This document shows positions 1-64,000 of a stretch of DNA of 64,000 nucleotides, one piece after another. How positions within the stretch are numbered: position 1 is the stretch's first letter; every line of letters begins with the position of its first letter. The stretch lies in contig JALMLS010000075.1 of NCBI GenBank assembly GCA_038496445.1, positions 248,001 through 312,000 of the forward strand. The letters run 5' to 3'. The notes under the pieces are model-generated. The model worked only from the letters and a program-made list of their open reading frames with translations, was not told the origin of the DNA and searched no databases. This stretch comes from Trichosphaerium sp. ATCC 40318 (lineage: Eukaryota > Protista > Tubulinea). The translations under genes were made by a program, and so were the position numbers.

Positions 1-1285
1 ATCATTTCCGATTTTGAGTAGATACGCTAAATACAAAACCATATGGTCTTCTACAAGAGGCACACCATAGTCTTTAAAACGAAACCATCCGCAAAAGAGT
101 GTATATTGGTTATAGTACTGCCTACGAAATCCGGCTGGGATCATTACTTTGGCTTTTATATTTTCTATATAAGCCAACTGCTCTGCTGAGAACTGACTGT
201 GGCAAGGCGGAGCTTCCATGATTCTGTCTAGGATTTAAGAGATATTTGTTTAAAAACCAAGACTCGACTCTCTTCGCTGCATTAGAGACACGTAAACAAA
301 CAATGTTGTGTTTTTCTTTATGCACCAACACGGGTAGTTGCATTGGGTTTGGGATCGTTGCATCAGTGATTTCAGATCGTTTACTGTGCTGATGTTCTTT
401 GCTAAGACTTGCAAAACTACACTGTAACAGAGCAGGGGAAACAAAATAAGGCCACTCAACCACAGAGCCTGCTCAAACCTGTAACGAACATCCCTTAACT
501 GAGAATTAAGCATGAAGTTTGTTAACATTAATTGAATGTTATATCTTACTACGTTGATGTCGTACGGATTATTTACCTGTTTACCTGTACAAAAAACATA
601 CTAGTCAACATTTAATCATTAAAAAAAGCAGTTTAGCGTTACTTTCGCTAAAAAGAGCTTCATTCTTTACACTGCGCCTAATCCTGCCGACATACTGGAC
701 AACAATTCGTTTCAGTAGTAATGATTCCTCCAGTACGCCTGACCAGTATCACTCAATCCATAAAAGAGTAATGGTGCTTGTAAAGTGTGTGCAAGCTATT
801 TTTGACTATTTTACGAACAGGAAAGTAGAAATTTTTTGAGGAAGTTCCTTCTTTTAAAGAATAAATTCCTTTCAAAACGCTTGCCAAATGCACGTGACGA
901 GTGAGAAGTTCCTTGTTTTCAAAACCATCAGCTACAATTCCCGCAAACGCAACGTAGTAGACAAGAAAACAGTTGCACAATATTTTTTCCGTAGTTTGGA
1001 GAAACAAGCAACGTAGCACTCTCAAGGCGGTATAAAGTACCCCACACAGAAGAGCGTTGTAGTGCAACTAAAATTAAAGTCCAAAAGTACTCTGAAGTAC
1101 TTGCTAAAAGCATATTAGAGAAATTCTCGACACCAAAAAAAAACTCGATAGCTTTTGATTCCAGCGCAAAACTATGCTTCTCACACGATTGTATTGACAA
1201 CGTATATTACACCAACGTACAAATTAAGAATTGACGTGTTCCATAACGAATATGGAACTTCCTCTGCTCTTTATTTACCTCAAAC

Positions 1286-1633
1286 ATGCTTGGAAAACGC
1301 AGCATGAGCGCTGAAAACAGTTACGGTGCTCCATCAAGCTATTATTCAACGTGGAGTATTCATAACGAACCAAAACGCTATAGTTCCGATAACATACCAC
1401 CAAACTTCAGCTACAACCCATATACCCAACCAATACAGACAAAAAACACTTGCAAAGCAAATGATCAAATACACGCTAAGTGTTCTCCACCAACTGGAAG
1501 TTCAATTCTCCGACCCGAGCCAGTCAAACCACAGGCAATACTACGCCGCAGTCACATAGAACGTCGCCCAGAGGGTCCTAATATATTACGCTGGAGGCAA
1601 GGTATATCAAAATGGGAAGTGGGGAAATATTGA
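1286..1633 (+). CDS. Hypothetical intronless protein (115 aa)
   Basis: ATG-initiated ORF in A-rich context (caaacATG), followed by an AT-rich 3' region. No recognisable domain. Confidence 0.4.
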   Translation: MLGKRSMSAENSYGAPSSYYSTWSIHNEPKRYSSDNIPPNFSYNPYTQPIQTKNTCKANDQIHAKCSPPTGSSILRPEPVKPQAILRRSHIERRPEGPNILRWRQGISKWEVGKY

Positions 1634-1992
1634 AAAAAAACGAAAGAGTAAGGTAGATAAAAACTTGTATTGTAGCGCTTGTATATTTGTAAAACAGTGT
1701 AAAAAAATAAACATTCTGATGAACACACGAACAAAAAACATTATAGATCTCTATTCTCATTGATGACACTTGACTTCATGAAGAAAACTGTCATTACCTT
1801 TTTTGTAAAAAATGTTTATGAATGACTCACGTTGTAATGGACGTAGCAGCATTCAACAAAGCTTTCAGGTTACACGCAATTAGTCTGGTTTTGTTTTTTA
1901 TGTTTTAAGGCCTGTAGACTAAGAAAAAACAGAAACTGCAGCAAGGGTTGGTATAAAATGTTCATTTATTTAAAGGTTCACAAAAATTAAAT

Positions 1993-3828
1993 TAATCAGT
2001 ACGCTCATAGCTGAACATGCTTCCGAAATCTCTCTCAACCTAAATTTAAATAAGATAAACAAACCTGAGAGCAAAAAAAAAAAGCCAAGAGTGTCCAACT
2101 CTTGCTGCGAGAAATCACGTGAAGTTCACAAAATAAAACAAGTTTAAAGACTTTTTTCTTTTTGTCTGCCTTCTTTTTACAAAATACGTACGATATCGAT
2201 AATAAAAGAACGGTCTTTAATGGTGACCTTTTTGCCTGCTTGGGCAACACCCTTTGCGACTTCAAGAACTTGAGATTCTTCAATAATAGCTACAGGGCAA
2301 CCTGGTTTGTACGCAACATCCTCAAACACATACTAAAAGAAAAAAAAGTTAGTTCTGCCCACAAAAGCAAATAAAAAATCCACAATTTACTAAATTAGAC
2401 ACGCCACAACCAACAAAAAGAATTGATCACGTGATACAGTTCCATTCAAATACCACTTGTGAAGAAGTTTGAACGATTTGAACTGCGTAGAGCCAAAACA
2501 AACAAATCACAAAAAAAAATAAAAAAGAATTCATGCGTACAGCGTCCAAGTTCTTTTCAAGCTCAGCTTCAACCATAAGTTTAGCGTGATACTTGTTGTA
2601 ATTATCAGTAGCTTGAGAAACAAGAGGCTCAACACCTCTAGAGACTGCGTAGTTACCGAGAGCTCTGTTATCTCTAGGGAAGCAAGGTCCACCAAAGCCG
2701 TAGCCTGGAAGAATGCACTTGGAACCTGTAGAAAAACATGTAAACAAAAAAGACCAACTAAGGAAAACGTGAATGCTGATGCGACATACCGATTCTAGAG
2801 TCACCGCCTACGGCCTTAAGAATATCAAACTTATTTGCACCTGGTGTGCGATCAGCAATATCTCCAACCATGTTTCTATGACGAAATACTTAGCGAGGGC
2901 GTTTTAGAAATAAGCAAGAAAACGCATGTACGCGAAGGAGATTTTTGTGGTAATGAAGCAATTAATCGATAGTTTGGTGATCTCAGCGCTCTCTGCTGAC
3001 ATTCTGCAGATGATTGGATCATTTGTGGTCATCTCTGCAAAGTTATTAGTAGAACACGTAAACAGTCTGCATACTCTTGTATGCTTCTTCCAAGTAGTCG
3101 CCAACGGCTTTTGAGCCTTCTCCAATGAGTACCTTGGCGTTCGTAAGTTTTATGAGTTTTCCTTCAAAATGAGCTCTTTTGTACCATATCAGGCTTGAAA
3201 AGACCTTGAACAATGGCTCCTTGAGCGATGAATTCTGGGTTGTAGCTCAAAGTTGAGTCTGGGCAATCCCTAATCAAGAAACGGCCGACAGAGTGAATAT
3301 AACCTGGTAAAACGGTGCAACCAATGATCTAAAGGTAAATATAAGCGCTTTTACGCAATAATTTACGAAAAACGTACAAATGATTTACCGGAAGGCTTGT
3401 GTTTGTTCTATCGATATGTTAGTGGTTTAAACGCGAAATCAAAAGTTTTATCGTACGATAGCTTGCAAAACATTTGAGAGTTTGGAGTGATCGTAACTCT
3501 TGTCTCCGGAACCAGTAGGGGTGTCGACCATGATAAAGATAATATCAGAGTGAGCCAAGCCTTCTTCGAGAGAAGAAGTGGCTTTAAAGTTTTTGCACTC
3601 TTTTAACATGTCTGTTACTTGAGGCTCACGAGAAACAAACGTTCTGTTGTTCAATTTCTCTACGTAAGGTGGAATGATGTCAATACCAAGCACATCATAG
3701 CCAGCTTTCTCTAATACGAGTGCGAGGCATATACCTAAGCGTCCAACGCCTTTTAAAAAGTCAGTGGGGTACTAAAACAAAAAGGAATGAGATGAGTACG
3801 AACCAACCAAAGTAATTTTGTTGCTCAT
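1993..3828 (-). CDS. UDP-glucose/GDP-mannose dehydrogenase family protein (multi-exon)
   Basis: Spliced N-terminus MSNKITLVG|VGRLGICLA (Rossmann fold), IFIMVDTP, SYNPEFIAQG, SAEITKLSIN, catalytic GYGFGGPCFPRD. Ends SYERTD*. Confidence 0.9.
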
Positions 3829-4019
3829 GATGTTGTCTAGTTAAAGGAAGAAAGGTATGGCTAAGTGATCTTATTTTCTGACACTTACACAACTTAAACG
3901 CGTCAAAACAAACAGAATACGACATTAACAACACTTATCTTATGCGTAAAGCATATTTTATTCAATAACAAACAATAAAGTTGCCCCAAAATGTTTTAGT
4001 TTGATGGGGAATCCAAGAC

Positions 4020-4680
4020 TTAAGATCTTTCGCCACGTAAGCGCCTTGCAAGTAGCATATCTGCACAAACAAAAAAAGGTAAATACAACTTCTTGTTTAG
4101 AAAAAAATCTAAAGGCGCGTACCTTTTGGCATAATGGAGGTTCGTTTGGCGTGGATGGCACATAAGTTGGTGTCTTGTGATGCAGTGTCAGTTAATGACA
4201 TCTATGTCAAGAAGAAAGTACCTTCAAATAATCCAACAATGTAGTGCTCAGCTGCTTCGTGAAGGGCTGACATAGCAGCTTGTTGCCATTTCAAGTCAGT
4301 TTTGTAATCTTGTCCAATTTCTCTGACAACTTCAGGTTTGTGTTAGAGAAGCGGTGAACATCAATTGAGCGTACGCCGTTGGAATGCAGTTCTTCGAATT
4401 AGTAGTTCGGTTGATTTTTGGTATCTGCGTATTTCTCTTAGGGCTACAGTACCTGTGTTGTTTCGTTAAACGATATATACTTGTTTTTACACTGTACCTG
4501 GTCGAAAGCGATGTGGCTTCTTAATACCACCAACCATTGATATATGGACTCTAACGCGCATATTAGATTAATATTAAACAGAATAGTTACGTGCGATTTT
4601 CTGGCGGCTTTTGAGGCAATAGACTTGCGCGGTGCCTTTCCACCAGTAGATTTACGGGCAGTTTGCTTGGTTCTAGCCAT
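4020..4680 (-). CDS. H3: Histone H3, divergent variant (5 introns)
   Basis: [19 protein letters not shown]...[30 protein letters not shown]...[15 protein letters not shown]...[10 protein letters not shown] after splicing. Confidence 0.95.
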
Positions 4681-4999
4681 GGCGGTTTCTTCTCCTAAAC
4701 AAATATTCAAAAATGCATAATAAAAATGTTGACTTACGCTTTTTTGGTGTTTTGTACTTTCTTCGCGCCTGTCTTCACGTCCAATTCACCTCTTTCGCGG
4801 GAACAATCAAAAAACATGCGGAACGCACAGCAAAAACGCGAATCAAGGTAGGTGAAAGCCAAATAAACGTGTAGTGGCAAAGCGTGTTTACAGCAAAAAA
4901 ACAGTGCTCGTAGTCCATGGAACATGTCACAATCGTTTCTGTAGTATAAAATTAACTGAAATTAGCAAACCGCCTGTTAGTGTTGCCATACTCGATAAT

Positions 5000-5834
5000 A
5001 TGATGGCGGGAATGCAAAATATACGACAGGATCTTGTTTCGAAGGAGAAGGAACTCAATACTTTACGCGGAGATGCAAAAATAGCCTCAGTACGCCTGGC
5101 TCTACTCAAGCAAGAGAAAGAAGAAAAAGACTTCGAAGTGAGACGTATGGCTGCCCGTCTAACACGTGAACAAAAAGAAAAAAAAGAACTTCAAGATGAC
5201 CTTGACGCAGCACTATTAGAAATAGAGCGTTTGCGCAGTGAGGCTTCTAGGTACATCCACTATTATCCTAAAATGCACAACAGATCATTACATTAACTTT
5301 GAGGCTCTAAATCAAGAGCAGTTGATGATTTTCCGCTATTTGTTGACTTGGTTTTTTGTTTATTTAAATGAACTTGTCATCGCTGATTTGTGGTTATTCT
5401 TTAGATGTGATGTCTTTAAGAATTCTTTGGCACATACACAAGACGATTTAAGATTCGAAAAGAATACAACAAGGCTATTAAAGGAAGAAACAGCATCATT
5501 ATCAGCTGTGATTGAGCAGCTAAAAATTGATTTAAAATCTTCACATTCTGGGCATTCAGTTGTTGATAAGTTCATGTGCCAGGTATGTATTTTACTTTTC
5601 TAATTATATACTTAAAGTATTTAGATATGTATGGAGGCTCCTATAAACACATTATTTTGGCCTTGCAAGCATGCTATCAGGTGATAATAATTCCCAAAAA
5701 ATTCTTAAGATGATTTCGCTAACATTTTTATAAGTTGCTTCTCTTGTGCACGTGAGATGTATCGAGGAAAAAAAGTATGTCCAATATGTTGTCAAGCTGC
5801 TTCAATTGAGAGATTTTATGCAAACTATTCGTGA
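5000..5834 (+). CDS. Coiled-coil protein with C-terminal RING finger (probable E3 ligase)
   Basis: Heptad-rich N-terminus. Spliced C-terminus CQICMEAPINTLFWPCKHAI.CFSCA...CPICC fits a C3HC4 RING. Confidence 0.8.
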
Positions 5835-6223
5835 CAGTACCCTCGAAGGAAAAGTTCTTACCCACAAGTCAAAAGACACACATATTGTAAAATACTAAAT
5901 TGTACTTTTTAACCGCTCGTCACCAAAATAGGTCATTCGCCTTTTTTCTCTGAGTAAATCGTTTCTTCGTTACTGTGTAAAGGGTCTTTTGAGTTTTTAC
6001 GTATTCTTTGACGCTTATGAGTGACGTAAAGCGTAGCTCAAGTTCGAAAAAACAATTATACTCAGCACACTGTGATATGTCAATATTTGACTAGTATCGT
6101 ATTTATGTCAATACGTAACAAATAAGCCCGTATAAATTCATTCGAATAACTTCATACACGTCAAATGAGCGTTTATTTTTTGCTTTTGAATACATTTTCT
6201 TTTAATGTTGCGTTTGCTTCTAA

Positions 6224-6466
6224 TTAGTCCCTGAGACAACCACGTACGCTAGACGAGTAACCAGCAGGAAACCGTCCACACATACGCGTTCTTCCTTTAT
6301 TGCAAAGGGCTATAGCTGAACACCTGAAATACGCAGTACGACAACAAGTAGCTCTAGTCATGGTATTCGACCTCCTTGTCCTGTATTTCCGTCTACGCGA
6401 GTCGACTACTGATGCAAGCAATACGCAAATAAGAAGTGCTACAAGGATTCTGCTGGACATTAACAT
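6224..6466 (-). CDS. Small secreted Arg/Cys-rich peptide (80 aa)
   Basis: Signal peptide ILVALLICVLLASVVDS, then a strongly basic mature region with 6 Cys. Intronless. Confidence 0.7.
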   Translation of the reverse strand: MLMSSRILVALLICVLLASVVDSRRRKYRTRRSNTMTRATCCRTAYFRCSAIALCNKGRTRMCGRFPAGYSSSVRGCLRD

Positions 6467-7309
6467 GTTGCGTCCTTTTATAAGGTGTATCAGTCTAAAT
6501 TAGACTATAACTTGACTTTTTTGGTCTTGCAACAACCTAAAATAGCATTTTTTGCTTCATCTGCTACTACAGTATTAGATAAGTTGTTATACTGTCACTA
6601 CTCAACTCGCTTGCGCGAGAGAAAAAGCCACAATCTTCACCATGTACTCGTTGTACTACAACTGTAACAAAATGTGAAAACGGAAAACGACGCAAAGTAG
6701 TCGCTAGTAACTAATACAATGCTACAGTAGTCGGCAACGAAGTTACAATAAAAACCAGCAACATTAACGCGAGAAATCGCTTAAACTTTCCAATTTTGAA
6801 TTGACTTAAAAAAACGGCCTACTTTTAAAAGGCCACTCCCGATTGTCAACACGCACGTGACTGCCTTCTCTTAGGCTCACGTTAAGTAATCTATAAGGAT
6901 ATACTTATGGATAGCTTGCAGAGTTGCACGAGGCCTACCTATGCTCACAAACCATCCCGAAAAATCAGGCGTGGCAAAGTTATTTCAGGTCAAATCATAT
7001 GTGACTTGAGTGTTTGCAACAGAAACAAGGGATGTACCCAATGAAAACTTCACCTTCGATGCTACAAACACAACTGCACTAGCTTAGTACTAAACCTGTG
7101 TTCCCATCCGTCCAGACTAATTAAATGCACGTGTGTTCCAGAAGCTATTGCAATGCTCCTTAGGATACGTTTGTGGACAACTTACAACATAGAGGTTTCA
7201 ACTTGGCACTCTGGTTAAGCGATCAAAAATCTGTGAAATTTCATTGTTTTTGACTCATCTTTGTTGTATCAAAACGTACTACGTTTTCACTTCACTTCTA
7301 CGCGTTAAA

Positions 7310-8005
7310 ATGAACACTCCATCACCTACAAGCAATAATTACCAACCACAAAAACATTTTATCTCAAAGTCTCAGTTACGCCAAAAATTGCGTACGAGTA
7401 AACGTACGCCGTCTCAGAAAGCAAGTGTGTTGTTGCAAAAAGGAAAAAAAGACCAAAACTCCATCTTGTTTATAGTCTTTTCGAATATCGTACTTAGTTT
7501 TATTAGGTTTTACAGGTACTGATGGTAATGATTGGATGGAGATGGAGACATTAAGAAACAAGAAAAATAAAGCAAGAAAGTATCAATGTCGACGGAGAAA
7601 ATCGAGTAAACCTTTACCTCCTGGTATGATTTTTTGTCAAATGTCAAGTGCTACAAAAAGTCGTTTTCTTATATAGTCTATTTGTTTAGAAGTTGAAGAA
7701 TATCTTCGGTTAATGACACCATTCCTGGGAAAGTAATAAAAAGAAAAAAAAGATATCTTAAAGAAATTGTAAACTGAGCCAATCTTTGTAAGTCACTTAA
7801 TGGTTTGGTAGCCCATTTTGGATCCTTTCTGTATTCTCACTCCCTTATAAGTTTGCTTCTTTTTGCAGCAAACAAGTTGTACATTCCCTTGTCCTACACT
7901 TACTTAATAAACCCGCTGTACAATGAAGGTTGTTCTAAAATCTATATCGATCCAATCCAACATATTTGGCACGCCACACTCACAATCATTGCTGACAATA
8001 TGTAA
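7310..8005 (+). CDS. Hypothetical spliced protein (basic N-terminus)
   Basis: aaaATG start and plausible GT-AG introns joining short coding-like exons. No domain recognised and boundaries are uncertain. Confidence 0.3.
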
Positions 8006-8469
8006 GCAAGGGTAAGGTTCCGTGCTAAGCGAAACCGAACAGGGCTACTTAGTACTTGCATTCAGTGTCTCCTGGTCAACACGTGTGGTTCTCGGCACTA
8101 AATCTTAACTACTCCGCCTTTTTATTTCGTTCCTTAGCTTGACTCTTAACGTAATTTAGTAAGCCACGTGACGTTCGTGTGAGAGGTTGGAAGACGCATC
8201 TGGAGAAATTGCTTGTACTATTTTGTGTGAACTGGTAAAACCTAGCTACCTACACGTGACACCAACATTACTTTCTTTGTTCTCTTTCGTTGTCTCAAGT
8301 ACTTATAGAGCATGGGGCTTGACTTTGTGATCTTCTTAATCGAAACAAAACCTTTTTCTTAGCTTTCTCAGAAGCTGCTTTTAGGAAACCGTAAGAAATT
8401 TTCACACATAAAACAAATCAGACAACATCAACAACAAATCAATAACATAGCAAACTGAAAAGAAAGAAA

Positions 8470-9847
8470 ATGGCAACAATAACTTCAGAAGAATTAAATT
8501 TTATTAAAAACACGTGTATCGGCCAGCTAGTAGCTGATAAGACTGACCTTTACTACTGCAAAACAAGTAAGTATCTACAAAGGCATACACGTATGTTTAA
8601 TAGGTCAACCATAGCGACTCCTATTTCCGAGGTTTTACAAATCTTATACGAACATGACATTTTATCTGTTCCTGTTTACGATGACACATACCAGAGATGG
8701 AAAGGTAAGCGTCTATAACGCTATGAAGGACTTTATTCTAACGAGTGGTTAAGGTATTCTCCATATCATGGATATAATAGGCCACGTGGCATTTAATGAG
8801 GTACGTAAAGCTGAAACGTGATTTTTGAGCTGTTTGTGATTATTGTGTTCACTAAACTCCTTTTCTGATAGTGGGCACCAAACATACCATACACTAATGA
8901 AAATATTCAAAAATTTTCAGGATTAGATGCGCCTGCTGTATCACTATTAGGTTCGCACGACAAAAGAGATGTCAAAAAGTCAGTTTTATACTAAGGTTTT
9001 GTTAAAGGCAGAACAAAAGAGGGCAAGACGGTCCACGTGTTTGAACCAACTTCCAGATTATCTGCTGTATTTAGAGTAAGATATTAGCACTGTAGTTTTC
9101 CGCTCATAATTTGTAGGTTCTCGGAGATGGCGTGCATAGAGTGCTTGTCAATCAAAAAGACAATAATAATAAAAAGGTTTTCAGAGTCTTCACTCAAACC
9201 GATGCAGCGAACTTTATCCTTAAGAACGCAGACAAATTCACACCTACGTTATCAAATCCTATATCAAGCTTAAAAGCCGGCACATTCTTCTCAAATGGCA
9301 CATCAATAAAACCCATGTACACAGGCTAATCCTTCAATAGTCGTCAAGATGACAGTTGCAGACACAGCTCTTAAAGGGTTTCAAATAATGGCTAGTAAAC
9401 AAATACCTGCGCTTGCCATTGAAGATAGAGGCGAACTGGTTGGTACTCTATCATCATCTGATTTGAGAGGTAAGCGTTTTTTTGGTTCAAATAAACCACG
9501 TGATTGTTTTAATTTTAACAACAAATGTAGGTGTTACAAAGGAAGCTCTTCCAAGTATAAACTTACCAGTTATGGAGTTCTTGGTACTACGTAACTCTGG
9601 AAAAGCGCCTTATAAGGGCGCAGCAAATATTGATGATTTGCTTGGTCACGCTTTAGAGAAAATAGTTGAACATCACATCCACAGGTAAGCTTAGTTTGCG
9701 TGAAAGAGGCGACACATTGTTGGTCAATTAAATAGACTTGATTGTTAACTTTGCAATTGTAGGGTATGGGTTGTTGATAACGTAGGAAGTGTAAAAGGTG
9801 TTATATCTCTTACAGACATAATTGAAAGATTCAGTGAGTTTCTTTAA
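8470..9847 (+). CDS. CBS-domain protein (AMPK gamma/SNF4-like, about 4 CBS motifs)
   Basis: ILSVPVYD, GVHRVLV, IPALAIEDRGELVGTLSSSDL, HIHRVWVVDNVGSVKGVISLTDII. Confidence 0.9.
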
Positions 9848-11493
9848 GAATAAAAAAAGATTAAAGAGGCGGTTTCGATTTATTTTAGTCCACTATCCCA
9901 CTTGCCATTTTGGTGTGAAAAGTGACAATCAGTAATCGTAGTGACGCTCAAAAAGAAACCCATTAACCGTTTCTAAGTGTTACACTTTCACATGGTGATA
10001 TAAGTGAAGTACATTTATACTTCCTTGTGCACTCCATTTAATGGTATAAACCCGTTGCAAGTATTTCAATTACACCTTGACAGGAATTGACTCAGATTAT
10101 TGACAGAAACTTGTATCAATCTATTCTGCGTTTTGAAATTTCACCTCATTTGCACTCTGTACATGCCTTTTGACCATTATACGAGAGAAACTTAAGTTTT
10201 GTGTTTGTGTAATCCTAAGCGGATTCTCTAAATAACACATGTGTTGACTTTTTTTCAGAGTTTAATTCGTCTTTTGATCACTTGTACCAGCTGGTAGGTT
10301 TACGTATTTGTTATATAGTTTAATAATAACCCACAAGTCGATTTGATTAGTATTTCAAGCGTTGAAATCAATCGTTTAGCAGTGCACTGTGAGCAAAAAA
10401 AACAGTGCCTTCGTACATCAAAAAAATCCTAAGTACGTGTTTGGACTGCGTTCTGTGGTACTCTAATTAGCAGGTAGAGAAACATACAAGTAGGCCTCTG
10501 TAGTACACCATTATTTCTTGAGATTACTTATTCTTGGGTTGGGAAAGGTGTCAAATACTGTTATCAACAAATAATTAAAGACTTTCTCTGGAACAATGTT
10601 CTCATTTGGACTATGAAGTGAAACCAAAAGTTGACAAGATCAACTATTTACACAAAATTATTTAGCGTGTGAGAGTTATTGGTAAGACAATTGTGTTTTT
10701 CAAAGCATAAGACGGCTAATAAGCAAAAACATTATTTTTTGTTCGAGTTCTTCAACTTGGGTTTTTTTGCAATTGCAAAGCGTCTCTGTTTAGGTACAAG
10801 TTACGAAGGTAACCTTGAAATCCTATGTTTTGAACGTAAAATCTTGTTTGTGAGAAAATGCTAAACGCCATTATAAATGTTTTCAACGCACCAACAATAC
10901 GCAATGAGCGACTCTTGGGTTATTTATCAGCTTTAGAACAATACCCTTTAACATAGCACCATTATGCTTTTAAAGTCCCAGATATGATACAATAATACCT
11001 TCGGTACAACTGGTTGCACCAGTACTGACTTTTACACAATTATGTTCATGAAAGCGAGTTTTAACGCAAAACTGAAGGTGAAGTTCTGACCCAAAATCTC
11101 AAGTTGCGAAACTTGTTCTACGAAGTAAATAAACACCGTTTAGCCACGTTTCGGGTCGTTTTCGCAATACATTATGGTACTGCTTTTCCATTAATTGCCA
11201 ACCCGCGTACGGTTTAATGCTCTCTACTATAATAACACCGCTTATACAACTTACTGACGGTATTTAAAAGTTTGTAGAGCGACAATTCTAGAAAAAGAAA
11301 CTTTTCTCCAAATTTGCTTGCTGTCTATCGGAAAAACGTACAAATGTATAAAAAACCCTTGCATACGCCTTACGAATGTATATGTACCATTTTAACCTGT
11401 TTTTCACAGAAAAAATTACGGATCTCCTCTCACACGTTGTTACACGGAGGATTCAGCCAAACGTTTAGAATATCATTAATTATATACAACACA

Positions 11494-12006
11494 ATGAATC
11501 ACATCAACATGCAAACATATTCACTTGAAGGAGAAGGCTGTAGGATATTCATAGGCAACGTACAAGATCTATCAACTTGTCACATTTATGTCGGTGATAT
11601 GCCTCCTTCACATAAGACAGCAGGACACTTTAGAATACAATGGAAGAATGAGAAAACAACGACAACAAAAAAAAGAAAGTATAATCGGTCAGTAACAAGG
11701 ATGACAAGAAAAAGCGTAAATGATGATACAAGGAGTGACGACGAACAAGAACAAGTAATTATTGAGGTCAATCAACAACAAAGCAACAAAAGACAAAAAA
11801 CAATGATGACGTCGATAGTACAAAAACAACAAAACAGTTTAATCCCTACCATTATTATACCTGATGAACCAATGCCGACAGTTGAAACAGACGATCTTAA
11901 CGTATTAGCATTTGATCCAAACTTGCTTCTAAGTCCTGCTTTGGATAGCTTTCTGCAATGGGACCTAGAGGCTCCTCTAAGCTTTGACCAGCAATGGGAC
12001 TTTTAA
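11494..12006 (+). CDS. Hypothetical intronless protein with basic NLS-like stretch and acidic C-terminus
   Basis: Long ORF with acaATG start; KKRKYNR motif; acidic/hydrophobic tail. No family recognised. Confidence 0.5.
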   Translation: MNHINMQTYSLEGEGCRIFIGNVQDLSTCHIYVGDMPPSHKTAGHFRIQWKNEKTTTTKKRKYNRSVTRMTRKSVNDDTRSDDEQEQVIIEVNQQQSNKRQKTMMTSIVQKQQNSLIPTIIIPDEPMPTVETDDLNVLAFDPNLLLSPALDSFLQWDLEAPLSFDQQWDF

Positions 12007-12504
12007 AGCTCTAAGGCGGATTGCGACAACCCTGTATTAGTAGAAAAAACACAAAGACACCTGTAGATAAAAACCCATGTAGATGAATAATAATATTAAA
12101 ATATGTAAATAAACAATATCGCTCAAAACAAAGTTGCACTTTTACTACAATCCACTTCACATACCACTCACGCTATCCAAATAAACTCAAACACAATCGC
12201 AAAGGATCAACTAGTGTTACAAAAGCTACGACAGCAGGTATCGAACCACAAGGTCGCACCCGACCTTGAAACAACAAAAAAGCAAAAAGTTTACACCAAA
12301 AAAAAAAAAGACCTTAAGCACTTGAACGTTGTTTAAGGCCTTCTCTTGACATAGAAAAAAAACTGAAACAACAAATCCGAAATATTACATAAAACTTGAC
12401 TTGTTTTTTGATTTACATTTTATACTGCACTCACACAGCGCGCACAGGCTTGAGGAGGAAATTTTTTTTTTTGTTTTAGGTTGGTTTTTTGTTTCTTGCG
12501 ACTT

Positions 12505-15500
12505 CTATTTCTTTCCGCGTGCCTTTATCCGCAACTGTTCTTGTATACCTTCATTGCGCATTTTCTCCCATTCTCCTTTATTCGCTTGGAACTCTTTTCC
12601 TACATCCTTCAACTGCTCTAGAAGTCCAGGAGCATCAGGTCTCACATCTGGATTTGGATCCCACAACACTTTGATCAAATCTCTAAATCTCTTGTGACAA
12701 TAATCCGAGATTGTCGGCCGCTTATCTTCCTTTGCACTCTGTATAATAATCTGGAAATCAAATTGGATATTGTACTCGCTGTAGGGTTGGGTGTAGACAC
12801 CAGTAACACAACGTGTAACCATTTCCCAAAAGATTACACCAAGAGCATATACATCAGTCTTAGGTGTAAACTTTTTACTGTGGTAAATCTCTGGTCCTAG
12901 GTAGGCGAATGTTCCACGCATTTGGTGCAAAGTTTGGAGCTGTGAAGCGTCATCGAAACGGGCTAAACCAAAATCGGCAACTTTGATGATCCAATCCTTA
13001 GAAACCTAAACAAACACTCAATTTCTCATTCCACAAAAAAAAACCCCAAAAAAACCCAAAACTATACAACAGCACGTACAAGGATATTTAGACTCTTAAG
13101 ATCACGATGCATAATCTGAGGCGTGTTTTGATGTAAAGCAATAACACCTTTTGTCATTTGCTAGAACAACAGTGTGAATCATTTTTGTCGAGCGAAAGAA
13201 AAGAAAAAGAAAAAAATCTCCAAACATATTATTGATACCACGTACGTTAGCAAAATCAACTACACGAGCCCATGTGAACTCTACACCATCATCTCGCATT
13301 ACGTGGTACAAACTTCCGCGAGCACAGTACTCCATAACCTACACAAGGTGAGAAATTCAAAAAAAACAAAAAAAACAATCATAGCGACATACCATACAGA
13401 GACGAGGAACAAATGATACACCGATGAATAAAACAATATTAGGATGTCGGATAGCACTATAAGGATAAGAAAAAATTAGTGAACAATTTTTTCACAAACA
13501 TATGAAAAAAAAACGCACCTCAAGACCCTGTACTCCTTTTTAAAGTCTTCAATCTCTTTTCCTGGGGCCACTTCTTTCAATACCTTTATCGCAACAGTCT
13601 TATTACCCTGGAACAAACCCTACAAACATTTTAAAAAAAACATTAAGAATTCAAACAAAACAACGCCAAAACTTACCTTGTAGACATCTCCTGCAGCGCC
13701 AGTACCCAATTTTTTTACATATTCCAACTGACCACCTTCAATGTTTACAAAACCAGAACTTGATCCTAAATCCTCTGCGAGTTTTGAAGCTTGTCCATCA
13801 GTCAATGCCGGCTTGTCGTCAGCTAGTACGTATGCTTAGAATAGAATAACCAAAAAGAGAATAGTGTACCTCCAAGAGCTGCTGTAGGGTCCAATTCCTT
13901 CTTGTTAAGTCGTTTACAAGCTTTGATAATTTGTAATCGTTTACCAACAGATGTTATTCCCATATCTTCTAAATGAACCTCATCCATATCTACTAGTAAA
14001 CCTAACGAACAACGTTACCATAAACATTCTTTGAAGATGAAAAAAGAGCGCACAAGTGACGTACTTTTTGTGATTTCATTTTTTACAAATACGCTCTTAA
14101 ATTCTTGTAGACCATTCTCGTCTAACCAATCGAACAAATCTATACCCAATAAGAATTCAAACAAAAAAAAATTAAATAGAATCTTTTACCTTTATGTACT
14201 TTTATACTCTTTGCTGTATCATTCTTGTACTGGCATGCTACCTCATACGCTGTCTGTCCATTGTTATTCTTAATCTCTAGTTTTGGGGCAGCCTACAGAA
14301 AACCATAAGGAGATATTTGGCCTAATTCCGACAGTAGAAAAGAAAAAACTTCAAAAAACAAAAAAAAACTACAAGTTCTTCGCCAAAAAAACTGCTATCA
14401 AACACGTACAGTGAGAATAAGTTTAATAAGATCCGTTCGGCCAAAATATACAGCATAATGTAAAATAGTATCTCCGTTCTGGTTTGTCCGAATATTTAAA
14501 TCAGCATCTGCGAGTTTTTGATTAGTTTTACCACAAAAACGGCCAACAACATCAAAATAATTAAATAATAATAGTCACGCACTGTTTGCTATGAGTTCCT
14601 TCATCAATAAACCACGTATAAAATTATTATTTATCGCCTTGAATATTGGCGTTTCACCGGGTTCATTCCGTGCATTAACGTCTGCTCCCTTCTGAATAAA
14701 CAACTTAAAAGGCCGTTCATCCTCATCAATATCAGGAACTTGCCAATGTTGACAAAAGTAGTGCAATGGCGTGTTATGGTCTAGTACATACGTAAACGCC
14801 AATAAATTGATCAAAAAAAAAAAGAACCAAACAGCGCTTCAAAATTCATAAAAAAATACAACCAATGCCGCTGTGCGTCATTATTTAGTGTCGTACCAGT
14901 GTTAGTAATGTTTACGTTCACATCCGGGTGGTTCAGCAACTCCGTGAGGATAGACTCAAGATTTTGAATTGCGGTTGAATCTAAAGTCGTGTCTCCAATA
15001 AACTCGTGCCATTTCAGACATGCTATGTGTAGCGCTGTGTTTTCATTATCTGTAGGATCCTATGTGGTGATAAGAAGGCTGTCATCATGCGCGTTGTGTG
15101 ACAAAAAGATGAAAATAATATCTTGCTTTGAAAAAAAAACGTTTTGGTCGGGTTTGTTGCTTGAAATAGAGCTGGAGGGGTTTTTTTGTATATTCTGGCG
15201 TCGTTCATTTTTAGTTCTAGAAACTTTGGTACCTGTGCGTTTATCTCATCCGCAGTAGCCTCTAGTAGGAAGTCTTTTAGACCAACTAGATTCCTTGCTG
15301 CTACAAGCTCAATGACCTTTGGCTTTCCCTTCTTTCTTTTTGTTTTTGTGCGGCTGGCTTTGGCACCCTTTACTAGCTGCATTTTGACACGCACAGTACC
15401 AATGTCACCGGTTTTGGATTGTAATTTGAAAGACCGTTCTTGGGACTCCGTTTGAGTTAGAATTTCAGAGTCTAGAGGTATATCAACACTTCCAAGCCGT

Positions 15501-15885
15501 GTGCCATTGCCAATCGTTAAAAAACCAGTTGTGGCAACGTGTATTAATATAGTGCCCAAAGAGTTCATATTAACATCACTACAGCGCGTTATTTAAGATC
15601 AGTTAAAAAAAGTCAGCGTGAACTCTGTTTTGGGAGCAGAGGGGTGGTTCCTGACGTTACTTACAAGTGAAACCGTTCATTAAACTCCGCATGGCGCGTC
15701 CTGCGTATTGTTCTGGTTTTTTTTTGTTTTCCGGCTAGTTTTAATGTACAGTGCAAGTCGTGCTCCCTGTCGCCTTTGATACGCACTTCTACGACTGTGT
15801 GATACTGTTAGCGAGATACGGAGGAATCGTCTGTTGAGACTGTACCATCCACCGTGAGGCGCCCGGAACTATGTTTGTGTGCCAT
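12505..15885 (-). CDS. C2 - ankyrin repeat - SAM - tyrosine-kinase-like (TKL) protein kinase
   Basis: C2 (KTRTIRRTRHAEFNERF, GSVDIPL), ankyrin (NTPLHY, GETPIFKA, GDTILHYAV), SAM (DWLDENGLQEFKSVF...LEDMGITSVGKRLQI), kinase (LGTGAAGDV, VAIK, HRDLKSLN, DFG, GTFAYLGPE). Confidence 0.92.
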
Positions 15886-16427
15886 GTGCCTCTTTTAAAC
15901 TGTGTGCATTGTTTACACCTGTTCTGTGGTAAAATTAACTAAAAAAAAAGTTAAGCCGTGAAAGTCGGTTTTTATATCACATTAACTACCGCCCTCACAT
16001 GAACCTACAGCAAGTTATTGAAAACTCACTAACCCAAGCCACTGGTAAATAAAGGTTACAGTGTAACTTGTCACATCTACAAAGGCGCTGGCGCGCGTTT
16101 ATTAGGCCAAATACATATTACATAACGGCCGACTGAAGTCACTCGCCATTTTTGTCGTCAACTTGATTTTGCCTTGTAACAGTTTCTCACGTATACATAA
16201 CCTTATAATACGCAATGTCGGAACAAAAGACAAATGCTACTGCCTTTTTTGCTGCAAATGACGCCAAGTATTTTTATTTATTTTTATTGTTCCTATTTGC
16301 AAAAAAAAGTCGTAGAATGAGGACAGGGTGTTTAAAAATCTGTCAATGTTTGTTGGCAATTTAAAATCCAACAATTCTCACCACAAGTGTTTTTGGTTTC
16401 CGAATCATTTGTTTGTCTCGGTTTATA

Positions 16428-17175
16428 TTACAGTCGCTGTCCAATAGGATTTCGGGCAGCCAAGCGCTTTTTGGCCAATTGCCTTGTAAAGTCCACAGCA
16501 CGTTGATCAAGGTTTGTAGAGTACATGTACACAAGGTTATATAACCCTTTATGCATAGTCATAGGCTCGTATACCTGTGCAAGTGTTAGAGAACTTGAAA
16601 AAGGTAAAGTGACATAACATGACATACCCATGCGTATTGAGCGACGCCACAAACGAGAACAAAAACAACTACCTCCCCATAGTTTGGCAAATACCCTTTA
16701 TGTGTCAGAATGGTAGACAGTGCCAATGTGACGCACCTTTCTTCGCAGTTATGCTATATAATAATGCCAGCGCTTTTCCAAAGAGTGTCAGAGCAATTTC
16801 CATGCGTCTTTCCTTGTTAGAATCCAAAGTGAAGGCTACGCCAGAAACAAGACCAGCTATTGCTGAATTTACGCCATCGTCTTTGTTTCGTATGTACACA
16901 AGCGTTGTTGAAACAAATTTGAACAATCCGCTGTACAAAGCACAAAAAGCCGCGAATTGAAACGTGTTTGATCCCAGAGATTCTCGTACGAGTGTTTTTA
17001 GGCTCCTTTATGCAATAAGTATGTTTAATGATATTCCAACGTACTTTTTGTTGTCCTTCTTCTGCACCGCGTACTCAGTTATTGTATTTACACCACTCTT
17101 GAGTACAGTAACAATCACGAAATTGCGCACGCTAATAAGAACGGAGTCCTTGTAGCCTGTCAATAACTTATCCAT
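16428..17175 (-). CDS. TMEM135/PXMP4-like (Tim17-related) membrane protein
   Basis: FAAFCALYSGLFK...DDGVNSAIAGLVSG...RRMEIALTLFGKAL, typical of the TMEM135 N-terminal region. Confidence 0.7.
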
Positions 17176-17505
17176 ACTTATAACCTTTTGACTGCGCTAC
17201 AGACTACCAAAAAAGGACAATTTAAGTGTAAGCAACTCGGGCAAGTCTTTCCTGTTCTTTAAAACGTATTTCACACCACGCATCACACTCTTTACACAAC
17301 ACACCAACGTATGTCAATATTCATATTTAATTCTAGTGGCACATCAACGTTTTATGGTTTCCGGTGCAATAAATATTGCTTTGTTGCGCTTTTTTTACTA
17401 TGTTGAGCATTGTTCATGGCTGTTTTACGCTAGTTTTGGGCCAAAAAGAATTAACTAGATTAAACAGTCACCCGAAGGCCTCAAATACTAACGAATACGC
17501 TTTAG

Positions 17506-19456
17506 ATGAGCCAAGGAGACGAATTTGATGATTTATTAGCAGACCTTGAAGGAAGCGTTCAACTAGGCACAGACCCAGTACAAATGGAACAAACCATCGA
17601 ATTAGATGATATAATGTGTACTAAAAAAAAACTATGACAATTTCGGACTAACTAGCATAGCCGGCCTTGATGATTTTAGTTTTGGTGGAGGAGACGACGC
17701 AGAGGGCTTTGACGTTGATTCGCTAGCAGCGGGTACGAGGACACAGCATTTTCCGCTTGCTATTGCGAGCTAATGTATTCTGTACAGAACTCGATCTAGC
17801 TTTAGAAACTTCCACTCTAGAGCCACCACCCCCACCAGCTCCAGTAGACACAAGGAGCGCAAGGTCAAATAGCAGTTCAAGCTCTTCAAGCGACGAATCC
17901 AAAAAGAATTTCTCGGCTGAGCTCGATGAGACGAGGCCAGTGAGTATCCCTCCTCGCGCTCCTAAGCCTACACCTGCCCCTAAATCTACTCCAGTTCGTC
18001 CAAGAATGGTACACTAATTTTGTCTTACATTTAAAATTTTTGGCCTAAAAGGTATTTTTTTCTTTTTGTGTTTTCTGAATTGGAGCCCACCCCTCAGTTT
18101 GACATTAACTGTTTTGACGAAGTTTTTTCTAGGCGTCTACTGGGCGTAAGATTAAATATAAGATGGAAGGTGTACGCGAGCATGTTCGTAACACTATTTG
18201 CGAGTTTATCTTAGACGCAGAGCGTGATGTAAGCAGTATTAAGTAATTTGTCCTTCAAATCTGACACTTAACAGGGTGGTTATGCAGCTGAAATTGTTGC
18301 TTCAACGGTTAAAGCCGAGCTCACAGGTCCAGCTTCTGTTCCTGTACGGACTTTCGAGTCTTCTCAACCTATTCTCTTTGCTTATGTGTGGTGTAGGGTA
18401 CTGTAACTGGTGCTGGTACAGGACGTGCTAGGATTCAATTCCAACCAAGTGTCACTGGTGAATACTCTGTTGATGTAAGCGTCAACGGTCAAGAATTGTT
18501 CAAAAATGAACTTAAAGTTCGGTACGTTGGCCTTTTGATGTTGACAGCTCTTATTTTACATGTTTACTTACAAGTTTAGTGTTGTGGAATCATTACAGCA
18601 ACCAGGTGAAACACTTAAGTTCAATATGGATGGTCCAGGTTTAGCTGGAGGAAAAACTGGAAAGAAAACTTCATTTAAAATTGAGGTTCACGGGGAAAAT
18701 GGAGCAAACAAAGATATCGAAGAATCTAAATTAATAGTTGAAATTACAACTGGTGGTAATAGAATAGCTACAAATGTTTTCCGAACAGGTTCGTGAACAA
18801 AGAGAGAGCTGAGCTTGATTTTTTTAAAAAGACTTAACAAAAAATTGTGGAGTAAGAAAACTTGATTGCTAAGTTTCTTTTATAGGAAAGGGACAATACC
18901 ATTGTGAGTATGTTGCAAATTTACCTGGACAATACCTATTTGATATGCACTACGATGGTAATTCTGTGCTTTCCAATAGAGCCACAATCGTGTTCTCTGA
19001 TGGTACTTTTTTTAGTTTTCTTTTTTTTTTCTTTTTTAGCAAACTAGTATCCTACTTGTACTTACTTTAATATTTAGACGCAGTTGCAAGTAATAGTATT
19101 GCTGGTAATGTACCAAATGGTATTTCTGCCGCCCAAAAAGGTTCACTCACAGTACAAGCTAGGTAAGCTTTATCGATCGTCTTTTTTTTTTTCTTTTAAT
19201 TTCAAAAACGTTTTCAGTTTTTGTTCTTACAAGTTCCTTTAGAGACAGAAAGGGTTTAAATATTGCATGTGGAGGTGATCCATTCAGTGTGCAAGTATCA
19301 GGACCTGTAGAGGCTCAAGGGTTGTCTGTTTTAGATCAAAATAACGGCCAGTACACAATTGAGTTTGTACTACCTCAACCTGGAACATACTCTTTTGAGA
19401 TTACTCTCAATGGTGCTAATATTTCAGGCAGTCCTTTTGATTTGGTTGCAAATTAA
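17506..19456 (+). CDS. Filamin (Ig-like) repeat protein with acidic LD-like N-terminus and Pro-rich linker
   Basis: Three filamin repeats (GPGLAGG...G.YH.EY...PGQY; GGDPFSVQVSGP...NGQYTIEFVLPQPGTY...ISGSPF). No CH actin-binding domain seen. Confidence 0.85.
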
Positions 19457-19784
19457 AAAAAACTTCAAAATGTCTTTTTTCTTTTTTGTACGTGTAATAC
19501 TGCAAAAAATACACAAATGGTTAATAACAAACATGCATACGTTTTTCTCAATTGTTTTTTCCCTCCTTTCGGTTTGTTCGTATTTTCAGACGATTGGAAA
19601 AAAAAAGCGCGTTTTCAACTTTCCTTCCACTCTTGAGCTCTCGTTTATGTATTGAATGAGTTTTGACGTACTTTGAATTCTTTGTGTATGGGATAAAGAT
19701 ACTACAGATCATCTAATTTGGAAGTAACGGCCAATATTTTATTTTCATACTTAAGAACATTCTCTATCGCAACAAGTGGTAACA

Positions 19785-22386
19785 ATGTTATTCAAAGGGT
19801 GTAATAATCACGCGTATAAGTTCATTACCGTCGTGCTAGCGGCTGAGCTTATTTTTATCCTGTTCTATGGTTTGTTTACAGACTATGCTGATAGTGTACA
19901 AGCTACAAACGAAGTTACAACACAAGTACGTTTGATAGCGTTTCATTTCTTTCATACTACCTCATATATTGTGCTACTATGCGTATAGAGATGAATTTGA
20001 GCGTCGGAACATTTAAAAAAACTTTTTTCATTAAAGGTTGGGCTAACTTTATTTGGCAGACAAACAGCACTGAACCTGTTTCAGAAGACGACGGTGGTGT
20101 AGGACAGTTCTATCCTTTCTTTCAAGATGTAAACGTGATGATATTCATCGGTTTTGGCTTCTTGATGACCTTTCTACGTAAATACGGATTCGGCGCAGCC
20201 GGTTACAACTTTTTGTTGGCTTGTTTCGTCATACAATGGAGTATTCTTGTAGTTGGCTTTTGGGAGCAAATAGGTAACTCTGAGCCATTCCACAAGATTC
20301 TATTGACAATTGAGAGGTGACGTTTACAAACGAGTTTATTTTAAAATCAGCTAAATGTTTTTCTTTAGTTTAATAAGGGCCGACTTTGCCGCAGCAGCCG
20401 TTTTAATAAGGTAAACCTTGTTTTTAAACACCAATTTATTTATAAAGTTGTTTCTCTAAAACCTTTATTTTAGTTTTGGAGCTGTTTTGGGTAAACTTAG
20501 CCCAGTTGCATTGGTAAGTAGTTAGAAAGCTTATAATAGTTTATCTGATGTTATATAATAGATCGTGATGGCTTTTATCGAGATAATAGTCTATGGACTT
20601 AACGAGTGGGTTGGCGCTATTCAATTTCTAGCTGTACTATCTCCTTTACAACGTAAGCATCTATTAACGCATAATTTAGGTTGACATGGGCGGTTCTATG
20701 TATGTCCACACTTTCGGCGCATTTTTTGGACTTGGCGTATCTTTCTTCACTAGTAGAGAAGATAATAAAGACCACAAGCTTGATGGAACAGTATACCACT
20801 CTGATTTATTCTCATTATTGGGTACATATTCGCGTAACTCTGTAATCTTTGTCACTTACGTTTTAACTTAAGGAACACTGTTTTTGTGGATGTATTGGCC
20901 TAGTTTCAATGGTGCTCTTGCTTCTGGCGCATCTCAACACAGAGTTATTATCAATACTACATTAGCTCTTACATCGAGTTGTATTATTGCTTTTGTATCT
21001 ACTTTAATATTCCGTAAAGAGCATAAGTTCGACATGGTCGATCTTCAAAACGCAACACTTGCAGGAGGCGTAGCAGTACGAAAATCTCACCTTTTTTTCT
21101 TCTTTTTTTTTCTTTTCTGTTTTGCGGTCTTGGCGCCTTCTCTCGTATTCTTATTATATTTTAGGTTGGTTCTAGCGCTGATCTTGTTATTGGCCCATAC
21201 GGAGCACTTATTATTGGTGCTATTGCTGGGTTTATTAGCGTATTTGGTTACATTTATTTTACACCAAATATTGAAAAATATCTCGGTTTGCAAGACACTG
21301 CAGGTGTATTAAACTTGCATGGTATACCTGGTATACTTGGTGGCGTAAGCGGATGTATTTCTGCTGCGTTAGCTGGAACAGAAAACTACGGACAATCGTA
21401 AGTCAGACTTTTTTTTTTGATTTTTCATAGAGTGGCTTATTGGTGTTTAGAGTTGGAACAATCTTCCCTGCTAGAGGAGCTTCAAACTCTACTGAGCTCG
21501 GTGAGGATAGAACAGCTTCTAGACAAGCTCAGTTCCAAATGTTTGCCCTACTTGTTACGTTAGCTACGTCAATTCTTTCTGGTATGTGTTTTTCTTTTTT
21601 TTTTTCTATTTTGATTGAAAGCTAACTTGTTTTATCTTTAGGTCTATTGACTGGATTTATTCTGTGGTTTTTTAAATGGGGAGCTAAGTTTTTTGAAATT
21701 CATGGTCCTGAAAAGACGTTCACTGATAAGGTTTGTGTTCCGTTTTTGTTCTTCACTACAATGAGTTTTCTTGCTTAGTTTTCTTTCCTCTAAAGGTGTA
21801 CTTTGATGTACCAGAAGATTTCGATGATTTTGGCTTCGATTACGAAGCTCAGAATAAGAGTAATGGTCATTCTTTAGATGATGGATTCAACACAGACTCT
21901 CCAATAGTCACTGCTGTACGTACATTCTTTATCAAGCAAAGTTAAAACTACAAACACTAACTATTTATTCCAGAACAGACATGGTCCAGGAGGTATTGGT
22001 TTAGATAAGGGTCAATCAAAACGCGAGGTATCATCCGCAGGCGCAAAGAAGAGAAAGGTAAGTGCATAAGCAATCGATTAGTGTTTTAAAACTACTTTAT
22101 TTTTTTCTTTGTGAACGACTTTCTGATTTGGTCTTAGGGCTATGGTGACAGAAAATTGAGCTATAGAATATCTTCTCTTGAATTGAGTGTAAGAGATTTG
22201 ACAGACGTTATTAAAGCAGAACGTGAAGCATCAAGTGTGGTAAGTTAAATCTCACAATGTCTTTGTCTTTGCTTTTTTTTCTTCTCATGCTTATAATATT
22301 ATTAGCCTGTACCTGAAGACAGCGAAGATGATGACTTTGCTAGCAGTAGTATGGAAGATGACTCTTCAGATAAGTCTATGGCTTAA
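19785..22386 (+). CDS. Rh-type ammonium transporter
   Basis: [80 protein letters not shown]. Confidence 0.95.
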
Positions 22387-22771
22387 ATCGTCAGGTGTAT
22401 TTCAAACAAGAGTAGTTTAAAATAAAAAGCCATTCTTTTATTGTTGTTTTCTTTGCATTCAGACTACCAAAAGGTTTCAGAATAGTCTATCAATGTTAGC
22501 TTTTATAACTTTTAAAGCCTAAAGCTCTCCAAAGGCCTGAACTTAGTATCGGTCGTTCAACATACTACGTTACTGTACCACACTAGGTCGAAGTATGGAC
22601 GATATCCGCTTAAGGATGGCGTTAGAGTATACGGCCATAGTGACAACAATTGTTCATGTGTTTTGGAGGCATGAACCCCGAATTAATGAATCCACCAGCC
22701 GTCAACCTACAGGAACGAAGTTGATCTTTGCATGAACAATTGCAACGCGGAAAAAAAGAGCTGCTAGAAGA

Positions 22772-25298
22772 AGCGAGAAAACAAATTCAGCACACTAAAT
22801 CCTAACTTCACAATTTGATAGCGTATTGTGTTTGGTGAAAGAGAACATCTTTGTAGCTATAGTGTGGGTCGTGAGGTTGTACGTTTCACTGTGTTGAGAT
22901 TTTATTGCAAATGCAAGAAATACTGTACTACACAATCAACAATAAAAAACAATACCTACAAAATAGTCTGCTTTCAGATGACAAGCGTTCACGTGACTAA
23001 CCATAAAACTTGTAAAGCGATTTTTTGAGAAATAACACATTAATAAACCAAGCGCCATGCAAACATGTCATACAGGGTGATCAGTAGCATCAACTCTATG
23101 TGGCAGCGAGTGAATCAATCAAAAAGTGTTGTAGTTGAGATCACTTTTGTGATACCTATTACTATGTTGTATTAGCCTGCTTACACCTATCAACATGCAC
23201 TGTTGTTTGTATCTGTGAAATATCTGATGGAAAGAAAAACAAGTTAAAAGAAGACGATTGTTGAGTGTCATCAAGCAATTGAAAGCGACTATTTTGATTT
23301 TGTTAGTTTGTAGTCTCACTATGAATCACAGATTGGTGTCGTGAATTAGTAAGTTTCTAGGGTATAGCTACTACACAACTACAGCGGTCTAGCTTCAGAG
23401 TGTGGAAAAAATCTATCTTACGAAAACTGCATGCTACTATATATTGATGCTGCAAATCAAAGCATGTCTTGTAACAGTGAGCGCGACCTTGTATCTTTCA
23501 AGCATTCTGAAAACATAACTACAAATACTGCAAGTTAGATTGTACACAGGGCAACTTGGCTAACACCTGTGGTGTTCTATAAATGGTAGCGCCAGCTGTG
23601 TTTTGCTAGTGGAGCAGACAATCTCATATGAGAACATTCTGAAACATACCTACAAATACTGCAAGTTAGATTGTACACAGAGCAATTGACAAACACCGTG
23701 GCGTTCTGTAAATGGTAGCAGGCAATCTCATCAAGAAAATTTGGATGAATACTGGAAGCAGCTTTTGAGACTGGGAGTTGTTGTCGAGAAACAGCACTAT
23801 GCCTTGGCAAGCGCTTTCCAAAATACTGCGATCCTAAGGATGCAGACCAAAGTTTCTGTGCACATTGAACCCAGACTGAGCAAAGAAAATGTAAGTAAAA
23901 GTGTAGCACGAAGACCCTTCTGAATTTTTTTAGTTTGACGAAAAACAGAAATGGTTTTTGAAGAAATGTTTATTTTGAGATTTCCGTCTTTCTCAAACTT
24001 TGGATATCAAAACCTGAAACACACTATTCATAGAAGTGGAACGGGCCGGCAAAAGAGCGAAATTATTTCAAAACAAATAATAGTTCAGTGAACGTTTTGA
24101 ACAATAAAAACCAAAACCAAACCGAACTGTTGTAAAATAATCCCCAGTCTTCATTTGTAAGGTTTAAATAACGCTTGGTTTATTTAAAGGGCAAAAAAAC
24201 ACAGTTCACAATAACCATGACGAACACGTGTATTCTTTTTTTCATTTCCTGGTTTTTTTCATAAATGTTTACTGTTAACGCGTAGTTTTAATCCCAAATA
24301 TGTTTGTACTGTTGTTGGTATTTTTTTTAGCGGCATGGTGCCTTTTTGCTTCACTTTTTGTTTACCGTTCACACGTGTTTTAGGCTAACATGTCTTAGCA
24401 ATCGCTCTTTAAGTCAAGACTCATCATTTACGAATAACCTTCAAACAACAAACAACAACTCTACTTCAACGTACAAGTACCTTTCATCATGAACTATTCA
24501 TCGATTCTACTCTATCTCTGCATCTCACTTGCCTTGGCCTTCAACTACAAAGCCATTACTCTCAACGCTCAGAATACTTGTTCTGGCTGTCGCAAAGACA
24601 TGTATGCCGGTCAATTTGTGTACTGCGATGGTTCTGTTCCTGGATCAACAGTAACGCACTGCGATTGGGTTGGCGGTTCAGGAGAATGTTCCTTCCCTCC
24701 AGATACCTCAGTAACGAAGACTCAATGTGAACAACTATGCAATGCAGACGATCGCTGTGGATACTACACGAGTTACTCCAACAGTGTGTGTAACCTATTC
24801 TTCATGACCAGCTGTTCGAACACTCACAGTCAAGCATCAGGAGACACATACGAGAAAGTGGTAAACGAATACACAATGATAATGACAAAGACAGACGACG
24901 GTCAATTCAGTGGCACAAACGCTCCAATCAAGTACCGATATGTGTATACTGACGGAACCAATTCTTCATACAGCGATGCTATTGTCGATCCCCGCCTCAA
25001 CGAGTTCCAATCTGACGCTCTCGATCTATTCTACATGATGGCACCTGCAAAGAATACCGATAAAACACTTCAAGGTGTTGAGATGAGAGTATTCGCTAAC
25101 GATGGTTGGGCTTTCACAGAAGTACAAATCTTCAACTCTTTTCATTTCTGTTGGAAAGGTACCGCTGATATCCATCCTAGTACAACTGCAAGTGTTGTAC
25201 TGCCTCTCAATGGCGACTGTAGTGCCTGTAGCTAAGTGCATTTGTCGCTAAAGTGCTTCAAATAAAGCCCCCTCACATTGTCTCTGTTTTTTGTTACC
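22772..25298 (+). repeat. Left arm of ~2.5-kb inverted segmental duplication (pairs with 45136-47647)
   Basis: Near-identical reverse complement of 45136-47647, including the secreted-protein gene, its promoter and upstream non-coding DNA. Also contains an internal ~130-bp-period tandem duplication (~23500-23720). Confidence 0.95.
24489..25235 (+). CDS. Secreted Cys-rich protein, PAN/apple-like + PLAT/LH2-like domains, copy 1
   Basis: Signal peptide; CEQLCNADDRCGYYTSY...CNL (PAN/apple-like); KTDDGQFSGTNAPI...NEFQSDALDLF...NDGWAFTEVQI (PLAT-like). Intronless. Confidence 0.8.
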   Translation: MNYSSILLYLCISLALAFNYKAITLNAQNTCSGCRKDMYAGQFVYCDGSVPGSTVTHCDWVGGSGECSFPPDTSVTKTQCEQLCNADDRCGYYTSYSNSVCNLFFMTSCSNTHSQASGDTYEKVVNEYTMIMTKTDDGQFSGTNAPIKYRYVYTDGTNSSYSDAIVDPRLNEFQSDALDLFYMMAPAKNTDKTLQGVEMRVFANDGWAFTEVQIFNSFHFCWKGTADIHPSTTASVVLPLNGDCSACS

Positions 25299-25490
25299 TT
25301 GTTTGTGACGTGAATACTTTCTCTATGTCGTCCTGTAGCACTATCTCAAAATTCCCGCATTTATGAAACAAAAATAGAATTTATTGCTAATCTTGTTTAA
25401 ACAACGTTAGTACAAGAGCAGATGTAACATGCTTGCCTGTAGAAGGGCGTTGATTTCAGCACTAGTTGAAGCGATTGTTATATCCCTTGA

Positions 25491-26950
25491 TTATAAACGG
25501 TACCTTATCATGAAGTCTGTTGATCTATTAAGCTTGATAAAAACATGTCTATGTCTACAAAATACAGATAAGCACCCGTTTACTCCCGTCCACGAACGAC
25601 TTACATTATCTCTGATGTTTGCGAAGACGTTATCAGGAGTGACAATGCGGTTGGGTGGCTGTACCTCTGAAATGGAATGAATTTGTTTATTAAGTCTATG
25701 GCTACATTTAAGACCCATAATTTTGGGTTGCTGTTTTAAAGTTTGGAGCGCATTGGCCAGTATTCAAAGGATTGGTCTCATCATCTAATCGAGACGAACG
25801 ATGAAAGTTTTGTCAGAGAAAAGAATACAAATACAAAAAAGTGGAAAATGAGGTAAAAACTGTTTTGGTATATTCTATCGGATCGTCTACTTCGAGTATA
25901 TCTTGGTTGTTATCTCTGGCGTTCCCTCTGAAATGGTCTAAATCTTTAAGAATTGCTGTTTGTTGGCTCCTTAATATTGCAATTTCTTTCGCATACTCTC
26001 TCTTCGCTAACCTCAAGGTTGTCTTCTAACTTTTCGATGTCAAGCAGCGCTTTATCCAGTTGTTGTTCAATTCTTCTGCACTCTTTGATGGCAGCATTCT
26101 TTTTGGCTGTTTTCTGTCGAGCCTCTTCTAACAGTTTATCGTTTTTTGATCTCAATCTTTCACATGTAGAATCCAGTAGTTTGTATTTTTCGTTCAATTC
26201 ATCAAGTTCTGTTGTTAATTTTGTGAGCTTATATTTAATGCAATGCTCTCTCTTCATCTTCTTTGCACAAGAGTTAGTACGCAAACCGCGTCTACAACAC
26301 TCGTTTACTAAAGTTGCATTTATCACTTCTTCACAGAAGTTCGCTTCAGAGTACAAATAACGTGCACCGTATTTAATAGTTGATGTAGGTTTTTTAAATT
26401 TAATTTCCTTTAACTTTTCCTTCAAGTCTGCTTCACATTCTTTAATACGTCCTGAAATCTAGAAAGATTCATTAAATAAGTAATAGTAGGTGTATGGAAC
26501 ACAGAAGAGATAGTATCGTACTATTCTCTCGTAGACTTCATCTGATATATCATTCATAAAAGCTCTTATATTCCTTGCTGATGTAGGGTTATTTGGCTGT
26601 TTTCAGTTAAAACAAAAACGTGTTAGTTAATAAAAATGTTTACTAGGTGACATGAAGAAACCTGATGCCGAAAAAAAGAAGAATCGCACCTGGCCAAACG
26701 TAGATGCTAGACGTCTAAATAATGCCATTTGTTTTACATAGTATTTGCCTTGCTGACGGGACACAGCCATACGGTCATTTCGGTCAGGTGTTTCTTGTGG
26801 GTATCCCGGATTAAGTTGCACACTGCTAGCTCGAGGGTGGTATTCAGAAACCATATCTTGCTGGTACTCCCTTCGTTGATTACCCAATGTATTTTGGAAA
26901 ATTTTGAATTCTCTTGGTGAGTTGATTCGCAGAGTAATCGTTTTTATCAT
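25491..26950 (-). CDS. Hypothetical multi-exon coiled-coil protein
   Basis: Consecutive minus-strand ORFs with GT-AG boundaries and a long heptad stretch (26425-25946). The 3' end is uncertain. Confidence 0.45.
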
Positions 26951-27614
26951 TACATTATGCTTTGCAAACTGTGTGATAGTGCTATTAAAGACATCTGCAA
27001 CCTTTTGTGCATGTATTTGCGTCAGTTCTTATTAAAAAAAGATAGGAATCAGTAATCACGTGATGCATAAAACATTTTCGTTGTCTTTTCTAAAGGTTGT
27101 TACCTTGTGAGGGTACATCGAAAAGTAATGATTGCTTCCTATGGTTTTGTGCACCAGAAAGAGCTTTCCAAACAGCCCTTTCAAGATTACTTGGACTTCC
27201 AATACAAATAAATCCAACAAAACCCCTACATTTGATTACTTTGACCATTTTAAAGCTAACATACAATCTTGTTTGCCGAAAGATAACGTCGCCTGGCTCT
27301 ACGTAAGGTACTTGATCAATGTATCGCATGCTGAGCGTCAGAGGATGATTCTGGCTGTACAAAAAAAATTGTTAGGACTCAACTGCTACTTTTTCTGTAT
27401 TATGACAGTCAGAATCAAATATGCACCTTGAAGAAGCCAAAACGCAAATATCGTACGGTAACGATAGTAATTTGTGCTGTGACGCATCGTAAAACCTAAT
27501 AGAAGGTTGGCGTCCCTGTGCCATAAGTTAAACTGTCAGTTCCTGACACTTACTTAGCACGTGCCTGACTTATCCATTTATCTAAGTAAGCATCACTTGG
27601 AACACGTGATGTTA

Positions 27615-27881
27615 TTGCCCTTTTGCTGAAGTACAACAAAGAACGTTTATCATCTACAATCGATTGTTAGCTCAATCTATGACGTGAAGAGAAATAGACG
27701 TGCGTTTTGAAGTTCGTTTTCGGAAGGCACGGTGCTGTATTTGCAAAAATCTACGCCAGATAGTCTATCACAAAAGTCACGGTACACAACCAATGCTATT
27801 CTAATCTCGCTTTCACCATATTCAGTACTTTGAAATGATATTGTTCGCAATCTTGGTGACGTTGTCTTTCACACCGGCGAT
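27615..27881 (-). pseudogene. Decayed vWA-domain fragment paralogous to the vWA of the Hsp70-vWA gene
   Basis: IAGVKDNVTKIANNII [frameshift] IRIALVVYRDFCDRLSGVDFCKYS...ENELQN versus intact IDGVKKNVPIIVKNIV...IRMALAMYRDFVDGADRLSGIDFCQYS...EDELKK. Intron at the same position, then a stop. MIDAS motif missing. Confidence 0.75.
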
Positions 27882-28085
27882 GCTCTAGCTTCACCTTGTA
27901 CAGAAAATAGCTCGTGTTGTAGTAAAACTCGACTTTAGTCAATTTCTCTAAAAGTTGTTCCTTCACTCGTGCCTTTGGCTCATCGAACCGTGAATAGTGA
28001 ATCAAGGGAGGACTACTTGTGCCACTACAATTTGCTCACAAGGTGCTTAGCAGGCCGAAGTCATAACAAAGTGTATTTGCAATTA

Positions 28086-28145
28086 TCTCTGAGAGACAAT
28101 CCTTTTCAGCCTATGGTCAATTTTGTTAAGAGCATCTCTCAGAGA
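28086..28145. promoter_or_regulatory. Two copies of palindrome TCTCT[G/C]AGAGA (28086-28096, 28135-28145)
   Basis: Exact matches. The second copy ends 38 bp before the ATG at 28184. Confidence 0.65.
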
Positions 28146-28183
28146 TTTTTTTTGTATCTACAATCCAGTGTTAACCACAGATA

Positions 28184-29608
28184 ATGAGCAAACTCACTTT
28201 TGGATTTGAAGACAAGTTCGCACACGAAATAGCGAAATTATGTATTAGAACGTTCCTCGTGCATACGAGACAAATAAACAACAATCAACACTACATTATA
28301 GAAAAACGAAGGAGTTTAAAAGGTTTACGTTTCACCAACTACAACCAGATTTTCTACGGCTCTGAGGTCCCTAAAACTTGGAGCAAAGTAATGCAGTCTT
28401 TCAAAAGCGTTGATCCACAACAGACCAACAAGTTATACAAACAACCTGGCACAGAATTAAGTTCAAAACAAACTGAAGAGTTGCAGAGTCATATAAAATA
28501 CCTACAGGAAGAAAATCATTCTCTAAAAGAAAAATTGAAATCAACTCAAAGAGAGCTACAACAAGCAAGAAAAGAAGCTCTACAGGCGAAAAAAAATCAA
28601 AGAGAACTGAACGTCAAAATGGGTGAAGTTTCTACCAAACTACTTGACACTGAAAAGAAACACAAAGCCGCTTGTAACTACTTAAAAAACCAACGAGAAC
28701 AAGCCATTGAAACGCAAAAAACCAACCTAGCTTGGCAACAACATTGCGACATGTTGGCCAATACAGCTACAGCACAGGCAATTGAGATTCACAACCTTAA
28801 ACAGAAGATTTACAAAGATGCTGAACAATTCAAACAAACTGCAAAGGCAATACGAGAGCAGCACACGAGAGAAATGAAGGAGAAGATTGAAGAGCATAAG
28901 CGGTTTGTAGTTCGTTTGGGAGGAACTCAAAACGACGACAAAACAGCGCTGGCGTTGGAGGAGTTTGATGACTTTTGTGAAAATGTGACTGGTCTGTTTT
29001 TGGACAAATGGTGCGTCACATAATTGCCGTAAGTAGTCTAACAAGTTTGCACAGTGCTCAATTGTCTTGCAGCCCTTCTGAAAAGGATAATGTATACTCA
29101 ACACTTTTCAGTACGCTCATGATTGACTGGCCCACATTTGTTATCAACAACCGGATTACTTTCTCCTCAAATGATCTCAATAGTCCTGAAAGGTACGGCA
29201 TATTGACTCATTTTTGCAGCAACACTGATACAAATCAAGATCCACCCTATGCGCTACAATACTTTCAAATGAAGTAACTACGCTTTTTGAGCGCTACTAC
29301 GTGCGCATTGGTACGAACTTAAATAGTTTAAATATCTTATACATTTTGTAGATGACGACACTCTTGAAGAAATTAAGGATATTTGCTTTGCAGCCATCAA
29401 CCTCTATCACACAATGGAAACTACTATGAACCCTAAATTGTCATTCTTTAGACCACGCAAAACAGAGGCGTTCAACCCAGAAAGACAAATGCCGAGGCAA
29501 ACAAGAATTGTTCCTGTTGTAAGACAGCTCATGAGACCTGGTCTTGAGTGTGCTGTAACTAGGCGTGCTATAAGAAAAGCAGACGTCTTTATCGAACTAC
29601 CTCAATAA
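28184..29608 (+). CDS. Coiled-coil protein with GrpE/MIEAP-like C-terminal head, paralog G1
   Basis: Family motif EEHKRFVVRLGGTQNDD. Last exon PKLSFFRPRKTEAFNPERQ...VVRQLMRPGL...RAIRKADV. Exon structure shared with G2-G5. Confidence 0.8.
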
Positions 29609-29818
29609 ACACCTTAACGATTCCTCGCTTTGGCAAGTTGTTCTCTGAGTTTGTAGTTAGTCAAATACTACTTGTACTTGCTAAACGAATACAACACCTC
29701 TTTGGTGTTCTGGTGTACGGTTTGCAGTGAGCATATATTTTACCATTGGTGTAAAATGGATTCACAGGCGCAAGCAAACAATACTTCCTTGGACCTGCGA
29801 CACGTTCACTGAAGTTTT

Positions 29819-29829
29819 CCTCTGAGAGA
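29819..29829. promoter_or_regulatory. Palindrome variant CCTCTGAGAGA upstream of G2
   Basis: One mismatch to the motif, ending 31 bp before the ATG at 29861. Confidence 0.55.
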
Positions 29830-29860
29830 CATTGACCTATTTCTTACTTTTAACATTAAC

Positions 29861-31276
29861 ATGGCTAATAAGCACAGTAGCAAACTTACATTCCGATACA
29901 CAGCAGATTTCGCTGATACAATGGCACACAATGCGATTTGGATGCATTTATGCGCTAGAGGGTTTAATTATTCTACCTACCCAACAATTGAGCAGCATTC
30001 ATACTATCATTATTTATTTTCAACAGCAGAGGAGTTATTTACTGTGAACAGCGCTGAAAATGTATGGAAGTCAGTAAGCACTGCACATCAACGCAATGAT
30101 GGCTTTTGCCCACCAATACAAGTGAAGAGTATCCAAAACGCTTCGAAGAAAACCAACGTTAAACACCAACAGGAAGCTACAATAAACCGCTTACAACATG
30201 AACTCGCCCGTATCAAAAAAGAAAACATCAGGTTGAGGGAAGAAAACCAAAAAGCGAAAGTAACAGAGAGTGAGTTGCGTTCAAAACTCAAAACAATGCA
30301 AAGAAACAATGACATTAAAAAAAACCAAAGTCATAGTAAGTTGTTTATAGAGAAACGAGAGTGGGAAGCTGAGAAAAAAGGATTCAAAAGAGAACAGAAA
30401 CAAAACAAAGAAAAAATTGCTGACTTACAAGCTCACGTGACCAAAATTACGAAAGAGGCTAATACCAAAGTAAAGTCTCTACGAGAGCAGGGCAAAGATT
30501 GCGAGGCGAAGTACAAGAACGAACTTCAAAAGGCTTACGACACTTTGGAAGCAAAGAAAGAGGAACACAAGCGCTACATTGTTAAATTGTCCGGTACACA
30601 AAACGATGACGCTGTCCGAGACTTCTTAAACAACTATGACACTCTTGTTGATAATGTCTCTAATTTATACCTTGACGCTATGTACCACCATTTCTATATT
30701 TGTTTTACCATCTCTTTCTTACAACTGTTGTAGTCAATCTAAAGTGTTAACTGAAGAGGATAAAGTTCGTTTTTACTCAGAACTATATGGAGTTATAGCA
30801 ATAAACTGGTCAAATTTTGCGTTGAACAACAACATATTATTCAAGATAGAAGAACTAGCTAATACCCAGAAGTAAGTAGCTTATTCATTCCTGACAACTA
30901 ATTATCCTAGGCTTCAGACTGTTGTGGAAATAGTAAGCAATGAAATTTTGCTTGTATTCAAGATGTTCGATATTGGTATCGGTAAGAACTACATTGCTAC
31001 CTCGCTTATTGTAACGCGTAATTAGGTGACAGTTCTAAAGATATTAAAGACATTTCTTTGCAGGCAGTTTGGGCTTTACATACAATGGAAAGCAAGCTTA
31101 ACCCAAAAATCAAGTATTATCGTCCAAGACAAAAAGAACAATACAATCCAGCATCTCAACAATCTCGCCAAAATGCCATTGTACCTGTTGTAAAAGTGCT
31201 TATGCGACCAGGATTACAATGTGGTATCACTCAACGTATCATCAAGAAAGCAGATGTAATCACTCAACTACCTTAG
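29861..31276 (+). CDS. Coiled-coil protein with GrpE/MIEAP-like C-terminal head, paralog G2
   Basis: EEHKRYIVKLSGTQNDD, FYSELYGVIAINWS, final exon HTMESKLNPKIKYYRPRQKEQYNP...LMRPGL...RIIKKADV. Confidence 0.82.
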
Positions 31277-31450
31277 TACCTTGCACAAAATGCTTAAGTT
31301 TACACCAAAAATACTTTACTACAACAGTTTCACAGTCATGAGCGTCGTTTTAAAACAGGACTACAATAAACAAGACTGTCTCGTGCTCGTCATAATATGG
31401 TTTAGTTTATTCTGTTACACATAAAGCATCAAAACAGTTGTCCAATAAGT

Positions 31451-33526
31451 TCATTCCGATTCGCTATCATACTCAGATTCAGATTCAAATGCGCTTGCTG
31501 ATACAAAATTAGCTGTTGAATAAAAGAACTTTAGTCAACGTACTAGCGTATTCAATAGTTGCTTCATATTCACGTCCAGTGTCAACATCGCAAGCGGTTA
31601 TGTCAATAACCTCCCTTCCAAATCTCATACTTACCTCAACCATTCTGAATATTTTTCCAATTGTACTTTGAAGGCCAATACGTATTTTTCCGATTTTAAT
31701 GCATTCCCCAGTATCAACAAACTCAACATTTTTGGAAAAAGACTTGTAAAAGCGTATGGAAACCTCAGGTTGCATTGGAGACATCGGAGAAAATGTGTGT
31801 CTTATGACTTTATCGACACGCACCTCTTGCTGATAACTCACAAATTTACGGAAACCTTTAAAACGATAATAACCACCTGCAGCATAGTACTTTGGTTTTC
31901 CTTTGTCTCTAGATTCATTCCATGGCACAGCAACACGTACGCCATACGTGAACCGCATTATACGTGCTGCGATGATTGACAACTCAGCGCCTACTCTGTT
32001 GTTACCATTTTGTTTACAAGCGTCAACAATGTACCTATAAGAACTGCTCCATCAAGTGTAGCCTCACCAGGATATCTCGGTACAACTATTGATTTATTGA
32101 TTCGCTTGGAGAACTTTGAAATGATCCTGTTTTGTAACAGTAGTGAGGAGCCAAAGCCACCGACAATGAAGATGTAATCGAAGTTGCTTCCAGTTTTCTC
32201 CGCCATCGCTTTACATTGCTCCTCAACCAACTGCTCAATATTGTCCAATGTTGTTTCGAACAATAAACTAGCTTTAGGAACAATAATGGAACGTGAAGAT
32301 TTATCAAACGTGTCATTCTTGAACTGATCCAAAGAATCTAAGAACACGGAAGGTATCTAGTATAATTTTAGTTTTTCGGAAGTAAAAGCAAAAACTACAC
32401 GTACGTTATTGATAATTATACGCTTTGACTCATCTTTGACACGTATTTTAGCCTTTTGCCAGTCGGCTGACAATGACAACCATGCCTCAGGTTGTTTTTC
32501 CTTGAAGTCTGAGATCGTCTTTTCACCAAATTCGCTGACAAGAAATTTCTCAAAAGCAGCATCAATAACAGAGCTTCCATTGTGCCCTCCGGTGCCAACA
32601 GTAAGCTCAACGAGTTGATTATTTACCAACCTTGAAATAAGAATCAACTAATAAACACTCTGTAGTAGTACTTACCTATGAGCTACCAAATCTACAGTGC
32701 CGCCACCAGCGTCCAGAATAAGCAAGGTTTCGTTGTTTTGTAAACTTTTGCTTTGCCTCTCTCGCATATCAATACAATACCCAGCAGCAGCTTCAGGCTC
32801 TAGAACAAACCGAAAATTGCCTTTGTCACCCTTTTCATCAGATATCATTCCTACGGCCTTCAAGACATTAGAGTCTGAAAGTAGTACAATAAATCTGGAC
32901 ACGTACCTTTGCTGCTTTTATCATCGTAGCTTTTTCAGCGTCGCTCCAAATGGCTGGGATCGTCAAACACCACTGTATGATAAAATCCCATTCTCCTGAA
33001 CCGTAAGCGTTATCCCACTCAGATTCCAAGTCTCTCACCAACAGCTTGAGATAATCAACAATCACATCGAATGCCTTTTTCTGCTCTAATAAATTGTAAG
33101 GTTCTTGGAGCCTCCGTCTATTTTGTAGCACGTACGAGTCTTCGTAACATCATATACCATTCCACCAGGGTTTGTTTTTTCATAAATACCCATTTTGAAG
33201 TGCCTAATTTTGAAACGTTTGTATGCGAAAATTGTTGTTCAAAGCGCTTAAATATAGTTCTAGTACCTGTACAAAAACGTATTGGGGACTACAAGAGCAT
33301 CAGATCTCGCTTCAAAGCCCCACGAAACTATTTTTCCTTCCTCATCGTATAGAATCTCTGAGAGAGTTTTGACATAGGGCGTTGGCTGGCACTCCCAATT
33401 GTCCTTTTTAATAGGTTTCGAGTCATGACTGGGTTTGAAATACGCAAAACCACTGAAAGACGTTCCAAAGTCTATGGCTACTATCACGCGCTCGCGACGT
33501 TTGATTGCAGGAACAGTTGAAGCCAT
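31451..33526 (-). CDS. Divergent Hsp70, HSPA12-like (H-A), with short acidic tail
   Basis: VAIDFGTSFSGFAY, WCLTIPAIWSDAEKATM, LEPEAAAGYC, LDAGGGTVDL, VGGFGSS, RIMRFTYGV. Last exon TSAFESESEYDSESE*. No EEVD. Confidence 0.92.
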
Positions 33527-33571
33527 TCTTGTGTCGTTGAGGCACTGTACAACTTAAGTCACTAAGACATA

Positions 33572-33582
33572 TCTCTCAGAGA
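33572..33582. promoter_or_regulatory. Palindrome TCTCTCAGAGA in the 83-bp bidirectional promoter of H-A / G3
   Basis: Exact match between divergent ATGs at 33526 and 33610. Confidence 0.7.
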
Positions 33583-33609
33583 CTTTCAAGCATATTTTGA
33601 AGGGAAAAC

Positions 33610-34934
33610 ATGTCGTCAGGCTATTTGTACCAATACGATTTGAATTTCGCTAACGCAACTGCTAAATACATCATTTCGAACACCCTCTCTAAATCAAATA
33701 AAATGACCAGCGGTACTCGAATAGAACCAGCACCAAACGTTAGGGTCGCTGGCAAGCACTCTAAAGCAAAGAAACTATTTACGGAGAGTGACGCTGAACA
33801 AATACTCTACTCTCCTACCTATCGTAAGCGTGTGTCTAAATCTTCGACCCAAAGTGCTCAGCAAAAAGCTATTTGTGAAAAACAAACCCTTATAGACTCG
33901 CTCATACAGAATCAAGAACTGCTTACAAGAAAAATCGAGGAACTGAAAACAGAAAACAATAAACAAAGCAGAGAAGCACAAGCAATAATAACAACACAGA
34001 GGAACGAAATACAGTGCCTTAAAAAGCAACTTCAAACAAAACCAACACCACGTTTTTATAAGAGAGCTGATACCAAACGACAAATAAAAGCTTATACAAC
34101 CGAAATCAATACGCTCAAAGAAACAATTGCTATCAAAGAAAAGGAGAGAAAAGACCAAGTTCGTGCAAATCTTTTAAATATCGAACAAATTATTGAAGCC
34201 AATAAAGAAGATCATAAGCGATTTGTATTGAATCTATCAGGTACACAAAACAACGACAATGTACGAGAGTTTTTAGAACAATATGACCAGTTTGTTGGTG
34301 ATGTTACAGAACTCTTGCTTGACACAAAGTACAGTCCTATTTAGTCTACTCTATTTACTTATGATACTATAAGATACCCTGAGCATTTTCATGATGACGA
34401 TAAAGATGCATTCTACTCTAGAGTGTTTGGTGAACTTGCTATAAATTGGTCAACATTCTCCTTGAATCATGGCATACCGTATAAAATAGAAGAGCTAGCA
34501 GATGTTCAAAAGTACGATTTACTGTTTTTAAACCCCATACAACGCTGTACTAACGTTTAAATAAGGCAAGTCAAAGTGACAGAATACGTTAATAAATTAC
34601 TTTTTAAGCTGTTTGACACTTCTGGGATGTATCTCCGTACATCGAACTGTAAACCATTAGAATTCTGACTATTAACTTAGGCCCGGCGCTAGTAAATCTG
34701 CTGTATTCTATATCTTGGCAAGCTGTTAGTCTTGTACATACAATGGAAAGTAAACTGAACCCAAAAATCAAGTATTATCGTCCAAGACAAAAAGAACAAT
34801 ACAATCCAGCGTCTCAACAATCTCGCCAAAATGCCATTGTACCTGTTGTAAAAGTACTCATGCGACCAGGATTACAATGTGGTATCACTCAACGTATCAT
34901 CAAGAAAGCAGATGTAATCACTCAACTACCTTAG
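33610..34934 (+). CDS. Coiled-coil protein with GrpE/MIEAP-like C-terminal head, paralog G3
   Basis: EDHKRFVLNLSGTQNND, FYSRVFGELAINWS. Final 63 residues identical to G2. Confidence 0.82.
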
Positions 34935-35239
34935 AATAAACAACCTTTTTCTTTTGAATGAAGATGTGATACGTTTCAAGCGTTATGTTGGACTAGACAA
35001 TACTGACAATACAAAATCGGACAATAGATCGAACAATGGCAAGTAGCAAAGAATCTAAAATCCTTTTTCTTTTTGTTGTATTCCATTTTCTTTCAACATT
35101 GCATCTCACGAGTGTCTATAATGTAGAATAAATCCGCTCGTGTGGCTAGACCAGAGTAGCCAAAGACTGAGCGTCTTTCTACCAGAGGCGCCCTTCGATT
35201 GTATAGTCAACGTCAGTCCAATCTAACAAGTATGTAAAA

Positions 35240-35271
35240 TCTCTCAGAGATAAAAACAATTCTCTCAGAGA
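35240..35271. promoter_or_regulatory. Tandem palindromes TCTCTCAGAGA x2 upstream of Hsp70 H-B
   Basis: Exact matches at 35240-35250 and 35261-35271; ATG at 35308. Confidence 0.7.
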
Positions 35272-35307
35272 CTTTTCACTGTATTTTCAAAAACCAAGTT
35301 TGACTCA

Positions 35308-37185
35308 ATGGCAGCAACACCTCTTAAACGATCTGGTGTACGCTTTGTCGTAGGCCTAGACTTTGGAAACAGTAGTACTGGATGCGGCTTTATAGACTTG
35401 AGCGACAAACGTGAAGAGTTTCATGTATTAAACCTTTCTGGAACTCATGCAAGCTACGACAAGGATGTAAGTGCGATACTTCTCAAGAAGAATGAAACTG
35501 GATGGAAACTAGCAGCTTGTGGTATGGACGCGAAACTAGACTACATGAGTAACGAAGGAACCTCTACAACCCTTTTTTACACCGAGAGTATGAAAGCTCA
35601 TTTGGGGAAAGAAGTCTTCAACCACACTGCGACGACAGATACAATAGACGTTGAGTTTGTAATTTCTACGTACCTTGCTTGGATTAGAGAGACTGTTATG
35701 AAAGAGCTCGGAAAAGAAATGACGGGTGTCGATGCTCACGAACACGTTCGTTGGGTGTTCACTGTGCCAAACAATTACTCAGAAGAACAAATCGAAGCGT
35801 ATAAGAAGTGCATTATTAAGGTAAACCATTTTTTCTCTTTGGTTTGTTTGATTATGTATTGATTCATTGTTGTAGGCTGACTTCGTCGCGAAAGAGGGCG
35901 TTTCTGAAGAATTCTTGATGCTTGTTTCTGAAGCAGAGGCAGCTTCCGTTTATTGTCTGAAAGAGAAGGAGATTACACCAGAAGATGTCTTCTGTTTGTT
36001 GGTAATTGCTTCACTGCTTTAATGATTCTGACGTTATATTTTAGGACGCTGGTGGTGGCACGTGTGACATTACCACGTACAAAGTATCAAAAGGCTCAAA
36101 GCTAGAAGAACAAGCAGCAAAATCCGGTGAGAATATTGGATCAAAACTTCTTGATGAACGTTTCGTGTCACTTCTCAAGACGCGGTTTTCTGAAGAGACT
36201 ATTACGGATATTGCAAAAGAACACGGCGCTGCGTATTTAAAGTTCCTCTTTGCATGGATCACTGCAAAGGAGTCGCAGATAAACGGATACAAAGCAAGAA
36301 ACGTACCTCTTGGAGCACTAGTAGGGCCTCTTATTGAGAAAGGTGTATCAGATGAAGACGTGAATAGAGTGGCTTGTGTAAGAGTAAGTAACATCTTATA
36401 GTATCTACAAGTATTAATCGTACCAAGGTAACGGCAGAGAACATTCATACTATCTACGACAAAACATGTGATTCTGTTTGTACTTTTCTTCAAACTCATA
36501 TCGAGGAAGCTAGTAGCGATGGTATCTCTATTAAGGTACGATCTCATTGATACACATTAAACCGATAATATCGCTTACTATTTTAAAGCAAGTTTTCGTT
36601 GTCGGAGGCTTTGGAAGGAGCAAAATCCTTGCCGATAAGATAACCAAAAAGTTAGCTGTAATTGGGATATGCAAAGACCATATCAAGTTTCAAAAGTACT
36701 CTGGTCGTAGTGCGATGGCCGGAGCTGCGTTCATTGGTAAAGATCCTTCACTTGTACGTCTTAGAAAGATGGATAGAACGTACGGTATAGAAGCCTGTCA
36801 GGTGTATATGCCAGAGTTCCATGACGATTCTTTACCAAAAGTCATAAAAAACGGTGATTTCTACATTGAAAAGTTGTTTGAGTGTTTTGTTCAATACAAA
36901 CAACAGATTGAATTAAACCATACGGTGTCGAAGACATTTGACGTTCCTTCAGGCGCTTCTAGTCTCATTATTAAGCTCCTCAAGTCGTACAAAAAGAGCC
37001 CTATGTTGACGACAGACAGCAGTGTTGTTGAATGTGGACGTATTTTAGTACCTCTTTCAAGACCAACGCCAAAGACAATCACCATCGATTTCTGTCTTGG
37101 TAAAGTAGATATCTCAGTCAAAGCTTTTTTGAAAGACAGCGAACCTCAAGAAAGTAAAATTGGTTTCAACCCAAAATTCTGGTAG
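35308..37185 (+). CDS. Highly divergent Hsp70, HSPA12-like (H-B)
   Basis: VVGLDFGNSSTG, WVFTVPNNY, VSEAEAASVYC, LDAGGGTCDIT, VVGGFGRS, RKMDRTYGI. Confidence 0.85.
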
Positions 37186-37459
37186 TTCAACAATAAAAAA
37201 AAAAGATTCTTCTTTAAGTTGTTCTTTACTATCCATTGCATCTCTTTTTTTTTTTACTAAATGCTCCATATGTTCTACGCCTAGAAACATTTACGAACTC
37301 AAAAACAGTTCAAACCGCTGACAGTTTCCAAGCGGAGCAAAACAATGAGTTGGAAAGTAGTTTTGCACGTGCTTCCAAAACGTTATTGAAAATTTTATTT
37401 ATTGATCCGGCGCATTGCAATACTCTGCAAGTTCTCATTGGCGCTTTTTTCACCTTAGT

Positions 37460-37885
37460 CTAGCATCTGGGGACAGAATAAAATGCCAGTCTGAGCCAAA
37501 GACACCGAGCTACAAATGTGACGTTAACTCCTTTTCGTAAAAAACCCGACACCCAACTTACCTTGTCTGGTAGCGCTACCGGAGGATCAAGAACAGTTCC
37601 GTCGTCTTTAACGCCTGCAATTTTGACAATTTTTGCTTTATCAGATAGCACAGACCATACAGCATCTGCTGTCGGTGGTTTAGCTCCTTCAATCTTGATA
37701 TCGTTTGTGATATAGTTGTGTGGGCGATAATCAGCGTCAATAAGCTCTACTACAACCGATTTTACCTTCCCAGCGTCTCCATAGATATGTAGGGTTGCTC
37801 TTGGACTCTAAAGTACAAAATTACAACTAACGTGGATAAGATGTTGTAAACGCACTTCAAACTCGTGTTGGATCTTATCGGACAT
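37460..37885 (-). CDS. Hypothetical small protein
   Basis: MSDKIQHEFE, an intron, then an open exon (LHIYGDAGKVKSVVVELIDAD...). No family recognised. Confidence 0.45.
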
Positions 37886-38083
37886 CACGTGACTATTCTG
37901 AAAAATGGCGAAATTGCCAAAACAGACTTAATCAGTACGACTTACGGCAATCAAACCTTGCACTTAAATAGCTTCCTTTGGTAAATCGAACTTTTTGTTT
38001 GGTATTTACAACGTTACAGCCATGTCTGTAGGCATCGGACATTGTTTTCTATTTACAAGATTTTTTGTTGTGTACAGATTAAT

Positions 38084-39254
38084 TTACATAGCGGCACATC
38101 CTCGGAATTTTTTTCTTGGTTTTTTGTGCATATCAAGTACACTATCTACTGCCTCTCCAAAAACTACGCAAACAAAACATCAAATCACGTCGTTACAATT
38201 TTTTAATGGAAGTACCTTCTTTTACGCCCCATCCATTCTGAGCGCTAGTTTCAACGTAACTGTGTGCCTGGGTAATGTTGATTAGAATTTCGAAAATTAT
38301 CCAAAAACAAAAATAGTTTACTCGTATTTCCTTGGCTAAAAGAATGCCTTTTATCTGTGATATACAGTCTATAGAATCTTTCACTCGTGTATCAAGCTTT
38401 GTACCAACTAATATAATGGGTGTATCAGGACAGTAACGTCGTAACTCCAAATGCCACTAACAAACGAGTGAATTTCTCTTCGAAACACAGAAAATAAAAT
38501 CCAGTTTAATTTCTTTGAAAGGACAAATGCTCTATTAATACTATACCAGTGCGTATATTGTACCTTTTGTTCTATATTTTCATATGATTTCCAGTCATCT
38601 ATAGCAAAACAAAGCAAAAACACGTGCTACAGAGTTCCATCAATAAGAATTCAAATAAAAATACAAAAAAAAACCCATACTGCTCCAACATAGTCTAAGG
38701 GCCTCAATCTATCGTATTGCTCAAGACCTACAAAACGCTTATCATTACTTAACGCCTACAATACCAAATACTGTATTCCATGGTAGTTACAGCGATTTAA
38801 CGCACCTGCAGTATCCCATAGACCTTGATACAGGTTTAACAATGAAGTAAAAATAAAATAAAAAGAGTACCTAATTCCACGTGTATCGCATCAGAGCACG
38901 TGAGATTTACACTATTCACGCATTAATGCAAACAAAAAAAACAAAAGGAAAATAGAAAATACAAATTATTACATACACAAATGCGTCAAGGAGTGTAGGG
39001 ACATATGTATCCGAGAAGTGATCTGAAAACACGTTTAGAAAAAAAAATATCAAAAAAAAAAACTTAAACTCAATTAAAGCACGTGTTGTCGCCTGGTAAT
39101 AACGTACTTTTTGTGTATCTTATTAATAAAGACGTCTTACCTAAACGTTGAATTAAGTATGTATCATGGGTCCACTATTGTTTAATGTACCAACTTGACC
39201 GTCACCCACTATCACAAGCTTAATACATCTGCTGTTGGTACTTTGTTTTGACAT
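38084..39254 (-). CDS. Rac/Rho-family small GTPase with Leu at the Q61-equivalent position
   Basis: [46 protein letters not shown], polybasic tail and CAAM prenylation motif. Confidence 0.92.
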
Positions 39255-39389
39255 TTAACAAACTTTATTTTCCTACGCACAAAAGTCAACATTAGTATCT
39301 TGTAAATTACTGTTGCAAGAAAATACTAGCCGGAGAAATTAGGTCACTACTGAAAAACTACTAGAACCATCGAAACGAGCTCGTAACGG

Positions 39390-39520
39390 ATTGTGACGCT
39401 TTGGCGAGACTAGATTGTTTCGGTCTTGGGCGAAAGTACTTGATTTTCGGATTCAGTTTACTTTCCATTGTATCTAGCAAGACTGACTTGGAAGAAATAG
39501 TGTACACAGTCAACGTCACA
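39390..39520 (-). pseudogene. Orphan fragment of a G4/G5-type GrpE-like last exon
   Basis: cggtcttgggcgaaagtacttgattttcggattcagtttactttccattgtat is nearly identical to 51381-51433 (TMESKLNPKIKYFRPRPK), then degenerates with a deletion. Confidence 0.85.
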
Positions 39521-39587
39521 TTTTAGAACAGATTTTTATTAATTTGACAAGGAAGGCAACTGATTTGTATTCGTTGTTTTCAACCAA

Positions 39588-40947
39588 CTAATATGTCCTT
39601 GAGTCTTCTTCGTCTCCAACTTGATCTTTGATTGATTGATTTACTACCGTTGAAATTGATAGCTGCGATTTGTCAATCTCTTTACCATAATCTTGTACTG
39701 AGAATGCGAATATACAAAGAATAGATACACCAACAAGTTCAAAAGAAAGCAGTAAATTATTCATTAGTTCAGCACGTAACTCTGCTACAAATAGCACTGT
39801 ATCTGTTATAACTTTCTGTCCTACAAGGATATTTAATACCATCTCTTGGAATGCACCGAATATTATAATCAGTTTTATAGCCAAGAACTTTAATGTCATG
39901 CGGTGATTCTTAAGAACTTTATGTGTTGCTCTGAATAGAATAAATAATCCATACATTGCAAAGTTAAGTGATACAATATTGATTATAGTTAGGTATGCTA
40001 TTGGTGTATCGAACCCTGTATCTGATACCGAAGCGTCTGTATTTTGGTCTACAATCAGGGTTGCTAACGAGATTGTTGGTCTTATCACGACATATTGTAT
40101 GACAAGCCAGTAACCTATTGAGTAACTTCAGAATTAGCATGAAAACAAATGTATCAAAGCTTCTCTTTTGCACGTACAAATCTTTAAAGATCTCGCTGTG
40201 AAAGGTCTCTTTCCAAGACAAAAGTAAACACAGCAGCATGGAGCGGTGGCATAATATCTGCAGAAGGAGTAAGTAAACAGTCATATGCAAAAAACCCCAA
40301 AGAATAACTACCTGCGCAACTTTACTCTTTGTAAGATATTCAAACACCCTTCCGGCCCACCGAAGGTGTACACTACAAAACAATTTAATAAAGAGCGAAT
40401 ATCTTGTATCAAAATATTCTACCTATAAGCTGAAAGAACCACACAAGTAAAATTGCTTCATATGCAATTCTCACAAGACTTAGCGTCAGTATTGAATTGT
40501 ACACAAAGACCGATAAGAAAGCCAACAAACTGTACACCTAACATAATGGCGTAAACAATATGAATAGACTTGCAAACAACTCAAAGTACACGTGCTAGAT
40601 ATGACGGCACGTTTTTTCATCACGTGATTAAAAAAAAGTTGGGTATTTTTACTAGTGTTCGCGTACTGGTATGAAAGACACGATTTTTAGGTTCAGAGTG
40701 CGGACAGTAGATGATTTACCGACTCTGAAATGTCTTAAAGTTATGTACGCCCATACAGAGAGGCTAATCACAGTGCATATTGATGAAAATAGCGCAACGA
40801 ACACAATCTAAGCGAAATAAGAAATACCAAAAAAAAGGTGTCCCCACGTTAGCGACTAAAACAGCTTTTAACACTTACTTTACCCTTATCGCGTCCTAAT
40901 AAATCTGAAAAGGATGGGTATTTATGTTGAGTGCTGTTTGGTTCCAT
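39588..40947 (-). CDS. OST-alpha / TMEM184-like (Solute_trans_a) membrane protein
   Basis: Multi-TM protein; SLNFAMYGLFILFRATHKVL...KFLAIKLIIIFGAFQ...NNLLLSFE...FAFS. Confidence 0.8.
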
Positions 40948-41676
40948 GTTAATGCCTATCATAATACTGCAGTCAAAACGCGAAGCAATGTGGCAACAGT
41001 AAACTGGAAAACAAATAACGAAAAAAAAACCATGTGCACTCGAGAAATAATTGTAACGAAAACTTGAATGGTCTAAAAACTGCTGTAAAATCGAAAGACG
41101 AAGCAAACCGGAAGAAATATCTAACCGACGAAATTCTTGTAAGTTTCGGAATACTCTTTTTTGTATTATTTCCAAAGTGTTGTTTTATACTGTACGAGGC
41201 AGCTTGAGTTGAAAAAATACGAATAGTAAAAATATAGGATGAGTGTAGGCGAATTAATCTCTGGTTAGTGGAAGCTTCTATTTAAGAATTAAATAAGAAG
41301 AGAGCCAACATCTATTAGCGAAGTACTTGATACTTGTCTTCCCATTGGGTTTTTGATGAGGCTTTTTGTATTGGTACATGAGAGAAATCAAGTGAAATAC
41401 AACCGAAATGTTGGGAGTAAATTGTGAGAAATATGTTTCCACACGTGTGCTCATGAACTCCTAATGAACTCATATATTTTTCTCTACCTCCTATTTAACG
41501 TAATTTCATACAACGTCAAGTCGTTAATACGACAAATATATAAGAAGAACATGAAGAATCATTTGTAGGATATCAATTGTGAAAATTGTTAAAAAGTGGA
41601 CATTTTACAAATCTCAAACGCGTATTTTATGTGTACTTAACCAAACTGAATTTCATAGTAGGACAGACGTATTTTA

Positions 41677-44600
41677 ATGGAAATTAAAGTAGTAACGTTG
41701 GGATGTATTATTCTATTATTTACAACGTGTTATTCTACTTCTCTTGCTGGAAGCGACTTTCAACAATTACTGATGGAGATGAACTCTGAAGGGTATACTA
41801 GCGTACGAAAGCAAATTAGTCCAAAAAACGTGATTTTCGTCTTTTAGCCCTGTAATTATAGTATGGTAACGTGTGATCCCAGTGATAACATTAAATGCTT
41901 GTACGACACAGCAACGTTATTTATAAACTAAACTGAGTGTAAGGCACATTGGCGCGTCAACACAGTTTCATTTGTCCTCAAATGCTTTCGACAGTATAAA
42001 CGACACATTAGAAGAGCTGTACGCTATATACTGATTTATATATGTTGTCAAAGCCTAATATTACTATCAAGCTTCATAAACAGTAATTTAATCACGTGGT
42101 CGTTAGAACTAAGCAGCTTACGGAATCTAAGAAGCTTGTATGATTTATTTACCTCACAAATTTCGCTCACTTTTCACTTTCATAGAGATCTAGCGGGACG
42201 TAAGATATCAGCATCTATTACAGAAAGCGTGTGTGACTTGGTGTTGCTCAGAAAATTGTACGTGTATATCAACATGTCGGCTACTAACATCGCAAAGAAA
42301 ATTAAAAACAGATCTTTCCGGCGAAATTCCAGATTGTATTGGAAATATGACGTTCTTGGAAGAATTGTAACTCAAACGTCTTTACTACCATGTCTCACTG
42401 TAATTTACTAGGCTTCTCATACATGAATCTAAGTCAAATTTATCAGGGTCTATCCCTGACTCGATACGTCAACTAAAAAACCTATCAATATTGTAAGCAT
42501 ATTTTTCATGGTTAGACAGTTGTGGCCTTACCTTTGCAACTCATATGGTTAATTACATAGAGTGATTTCAAAGCACAGTAAAATAACTGGCACAATACCT
42601 CAGAACTTATTTGAAGATCTTGGAAACCTAACAACCCTGTAAGTTGGCAAAAGAGACTGGATTATTCTTACGTATTATTTAGAGATCTATCTAGTACATC
42701 TATTATCGGCACAATTCCACAAGTGCAGCCCAATTCTAGCTTGAAACACTTGTACGCCTTTTGATACATCCGTTGATTATTAATAAAAGGAAGGGATCTT
42801 GCTTCTACTGATATACAGGGACCTATACCAGAAGGAATATACATGAACGGTTTGGTGACTTTGTACGCTGTTGGAACTGTTAATACTTGTCACCCTTGTC
42901 TCTAACACGCTTCATACTCAGGAAACTTAGATTGGCTCCCTACCTTATAGCAAGTTTGAATATATCTCGAATAAAAGCTCCTGCGTTTGTGAAGCTAGAG
43001 AGATTGTACAACACCTTTGCTTTCAAGTTTTTACTGAAACAATCTTACACTAATAGGGAACTGCAAAGGAAAAACGTGGGCAGTATACCTAAACATTTTG
43101 CTAATTTGATCAACCTCAGAGTATTGTACAAACTGATAGGATTCTATTTTTATCCAGCTAATTTGTTTGTTAGGGAGCTAGTAGATTGTTCTATGGAAGG
43201 GACACTACCTGACTTCTTTGGTTCATTCAAAAAGTTAACTAATTTGTACGTTAGTGTAACTCTTGAATGAGACACGCGAACTAATTAAAATAACAAATAA
43301 GAGAACTCCAGTACAATAAATTGAATGGCAGTCTCTCTCCTTGGATATACAATATCAACCATCTGTACGTGCTGTTTCTCAATTGTTCACAACATAACAC
43401 GTGTTTTTAAGGAATTTGCGAAATAACGCCTTCACAGGAGTTCTTCCTATTGGTAATAACACTAGTGGTAGTGTCCGTTCCTTTATGTAAGGTCAATTAA
43501 CAGAATATCATCTAATAGGGTTTTTAGTACTCTACGAAACAACTACCTTAGCGGTAATATACCGCCTGCCCTGGGTATATTCAACTTTGTGTAAGTACAA
43601 AATACGTCTATTTGATGATAACAACCTAAACAGGGTACTCATAAACAATAAGTTTTCTGGAGGAGTTGAAAATCTAGCAGGAACACATACTGAATACATG
43701 TACATGTTTTTTTTGAGAAGGAAAAAAACGAAATAATGGCTATTTTTAGGAGATTATCTAACAACAGGTTCTCTGGACCGTTACCGAATCTGACAACTGA
43801 ATTTGGCAAGTATGAAACGATGTATGTTACTTGTATTTTTACCTATGCATATTGAGGTTCCGTACTAATTAATCCGTTTAGCGAATTGAATGAGAATGAT
43901 TTTTCTGGATGTATTTCAGCTTCGATATTACAACTCAATGTTGTAAACTTGAATTTGAGCAGTAATTCGTTATCTGGAGAGCTGCCAGCAATTACCAATA
44001 TTTCTCATATAAAGACTCTGTACGTGTATCACTTTGAAGCGACATCAAGCTTATTGCTTTAAAGAGATTTATCAAACAATGAATTGTATGGTCCATTGCC
44101 TGGATACCTCAAAACCATCGATATGTGAGTCTGAGTATAGGTTTCTTGCTTTTGTTTATGTATATTTAGGGATGTCAGTAATAATAGATTTTGGTGTCCA
44201 ACAGACGAGTTCTCCATAAATACAAGTGATTGGTACTTTTTGAGTTTTCTTCTTTGTATCCAAAGTAGTGGCTGTTGCTAAATAAGGGTAGTTTAAAGTT
44301 CGCATACAATTACTTCTGTGAGGATTCAAGGTTTTGCCCAACAATGGAGCCATTGGATTGCTCTGGTATGTGCTCAGAGTTCCCTATTAAAATACCAGTA
44401 GATGTGACAGTCGTTGATGAGTTGATAGTTTCCGAAAATATTGCACTTGAAGGTACCTGCATTGTTGTGTAAAAAGGTACTAAGCTTAGTCTTAGGTGAA
44501 TTCAGTTTACCATCTGGAACTTCTCTTACATCTACAAATGGGGTCAATATGACAGTTCGCGGATGTGTTAATATAAACGGAGAGATATCCGTCATCAATG

Positions 44601-44971
44601 AAGCTAACAAGTCTAAATCTGATGTTTTTGAAATTCGATCTTTGACTTGCAATATAACTATTGGTGATACAGCGACAATCAACTCAGAGTGTACCACTCT
44701 AAATGGTACGTGGTATTACATCTTGCTATCTATTTACAACATTAAAGCTGATTCAACTTTAATGCGAATGTTCTCATCACGTTCCACGTGCTCTGAAACG
44801 ACAGAAGATAATGGATCAGGATTATCAACAGTAGCAATCATTGTTATTTCTATTGCTATTGTATCTTTACTCGTTGTAGTCGCATTTATCGCCCTTGTTA
44901 TGCTCGTACCGTCTATAAAAGAAGCTGTCATGCCATACAATATGTACACACATGAGCAAACAATTCAATAA
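41677..44971 (+). CDS. Secreted/type-I membrane leucine-rich-repeat protein
   Basis: Signal peptide MEIKVVTLGCIILLF; many plant-type LRRs (L..N.fsG.iP), roughly one per exon; Cys-rich region; single TM (VAIIVISIAIVSLLVVVAFIAL); short tail. Confidence 0.85.
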
Positions 44972-45135
44972 ACAGCTTAAAACAATGTTACGTAATGTAG
45001 CAAGCCTTTGAGTGCGTTCCATTCACTCTCTATTTTGTTCTCAGGTACAATAAATACTAGTACGAAATTATCATAGTAGACGCAAAGAGATAAATATTGG
45101 TACATTTTGAACAAATTGAGGTAAATGCGTGTACT

Positions 45136-47647
45136 GGTAAAAAAACAGGGCAAGAGGATGTGAGGGGGCTTTATTTGAAAGCACTTTAGCGACAAATGCA
45201 CTTAGTTACAGGTACTACAGTCGCCATTGAGAGGCAGTACAACACTTGCAGTTGTACTAGGATGGATATCGGCATTACCTTTCCAACAGAAATTAAAGGA
45301 GTTGTAGATTTGTACTTCTGTGAAAGCCCAACCATCGTTAGCGAATACTCTCATCTCAACACCTTGAAGTGTCTTGTCGGTATTCTTTGCAGGTGCCATC
45401 ATGTAGAATAGATCGAGAGCGTCAGATTGAAACTCGTTGAGGCGGGGATCGACAATAGCATCGCTGTATGAAGAATTGGTTCCGTCAGTGTACACATATC
45501 GGTACTTGATTGGAGCATTTGTGCCACTGGATTGACCGTTGTCTGTCTTTGTCATTATCATTGTGTATTCGTTCACCACTTTCTCGTATGTGTCTCCAGA
45601 ACTGTGAGGGTTCGAACAGTTTGTCATGAAGAATAGGTTACACACACTGTTGGAGTAACTCGTGTAGTATCCACAGCGATCGTCTGCATTGCATAGTTGT
45701 TCACATTGAGTCTTCGTTACTGAGGTATCTGGAGGGAAGGAACATTCTCCTGAACCGCCAACCCAATCGCAGTGCGTTACTGTTGATCCAGGAACAGAAC
45801 CATTGCAGTACATAAATTGACCGGCATACATGTCTTTGCGACAGCCAGAACAAGTATTCTGAGCGTTGAGAATGGCTTTGTAGTTGAAGGCCAAGGCAAG
45901 TGAGATGCAGAGATAGAGTAGAATCGATGAATAGTTCATGATGAAAGGTACTTGTACGTTGAAGTAGAGTTGTTGTTTGTTGTTTGAAGGTTATTCGTAA
46001 ATGATGAGTCTTGACTTAAAGAGCGATTGCTAAGACATGTTAGCCTAAAACACGTGTGAACGGTAAACAAAAAGTGAAGCAAAAAGGCACCATGCTGCTA
46101 AAAAAAATACCAACAACAGTACAAACATATTTGGGATTAAAACTACGCGTTAACAGTAAACATTTATGAAAAAACCAGGAAATGAAAAAAAGAATACACG
46201 TGTTCGTCATGGTTATTGTGAACTGTGTTTTTTTGCCCTTTAAATAAACCAAGCGTTATTTAAACCTTAAAAATGAAGACTGGGGATTATTTTACATCAG
46301 TTCGGTTTGGTTTTGTTTTTATTGTTCAAAACGTTCACTGAACTATTATTTGTTTTGAAATAATTTCGCTCTTTTGCCGGCCCGTTCCACTTCTATGAAT
46401 AATGTGTTTCAGGTTTTGATATCCAAAGTTTGAGAAAGACGGAAATCTCAAAATAAACATTTCTTCAAAAACCACCTCTGTTTTTCGTCAAACTAAAAAA
46501 ATTCAGAAGGGTCTTCGTGCTACACTTTAACTTACAGTTTCTTGTTCAGTCTGGGTTCAATGTGCACAGAAACTTTGGTCTGCATCCTTAGGATCGCAGT
46601 ATTTTGGAAAGCGCTTGCCAAGGCATAGTGCTGTTTCTCGACAACAACTCCCAGTCTCAAAAGCTGCTTCCAGTATTCATCCAAATTTTCTTGATGAGAT
46701 TGCCTGCTACCATTTACAGAATGCCACGGTGTTTGTCGATTGCTCTGTGTACAATCTAAGTTGCAGTATTTGTAGGTATGTTTCAGAATGTTCTCATACG
46801 AGATTGTCTGCTCCATTAGCAAAACGCAGCTGGCGCTACCATTTATAGAACACCACAGGTGTTAGCCAAGTTGCCCTGTGTACAATCTAACTTGCAGTAT
46901 TTGTAGTTATGTTTTCAGAATGCTTGAAAGATACAAGTTCGCTCTCACTGTTACAAGACATGCTTTGATTTGCAGCATCAAATGAAGTACCATGCAGTTT
47001 TCGTAAAATTTAGTTTTTTTTTCCGACACTCTGAAGCTAGACCGCTGTAGTTGTGTAGTAGCTGTACCCCCAATAAACTTACTAATTCACGACACCAATC
47101 TGTGATTCATAGTGAGACTACAAACTAACAAAATCAAAATAGTCGCTTTCAATTGCTTGATGACACTTAACACAAGCGTCTCTTTAAACTTGCTTTTCTT
47201 TCCATCAGATACTAACAACAGTGCATGTTGATAGGTACAATGCACGCTAATACAACATAGTAATAGGTATCACAAAAGTGATCTCAACTACAACACTTTT
47301 TGATTGATTCACTCGCTGCCACATAGAGTTGATGCTACTGATCACCCTGTATGACATGTTTACATGTCGGTTTATCAATGTGTTATTTCTCAAGAAATCG
47401 CTTTACAAGTTTTATGGTCAGTCACGTGAACGCTTGTCATCTGAAAGCAGACTATTTTGTAGGTAGTTTGTTTTTTATTGTTGATTGCGTAGTACAGTAT
47501 TTCTTGTATTTGCAATAAAATATAAACACAGTGAAACGTACAACCTCATGGCTCTCACTATAGCTACGAAGATGTTCTCTTTCACACCGAAAATAATACT
47601 ACAAATTGTGAAGTTAGGATTTAATTTATTGAATTTATTTTCTCGCT
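45136..47647 (-). repeat. Right arm of the ~2.5-kb inverted duplication
   Basis: Reverse complement of 22772-25298. Confidence 0.95.
45202..45939 (-). CDS. Secreted PAN/apple-like + PLAT-like protein, copy 2
   Basis: Near-identical to 24489-25235 with small in-frame indels and substitutions. ORF intact. Confidence 0.8.
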   Translation of the reverse strand: MNYSSILLYLCISLALAFNYKAILNAQNTCSGCRKDMYAGQFMYCNGSVPGSTVTHCDWVGGSGECSFPPDTSVTKTQCEQLCNADDRCGYYTSYSNSVCNLFFMTNCSNPHSSGDTYEKVVNEYTMIMTKTDNGQSSGTNAPIKYRYVYTDGTNSSYSDAIVDPRLNEFQSDALDLFYMMAPAKNTDKTLQGVEMRVFANDGWAFTEVQIYNSFNFCWKGNADIHPSTTASVVLPLNGDCSTCN

Positions 47648-48173
47648 CTCGGTTTATCTTGTAACCTAAAAAAGGCGCTTATGGACAGTCAGAGAACTAA
47701 TGAACGCAAAGGGACAATGCGGCATCATCGGATTGTAATTGGTCGTTTGGTGGCGGTCAACAATACGGCTCCAGACAAGCGCTTGGTACACTTGCTCTAC
47801 TTTTTGAATCAGCTTCAACGTGATATACAGTGTTCACAGTTACAATAGTGCCAGAGCTCAATAATTCAACCTTATACGACCAAGATGTTCTATTTACTGG
47901 AGCTATGAAAGAAAATAGTGAGTAGTCTGCTATTCCTAGTGGTAGAAGAAGGTCACGTTGCTTACCTAATGTGCGACGAACCCAACCACTATTGGTTCTA
48001 TATCTTTGATTCTACCTAAGATCCTGACGCTAACAATAGGTACGACACCTCAACAATGTGATGGAGCATGTAGAAAAGAGTGGTAGGTTTCTGGAAGAGA
48101 AGATACTGATTAACTTCGCAAAGTAATGTTGTAGCTCAAAGTGTTTCTGTGATGTACCTTGACGCGTTATAGC

Positions 48174-48934
48174 TATTGTCCGTATCATTCAAGTTTGCGA
48201 CAGGTTTGGCAGAAGTATCAAAGTGTAAGATCTTGTAAGTTCTGCTAGTTCTTGCAGGTTCTGTCAGATTTTGTCAGTTTTGATAGTTCTTGCAAGAACT
48301 GACAGCTTTGATAACAACTTAGCGGAACCAGTGCAATGTGAATGCATCACATTCTACAACTCATGACAATGTACCGTGCTTGCCGCACTTATGTACAATA
48401 AGGCAAGACGAAAAAGCAATGTGCCAAAAGTCATATCATTAATAATGATTTACTGTTAACTTACTAGCACCAGGCTTGAATTCTGGAACCTATTCAGGCG
48501 TAAAGAGGAGTATTAACCGCGAGAAAACGTTAGAACCTCAAAGAAAATTTCAAGCGCTTCCAAAGTATCTTGGGCTGAGCGTACGGTATTAACATAGCGT
48601 AATAATCTTTTTTAGAGTATAGGAGACAACTGTTGGATCTCATAGGTAATCAGAGACGTTAACAGAACTACACTAATGTACCAAATAAAATAATGGTTAA
48701 AAACACGTGGTCACAATAATATGTATGCGTTGTAGACGTGGATTTAGTTTTTTACCAGAACTGACAAGATCCGTCAGATCTTGTAGATTTTAGCAGATCT
48801 TGCAAGAACTAACAAGATCTTGTAAGAACTAACAGAAGTTGCAAGATCTGTCAGATCTGACTAAACACGAAAACCAAAAGTCACAATTAGCAAAAAGCTG
48901 CACAGATTAGCAAACTTGAATGATACGGACAATA
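48174..48934. mobile_element. MITE / non-autonomous DNA transposon with TIRs and TA flanks
   Basis: Perfect inverted repeat tattgtccgtatcattcaagtttgc (48174-48198) / gcaaacttgaatgatacggacaata (48910-48934), whose outer TA may be the TSD. Arrays of ~10-bp subterminal repeats (tcttgcaagaact, ctgtcagat). No transposase. Confidence 0.8.
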
Positions 48935-49049
48935 CGTCAGTGCTACTTAATAAGCAGTTCTTTTAACCTATATCTACAACGTACATAACAGTTTCTACTC
49001 GTGGAAAGTAATAAAAGTGCTTTGGAGACAAGTAAAAAAAAAGTGGCAA

Positions 49050-49297
49050 CCTCAAGATGCGAATTGTGTTTTTCATCAACTTAAAAATTGATTCAAAAGG
49101 TTTTCGTGTTACACTTTTACTTACATTTTCTTTTGCTCAGTCTGGTTCAATGTGCACAGAAACTTTCATCTTCATCCTTAGGATCTCAGTATTTTGGAAG
49201 CGCTTGCCAAGGCATAGTGCTGTTTCTAACCCACAACAACTCCCAGCTGTTCATCAAATTTTCTTATGAGATTGCCTGCTAACATTACAGAACGCGA
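49050..49297 (-). repeat. Third, more diverged partial copy of the duplicated segment
   Basis: Matches ~46445-46725 (gttcaatgtgcacagaaact, gcgcttgccaaggcatagtgctgtttct, gagattgcctgcta). Confidence 0.8.
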
Positions 49298-49559
49298 CTG
49301 ATATTCCAACTGCATGTTGCTGCAGGTTCAGGTTACAGGACTTAGTTGGTCGACTGTTAAGTCTCCAATTGAACGTGTAACACACAATGGACAACCTCCC
49401 CGTAGAGTTGATTTTAACAATCCTTGATTTCATTACGATACCCTCAAATCTCCAAACTACGAAAAAAACCAGCAGATTATTCGAATCGCTTACAAAAGAG
49501 ACTAAACTGTACAAAGTGCGATTTTTTATATCTAATATCACGTTTTAACCATTTTAGAG

Positions 49560-50822
49560 TCTTTCTGCCGTTTATACAGTTAAAGCCGTGACAGGCAGCC
49601 ATGAAAAAGGTCTCATCGATGGCAAGTATCTCTTTCCACGTATCAAAGCTTTTTAAACAAACAACCTAGGAGACGCGAAAACTGCCCGTTTTATGATGCA
49701 CGAGGCATAGCGTTTGACAAGCAAGGCGATGTACGCGTTTACTTGTAACATAGTGATAATCAGGCAAAATATTTATTTAGATTGTTTTAGATGATATAAT
49801 TACTGACAATTCAAATCATCTACTAAGAAAGTTGTGTATGTTTACAGGGATTGTAAGCACTGTTGAGTGTACAAAGAGTAAAGTGGAATTTCCACATGAT
49901 GTAGCAGTTGATAGTGATGGTAACATCTTAATTGCAGATGCTTCACATAGTGCACGTGTTTATTTTTTTTCCTTTTTTTTCTATTTTTTTTTTGTCTCTA
50001 CTCATTCCCATGAGACACTGTCTTCACATGTAAAACTAAAATGGTATTTGGTAATGTGTTGGCTTTAAAATTTTACTTTTAATGGTGGTTGTGCTGTTGC
50101 ACAATACATTTACTAGCGCATGAAAAAGAATGTGGCTCGTCTTGTTTAACTTGGCCCCACACCAATCCAAGCATATTTTTTGGACTTGTGGTATACACAG
50201 TTGATATTAATACTTTCTTTAGCGTATTATGTACATTGAAGCTGCTACTGGAGAGTTAAAGTTGTTACATAAGGAAAGACAAGGTGGTTGGCTTAGAAGT
50301 GTTGCTATTTCTCCTGAAGGGTATATTTGTTATGCAAACAGCACTAGAAACTGGGTACGCGTTAGTTGTGGTATATCAAGTGCATCAACACGAAATCCGC
50401 CACCTTTGGGGCAAATTGAGTTAGCAAATGCAAGGAATGTTGTGACAGACGATAACGGAAATATCTATGTTTCAAACTTTGATACTTTGGGTGTTGTCCC
50501 TCACAATGATAAACTACGTTTATATCCATTTAAGCTAGATACCTTAAGTCGATTATGCTATGTCAATGGTAAGACGAAAACCTAAATTAAATCAAATATT
50601 TTGTACTGTGATTACTTGTTCTAATTTTTTTTCATTGAAGGAAGTTTGATTTTTGGCAGTAGTAATAGGATGTACAGACTGTTTGTTGAAAATGAGGAGC
50701 TGATTGAAATAAACCTAGAAAACATAAACAATATGGTGAACATTAACAGTATTGTATATCACGACAAGATGCTGTACTTTTCGCATGACAACAGAATAAG
50801 CAAAATAGATATTATTTTGTAA
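49560..50822 (+). CDS. NHL-repeat (beta-propeller) protein, possibly pseudogenised
   Basis: DG..DAKTARF/DARGIAFDKQGD, ITDNSNHLLRK, FPHDVAVDSDGNILIAD. Apparent 1-nt frameshift in the T run at ~49690. Start not found. Confidence 0.65.
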
Positions 50823-51236
50823 AGCAAAAATTATGCGTAACCTTATGAAATAAAATTTATGCTCTGTTGCAAAGCATCGGTATCCATTATAGTAGATTGG
50901 TTATGCCTTGGTTGTCTATTGGACGAAATTTACACCCGATTCGTCTTTATGTGTATGAAAAGTAAGTTGTTTATTGCTATGAATATCACAAATTAAAGCT
51001 ATCATTTTCAAGTACTCGAGACATACCCATTCTAGTTAGCCATTATGTTCCTATCACTATGAAACACCTTATCTTAAACCGGTCATCGATATTGTTAGAC
51101 ATCCAAATAACTGTCAGTAGACTTGTCACCTAATTGTGCACGCACTCAGTCGCCATAAAAAGTCATAATAATCGTTTGCTCGCTTTGTCAGTACATGACC
51201 ACAAACATTCCACTGTTTGTAAATACAATATTTATT

Positions 51237-52752
51237 CTAAGGTAGTACAGTGATTACATCTGCTTGCTTGATGATACGTTGAGTAATACCACATTGTAGT
51301 CCTGGACGCATGAGAAGCTTTACAATAGGTACAATCGCATTTTGACGAGATTGGTGAGATGCTGGATTGTATTGTTCTTTCGGTCTTGGACGAAAGTACT
51401 TGATTTTCGGATTCAGTTTACTTTCCATTGTATGTAGCAATGATACTGCCTGCGAAGAAATATTGCTTATTGTCAATTCCATGTTTTCGTCTGTTTAAAA
51501 ATTAATATCATTACATTGAATAGTGGCTTCGTACCTTTCTCAATCTGGTATGTAGTAAGAACTTTTGATACTGATGCATAGACAAGTAAAGATATGTACT
51601 GGTGCCTGTTAAGAAACTGTTAAGAAAGTAAGAGATAAAAAGCAGACTGATAAGCGTACTTTCGAGGATCATCTAGCTCTTCAAGTTTAAAAGGTATCTT
51701 ATTATTGAGCGAAAATGTTTGCCAATTAATAGCAAGAACGTCAAACAATGCTGAGTAAAAAGAATCACTCTTGTCAGTAGGTAAGTGAGCTGAACCCCTA
51801 AATAAAAGGTTAAAAACGTGTTAGAGGTTTACTCACGTGGCATCCAGAAACAGATTAGTAACATTGTCTACAAACAATTCATAGTCATGCAAAAAGTCTC
51901 TGACGCTATCGTCGTATTGTGTTCCCGATAGCTTGATCATAAAGCGTTTGTGTTCCTCTTTTTTTTTCTCTAAGGCATCGTAGAACTTACGTTGCACAGT
52001 TTGAAGCGCATTCTCATGATACTCCTTGTTTTTCTTGAGCTCTTCTTTCAAACACGTGATTTTTTCTTCAGCTTCTGTTTTCGCTTTTCTTTCCTTGTTG
52101 ATAGCTTCAGTACGTACGCGTTGAAGATCTTTAGAGTGACGATATTTAATTGTAATCAACTCTTCTCTCAGAGACTTGACGTGAGTGCTTCTCGGTTTTT
52201 CCTTTGCAATTCTCTTTTCTCTTTGGCCTGCTTCGCTTTTAGTTTTTTGAAACCTTCCTTTGCTTGTTTACGCTGATTCAGTCTGTTGTCTTTCTCTTCT
52301 TTCAATTGTTGTTTAAGTTCTTCAATTGTAGCGCCTACAGTTTTCTCCAGGGTGCTTTTGATATCCAGTTCTTTGTTCAACGCCTTGTTTTCTTCTTTGG
52401 CTACACGTAAAAGAGTGTTTAAATCCTCCTGCTCGCTTACAAGCGAAAATATTAGGCGAGTTTTTTCTTGGAGCAAAGATTTTTCTTCTTTCGGTACTCG
52501 TATATCTCCAACTTGTACGGAGGCTGCACGGGCACGTTTTTGAACTATTACTGATCCCCAAACCTCGGTAACTTGTTTATCAGTTGAAAAAAATCGATCA
52601 GATGGCTTTGATTGTCCAAATATGGTGTAGTTTGGCGCAGGGGTAATGTTGATGCTTTTTGAGGTGTTTGTCCTGGTTTGTGCTAGATAGACTGAAAGAG
52701 CCTTTTTAACAATTGATTTAGCGAAGCGTTGGCTATATTCATACTTTTCCAT
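51237..52752 (-). CDS. Coiled-coil protein with GrpE/MIEAP-like C-terminal head, paralog G4
   Basis: MEKYEYSQRFAK...; EEHKRFMIKLSGTQYDD; last exon PKIKYFRPRPKEQYNPASHQ...LMRPGL...RIIKQADV. Confidence 0.82.
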
Positions 52753-52791
52753 GGCGTTTGTTTTCAAAAAAAAAAAAGAAGAATCTACTTG

Positions 52792-52934
52792 TCTCTGAGA
52801 CGTTTTCTTCACTGAACTTTGATGTTACAGTACACCTTTTCTAAACCGATAAATAATTCGTTTCGGTTTACATAAAATGGTACATTGTAGATTCTTGCAT
52901 AGATAACTGTTCCCAACATATAATCTCTGAGAGA
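52792..52934. promoter_or_regulatory. Bidirectional promoter G4 / H-C with TCTCTGAGA(CG) (52792) and TCTCTGAGAGA (52924-52934)
   Basis: Partial and exact motif copies between divergent ATGs at 52752 and 53058. Confidence 0.6.
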
Positions 52935-53057
52935 TAATACCTTAAAAAAGCTATGTACTCTCTCCCAGTCTATTTTGAAGCAACTGTACTATAACATGAC
53001 TGAACCAAAAAAGGTTGTAAGACTTAACAACTGATATTAATCTACCAAATATTACAA

Positions 53058-55983
53058 ATGGCAACTGCTACTCCGGCTATAAAGCCCCGTGAACGTATTG
53101 TCGTAGCTGTAGACTTTGGTACTTCGTTTAGTGGGTTCGCATACTTTAAACCTGGGCATGATACCAAACCGATTAAAAAAGACAATTGGGACTGTCAACC
53201 AACACCATACGTAAAGACCCTCTCAGAGATACTTTACGATGAGGGTGGAAAAATTGTTTCTTGGGGATACGAAGCTAGATCTGACTCTCTTATAGTCCCA
53301 AATACGTTTTTATACAGGTACTGAACTACATAACAAGAATACCCCTTCTTCCAGAGAAATCTCTGTTAATTGCTACCTAGGCACTTTAAGATGGGAATTT
53401 ACGAAAAAACGAACCCTACTGGCATGGTCTATGATGCTACAAACACTCGTAAGTTGTCTACCTTTGATTCGAATTTATGTGTACATCTTTTCAAGGATTA
53501 ACTTTTGATTTAGAACAGAAAAAGGCTATTGATGTGATTGTAGACTACCTCAAGTTGCTTGTACAAGACTTAGAGTCTGAATGGGATAACGCATATGGTG
53601 TTGGGCAATGGGACTTTATAATCCAATGGTGTCTAACAATTCCAGCTATTTGGAGTGATGCCGAAAAAGCGGCAATGATAGAAGCTGCAAAGGTACCTAA
53701 AAGCAACTACCCATTCTGTCACGTGCTAATTGTCTTGGAGGCTGTTGGCATGATATGTGATTCTAACGGTGGTATGAGTAACTTTAGGTTTGCTCTAGAG
53801 CCTGAAGCTGCAGCTGGGTATTGTATCGACATGCGCGAGAGACAAGGACGAAAACTGCGAAACAATGAAACTCTTCTCGTTTTAGATGCTGGTGGAGGAA
53901 CAGTCGATTTGGCTGCTCATAGGTAAGCGGTAGTTACTGTCGGTGTGATACTGATATTCCAATGTAGGTTGGTACAAAACCAACTTGTTGAACTCACTGT
54001 TGGAACCGGTGGTCATTTTGGAGGCTCCAAAATCGATGAAGCGTTCGAACTATTTCTGTCTGACACCTTTGGTGAACCATTGATCAAACAATTCAAGGAG
54101 GACCAACCTGAGGCGTGGCTATCATTTTTAGCGAGCTGGCAAAAGGCTAAAATACGCGTAAAAGATGAATCAAAAAGGATAATCATTAACGTAAGTGAAT
54201 TTTCGGAAAATCTTTCAACATGTAAGTTTTTTTTTAGGTTCCGCCTGCAATGTTCGCTTTGTTGAGTAAGCTTGAGAAGAGTAGTGTATTTGACAAATCT
54301 TCTCGTTCTGTTATCATTCCTAAAGCGAGTGTATTGTTTAAAAGCACTCTAGACAACATCGAAAAGTTGGTTGAAGAGCAATGTAAAGCTATGAAAGAGA
54401 AAACTGGAAATAACTTCGATTACATCTTCATTGTCGGCGGTTTCGGGTCTTCTGTTCTTCTGCAGAACGTAATTAAATCCAAGTTTTGTTCACGTATCAA
54501 TAAGGCAATTGTTGTTCCGAGATACCCTGGCGAAGCTACACTCGATGGTGCAGTGTTAATTGGTAATCACATTTTTTTAATTGTTGCTCGGCTTTGTTAC
54601 TGACCTTTATACCAGGAGCGGATAAGTCGATTATTGCAGCACGTATTATGCGGTACACCTATGGAGTAGAATACACACGTAGTTTTGATGTTTCGAGCGA
54701 TGATATAGCGAGGAAGAAACGCTTTCCAGGCCGTAGTGAAGATGTTTGTGTACGCTGTTTTGATACTTTTGTAAAGTATCAAGATGAAGTCCACGTGGAT
54801 AATGTGATCAAACGGAAGTATCAAGCGGTTTCCCCAAAGCAAGGCATCATTCAAATCAACTTCTTCAAGTCATTTAGCAAATCAGTTAAGTACGTTGATG
54901 CTGGAGAATGTGTTAAGCTCGGTGCTATATCTGTCGATATTAAGAGTACTATTGGGCAAGAAAACCGAGAAGTTGAAGTCCAAATGTCGTTTGGAAGAGA
55001 GCTCATAACTATTACTGCTGTAGATATCAATACCAAAAAAGAATATGATGCGAGTATAAAGTACTCAAGTGCGTCAACATGCACAGAAAACACACGTGTC
55101 GCTTTGTTTTTTGATGTTGTTTATAGCGAGTCTCTTTGAAACAGGTGAATTAGAAGAACCGGAAAACAAGGCTATATCTTTAGACGTATGTTTTGTTATT
55201 GACGTTACCGGTAGCATGGGAAGATATATTGATGGTGTAAAGAAAAATGTTCCGATAATCGTTAAAAACATAGTTGAAGCATGCTCTTGCTTTGGTCATT
55301 CTGCTACAATTCGAATGGCTCTTGCTATGTACCGAGATTTTGTAGATGGTGCTGATAGACTCTCAGGAATTGATTTCTGTCAGTATAGTCCCGACAAGAA
55401 TGAAGACGAATTGAAAAAGGTAGTAGTTGTTGATTCATTCATTCTCACAATATTGTAAAGGTTATTTCGAAGTTGAAACATACCTTCGCTGAAGGCGGTG
55501 GCTCTCCTCCTGAAGAAGATGTGATTGGTGGTTTAGACTACGCCCTATCTTATTCATGGACAGCTGACAAGAAAGTGATGTTTCTCATTGGTGACGCACC
55601 TTGTCATAATCCAAAGGTTAGTATAAACCAGTAAGAAAGAAACCTAATGCTCTTTATAAGTACTCTGGGAGGACATCCGGAGATACGCATCCTGATGCCT
55701 ATACCACTGGGTTTGTTAATCCAGAAAATGTTTTGTCGCACATTAGAAATCAAGGTACATATGACTATCCTTTTTGTCTTAACTTTCGATAGAAATTGAG
55801 CTATTCTTCATAAAGTTGAATGAGTCTACCAACTACATGATAAACTACTTTAAGGGTATTTATGATACAGACGAGCGTAAATTAGAAACCATGAATATGG
55901 TCAATGCCACAAGCAGTGTCGAGATTAATAGGCTGCTTGGTGAACACGTGACAGCAACACTGGTTGCAACTCTGTTTAAATAG
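53058..55983 (+). CDS. Divergent HSPA12-like Hsp70 fused to C-terminal vWA domain (H-C)
   Basis: Close paralog of H-A. After the intron at which H-A enters its tail, the frame continues into LDVCFVIDVTGSM (MIDAS), YRDF, EGGG..PEEDVIGGL, FLIGDAPCH. Confidence 0.88.
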
Positions 55984-56365
55984 TAGCCAGCTCAACTAAT
56001 TACAAATAAATCCCACACTGAAAGTAAGACCTTTGTTGTATTAAGCTGTAGTATTATACGTCTGTAAAACATGTGGGACATATTGATTGTGTTGCTCTTT
56101 GTAACGAGTATAAACAGAATAAAATTATACTTGACAGCAACATGATCTTGTTTTTGTATTATACAATAACTTGTGATAATCGTCTTACACAACTGTTGTC
56201 TAGCAATAAACGCTTGGCGGTGGAACCAAAAGCCAACAATATTTCACTTGAAATCCATTTGTACTACACAACAACTCATTCTTTTCGTCAAGGCATAACA
56301 ACTCAATAGTAATTTTCGGCTTTATTCTTTTGGAGCATTTTCGTCGAATGGTTAATTAAGTACAC

Positions 56366-57894
56366 TCATTTTTGAATGGCACCTTCCCCAGAATTATTTT
56401 GGGCAACAATGGTGGCCGGTACTCGTGGAGTTAATCCGTCTCCTGGTAGTATAGTGATTACATCTGCTTGCTTGATGATACGTTGAGTAATACCACATTG
56501 TAGTCCTGGACGCATGAGAAGCTTTACAATAGGCACAATGGCATTTTGACGAGATTGGTGAGATGCTGGATTGTATTGTTCTTTCGGTCTTGGACGAAAG
56601 TACTTGATTTTCGGGTTCAGTTTACTTTCCATTGTATGTAGCAATGACACAGCCTGCGAAGAAATCTCATGTATCGTTCTTTTAGTTTCCTCGTCTAAGA
56701 ATCCATCAGTAACATAAATAGTGCAAGACTGCTTACCAAGTATGAAGCTAAACGACTTAAACAGCTCGAAAACCGAGTCTCGTACAAGCTGTGATACAGT
56801 CTCAAGCCTTTGTATTACGTTAGATGTGATAGCGTTAAATCAACTTACTTTTTGGGGTCGTCAAGGTCTTCCACTTTGTACTGGAGCTTGTTGTTAAGAG
56901 CGAAGGTTGACCAATTGATAGCAAGAACGCCAAACAACTGCGAATAAAAGAGACTGCTCTCTTCATCTGCGATTGATGTCACCGACCTACAAGTTATTAA
57001 TATAACAAAGTCCACATGGAGAAAAAACCTAAACCCATACGTTACATCAAGATAGAGATTAGATACATTGTCAAAGAACGTTTCATATTGCTCCAAAAAA
57101 TCGCGAACACTGTCATCGTTTTGAGTACCAGAGAGCTTGACCATAAAGCGTTTGTTCTCCTCTTTCTTGGTCTCCAAAATATCATTAAACTTCTCTTGGG
57201 CTGTTTGTAGTTCTTTCGTATGCGACAGATGGTCTTTTTTGATTTTATCTCTGAGAGACTTTACTTCTTTTTGGGCTTCTATTTTTTCTTTTCGTAGCTT
57301 GTTGACTGCGTCACCGTGCTGTTTCTCTAGCGTTGTAATACGATCTTTCAAAGCCTTTTGGTCTCTCTTGTTGGCACGTTGTTCGCTTCCAAGTTTGTTT
57401 TTTTCGGCTTCCCATGCTCTCTTCGCGGTTTGGTGGGTAGCTCTGAGTTCTCGGAGTTTACTGGAATGGTCTGAGTCATTCTTTCGAATTTTTGATCGCA
57501 GGTCGCTCTCTATCGCCTTTGACTTAGCTTTCTCTTCCTTTAGCTTGATGTTCTCTTTCTTGACGCTTGCTAGTTCATCTTTTAACGCTTTTAGAGTAGC
57601 TTGGAGATCGTCTTGTTCTTTTTTTTGGTTTTGTAGATGTTGGTCCCATGTTTGTTGTTGATGCTCGCTTGGTTTGCTACCTTTGCAGACGGTATTCCAT
57701 ACTTTCTTTACGTCATCTTTTGTAAACAACAAGCCAGACGGACCAAAGATCGAGAAATATGGCGCAGCGCTAATTTTAGCGTAGTGAGCGTGATTGAAGC
57801 CGCTCGTACGCAAATAATTCCAAATTACAGTCTCCGCTATACCACGAGCAAATCCAGCCGAGTAAACGTAACTATCAGTACTAATTTCAGCCAT
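56366..57894 (-). CDS. Coiled-coil protein with GrpE/MIEAP-like C-terminal head, paralog G5
   Basis: EENKRFMVKLSGTQNDD, FYSQLFGVLAINWS. Head nearly identical to G4 plus a ~25-aa extension. Confidence 0.82.
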
Positions 57895-57931
57895 GTGTAG
57901 GTAATGATGAAGACGTTTTTAAAGTGACTAA

Positions 57932-57942
57932 TCTCTGAGAGA
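57932..57942. promoter_or_regulatory. Palindrome TCTCTGAGAGA upstream of G5
   Basis: Exact match 37 bp upstream of the minus-strand ATG at 57894. Confidence 0.7.
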
Positions 57943-58141
57943 GTGATTGGCTTAACATCCAATTGTTTAAGTATGTTTGTGGCTGTAAAATTGGTTGTCA
58001 ACGTTTTTATGATAAGATGACAATCTAATTTTATTCCATTTGTCCTTACATGTCTTTCTTGGCATTGGGTTTTTGTACTAGTACTTGCTGTTAAGTCACG
58101 TGAAAATCCGTTCTTTTATCACAAGTATAATCTTCAGTAGT

Positions 58142-61100
58142 ATGTCACAACACGTAATTCTTGCGTTGTTGGCTATAATATTAACCGCAAGCGTTGTACA
58201 CGCGGATGAAAAAACTTTTGATTGCCCTATGCGCGAAATGGCATTGAAATACGCCATGAAGGTACCTGTTTGTATGCCATCCTCTAGAGCTTATAAAACT
58301 TAGGTACAACCGTTTCGTACAAAAGAAAACTTTCAAGATATCGCAGACGCTTTAAATGGCGCTAAAGAAGCTCAAAATTGTTCAATAAAAGTACGTTAAT
58401 GGCCGACTTTAGCCTCAAGACATTATTTTCATTGCTAGCCTAAAATCACGTGTAGGTACCGACAGACTTTGTTGGCGGTAACAGAATACCTTCGTTTCCT
58501 ATTCGCGACGCTCCCAACGCTGAAACGTTTTATGTTGATGCCATACGAGGTATGCTAGCTAACTAGTCACCAAAAAAACGGAAAAATGAAAAGGGAAACG
58601 GTAACTTCTTTTTTAATTGTTGAAAAATAGGAAGCGACTCAAACCCTGGAACAATCAATAAACCTTTCCAAAGTATTCACAAAGCTATTGAAGCACCTTC
58701 TTCATATACAGGAGCAGTCATCGTGCTACGAAAGGGTACTTTCCATTTGAGCAGGTACGAAAAATTCCAAAGAAATGTCTGAAAGGTTTTCGGTTCAGTT
58801 TTTTTTTTCGACCAGGGTGTTGTATTACTACTCTTTAAATCTTTTTGTGGTTTATAGTATCACGTATCTCTGCTAACATCTTTTTCAACAGCACCATTAC
58901 GTTTACGCCCAAATACAATGGCCTTACGATACAAAACTATCCTAACGAAGAAGTGAGTGATAAAATTCCACGTGATTTTCCTTCTCTATTTACCTGTATT
59001 CACCAAAACTTGCTTTAGGTATGGATTAGTGGCGCAAGGTTGATTCAGCCAGAATGGAAACCATACAAAGTGTCCAGCGGTGAGAATATATACGTAACAA
59101 CACTCAGGTATAGTTGTCGTTCTTAAATATTGCTAATAATTTCTTTCAAGTGATGTTGTGAACGTACAAGGTTTGAGAATAAACACTGAAAGGTCAATAC
59201 GGGCTCGTTACCCTAACGCCAATCCAGGTGCGTCTTAAAGAGTTGTATTAGTTTACACGTGTTGATAACAAAACCCTTAGAGTTTGGGTTTGGATCTACG
59301 TTGAAAGCCAAGTCTTGGTTAAAACCAAATCTGCCTACAATACCGAAAGAAGAAATCTTCCCTAAAGTTCCTTTCCGTAATACTTCAACAGAGTTTCAAA
59401 GATACCAACTTGGCATTGGAGGTCCTTGTGAACATTTTACACCTCCAGCTGGGTATTGGTGTGGTAATGAGACCCATGGAGGAGGCGCTGTAACTTACAA
59501 GTACATGATACTTTCGTAATCTGTTCTAAATTACAACACAGAATCCCTACTGGTTTAGTCGCTGATAAAAAAATATTACCAAACACTCCTTACAAAAACG
59601 CCATTGGTGCAGTTATACAAGCGTGGCGTCCCGCACATTGGGCATCATGGATGTTTGAGGTGACAATGATTAGTATTATAAAGCGCTTCTGAAGTAACAC
59701 GTGATGTAGGTTGGCAGTTATGTAGCATCTTCAGGAACTTTTACTTTCTCAAAAGGAGGTTTCCAAGGCGCACGTGGCAATGAGAAAGGAGATGAGTTTT
59801 ACATTGAAAACGTATTTGAGGAGTTAGATAGCGAGAATGAGTGGTTCTTTGATACTCAAACGAAAATGTTGTATCTTTGGTACAACGGCACTGGTTCGCC
59901 TCCAGTAGACACAGTGTTTGAAGTCACGAATCTTAAGGTACATCAAGTAATGCAATAACATATTGACGGTATGCTACAGACATTGTTCACCTACCAAGGA
60001 ACACAGTCAAGCCCTGTAAAAGAAATTGTCTTTAGAGGCGTTGGATTCAAGGATACAGTTTACACTTACCTTGATCCTCATGGTATGCCTTCTGGAGGTG
60101 ACTGGGGTCTTCAACGTTCTGGAGCTCTGTTTTTTCAAGGAACAGAAAAATGTGAAATTGACTCTTGCGTGTTTTCAAAGCTTGATGGTAACGCTATCAT
60201 GATTTCTGGGTACAATCGTAACACCACTATTCAACGAAACGAATTTAAGTGGATTGGTGACTCATGCATAGCCTCTTGGGGTGATGCTAAAGGTAAACTG
60301 GAAATTACACTAAGTTTTAAAAACTTACTGTTTGAGAAGGTACTTTGTACAATATGGGTTGGGATGGTACAGGTGGTGATCAGCCTAGATTTAATATTAT
60401 TAAGAACAATCTAGCTCATGAAACTGGTATCTGGGTACACATAACTCACTATTTTATGCGCATTTGCTTCTAATAACCTGGGGTTTTTTAGGAAAAGCAA
60501 TCGTCTTTTTATTTCCAGGCAAAAACAAGTCAGACTCTATTAGAGGGCAACATATTCTACAACGGTCCTCGTGCTGGTGTCAACTTTAACGATGGATTTG
60601 GAGGTGGTCATTTTATGACAACTAATGTTATTTTCAATACCTGTCGCGAATCTGGAGATCACGTGAGCATACTTTCAATTTATGACTTTTACACTTTGTC
60701 GAACACATCAACTCAATTGTTTCTTGTAGGGACCATTCAATAGCTGGGATCGCCAAGTATGTTTTTATTAACACATCGTTTTAATAGACTCACAACATGT
60801 TAGGTTTATGTTACAAAAGTAAGAGATGGAACACCAAGCACAATCAAAGAGTGGGATGAAATTACAAAGAACTTTATCATTGCAAATTACAACAGGTTTG
60901 GTTTCTATTTGCGAAGTTGATTTCATTAACTGATGCGTTTCTAGTAAAGAGGCAATCGATAATGACGACGGTTCGCGCTATTATAAAACGCATAATAATG
61001 TGTTTGTATACAGTGGAAACGGCATGAAGGTAAGCCAGAAGAAGTTTAATTTCTTTTTCTTCTGATACCTCGTAAGAGCGATTTTGGAGGCCATGACAAC

Positions 61101-61520
61101 CGTCACTACTACAACGTATATGCATACGTTGCAACAGGATTTGAACTTTACAACACTCAATTGGCAGGCCATGAAGATTACTTCTATGGTGTACGCTACA
61201 CAAGTGTATTTCATTTCAGTACTCGCTTACACTCTTGATATTAGAACTACTTAGTAATGACAAAAGATGGCAAGTACGGTACTCCTCAGTGTAAGGCGCC
61301 GGGAAAGACAGTTGTTCATGACAACAAAGTGTTTACACCAAACGCTAAGGTAAGCAAACTCTGACTTAATAAAATTATCTAACACATGATTAAGGTAGAG
61401 GAATGTGGTATGTCTCTTGAAGATTGGCAAAAACAAGGAGGTGATCCAGGAACTACTGTTGGTAAAATTCCTCCTGACGCTGATTTGTTAAAACAAATGG
61501 CCACCACGTTAGATCTGTGA
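58142..61520 (+). CDS. Secreted right-handed parallel beta-helix protein (DUF1565 / GH141-like)
   Basis: Signal peptide; FYVDAIRGSDSNPGTINKPFQSI, VLRKGTF, VWISG, RARYPN, ENVFEELDSENEWFFD, Asn/Gly-rich beta-helix coils, GPFNSWDR, IDNDDGS. Confidence 0.8.
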
Positions 61521-61600
61521 ATCAACCATTCTGCTACCTCACATTAAAATTGCAACTAGTTGAAGAAAGAGTTTATTTTTCTAATAAAAAACGAGTTGTT

Positions 61601-64000
61601 TCAAGGTGTAACAGTTCTAAACTTCCAGTGTTGATTTTCATTTGTATTACTAGAGCCCCACAATTTGACAAGTTGCATTCCGTCTATTAAAAAGCTTAGA
61701 ACTATTTTACACGGAATAATGGTTTCGCTACAAACTTGAACGACAAAAGACATGCAAAAAAAAAAAAATTTATTGTACCTCCTCCGTTGCCACCGTCAAT
61801 TGAGAATCCAGGCGCATTTCTCTTTTCGAGTCTGAATACATTGTTTGAAATGCGAACTACATTAATCTGTTAGTTTATTCAAAACGAATTGATTTGTTGT
61901 ATAATCTTTGTCACGTGCCTTTCTTCCAATGCTGGTTTCGGTTTCCATCTATGCAACGATACAGAGCTACCTTTCTTCCATATGCACCACCATCACCAGC
62001 ATCCAAACAGTGATAGGTAGTGTCTTTTCTGAATCTAAAGAATCCTCCCCCAACACTTTCTTCAACCCACTGTTGGTTGTCGTTGTCGATATTCTCGTAC
62101 CACAGCCATATCTAAAAACAACGCATCAGGAATTGAAGAGACGAGAATCTACGCACTTGTCTGTTATCTTCGACACCAGGTCTACTATCCATTGCAAAAT
62201 TCAAAGCGTTTCCTTTTTGCATTGTGATTATCTTTTTATCATTAGAAGGCAATGGTGGTGGAGGTGTTGAGTTTGGATCACCTTAACATAAAATGTAAGC
62301 AATAGCAATAACGGATTGTTATGTACCGGCAACAGACACTGTTAGTCGTCCATTTGATGCTGCTCCCTAATGCAAGTGAGAAATCGACATTATCCTTATG
62401 TGGTGATCATACTTGAACTGCGAATACGATTGGTCGTCCAGTTAATAATATATCTCCTGAAAGATACAAATAAAACGTTGGTGAGTTCGATTTCACTGGA
62501 GTAGATCTTGTCATTTCGCGATACGTTCCAGGCAGAATAGTATTAGGATTGCCTTCAGAAAAAACAAGTCAGTAAGACCACGTGATGGGTAAGTCGCTTG
62601 GTACCCGAAAAAGTTAATGTCGAAGAACCGTATCTCATTTTCAACTTCAGTGGGTAGTAGAAAGGAGCATTTCCCTTTGAGTAGTGTCAATATAATGTAT
62701 AAAACAGTTGCTTAAAGACGAACCCCATTCCACATTTTTACAGTAACATACAACCTTCCATTTCTGATATCAGTCTCAACACTTTCTGGATAAAACGCAT
62801 ATCCCATCCTCCGAGCATCCTTGATGAATTTAATCGGGAGAAAAACTAAGAAAAAGAAGGCGTACTATAATAGCTCTTTGCTTGACACTATTACTTACGC
62901 CGCTACCAAACAGAGCGCTGGCTCTATAAAAAGTTTGTTAGCACTGTGGGACTCTACGTTCATGTACCCCATCCACGAAGTATGTGAATAATCGACGCTA
63001 TCTTCGTAGTTTTGTGCTGTAAATTTATTGTTTTTACAAGCACCATGAGGATCTATTCAATAGCGTTAACTTGGTTACCAAACAACAAGGAAAGACTATT
63101 GCCTGTTGAGAATATACACAATCCAACATCAGGTCTGAATTCTCCGCCTATTGGAGCTGTTTTCCAGTTATCAAGGCCATCATTCAATTCCATTTGGCCC
63201 ACAAAAGAGTGCTGGTTACCCAAGGTATCACGACACTGTACAAGATATTAAAACGCTGTCACTAGTTGGTTGTCCTTACAAAAGAGTCATCATGGAACCC
63301 AATGTTGAGATCTGATCCTTTGAATGTACCAAGGGCATCAGGATACCTAGCTTGTACAGGAGTGATCTGAAAAGAGCTTTGTGAACTGAGTTAGTTCAAC
63401 AACGGTTGATAAATACTAGTACTCTGTAAATGTTTCAAGGAGCATGTTCAAAAAAGAGTTTGGTGCTTTAGGACAACCTTTTCTTTGGTTCCACTCTATA
63501 TGAACAGTTTAAGGCTATGTAAGTCTATAACAGTTGTCGAGTACCTCCCCAATGTCCATAAAAACCGACTTGAATGACACCTTCGAGCAGTTTAAGAAAA
63601 CAATACAATCGAAAACAAAAACATACCTAAGCGTTCATCTCCATCATACGTTCTACCAAGCTCTTCTATCAAGTTTTTCACAGCATTTCTCAAGTTGGTG
63701 TTGGTATAATCTGGTAAAACGCCTAAAATTCCACGTTACTGAGAATATATCTTGTAAGTGCAAACCATCTTTGTCTCCTTCATCATTGTAGTAAGTGCAA
63801 AAGTTCAAGCCTGGAAGCAAAAACCCTGGAACTGCATCACCAGGATTCAAAGTTACGCTGGGATAGTCAAGGTATACTCGAATGACAGAGTGATGTCCAC
63901 GTGCTGACACTATTTTTGGAATAATGTTAGCAAGTTTGAAAACCATTATTTGTAAACTCCTTGCCTTCGTTTAAATAAGGTTCTAATCCAGTGTTGAATG
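61601..64000 (-). CDS. Putative glycoside hydrolase (DUF4832-like) with C-terminal ricin-B lectin domain; 5' end outside window
   Basis: GFHDDSF, PIGGEFRP, RRMGYAF...NAPFYY (DUF4832-like). Three QxW repeats (NQQW, NQHW, NQHW) with CLD/SIDG motifs. Confidence 0.7.

Follow-up and report, generated by a model that had tools for sequence, protein, structure and literature searches.

The window, i.e. the whole stretch of 64,000 nucleotides that was analysed, carries genes of two families, an orphan coiled-coil family (G) and a family of Hsp70-like ATPases (H). The gene models are as follows.

28184 to 29607, forward strand: G1, orphan coiled-coil gene; conserved KLSGTQNDD block, C-terminal exons
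29861 to 31276, forward strand: G2; spliced transcripts, introns of 39–81 nt
31365 to 33526, reverse strand: H-A, Hsp70-like (ASKHA-fold) ATPase; seven short introns mapped
33610 to 34934, forward strand: G3, orphan coiled-coil gene; spliced and transcribed
35308 to 37185, forward strand: H-B, divergent Hsp70-like ATPase paralogue
51237 to 52752, reverse strand: G4, coiled-coil paralogue; a frame break near 52170 is an intron or a defect
53058 to 55983 (end approximate), forward strand: H-C, Hsp70-like ATPase with a C-terminal vWA part
56366 to 57894, reverse strand: G5, the longest G paralogue; first ORF of 349 aa

Scanned exon by exon against curated family models, the H genes gave matches that were all below threshold: HSP70 (E 0.061), FGGY_C (8e-4), BcrAD_BadFG (0.01), a DnaK chain (0.8) and, in H-C, VWA_4 (1.5e-4). 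Comparison of the G proteins, of a further family (F, see below) and of several other motif carriers with Pfam gave nothing above threshold. For the G proteins, a word search found no relatives and the protein atlas offered weak coiled-coil look-alikes only, while an exhaustive profile search of 1.84 billion representatives returned a single protein of 3006 aa with a match restricted to the coiled-coil part; G is therefore treated as an orphan family.

Genes of both families are associated with a palindrome, TCTCT[C/G]AGAGA. Its copies in the window, to which no strand is assigned, are listed here.

28086 to 28096: exact, distal copy in the G1 promoter, 87 bp from the G1 ATG
28135 to 28145: exact, proximal copy in the G1 promoter, 38 bp from the ATG at 28184
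29819 to 29829: one-mismatch copy, CCTCTGAGAGA, in the G2 promoter, 31 bp before the G2 ATG, with which the mapped 5′ end coincides
33355 to 33365: exact, within the first exon of H-A, where it codes for TLSEI; probably an incidental match
33572 to 33582: single exact copy common to the divergent H-A and G3, 45 bp to H-A and 27 bp to G3
35240 to 35250: exact, distal copy in the H-B promoter, 57 bp before the ATG; spacing to the proximal copy 21 bp
35261 to 35271: exact, proximal copy in the H-B promoter, 36 bp from the ATG at 35308
52164 to 52174: exact, within G4 where the frame breaks; codes for KSLRE or lies in a possible 47-nt intron
52792 to 52802: two-mismatch copy in the G4 promoter, 39 bp 5′ of the G4 ATG
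52924 to 52934: exact copy between G4 and H-C, 123 bp to the H-C ATG and 171 bp to the G4 ATG
53219 to 53229: copy with one mismatch within the first exon of H-C, where the homologous site in H-A is 33355
57248 to 57258: exact, within the coding sequence of G5 (KSLRD); probably an incidental match
57932 to 57942: exact copy in the G5 promoter, 37 bp 5′ of the G5 ATG

Ten exact copies are present in the whole window, where 0.04 are expected; no shuffle reached this count. They are confined to two blocks of G and H genes. The other genes of the window, among them ordinary ones for a kinase, an ammonium transporter, an OST-alpha-like transporter and a beta-helix protein, have no copy with zero or one mismatch; the earlier note had likewise seen none upstream of other genes. 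The promoter copies and distances to the ATG given in that note are likewise confirmed, its ‘partial’ copy at 52792 having two mismatches, and the copies it placed inside coding sequences at ~33356, 52165 and 57248 are real (33355, 52164 and 57248).

In seven of the eight G and H genes the gap between motif and ATG is 27–45 bp, G2 being counted through its one-mismatch and G4 through its two-mismatch copy. H-C is the outlier, with the nearest upstream exact copy 123 bp away. Several promoters have two copies, and the tandem copies are spaced 21 bp (H-B) and 49 bp (G1) apart; the proximal G1 copy together with its flanks forms a 13-bp palindrome. The ATGs of H-A and G3 are separated by 83 intergenic bases with one copy between them, and its palindromic form allows this copy to serve both divergent genes. 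The four in-gene copies (H-A, H-C, G4 and G5) are real, but look incidental. Those in H-A and H-C both encode TLSEI at the same position, and the H-C copy is broken by a synonymous change.

Evidence from RNA comes from assembled public contigs, and the start sites are defined by contig ends and one oligo-tagged end. G2, H-A, G3 and H-B are transcribed and spliced. The G2 RNA begins with the A of the ATG, at 29861, where it bears a template-switch oligo tail and has no depth upstream in two runs, and the H-B contig starts at 35307, with the ATG at 35308. An identical oligo tail is also found at an internal site, 34098, and the tail on G2 therefore does not prove a cap site. Measured from the motif, the mapped 5′ ends are 31 nt (G2) and 35 nt (H-B) downstream, both on C-A steps, and the motif at these two genes is upstream DNA that lies outside the mRNA. 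The earlier note had proposed a fixed distance to the ATG. The narrow spacing stands, but it is probably set by the transcription start, since the mapped mRNAs are nearly leaderless.

Two standard core elements do not account for the motif. As an initiator it would have to overlap the start, and the G2 and H-B 5′ ends are 31 and 35 nt downstream with no overlap. A TATA box is a T/A-rich octamer near −28, whereas the arms of the motif are half C/G and its centre is at −37 (G2) and −41 (H-B).

One spliced contig crosses the H-A/G3 intergenic region, motif included, and so the motif is transcribed there in at least some RNAs. Perhaps the motif works as RNA, where it would form a small hairpin or bind a protein within the 5′ leader or the first exon. 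Copies within the G4, G5 and H-A transcripts would fit, as would a BTB gene family on contig C39, in which the motif directly follows the ATG, apparently in a 25-nt first exon; this placement also counts against reading the motif as an upstream DNA element. RNA action is nevertheless quite improbable, given that the G2 and H-B transcripts begin 31–36 nt past the motif with no depth upstream, that the possible stem has just 4 bp, that a synonymous change breaks the H-C copy, and that the absence of a strand preference fits recognition of DNA.

Carriers of the motif are also found beyond G and H, although only a few dozen genes have it. A second orphan family, F, whose proteins are mutually 30–44% identical, shows the motif 31–46 bp before the N-terminus in all five loci, and its divergent genes have two copies between them. 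Single genes of PARP, SET-MYND and F-box type have the motif close to the ATG. Looser carriers are a BTB gene with a first ORF of 114 aa, at 65 bp, and a sacsin-like gene, at 133 bp. The gap to the start codon is 27–46 bp, with a mean of 37.5, in 13 promoters from the G, H and F families. When these 13 diverged promoters, all from one genome, are aligned, the motif columns alone are invariant, which bears out the remark in the earlier note that the promoters are otherwise unalignable. Read in the direction of the gene, the central base is C 13 times and G 9 times, and no orientation is preferred. In a search for a second shared promoter element, no k-mer survived multiple testing. A word chosen post hoc, CT[GT][TA]A[AC][AC]A, is found 27–30 bp 5′ of the motif in 4 of 23 promoters, and 37 motif-free ORF starts, too small a sample, show a faint T-rich stretch at −25 to −30.

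The motif is found 123 times in the genome (70 Mb), compared with 13 times for the reversed word. Markov models of order 0–4 predict 24–36 sites (Poisson p < 1e-29), and overall the exact palindrome is 4–9 times over-represented. Variants are hardly enriched: with a central A/T, 64 sites were found vs 54; without spacer, 78 vs 34; with a 2-bp spacer, 100 vs 64; and words with exactly one mismatch, 949 vs 741. The enrichment of the exact word over its one-mismatch variants is sharper than is usual for transcription-factor sites, and this counts against such a reading of the motif. The flanks are nearly free of information, with a weak A-A-R on either side. A literature search with the exact words returned only primers and unrelated uses.

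Site context was examined for 101 sites, with 20 sites on contigs C43 to C218 left out. The earlier note had expected a positional bias near gene starts, and the genome scan agrees: 16 of the 101 sites lie 15–75 bp 5′ of an ORF of at least 120 aa, against 1.7% of background positions. With the window excluded, the same test gives 10 of 82 sites (p = 1.4e-6). At 0–100 bp from the motif there are 18 starts of ORFs of at least 100 aa that are directed away from it, compared with ~4 per 100-bp bin elsewhere. There is no association of the sites with ORF ends or with short ORFs.

It should be pointed out that about four fifths of the sites examined are not near a detectable gene start. This raises the question of whether the excess is unrelated to transcription, stemming from a coding bias for SLR[DE] or LSE or from a target of recombination or mobile elements, with the promoter cases as a minority by-product. 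Coiled-coil genes can indeed encode the word as KSLR[DE], and several sites lie within short repeated segments. On the other hand, the share of sites in long open frames (29 of 92, about a third) is slightly below that in random DNA (37%), the 101 sites fall into 84 clusters that no common flanking sequence or repeat family unites, and flanks with almost no information are not what such an origin predicts. The peak 15–75 bp upstream of ORF starts would be left unexplained, and this origin of the excess is improbable.

Another view is that the motif was simply carried along when promoters were duplicated within gene families, and does nothing today. Each of G, H and F is a family of paralogues, and many of the genome sites are haplotig or recent duplicates. 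In addition, the G5 promoter and the first 32 codons were recently copied to contig C60, where they are 93% identical over 184 bp. The paralogues in question are old, however, with proteins 23–57% identical and promoters that cannot be aligned outside the motif. The recurrence of one word at one distance in three unrelated families and in several single genes, and a genome excess specific to the exact word and its C/G centre, make a functionless remnant very improbable indeed.

A different proposal is that the motif is a core promoter element that replaces TATA and, bound by the basal machinery or by an adaptor of its own, fixes the start ~31–45 bp downstream on one or both strands. The narrow range of distances in 13 promoters of three families and the mapped 5′ ends on C-A steps would be expected, as would the service of a divergent pair by one copy, and the vertebrate CGCG element, TCTCGCGAGA, acts likewise (PMC6192621). 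No canonical TATA box is obvious between motif and ATG, but several promoters have T-rich, TATTT-like stretches there. Carriers limited to a few dozen genes are difficult to reconcile with a basal role, as are the distances of the other carriers, 10–72 bp with two cases at 123–133 bp. The same copy would moreover need a start 27 bp away for G3 and 45 bp away for H-A, and tandem copies at spacings of 21 and 49 bp are more in keeping with an activator site. A core promoter role is therefore considered possible, but rather unlikely.

On balance, the evidence leans towards a new promoter-proximal control element that is most likely the site of a symmetric (homodimeric) factor and marks a small set of genes. 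The earlier note had similarly seen a dimeric-factor site that defines a regulon, and this is the best-supported reading in terms of abundance, position, conservation, the lack of orientation preference and the 5′ ends; what detracts from it is the four fifths of sites that are not promoter-proximal. The over-representation, the positional peak, the conservation and the location upstream of two mapped 5′ ends are shown; protein binding, a dimeric reader, co-regulation and any link to stress or defence are inferences. In the mechanism envisaged, a symmetric sequence-specific transcription factor would bind TCTCT[C/G]AGAGA upstream of the start codon, which coincides with the transcription start in the two genes with a mapped 5′ end, G2 and H-B. 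The element would mark mostly species-specific families, G, H and F, plus the single PARP, SET-MYND and F-box genes, with the BTB and sacsin-like genes as less secure members.

A bolder and rather doubtful version has the motif as a two-way module in place of TATA, at which a dedicated symmetric factor would set the start ~37 bp away on either strand and so give rise to the leaderless mRNAs of an inducible stress/defence regulon. In this joint proposal the regulon would consist almost wholly of species-specific genes, i.e. those for the orphan coiled-coil and F proteins, Hsp70-like/vWA ATPases, and sacsin-, PARP-, BTB- and F-box-type proteins.

Seen modestly, the motif is one more cis-element of a familiar kind, with an inferred function. 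Outside Dictyostelium and Entamoeba, hardly anything is known of how free-living amoebae control their genes, and here one sharply defined 11-letter word joins three uncharacterised families into one candidate regulon. It offers a direct experimental handle on the reader protein and on the inducing condition. If general, mRNAs that start at the ATG would bear on translation initiation in this lineage.

Among known systems, heat-shock elements were rightly set aside in the earlier note: an HSF site needs at least three alternating nGAAn/nTTCn units, and the word holds no GAA or TTC unit. The likeness to STAT sites suggested there finds no support. STAT proteins exist in amoebae (PMC4206453), and the GAS sites (TTCN3GAA, more generally TTC-N(2-4)-GAA) are also odd-spacer dyads, but this is the only feature in common, the arms of the motif being TCTCT and AGAGA with no TTC...GAA half-sites. 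A six-frame search of the genome for a STAT DNA-binding domain was empty; the control was silent too, and the search is hence uninformative.

The core promoter of Entamoeba has a TATA-like box, a GAAC box and an Inr, with a T/A-rich region at −30 and a YA start (PMC8874941, PMC5842622). The likeness consists of an amoeba with a compact genome and of mapped starts that here also fall on C-A steps; the palindrome matches none of the Entamoeba core elements in sequence, and few genes carry it.

Sites of the AP-1/GCN4-type bZIP proteins, (A)TGA[C/G]TCA(T), resemble the motif as odd-length dyads centred on a single C/G pair, with a weak outer A/T preference and independence of orientation. They differ in the half-site, TGA in a site of 7–9 bp as opposed to TCTCT in 11–13 bp. 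In the Drosophila DRE, TATCGATA, with DREF and TRF2, and in the X-box/RFX cilia regulon of nematodes, a promoter-proximal palindrome whose distance to the start is constrained is likewise tied to a dedicated factor and a gene set. The sequences, readers and gene sets differ, and such a role of the present motif is a predicted one.

The CGCG element, TCTCGCGAGA, is a palindromic promoter element of vertebrates located near the transcription start (PMC6192621). It has 10 bp, a methylation-sensitive CGCG centre and a distribution over CpG-island housekeeping and ribosomal-protein genes, whereas the motif described here has 11 bp, a T-[C/G]-A centre and no CpG, and is found in an amoeba-like genome at species-specific families; in its centre and the lack of CpG, it departs from this class. 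The CGCG element is bound by ZBED1/hDREF and BANP. It adjoins the start in TATA-less promoters and one copy can drive divergent transcription, to which the single copy within the 83 intergenic bases of H-A/G3 and the two copies between divergent F genes may perhaps be likened. As a short perfect palindrome with TCTC...GAGA arms, it is the closest look-alike of the motif.

The 11-bp palindrome TCTCT[C/G]AGAGA is found in 10 exact copies in the 64-kb window, as compared with 0.04 expected from dinucleotide-preserving shuffles. Allowing one mismatch adds two copies (29819 and 53219); at two mismatches, the 16 additional matches are at background level (~13). Motif copies are confined to two blocks, 28–37 kb and 51–58 kb, which contain the orphan coiled-coil paralogues G1–G5 and the Hsp70-like ATPase paralogues H-A, H-B and H-C, with ~14 kb of unrelated genes between them. 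The earlier note saw no copy upstream of other genes in the window, and this stands: the motif is absent from the intervening and flanking genes of the window (a kinase, an ammonium transporter, an OST-alpha-like transporter and a beta-helix protein). The motif-to-ATG distances given by that note are also reproduced exactly (38, 31, 27, 45, 36, 39 and 37 bp), including the outlier H-C at 123 bp. H-A, the closest paralogue of H-C, has its motif at 45 bp; an insertion in H-C, or the use of a long leader there, may account for the difference. Two short upstream ORFs lie within these 123 bp (52935–53057).

The G family is restricted to the window cluster and a recent partial copy of G5 on contig C60. 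Word search found no relatives, the protein atlas gave weak coiled-coil look-alikes only, and an exhaustive profile search, run against 1.84 billion representatives, returned one giant protein that matches the coiled-coil part only; by sequence, and in the searches made, G is without relatives anywhere. The H exons have sub-threshold matches only, to actin-fold ATPase models, and H-C has an additional vWA match.

The genome comprises 70.3 Mb in 642 contigs, with introns of 39–81 nt that have GT..AG ends. A genome-wide scan, proposed in the earlier note, shows strong enrichment only for the exact word with central C/G and a one-base centre, and the word is therefore sharply defined.

Sites matching the word and its variants in the genome, with reversed control
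Exact word, central C/G: 123 sites; control 13
Central A/T variant: 64 sites; control 54
Two-base spacer variant: 100 sites; control 64
No-spacer variant: 78 sites; control 34
Exactly one mismatch: 949 sites; control 741

Markov models of order 0–4, trained on 333 kb from the same genome, predict 24–36 exact sites (Poisson p <1e-29). The flanks show merely a weak A-A-R preference. Ten of the 123 sites are in this single window (p ~1e-16). Several site pairs are 98–99% identical across 3 kb and are probably haplotigs, which would leave ~105–112 independent sites. The 3-kb stretches of L001/L025, L020/L058, L038/L053, L041/L049, L057/L059 and L045/L056 (numbered loci around motif sites) are on different contigs and 97–100% identical; uncollapsed haplotypes are the probable explanation, and they raise every genome-wide word count by about a tenth.

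Surroundings were examined for 92 sites outside the window, leaving aside 20 on contigs C43 to C218. The positional enrichment that the earlier note suggested looking for was found. Among the 92 sites of a non-redundant set (82 from outside the window, 10 from inside), starts of ORFs of at least 100 aa that point away from the motif number 18 at 0–100 bp, versus ~4 per 100-bp bin elsewhere. ORFs of at least 120 aa begin at 15–75 bp from 16 of 101 sites, compared with 1.7% of background positions; outside the window alone the figure is 10 of 82 (p = 1.4e-6). Short ORFs and ORF ends show no peak near the motif. For the remaining sites, the share in long open frames is close to that of random DNA (29/92 vs 37%). 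Thus about one-sixth of the sites are clearly promoter-proximal, and the others are without explanation. A non-transcriptional cause of the genome-wide excess, which would leave the peak at ORF starts unaccounted for, is unlikely.

Carriers outside the window include single genes as well as members of F, a second orphan family that has no Pfam match and an N-terminus resembling MDNxTLLKKI:

C220:73708-74810 (L045), F divergent pair, two motif copies 69 bp apart, haplotig on C463
C10:542290 (L064), F member
C367:13151 (L085), F member, homologous N-terminus starting at GTG, an ATG just 4 bp past the motif
C127 (L035), F member, decayed copy
SET-MYND gene, motif at 16 bp
BTB gene, motif at 65 bp, first ORF just 114 aa
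F-box gene, motif at 56 bp
PARP catalytic domain gene, motif at 72 bp
Further coiled-coil protein gene, motif at 56 bp
G000:C37:77206-83560 (L078), sacsin-domain gene, motif 133 bp upstream, beyond the proximal range

The sacsin-domain locus has two more motif copies in a segment duplicated ~1.75 kb downstream, ~96% identical across the 230 bp that surround the motif. A role in stress or defence, hinted at solely by carrier types (chaperone-like, PARP, BTB, F-box), is speculation.

In 13 G, H and F promoters the motif is 37.5 ± 5.7 bp (range 27–46) from the start codon, and in their multiple alignment it is the sole conserved stretch. The C60 copy of G5 (L027, G000:C60:38946-39091; 93% identical over 184 bp) takes in the promoter and the first 32 codons, lacks the remainder of the gene, and retains the motif at 39 bp. 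In F, the motif precedes the N-terminus by 31–46 bp at every one of the five loci, although the proteins are only 30–44% identical. Recent copying as on C60 would favour a leftover of duplication as the source of the shared word; this is unlikely, as three unrelated families share the word at the same distance. The central base shows no preference with respect to gene direction (13 C, 9 G), which fits a symmetric reader. G3, G4, G5 and one F gene (motifs at 33572, 52792, 57932 and L045:1501) have a word of the form CT[GT][TA]A[AC][AC]A (e.g. CTTAAACA) 27–30 bp 5′ of the motif; the pattern is post hoc and falls short of significance once multiple testing is corrected for.

Spliced contigs of G2, H-A, G3 and H-B are present in three public RNA runs, and these are therefore real and expressed genes. 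The 5′ ends, which come from assembled contigs and not reads, are at 29861 for G2 (the A of the ATG, in two runs, with zero depth upstream) and at 35307 for H-B, one base 5′ of the ATG; each is on a C-A step. A SMART template-switch oligo tail precedes 29861 in one run, and the same tail also occurs at internal G3 position 34098. The motif is 31 nt (G2) and 35 nt (H-B) upstream of these ends, and therefore acts there as DNA, outside the mRNA. An RNA element is thus unlikely, but one spliced contig links H-A exon 1 to G3 across the intergenic region, so the shared motif at 33572 is included in some RNA. What was seen as a constant spacing from the ATG is probably a constant spacing from the transcription start. 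A core element that would replace TATA and position the start fits this too and is the main rival reading, though considerably less likely.

G2 and H-B transcripts appear to begin at the ATG (G2) or one base 5′ of it (H-B), which would make them almost leaderless mRNAs of a eukaryote rich in introns. An 81-nt in-frame intron of G2 (30270–30350), within the long first ORF, is removed from some transcripts and kept in others of the same runs, a case of exitron-like alternative splicing.

Copies inside coding sequences, pointed out in the earlier note, are confirmed at 33355, 52164 and 57248. The H-A (33355) and H-C (53219) copies occupy the same position and both code for TLSEI, the H-C copy being broken by a synonymous T-to-C change; the G5 copy (57248) encodes KSLRD within the coiled coil. 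In the G4 stretch 52129–52175, the reading frame breaks at a TGA inside the motif copy (52164), which either is coding or may open a 47-nt intron. The frame would be restored by that GT..AG intron, whose donor is unusual, or by one of 35 nt lying further upstream; otherwise G4 is defective. In-gene copies are regarded as incidental, though a role is possible. At odds with an upstream element are four BTB-like paralogues of a single duplication lineage, in which the motif directly follows the ATG:

G000:C39:225834 (L021)
G000:C39:234695 (L084)
G000:C39:262954 (L022)
G000:C39:293835 (L023)

Here ATG and motif seem to form a 25-nt first exon (MSLRD..) with a short intron after it; the motif would be translated as well as transcribed.

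On balance, the motif seems best read as a promoter-proximal candidate site for a symmetric sequence-specific factor, which would mark a small regulon made up largely of species-specific genes. The dimeric-factor regulon of the earlier note is thus partly upheld, by the enrichment, the ORF-start peak and the sole conservation in 13 promoters; most sites are left unexplained. A regulator site and a core element are mutually compatible.

Since it has no GAA/TTC units, the motif is neither a heat-shock element, as the earlier note had said, nor a STAT site, whose geometry that note had likened to it. It is not an initiator, because transcription starts downstream of it, nor is it a TATA box. A literature search across ~8.4 million papers found no description of the exact word. 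The nearest described element, by sequence and behaviour, is the vertebrate CGCG element TCTCGCGAGA, a palindromic, start-proximal element that works two ways in TATA-less promoters (PMC6192621); the centre, length, organism and gene set are all different. The motif is accordingly classed with a familiar type, the promoter-proximal palindromic cis-element.

Follow-up and report, generated by a model that had tools for sequence, protein, structure and literature searches.

In a stretch of 64,000 nucleotides from Trichosphaerium sp. ATCC 40318, analysed as a whole and referred to here as the window, three Hsp70-superfamily genes (H-A, H-B and H-C) are interleaved with five paralogous coiled-coil genes (G1–G5). 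A G-type gene also adjoins an H-type gene in two further lineages represented by metagenome contigs (L008/L009 and L002), which brings the pairing to three lineages in all. G1–G5 constitute an undescribed coiled-coil protein family, and we judge the chances to be evenly balanced that its members are dedicated partners, of the co-chaperone or adaptor type, of the lid-less, HSPA12-like Hsp70 ATPases encoded beside them. The first-pass annotation had cast them in this dedicated role; the pairing it described is real, expressed and recurrent, while the partner role is one that we infer.

All three Hsp70-type genes and, by motif scan and tblastn, all five G paralogues were found where that annotation had placed them, and the spacing of the two head-to-head pairs was as claimed. 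H-A and G3 diverge from 83 bp between both ATGs (33527..33609) and G4 and H-C from 305 bp (52753..53057); G2/H-A and G5/H-C are convergent. The term 'operon-like' proved to be wrong, because the genes are arranged divergently or convergently, and H-C and G5 are not linked by any RNA contig; they form separate units. Classical heat-shock control was also dropped as a supported reading, since neither dimers nor trimers of the heat-shock element occur between the genes. Duplication, decay and vWA fusion, all three previously proposed, are real features of the locus. The block G3/H-A/G2 mirrors G4/H-C/G5, and a 2.5-kb inverted duplicate occupies 22772-25292 and 47647-45140; the pairings repeated inside the window count as one duplicated G-H-G unit and not as independent cases. 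Decay is represented by G4 and by two remnants, both on the minus strand. One is a sixth G last-exon relic (39364..39522), truncated after ...NPKIKYFRPRPK according to the frame listing and 76% identical to G5 residues 361-393 by tblastn. The other is a vWA-domain relic (27707..27820) with 55% identity to H-C residues 619-660 (tblastn with the spliced H-C protein, E 3e-7).

G5 and H-C served as guides for the beam search that yielded the splice models of the window genes. G1 (28184..29608, plus strand) is the most divergent paralogue, with a 430-aa model and three introns (29011-29054, 29193-29239 and 29311-29351) that rests on homology-guided splicing and motifs with no RNA check. G2 (29861..31276, plus strand; splice model and tblastn) has a 421-aa model and three introns (30682-30733, 30872-30910 and 30982-31040), and its N-terminal part is closest to that of G5 (38% aa). 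G3 (33610..34934, plus strand) encodes 393 aa across three introns (34329-34373, 34512-34565 and 34649-34692) and is transcribed: the public transcript contig L003 corresponds to it and lacks introns 1 and 2 but still contains intron 3. For G5 (56366..57894, minus strand; 463 aa), each of the three introns (56987-57040, 56808-56848 and 56695-56736) is documented by a GT..AG joint in contigs from two RNA runs, which proves its splicing. G4 (51237..52752, minus strand) is probably a pseudogene, because it carries a frameshift near 52190-52200, its exon 3 is not recognisable and no RNA contig covers 51901-52900. The G and H genes are spliced and expressed as separate mRNAs.

G5 consists of an N-terminal domain, a coiled coil of ~180 aa, a helical block and a C-terminal head, and the motif scan and tblastn recovered the block LSGTQ(N/Y)(N/D)D and the head pattern ...NP..(H/Q)Q...LMRPGL...(K/Q)ADV in all five paralogues. 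The INWS block that had been described as shared holds as INW(S/Q) in G2–G5 but reads IDW in G1. Similarly, the N-terminal domains have diverged, as had been proposed, but they are not unrelated: ~70 aa of G1–G5 form one homologous domain with the pattern [YF]x[YF]xxxFAxxhA...VW. The head has followed a different course. Head-exon DNA is 86-97% identical among G genes (the last exon of G4 is 97% identical to that of G5), synonymous divergence of the head exon among G2, G3 and G5 is 0.26-0.56 compared with saturation elsewhere in these genes (pS at least 0.74), and dN/dS is about 0.2. The low synonymous divergence, the saturated remainder and the low dN/dS point to gene conversion and purifying selection acting on a shared head, with the N-terminal parts free to diverge. 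This homogenised exon fits a constant head, putatively Hsp70-binding, on diversifying adaptors.

On the Hsp70 side, H-C (53058..55983, plus strand) encodes 807 aa in 11 exons and joins an Hsp70-like part (NBD and SBD-beta-like region) to a putative C-terminal vWA domain. Its splicing is proven by RNA contigs from two runs, in which 10 of 10 introns appear as GT..AG joints, including the bridged fusion intron (55069-55126); the 5' end of the mRNA lies at ~53039, just before which an RNA contig shows a loose end resembling a template-switch oligo. H-A (31450..33526, minus strand; the lower coordinate is approximate) has a ~568-aa model with seven introns at H-C positions, is 71% identical to H-C and scores 29.6 bits against DnaK in phmmer; its stop lies just past the intron where H-C runs on into the vWA domain. 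H-B (35308..37188, plus strand; about 550 aa) is a divergent Hsp70-like paralogue with 27% identity to H-A and H-C and the ATPase motifs DFG...G, DAGGGT.D and VGGFG. In hhalign, a profile of the three gave 98.2% against E. coli DnaK, and the 466 aligned columns cover the NBD and the beta substrate-binding region; the phosphate-2 exon matched only Hsp70s in the PDB. By these sequence comparisons, the H proteins belong to the Hsp70 superfamily (PF00012). They share with HSPA12-type atypical Hsp70s an NBD with insertions and a beta-rich C-terminal region that lacks the helical lid, and their motifs presumably resemble those of HSPA12. They differ from that type in the putative C-terminal vWA domain of H-C and of its homologue on L009. 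The vWA match is weak in H-C (VWA_4, 22.4 bits vs a cut-off of 27, in one exon) and below the cut-off in L009 (VWA, 22.7 vs 23.8); the MIDAS-type D-x-[ST]-x-S position reads DVTGS in H-C and DISSS in L009. Among the literature matches listed for HSPA12 with vWA, no paper on such a fusion was found.

The G family is scarcely represented in databases. Only four fragments were recovered among 5.8 billion clustered proteins, and hmmscan found no Pfam family on G. Word-based searches of proteins, using G5 exons 1-2 in full or the helical block alone, came up empty, as did the G head profile when scanned against metagenome DNA and tblastn of the head against phage records; the G5 tail with its introns yielded no usable match in a language-model feature search. 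Recurrence of the linkage, on which the first-pass annotation had made its proposal depend in part, was found in independent environmental contigs. In L008/L009, a Hsp70-vWA ORF 41% identical to H-C, which passes the Pfam HSP70 cut-off (26.5 bits vs 20.6), is convergent at 166 bp with a 438-aa coiled-coil protein ending in a G head, and a second G paralogue follows. In L002, a G-type last exon precedes, by 210 bp, an Hsp70 N-terminus 52% identical to H-A and H-C. Wherever a contig extended far enough on either side, the pairing was present. Scans of viral contigs with a G homologue and with the Hsp70 profile were empty, and a giant-virus origin of L008/L009 is unsupported.

These contigs bear on the simplest alternative, namely that the genes adjoin one another as a side effect of duplicated segments that held neighbours with unrelated functions. 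The mirrored G-H-G blocks and the 2.5-kb inverted duplicate speak for such a history within the window. However, elsewhere the pairing recurs in other orientations and with Hsp70s that share only 40-52% identity, and G heads that share about 30-36%, with their counterparts in the window, and G and H genes have been kept intact and expressed. The linkage is more than local duplication, and the metagenome contigs have already weakened this alternative to the point where we hold it to be very improbable. It is uncommon in eukaryotes for unrelated genes to stay side by side over evolution, and those that do usually work as a pair.

The most specific form of the partner reading involves GrpE, the nucleotide exchange factor of DnaK, which is encoded beside dnaK in bacteria and whose fold comprises a long helix, a four-helix bundle in the dimer and a six-stranded beta domain. 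G proteins resemble it in having, in the same order, a long coiled coil, a helical block and a putative small C-terminal beta head, in adjoining an Hsp70 gene (in the window, L008/L009 and L002) and in collinear head motifs, [FY]-[DN]-P-x-x-H and R-x-h-[RK]-[PA]-A-x-V. They differ in that an additional N-terminal domain lies before the coiled coil, which spans about 180 aa, PG[LI] stands in place of the KGY of GrpE, the inserted hairpin of GrpE is missing, the neighbour is a lid-less atypical Hsp70 and not DnaK, and the genes are eukaryotic, with introns, and separately transcribed. When the G domain profile was compared with 17 diverse GrpE sequences, hhalign gave a score of 30.1 (P 0.0012, probability 19.7%) over 50 columns, in which columns 149-201 of the G head fall on 138-192 of E. 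coli GrpE, its whole beta-domain. The best of 500 column or block shuffles stopped at 26, the reversed profile scored 15, and P fell from 0.6 to 0.002 to 0.0012 as GrpE diversity grew. Since block-8 shuffles score up to 26, two short motifs, F/Y-N-P-x-x-H and R-x-h-x-[RK]-A-x-V, account for much of this value. The profile alignment is suggestive of a GrpE relationship and is not proof of one. Pfam GrpE (PF01025) was not matched by the G exon pieces, the L001 ORF, P0003 or two contiguous full-length homologues (hmmscan, E up to 1-10), nor was GrpE found in two profile searches of PDB sequences with G. Two AlphaFold2 models, of a G last exon and of the contiguous homologue P0004, were of low confidence (pLDDT 52 and 46); helices followed by short strands were seen in a low-confidence model, and Foldseek against the PDB and a shape search with the second returned only noise. 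The earlier assignment of G1–G5 to the GrpE fold remains tentative: the head alignment is suggestive, and no support came from Pfam, from PDB profiles or from the models, which were unusable. To read the head as a GrpE-like beta-domain that works as a nucleotide exchange factor is likewise tentative, and we consider it somewhat unlikely.

A different ancestry was considered for the same head. G proteins could be distant relatives of the MIEAP domain (PF16026), i.e. coiled coils of condensate or organelle quality control that use, or are co-regulated with, the nearby Hsp70s and have no GrpE ancestry. Both G and MIEAP (SPATA18) combine a coiled coil with a ~200-aa C-terminal alpha+beta domain, putative in G, and the human MIEAP tail presumably carries a similar F-N-x-x-x-Y ... 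P-A-L ... K-G-x-A-V pattern. A language-model feature search with the contiguous G tail of L008 placed a MIEAP cluster at 0.88, below the tool's own line of 0.9; 8 of the 10 best family-bearing matches shared the family or clan of the best one, and MIEAP was the only such family listed near the top. Against this, G and MIEAP lack HMMER-detectable similarity: no Pfam MIEAP match was obtained with G exon pieces or full-length homologues (E up to 1-10), and no MIEAP protein was among the matches of an exhaustive G profile search of 1.84 billion representatives. The phrase 'possibly MIEAP-related' in the first-pass annotation thus retains the feature-search lead and lacks a Pfam counterpart, and we rate MIEAP ancestry of this kind as quite unlikely. 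A broader version would unite the two candidates: the G head would be a true, highly diverged GrpE-type beta-domain with the animal MIEAP domain in the same superfamily, and coiled-coil G/MIEAP-like proteins would serve HSPA12-type Hsp70s throughout eukaryotes as their long-missing, dedicated exchange factors or adaptors, with variable ends that aim the chaperone at certain targets or organelles. We regard this version as unlikely. In the papers searched, none was found that links MIEAP with HSPA12-type Hsp70s or GrpE, or HSPA12-type Hsp70s with GrpE.

The G tail also occurs in another context: in L001/L004 it follows a Ser/Thr-kinase-like domain (NCBIfam E 1e-19), which counts against its being purely an Hsp70-neighbour module. 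A further alternative to a chaperone and its exchange factor is a stress or immune (conflict) module with two components, in which the Hsp70-vWA protein would be an ATP-driven sensor or effector gripping a ligand via its vWA and beta domains, and G a coiled-coil scaffold or regulator, kinase-fused in some lineages to signal or assemble a complex. The kinase fusion, the vWA fusion in two lineages, the fast turnover of paralogues with a pseudogene, relics and diversifying N-terminal parts, and intergenic regions free of heat-shock elements are all in keeping with such a module. So is the grouping in E. coli of yegD (Hsp70-like ATPase), yegL (vWA), yegI (Ser/Thr kinase) and pphC (a phosphatase) in one locus, which is an analogy only, as that cluster has no coiled-coil G-type protein. 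However, no PADLOC defence family was matched, the H profile is far nearer to DnaK (98%) than to YegD (60%) in hhalign, and the GrpE-like head signal is left unexplained. We consider a conflict module possible but on the doubtful side, and it overlaps with the partner-protein explanation without excluding it.

Under the partner-protein explanation, each G protein would combine a diverging N-terminal domain with a long, probably dimerising coiled coil carrying a constant C-terminal module of about four predicted helices and a ~55-residue beta-rich head. The head would dock on the Hsp70, the variable end may pick the client or the place of action and, in the most specific version, a GrpE-like beta-domain head would exchange nucleotide. 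HSPA12-type Hsp70s are not known to have cofactors, and how they work is poorly understood. MIEAP belongs to a human p53-target protein family, for which a true MIEAP link would suggest a function; with a true GrpE (possibly MIEAP) link, the oldest fold among Hsp70 cofactors would gain a new setting in eukaryotes. The G family is an example of 'dark matter' proteins, scarcely present in databases yet expressed. Its position beside Hsp70s in distant microbial eukaryotes, with a head kept uniform by gene conversion and bearing a GrpE-like signature, makes it a concrete candidate partner for these chaperones.

The GC content of the window is 38%, and its GT..AG introns are short, at about 40-65 nt. 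Five paralogous coiled-coil genes (G1-G5) were recovered by a motif scan and by tblastn with the spliced G5 protein. They lie at 28184-29608 (+), 29861-31276 (+), 33610-34934 (+), 52752-51237 (-) and 57894-56366 (-), respectively, and homology-guided models give 430, 421 and 393 aa for the first three. An LSGTQ(N/Y)(N/D)D block is common to the five, as is a C-terminal head with NP..(H/Q)Q, LMRPGL and (K/Q)ADV, whereas the INW(S/Q) helix is shared by G2-G5 and reads IDW in G1. Interspersed among them are three Hsp70-type genes, namely H-A (33526 to about 31450, -), H-B (35308-37188, +), with homology-guided models of about 568 and 550 aa, and H-C (53058-55983, +), which is fused to a vWA domain. 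H-A/G3 and G4/H-C are head-to-head pairs separated by 83 and 305 bp, as the first-pass annotation had it, G2/H-A and H-C/G5 are tail-to-tail pairs, and H-B lies downstream of G3 on the same strand. The order G4/H-C/G5 is the mirror image of G3/H-A/G2, and a single G-H-G unit was therefore duplicated in inverted orientation. The same duplication process is reflected in an inverted segmental duplicate of 2.5 kb with 94.8% identity (22772-25292 and 47647-45140), both copies of which contain a gene for a secreted Cys-rich protein (24489-25235, +, and 45202-45939, -).

Relics are also present in the window. The truncated last exon of a sixth G gene was found by tblastn at 39364-39522 (-), between genes for a multi-pass membrane protein (39588-40383, -) and a Rho/Rac-like small GTPase (about 38196-39254, -), and a vWA relic lies at 27707-27820 (-). 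A further coiled-coil ORF (25946-26425, -) begins with YLYSEANFCEEVINATL, which bears a faint likeness to the N-terminal motif of the G proteins (blastp E only 0.07); this may be due to chance.

The adjacency of G and Hsp70 genes could be a mere artefact of duplication, and its recurrence in two further lineages argues against this. Scanning metagenomes with the profile of an Hsp70 exon returned four contigs. By tblastn with the spliced G and H proteins, pairing was judged on the contigs with enough flank (L008/L009 and L002). L008 and L009 represent one intron-poor organism from two samples; their Hsp70-vWA ORF is 41% identical to H-C, exceeds the Pfam HSP70 cut-off and falls just short of the VWA cut-off. 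On the opposite strand, 166 bp from its stop, lies the gene for a 438-aa coiled-coil protein ending in a G head, followed by a second G paralogue of 352 aa, so that the convergent arrangement is exactly that of H-C/G5. L002 has a G-type last exon and, 210 bp after it, an Hsp70 N-terminus with 52% identity to H-A and H-C. In these two lineages the G heads share about 30-36% identity with the heads of the window. The first-pass annotation had named absence of the linkage elsewhere as counting against its proposal, and the linkage does recur.

Single H exons are too short for Pfam recognition; nevertheless, the PDB matches of the phosphate-2 exon are Hsp70s only, at the correct position. Spliced H-A scores 29.6 bits against E. 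coli DnaK, and when all three H proteins are combined in one profile, the match to DnaK has 98.2% probability and extends over residues 4-509, which takes in the ATPase domain and the substrate-binding beta region but leaves out the lid. In a feature search, the 150 aa directly N-terminal of the H-C vWA domain grouped with Hsp70 clusters. H-A and H-C are 71% identical, compared with 27% for H-B versus either. The H genes may belong to the HSPA12 subfamily, whose motifs theirs resemble.

The G family is rare. Pfam matched no G piece, and word-based searches of 5.8 billion proteins returned no relatives, while three matches came from an exhaustive HMMER search of 1.84 billion representatives with a head-exon profile and a fourth from a profile search of a larger protein set. 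One of these (P0001) is a G3 fragment, and the others (P0002, P0003, P0004) were called as short genes in metagenome contigs of soil type. Kinase fusions occur in soil metagenomes, where L004 (47-1682) and L001 (140-1377) encode, in one gene, a Ser/Thr-kinase-like domain (NCBIfam kinase E 1e-19; catalytic-loop motif HSNLKPSN) and a coiled coil followed by the G tail. Both change frame at one common place, probably a short intron.

Relations of G to GrpE and MIEAP had been proposed from the DNA alone. Pfam MIEAP matched neither the G pieces nor the contiguous homologues. When the contiguous tail from L008 was used in a language-model feature search, unnamed fungal clusters came out on top (0.92, 0.91); a MIEAP cluster from a mollusc scored 0.88, graded by the tool as a lead only. 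Against GrpE, there was likewise no Pfam match on any G piece or on two contiguous homologues, and two profile searches of PDB sequences gave no GrpE. AlphaFold2 models of the last exon and of P0004 were of low confidence (pLDDT 52 and 46), with only helices and then short strands discernible, and fold searches with such models returned noise only. In favour of GrpE, a G domain alignment (spliced proteins and contiguous homologues) was compared by hhalign with GrpE from E. coli and diverse plasmid-borne and enterobacterial genes: P was 0.6 with near-identical GrpEs, 0.002 with 12 sequences and 0.0012 with 17 (score 30.1, probability 19.7%). The whole G head is aligned with E. coli GrpE 138-192, the beta-domain, where [FY]-[DN]-P-x-x-H and R-x-h-[RK]-[PA]-A-x-V coincide. 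Controls reached maxima of 17.6 (200 column shuffles), 22.1 (blocks of 4, n=150) and 26.0 (blocks of 8, n=150), and 15.0 for the reversed profile, so the similarity is above chance by these controls, but it is borne mostly by the two motifs. It is suggestive of a GrpE-like head and does not establish one. A literature search returned nothing tying HSPA12, MIEAP, GrpE or vWA together in this sense.

Contigs from two public runs, compared with 51901-57900, are spliced RNA and show GT..AG (CT..AC) joints for 10/10 H-C and 3/3 G5 introns, giving products of 807 and 463 aa; the intron between the Hsp70 part and the vWA domain (55069-55126) is spanned. A contig ending at 53039 bears a template-switch-oligo-like tail just before this position, which lies 19 nt 5' of the ATG and is likely the H-C mRNA start (cap site). 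No contig of the two runs joins H-C and G5, which indicates separate mRNAs. A JGI contig (L003) comes from a G3 transcript that has lost introns 1 and 2 but keeps intron 3. Within 54526-57085, in H-C and G5, the sequences of the two RNA data sets depart from that of the window at 14 single bases; their probable source is other strains, either of this species or of one very close to it. In G4 the reading frame changes within an A-rich stretch near 52190-52200, where no intron is possible, and the gene has neither a recognisable third exon nor an RNA contig; it is probably a pseudogene, the alternative being an assembly error.

The G genes evolve unevenly along their length. Comparison of G2, G3 and G5 gives dS of 0.26-0.56 and dN/dS of about 0.2 for the last exon, while the N-terminal, coiled-coil and helical parts of the same genes show saturation at synonymous sites. 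Last-exon DNA identity is 97% for G4/G5, 93% for G2/G3 and 86-88% across pairs, compared with about 70% or undetectable elsewhere in the genes. Gene conversion and purifying selection thus keep the head exon homogeneous as the opposite end diverges; G1 takes no part in this exchange. The N-terminal 70 or so residues of G1-G5 are a single diverged domain rather than unrelated ones, and this domain is missing from the metagenome homologues.

A stress or immune two-component system, partly compatible with a partner role, is a serious rival reading: the vWA fusion, the kinase fusions of the G tail, the rapid turnover of paralogues and the lack of heat-shock elements in the intergenic regions all favour it, but PADLOC finds no match. 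By analogy only, E. coli K-12 groups the same domain set as the amoeba and metagenome loci, in yegD (Hsp70-like), yegI (kinase), pphC (phosphatase) and yegL (vWA) at 2147674-2153128. The reading with the best support takes the G proteins to be dedicated partners for the neighbouring atypical Hsp70s. The constant head would dock on the Hsp70 ATPase, the dimeric coiled coil would act as a spacer and the variable end would confer specificity; a GrpE-like exchange mechanism would be the most specific layer of this account and is its least secure. A uniform head with a diverging end is as expected of adaptors with one common docking partner.

Follow-up and report, generated by a model that had tools for sequence, protein, structure and literature searches.

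The G genes and their Hsp70-like neighbours

The window, that is the whole stretch of 64,000 nucleotides analysed here, contains five coiled-coil paralogues of four exons each (G1 to G5), which flank three genes for HSPA12-like proteins of the Hsp70 type (H-A, H-B and H-C). G1, G2, H-A, G3 and H-B are referred to as cluster A, and G4, H-C and G5 as cluster C:

28184-29608, plus strand: G1 (manual gene model), exons 28184-29010, 29073-29192, 29240-29310 and 29352-29608
29861-31276, plus strand: G2, exons 29861-30681, 30734-30871, 30911-30981 and 31026-31276
31509-33526, minus strand: H-A, HSPA12-like Hsp70-type ATPase, open reading frames (ORFs) with three ATPase motifs
33610-34934, plus strand: G3, exons 33610-34328, 34374-34511, 34566-34636 and 34681-34934
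35308-37185, plus strand: H-B, a third and distant Hsp70-like paralogue, 3' of G3
51237-52752, minus strand: G4, exon 1 at about 52752-51837, then 51797-51660, 51605-51535 and 51490-51237
53058-55139, plus strand: H-C, HSPA12-like ATPase with a vWA-like part from about 55069
56366-57894, minus strand: G5, exons 57894-57041, 56986-56849, 56807-56737 and 56694-56366

The G proteins begin with about 85 variable residues, which are followed by a long coiled coil and a helical segment that is conserved; the C-terminal 65-70 residues, encoded in exon 4, are called the head here. Exon 1 contains coiled-coil-like sequence, and towards the N-terminus the proteins differ strongly, with 21-33% amino-acid identity. 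The initial annotation had left G1, the fifth paralogue, out of its positional set; the head of G1 is divergent, and its intron phases (2,2,1) are the same as in G2 to G5. The acceptor-like motif ttgcag/GCAGTT lies inside exon 4, the true start of which is about 26-40 nt upstream (31026, 34681, 51490 and 56694). Exon 1 of G4 has a frame break near 52200-52180, in or beside an A-run. In G5 the stop codon of the family has been lost, which adds 25 residues, and intron 3 (42 nt) is in frame and free of stop codons. An independent G3 transcript from another strain, L009, matched the genomic G3 junctions at 98.7% identity; it confirms introns 1 and 2 and retains intron 3, which would end translation before the head, so that the head may not always be translated. 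It was the only transcript found; scans of metagenomes gave no other and a single chance 20-mer match, and the head ORFs of G2 and G4, looked up as exact sequences, gave no match.

G1 to G5 are confined to this one locus, with no further copies in the rest of the genome. The spliced gene models were searched one exon at a time, and folding was likewise performed on pieces, not on the joined proteins. A HMMER search with the head profile against 1.84 billion representatives returned three matches, one of which was the G3 head ORF and the other two short ORFs from metatranscriptomes, and a word-indexed protein search with G2 exon 1 gave no match. G1 to G5 are an orphan eukaryotic gene family that was undescribed until now.

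The G genes adjoin the Hsp70-like genes closely, and G3/H-A and G4/H-C have divergent promoters in common. The 3' end of H-A faces that of G2 (tail-to-tail), and its 5' end faces that of G3 (head-to-head), with 83 nt separating the H-A and G3 start codons; H-C lies head-to-head with G4 at a distance of 305 nt. In five ORF segments that could be aligned, H-A and H-C are about 70% identical in amino acids (from 48 to 84% in the individual segments), with a proportion of synonymous differences (pS) of 0.76 even where amino-acid identity reaches 84%; what H-B has in common with them is limited to three colinear ATPase motifs. These motifs are present in H-A, H-B and H-C in the form that we take to be that of HSPA12. 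The likeness to HSPA12A/B consists of these motifs and of the match of one H-C exon to PF00012 clusters in the ESM Atlas (score 0.94, 190 features in common). Exon-wise Pfam searches of H-C gave weak matches to VWA_4 (E 1.5e-4) and HSP70 (E 0.061), and a PDB sequence search gave a weak DnaK match only. In contrast to HSPA12A/B, the H genes are protist genes, a fusion to a vWA-like part occurs in one of them, and every H gene has a dedicated coiled-coil gene linked to it.

Homogenised tracts at the end of the coding sequences

The heads of G2 to G5 contain the following tracts of high nucleotide identity, to which a degraded copy in cluster A's vicinity is added:

31052-31276, plus strand: G2 head tract, with 31105-31276 as the most recent sub-tract
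34710-34934, plus strand: G3 head tract
39380-39502, minus strand: decayed relic of a G4/G5-type head; an unrelated ORF for a membrane protein lies about 110 nt upstream of it
51237-51462, minus strand: G4 head tract
56441-56666, minus strand: G5 head tract

A repeat search recovered the repeats at the positions initially reported, aligning 31052-31276 with 34710-34934 (93% over 225 nt) and 51241-51492 with 56445-56696 (92%), and between-cluster repeats of the heads are 86-87% identical. Over 172 nt in the terminal part of exon 4, identity is 98% for G2-G3 (169/172), 96% for G4-G5, 87-89% between clusters and 56-59% against G1. The similarity is limited to the tail of the genes, as had been proposed, starting about nine codons into exon 4 and ending at the stop codon: identity drops from 77-98% in the tract to 14-48% past both ends, and there is no alignment of the introns, of roughly nine codons with which exon 4 opens or of the 3' flanks. 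The near-identity first noticed in the final ~195 nt of G2 and G3 is borne out by only 6 differences in the core (HTMESK...LP); all of them are synonymous, and the 65-residue head peptide is therefore identical. The G4 and G5 heads have 5 core differences, one of which is a V/I replacement, and the motifs quoted for them (YFRPRPK, SHQ, IVKLL, KQAD) are correct. The first part of the tract (31052-31104) shows 94% identity for G4-G5 and only 77% for G2-G3. Over 66 nt the relic is 94-95% identical to G5/G4 and 81-85% to G2/G3; it lies 4.5 kb from G3, and its 5' boundary coincides with that of the homogenised tracts. In every copy, the relic included, an acceptor-like pyrimidine-CAG motif stands at this edge.

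Near-identical exons could in principle be a collapsed or consensus product of the assembly, which is a general risk with repeats. However, the four head copies differ from one another (3-13% of sites), each has flanks of its own, and L009, a contig from an independent transcriptome, agrees with the genome at the G3 junctions and connects exons 1-3 in their G3-specific form with the head of G3 and the 3' flank behind it. Assembly collapse is ruled out because this independent transcript exists, and we consider the probability of an artefact to be minimal. Of the six sites that distinguish G2 from G3, two are in the G2 state in L009, which may stem from a chimaeric assembly of this transcript.

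The homogenisation is visible at synonymous sites. In exon 4, pS is 0.18-0.24 for pairs from one cluster and 0.34-0.41 for pairs from different clusters, and synonymous sites of exons 1-3 are saturated (0.53-1.0). The G1 head is not homogenised with those of G2 to G5 (48-52% amino-acid identity, pS 0.73-0.76). Codons for the same residue are identical in 89-91% of cases in the tract within a cluster and in 73-78% between clusters, compared with 38-55% in other conserved exons (Fisher p from 0.013 to 1e-7). Against G1 the corresponding figure for the heads is about 50%, and the head is therefore under no intrinsic codon constraint. Changes in the tract are overwhelmingly at third positions.

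The tree of the heads is at odds with the remainder of the genes. For the heads, 15 informative sites support (G2,G3),(G4,G5) and none supports either alternative (AU p<1e-4). This grouping conflicts with exon 1, in which BLASTP finds G2-G5 as the strongest pair (163 bits, 38% over 284 aa) and G2-G3 as the weakest (64 bits). Maximum-likelihood topology tests of exons 1-3 favoured no topology (summed lnL -3046.2 for the within-cluster, -3048.1 for the positional and -3050.8 for the other arrangement). Of the positional pairing proposed initially, G2-G5 stands firmly by exon 1, but G3-G4 is weak: the best exon 1 partner of G3 is G4 (99 bits), but that of G4 is G5 (157 bits). Synteny and a weak sequence signal are suggestive of positional orthology between G3 and G4.

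Probable gene conversion and competing explanations

The tract and where it ends, the signal at synonymous sites and the conflict between trees lead us to infer tract-limited interlocus gene conversion, to which we assign a probability of about 75%. An old inverted duplication would have produced two G-H-G triads, between which synonymous sites are now saturated. Afterwards, the last ~225 nt of the coding sequences of G2, G3, G4 and G5 would have been repeatedly overwritten by non-reciprocal copying between paralogues, most frequently and most recently between the direct-repeat neighbours 3.7 and 5.2 kb apart (G2-G3 and G4-G5), and more rarely or longer ago between the inverted clusters, 16-25 kb apart. 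The G1 head (56-59% nucleotide identity) may have diverged too far to take part. The tract would be restricted to the sole segment that protein-level constraint has kept similar enough for heteroduplex formation, and for this reason its ends would fall at the beginning of the conserved head and at the stop codon. The contrast between G4-G5 and G2-G3 in 31052-31104, together with the G2-state sites in L009, suggests more than one conversion event. As a point against conversion, GC3 does not rise in the tract, and a signature of GC-biased conversion is therefore not seen.

Gene conversion is a known, textbook mechanism; what is new is the G family. Concerted evolution through such conversion, at times limited to a tract or an exon, is known, for example, from the inverted duplicates of Drosophila hsp70 and from primate globin and opsin genes. 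As in such systems, the paralogues lie a few kb apart on one chromosome, their similarity is graded with distance, and a segment of low synonymous divergence with sharp boundaries has a tree at odds with that of its flanks. The present case differs in that the tract is confined to the final ~225 nt of the coding sequence, in four genes of two inverted clusters, that the remainder of these genes is down to 20-40% amino-acid identity, and that the 5' edge is common to all tracts and to a non-coding relic. With regard to these edges, random tract ends leave the common 5' boundary of all pairs and the relic unexplained, and three of the four tract ends lie at coding landmarks, which pure selection would also give; both observations run counter to conversion.

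Indeed, the head could simply be the most constrained domain, its similarity being due to purifying selection, possibly down to codons, with no conversion at all. It is the best conserved part even in comparison with G1, with 48-52% amino-acid identity where other exons have 9-41%, and the tract ends match the conserved peptide. However, such selection cannot give 98% DNA identity between G2 and G3 while the remainder is 30% identical as protein. Synonymous sites are saturated against G1 inside the head itself, as they are in exon 1 of H-A and H-C despite 84% amino-acid identity, and the head tree contradicts exon 1. Purifying selection without conversion is already disfavoured, and we regard it as very unlikely.

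An element acting at the nucleotide level, such as a structured RNA, a regulatory site or an antisense feature, might also fix the DNA sequence of the tract. Consistent with this, the boundaries are sharp and common to the copies, the pyrimidine-CAG motif marks the 5' edge, and the adjacent upstream intron 3 is the one retained in the sole transcript. Explanations by RNA structure or an Rfam family were rejected, as RNA folding is not in excess (z +1.07 and -1.06) and Rfam gave no match. Moreover, G1 has kept the peptide and not the nucleotides, and the predominance of third-position changes is what would be expected of coding sequence. An element of this kind is thus very improbable.

The initial annotation had proposed one docking head per cluster, maintained to match the Hsp70 of that cluster. 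In this case selection would keep one head type to fit H-A or H-C, and conversion would merely be the vehicle. Seven amino-acid replacements are fixed between the heads of clusters A and C, with none or one within clusters, G3/H-A and G4/H-C are divergently transcribed pairs, and a possible similarity to the GrpE beta-domain would make the head a contact surface. Nevertheless, the replacements are conservative (Y/F, V/I, V/L, K/Q, Q/H, Q/P) and accompanied by about eight fixed synonymous changes, and a dN/dS of roughly 0.3 does not indicate positive selection. The rule of one head per cluster is not borne out in cluster A, which has two head types (that of G1, which is very different, and that of G2/G3) and two Hsp70 types (H-A and H-B), and a relic of the G4/G5 type adjoins this cluster. 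Distance and orientation alone predict the same pattern. Selection for matching is not needed because distance-dependent conversion would explain the within-cluster pattern, and we consider it rather unlikely.

Possible relationship of the heads to GrpE

The description of the heads as GrpE-like, also made initially, is supported by one profile-profile match to the GrpE beta-domain, but Pfam, HMM and PDB searches yielded nothing, nor did two AlphaFold models. In hhalign, the head profile matched this domain with P 9.7e-4 or 1.8e-4, a score reached by 0/300 column shuffles and above that of all 250 real-protein decoys; the signal comes mainly from L007, P0003 and G1, and the G2 and G3 heads alone give none. 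Pfam scans of every G exon and of distant relatives detected no GrpE at E<=1 or E<=10, a GrpE HMM run against all 749 ORF pieces of the window ranked the heads among noise, and a PDB sequence search with the head profile gave a chance match only (E 1). For the head, the ESM Atlas returned nothing usable. AlphaFold models of the head (mean pLDDT 59.7) and of a 187-residue relative (43.2) were both too poor, and Foldseek on the former was meaningless. For exons 1-3, entered as exon fragments in rows on the natural transcript L009, hhalign gave a spurious 15-column match to GrpE (P 0.057).

GrpE (PF01025) is the nucleotide exchange factor of DnaK and of mitochondrial Hsp70; it has a dimeric long helix, a four-helix bundle and a C-terminal beta-domain marked by an FDP..H and RPA.V signature. 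The G proteins may resemble it in the succession of their parts, in which helices and then a small, putatively beta-rich C-terminal domain follow a long coiled coil, in a profile match that runs to the C-terminal end of both proteins, in a G/K-E-x-F/Y-N-P-x-x-H/Q motif with a basic-x-A-x-V ending, and in the linkage of their genes to Hsp70-type ATPases. In contrast to GrpE, they have no Pfam or HMM match, their helical part is unmatched, and their neighbours are HSPA12-like, not DnaK-like. A canonical GrpE (C7) is encoded elsewhere in the genome. A GrpE likeness of the head is plausible at most. Our best guess, to which we give a chance slightly below even, is docking of the head on the Hsp70-like ATPase encoded next to it, as the GrpE beta-domain does on its partner. 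Going further, G1 to G5 might be new GrpE-derived exchange factors or adaptors for HSPA12-like ATPases, with a head kept uniform by conversion, variable N-termini by which clients or signals are chosen, and a switch for the head in the form of intron 3 retention; this we hold to be doubtful.

The function and co-chaperones of HSPA12 have been described as unknown (PMC13580251), and we found no partner of HSPA12 described in the literature searched. If the G proteins were indeed GrpE-derived factors, Hsp70s of the HSPA12 type would gain their first co-chaperone, and a head that docks as the GrpE beta-domain does on DnaK would offer a direct handle on their regulation. To conclude, the locus is a clean, small example of conversion, with heads 96-98% identical in genes that are otherwise at 20-40%. 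The more useful lead is the G family itself, almost without relatives among the 1.8 billion representative proteins searched, confined to one locus and arranged head-to-head with HSPA12-like ATPases.

Gene models and the Hsp70-like neighbours

The window, part of contig C32 of a 70-Mb genome, is eukaryotic DNA with introns, and its 28-58 kb portion carries five paralogous coiled-coil genes (G1-G5) beside HSPA12-like Hsp70 genes (H-A to H-C). Models were built manually, with reading frames, GT-AG sites and comparison among the paralogues as guides, and sequence searches were run on them exon by exon. Each G gene has four exons, with intron phases 2, 2 and 1 and intron sizes of 39-56 nt. Cluster A holds G1, G2, H-A, G3 and H-B; cluster C holds G4, H-C and G5.

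Genes of the locus (window coordinates)
28184-29608, +: G1, manual gene model
29861-31276, +: G2, manual gene model
33526-31509, -: H-A, Hsp70-like, with G2 on one side and G3 on the other
33610-34934, +: G3, manual gene model
35308-37185, +: H-B, Hsp70-like, 3' of G3
about 52752-51237, -: G4, manual gene model
53058-55139, +: H-C, Hsp70-like, flanked by G4 and G5, running on into a vWA-like part
55069-55458, +: vWA-like segment after H-C, same orientation (Pfam VWA_4, E 1.5e-4)
57894-56366, -: G5, manual gene model

The starts of G3 and H-A lie 83 nt apart on opposite strands, and those of G4 and H-C 305 nt apart. Apart from two fragments, six-frame searches of the whole genome recovered no further head (the C-terminal part of the G proteins, in exon 4), exon 1 or H-A/H-C-type sequence.

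Two models depart from the family pattern. Exon 1 of G4 has a frame change in or beside an A-run (52180-52200, -) where the paralogues are unbroken, and the distance from one conserved motif to the next is about 7-8 residues shorter there. Either G4 is a pseudogene or the run contains a homopolymer error. G5 lacks the family stop codon (TAG after ...LP), so that 25 extra residues are read (56366-56445, -). Its intron 3 (42 nt) is in frame and stop-free, and the head would thus stay in frame even unspliced.

Other repeats were noted. A recent segmental copy on another contig (L124, G000:C60:36500-39093) matches window 57798-60290 with 97% identity over 2.3 kb and the first ~32 codons of G5 with 93%; it stops inside G5 exon 1, its end adjoins a ~100-nt piece resembling window 25675-25767, and it may extend past these limits. 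At 48221-48856, short degenerate repeats (variants of CAGATCTTG/CAAGAACTG, recurring every 9-10 nt) form two partly inverted blocks ~500 nt apart. A 95-nt direct repeat (46554-46648 and 49144-49237; spacing 2.59 kb, identity 87-93%) sits in cysteine-rich-looking ORFs and could mark a further paralogous exon pair.

Probable conversion of the head tract

Comparison of repeats within the window confirmed the claim of the initial annotation that heads are repeated within clusters; the 'ttgcag' taken there as the start of exon 4 proved only acceptor-like, exon 4 starting upstream of it. Homogenisation sets in about nine codons past the start of exon 4 and extends as far as the stop codon.

Nucleotide identity in two parts of the tract (G2 coordinates)
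31105-31276 (172 nt): G2-G3 169/172; G4-G5 165/172; between clusters 87-89%; to G1 56-59%
31052-31104 (53 nt): G2-G3 77%; G4-G5 94%; between clusters 77-81%; to G1 55-60%

Outside the tract, in intron 3, at the start of exon 4 and in the 3' flank, identity is 14-48%, too low for alignment. Of the informative sites in the 195-nt core, 15 favour (G2,G3)(G4,G5) and 0 either other topology, and the AU test rejected both alternatives (p<1e-4). Among the per-exon phylogenies this core tree is decisive; for exons 1-3, the three topologies are indistinguishable by maximum likelihood.

Synonymous divergence and codon usage point to conversion, not constraint, as the source of the head-tract similarity. 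By the Nei-Gojobori method, pS is low in exon 4 (G2-G3 0.24, G4-G5 0.18, between clusters 0.34-0.41) and saturated in all pairs in exons 1-3 (0.53-1.0). H-A and H-C are likewise saturated, at pS 0.76 overall; even an exon 84% identical as protein reaches 0.77. Where residues agree between paralogues, the codon agrees too at 73-91% of sites within the tract, compared with 38-55% in the remaining conserved exons (Fisher p 0.013 to 1e-7). When the head is compared with that of G1, only ~50% of codons agree, so codon choice in the head is not intrinsically constrained; in the tract, neither an excess of RNA folding, nor an Rfam match, nor a rise in GC3 was found.

Exon 1 gives relationships opposite to those of the head. 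Its bit scores are 163 for G2-G5 (38% over 284 residues), 157 for G4-G5, ~100 for G2-G4 and 99 for G3-G4, and only 64 for G2-G3 despite identical head peptides. Of the pairs previously drawn from gene order, G2-G5 is well supported by sequence and G3-G4 weakly: G3 has G4 as best partner, with a common three-residue insertion and PAPN motif in their N-terminal regions, but the best partner of G4 is G5. G3 looks fast-evolving.

Conversion would have occurred more than once, the two sub-tracts (31105-31276 and 31052-31104) differing in history. 3' of an unrelated gene lies a decayed head relic (~39380-39502), which matches G4/G5 at 94-95% identity and has the 5' edge common to all head tracts. 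The only family transcript found, an independent transcriptome contig from another strain (L009, JGI 3300016894), is a cDNA of G3. Its head has the G2 state at 2 of 6 sites differing between G2 and G3, adjacent and synonymous (961 and 964, window 34856 and 34859), and the G3 state at the other 4 and both flanks. The cause is a polymorphic conversion of short length or else chimaeric assembly. From this transcript introns 1 and 2 have been removed exactly as modelled, but intron 3 is retained (L009 668-1048, window 34563-34943). Translation of such an RNA would stop short of the head (…GMYL plus 10 residues); the retention may be alternative splicing governing head attachment.

The head, GrpE and the Hsp70-like genes

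The description of the head as GrpE-like drew support from one profile-profile test only. Heads and distant relatives had no Pfam match to GrpE, a GrpE HMM did not detect the heads among all window ORFs, a sequence search of PDB with the head did not find GrpE, and two low-confidence AlphaFold models did not support the similarity. The PF01025 search of the genome found solely a canonical GrpE, whose beta-domain exon lies on contig C7 (G000:C7:359947-360090, 32.5 bits), not on that of the window. The genome thus has a normal GrpE besides the G family. With hhalign, a profile of the five heads and two distant relatives (L007, P0003) was compared with 21 diverse GrpE sequences, and its last 50 residues aligned to the GrpE beta-domain, collinear to both C-terminal ends (P = 9.7e-4; 1.8e-4 in a second, local run). 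The score was matched by 0/300 column shuffles and exceeded all 250 decoy segments from real proteins. The signal came mainly from the distant relatives and G1; G2 or G3 heads alone gave none. The Hsp70-type neighbours leave few co-chaperone families as likely candidates beforehand, and on that prior we put true GrpE-beta homology at a little under even odds.

The metatranscriptome relative L007 (JGI 3300030743, 140-1377) has the same layout as the G family, a coiled coil followed by an unbroken 187-residue ORF with a terminal head. It also carries a poly-Thr run, and its two ORFs overlap at 814-946 in different frames.

The proposal that heads are matched to their own cluster's Hsp70 found no support here. 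Fixed head differences between clusters are conservative (dN/dS roughly 0.3), cluster A combines two head types with two ATPase types, and a relic of cluster C type sits near cluster A; distance and orientation would be enough to account for neighbours being most alike. Our best guess for the G proteins, judged from sequence, is that they may have a docking or co-chaperone role: their head is conserved and possibly similar to GrpE, they contain a coiled coil, and some of their genes share divergent promoters with those of Hsp70-like ATPases.
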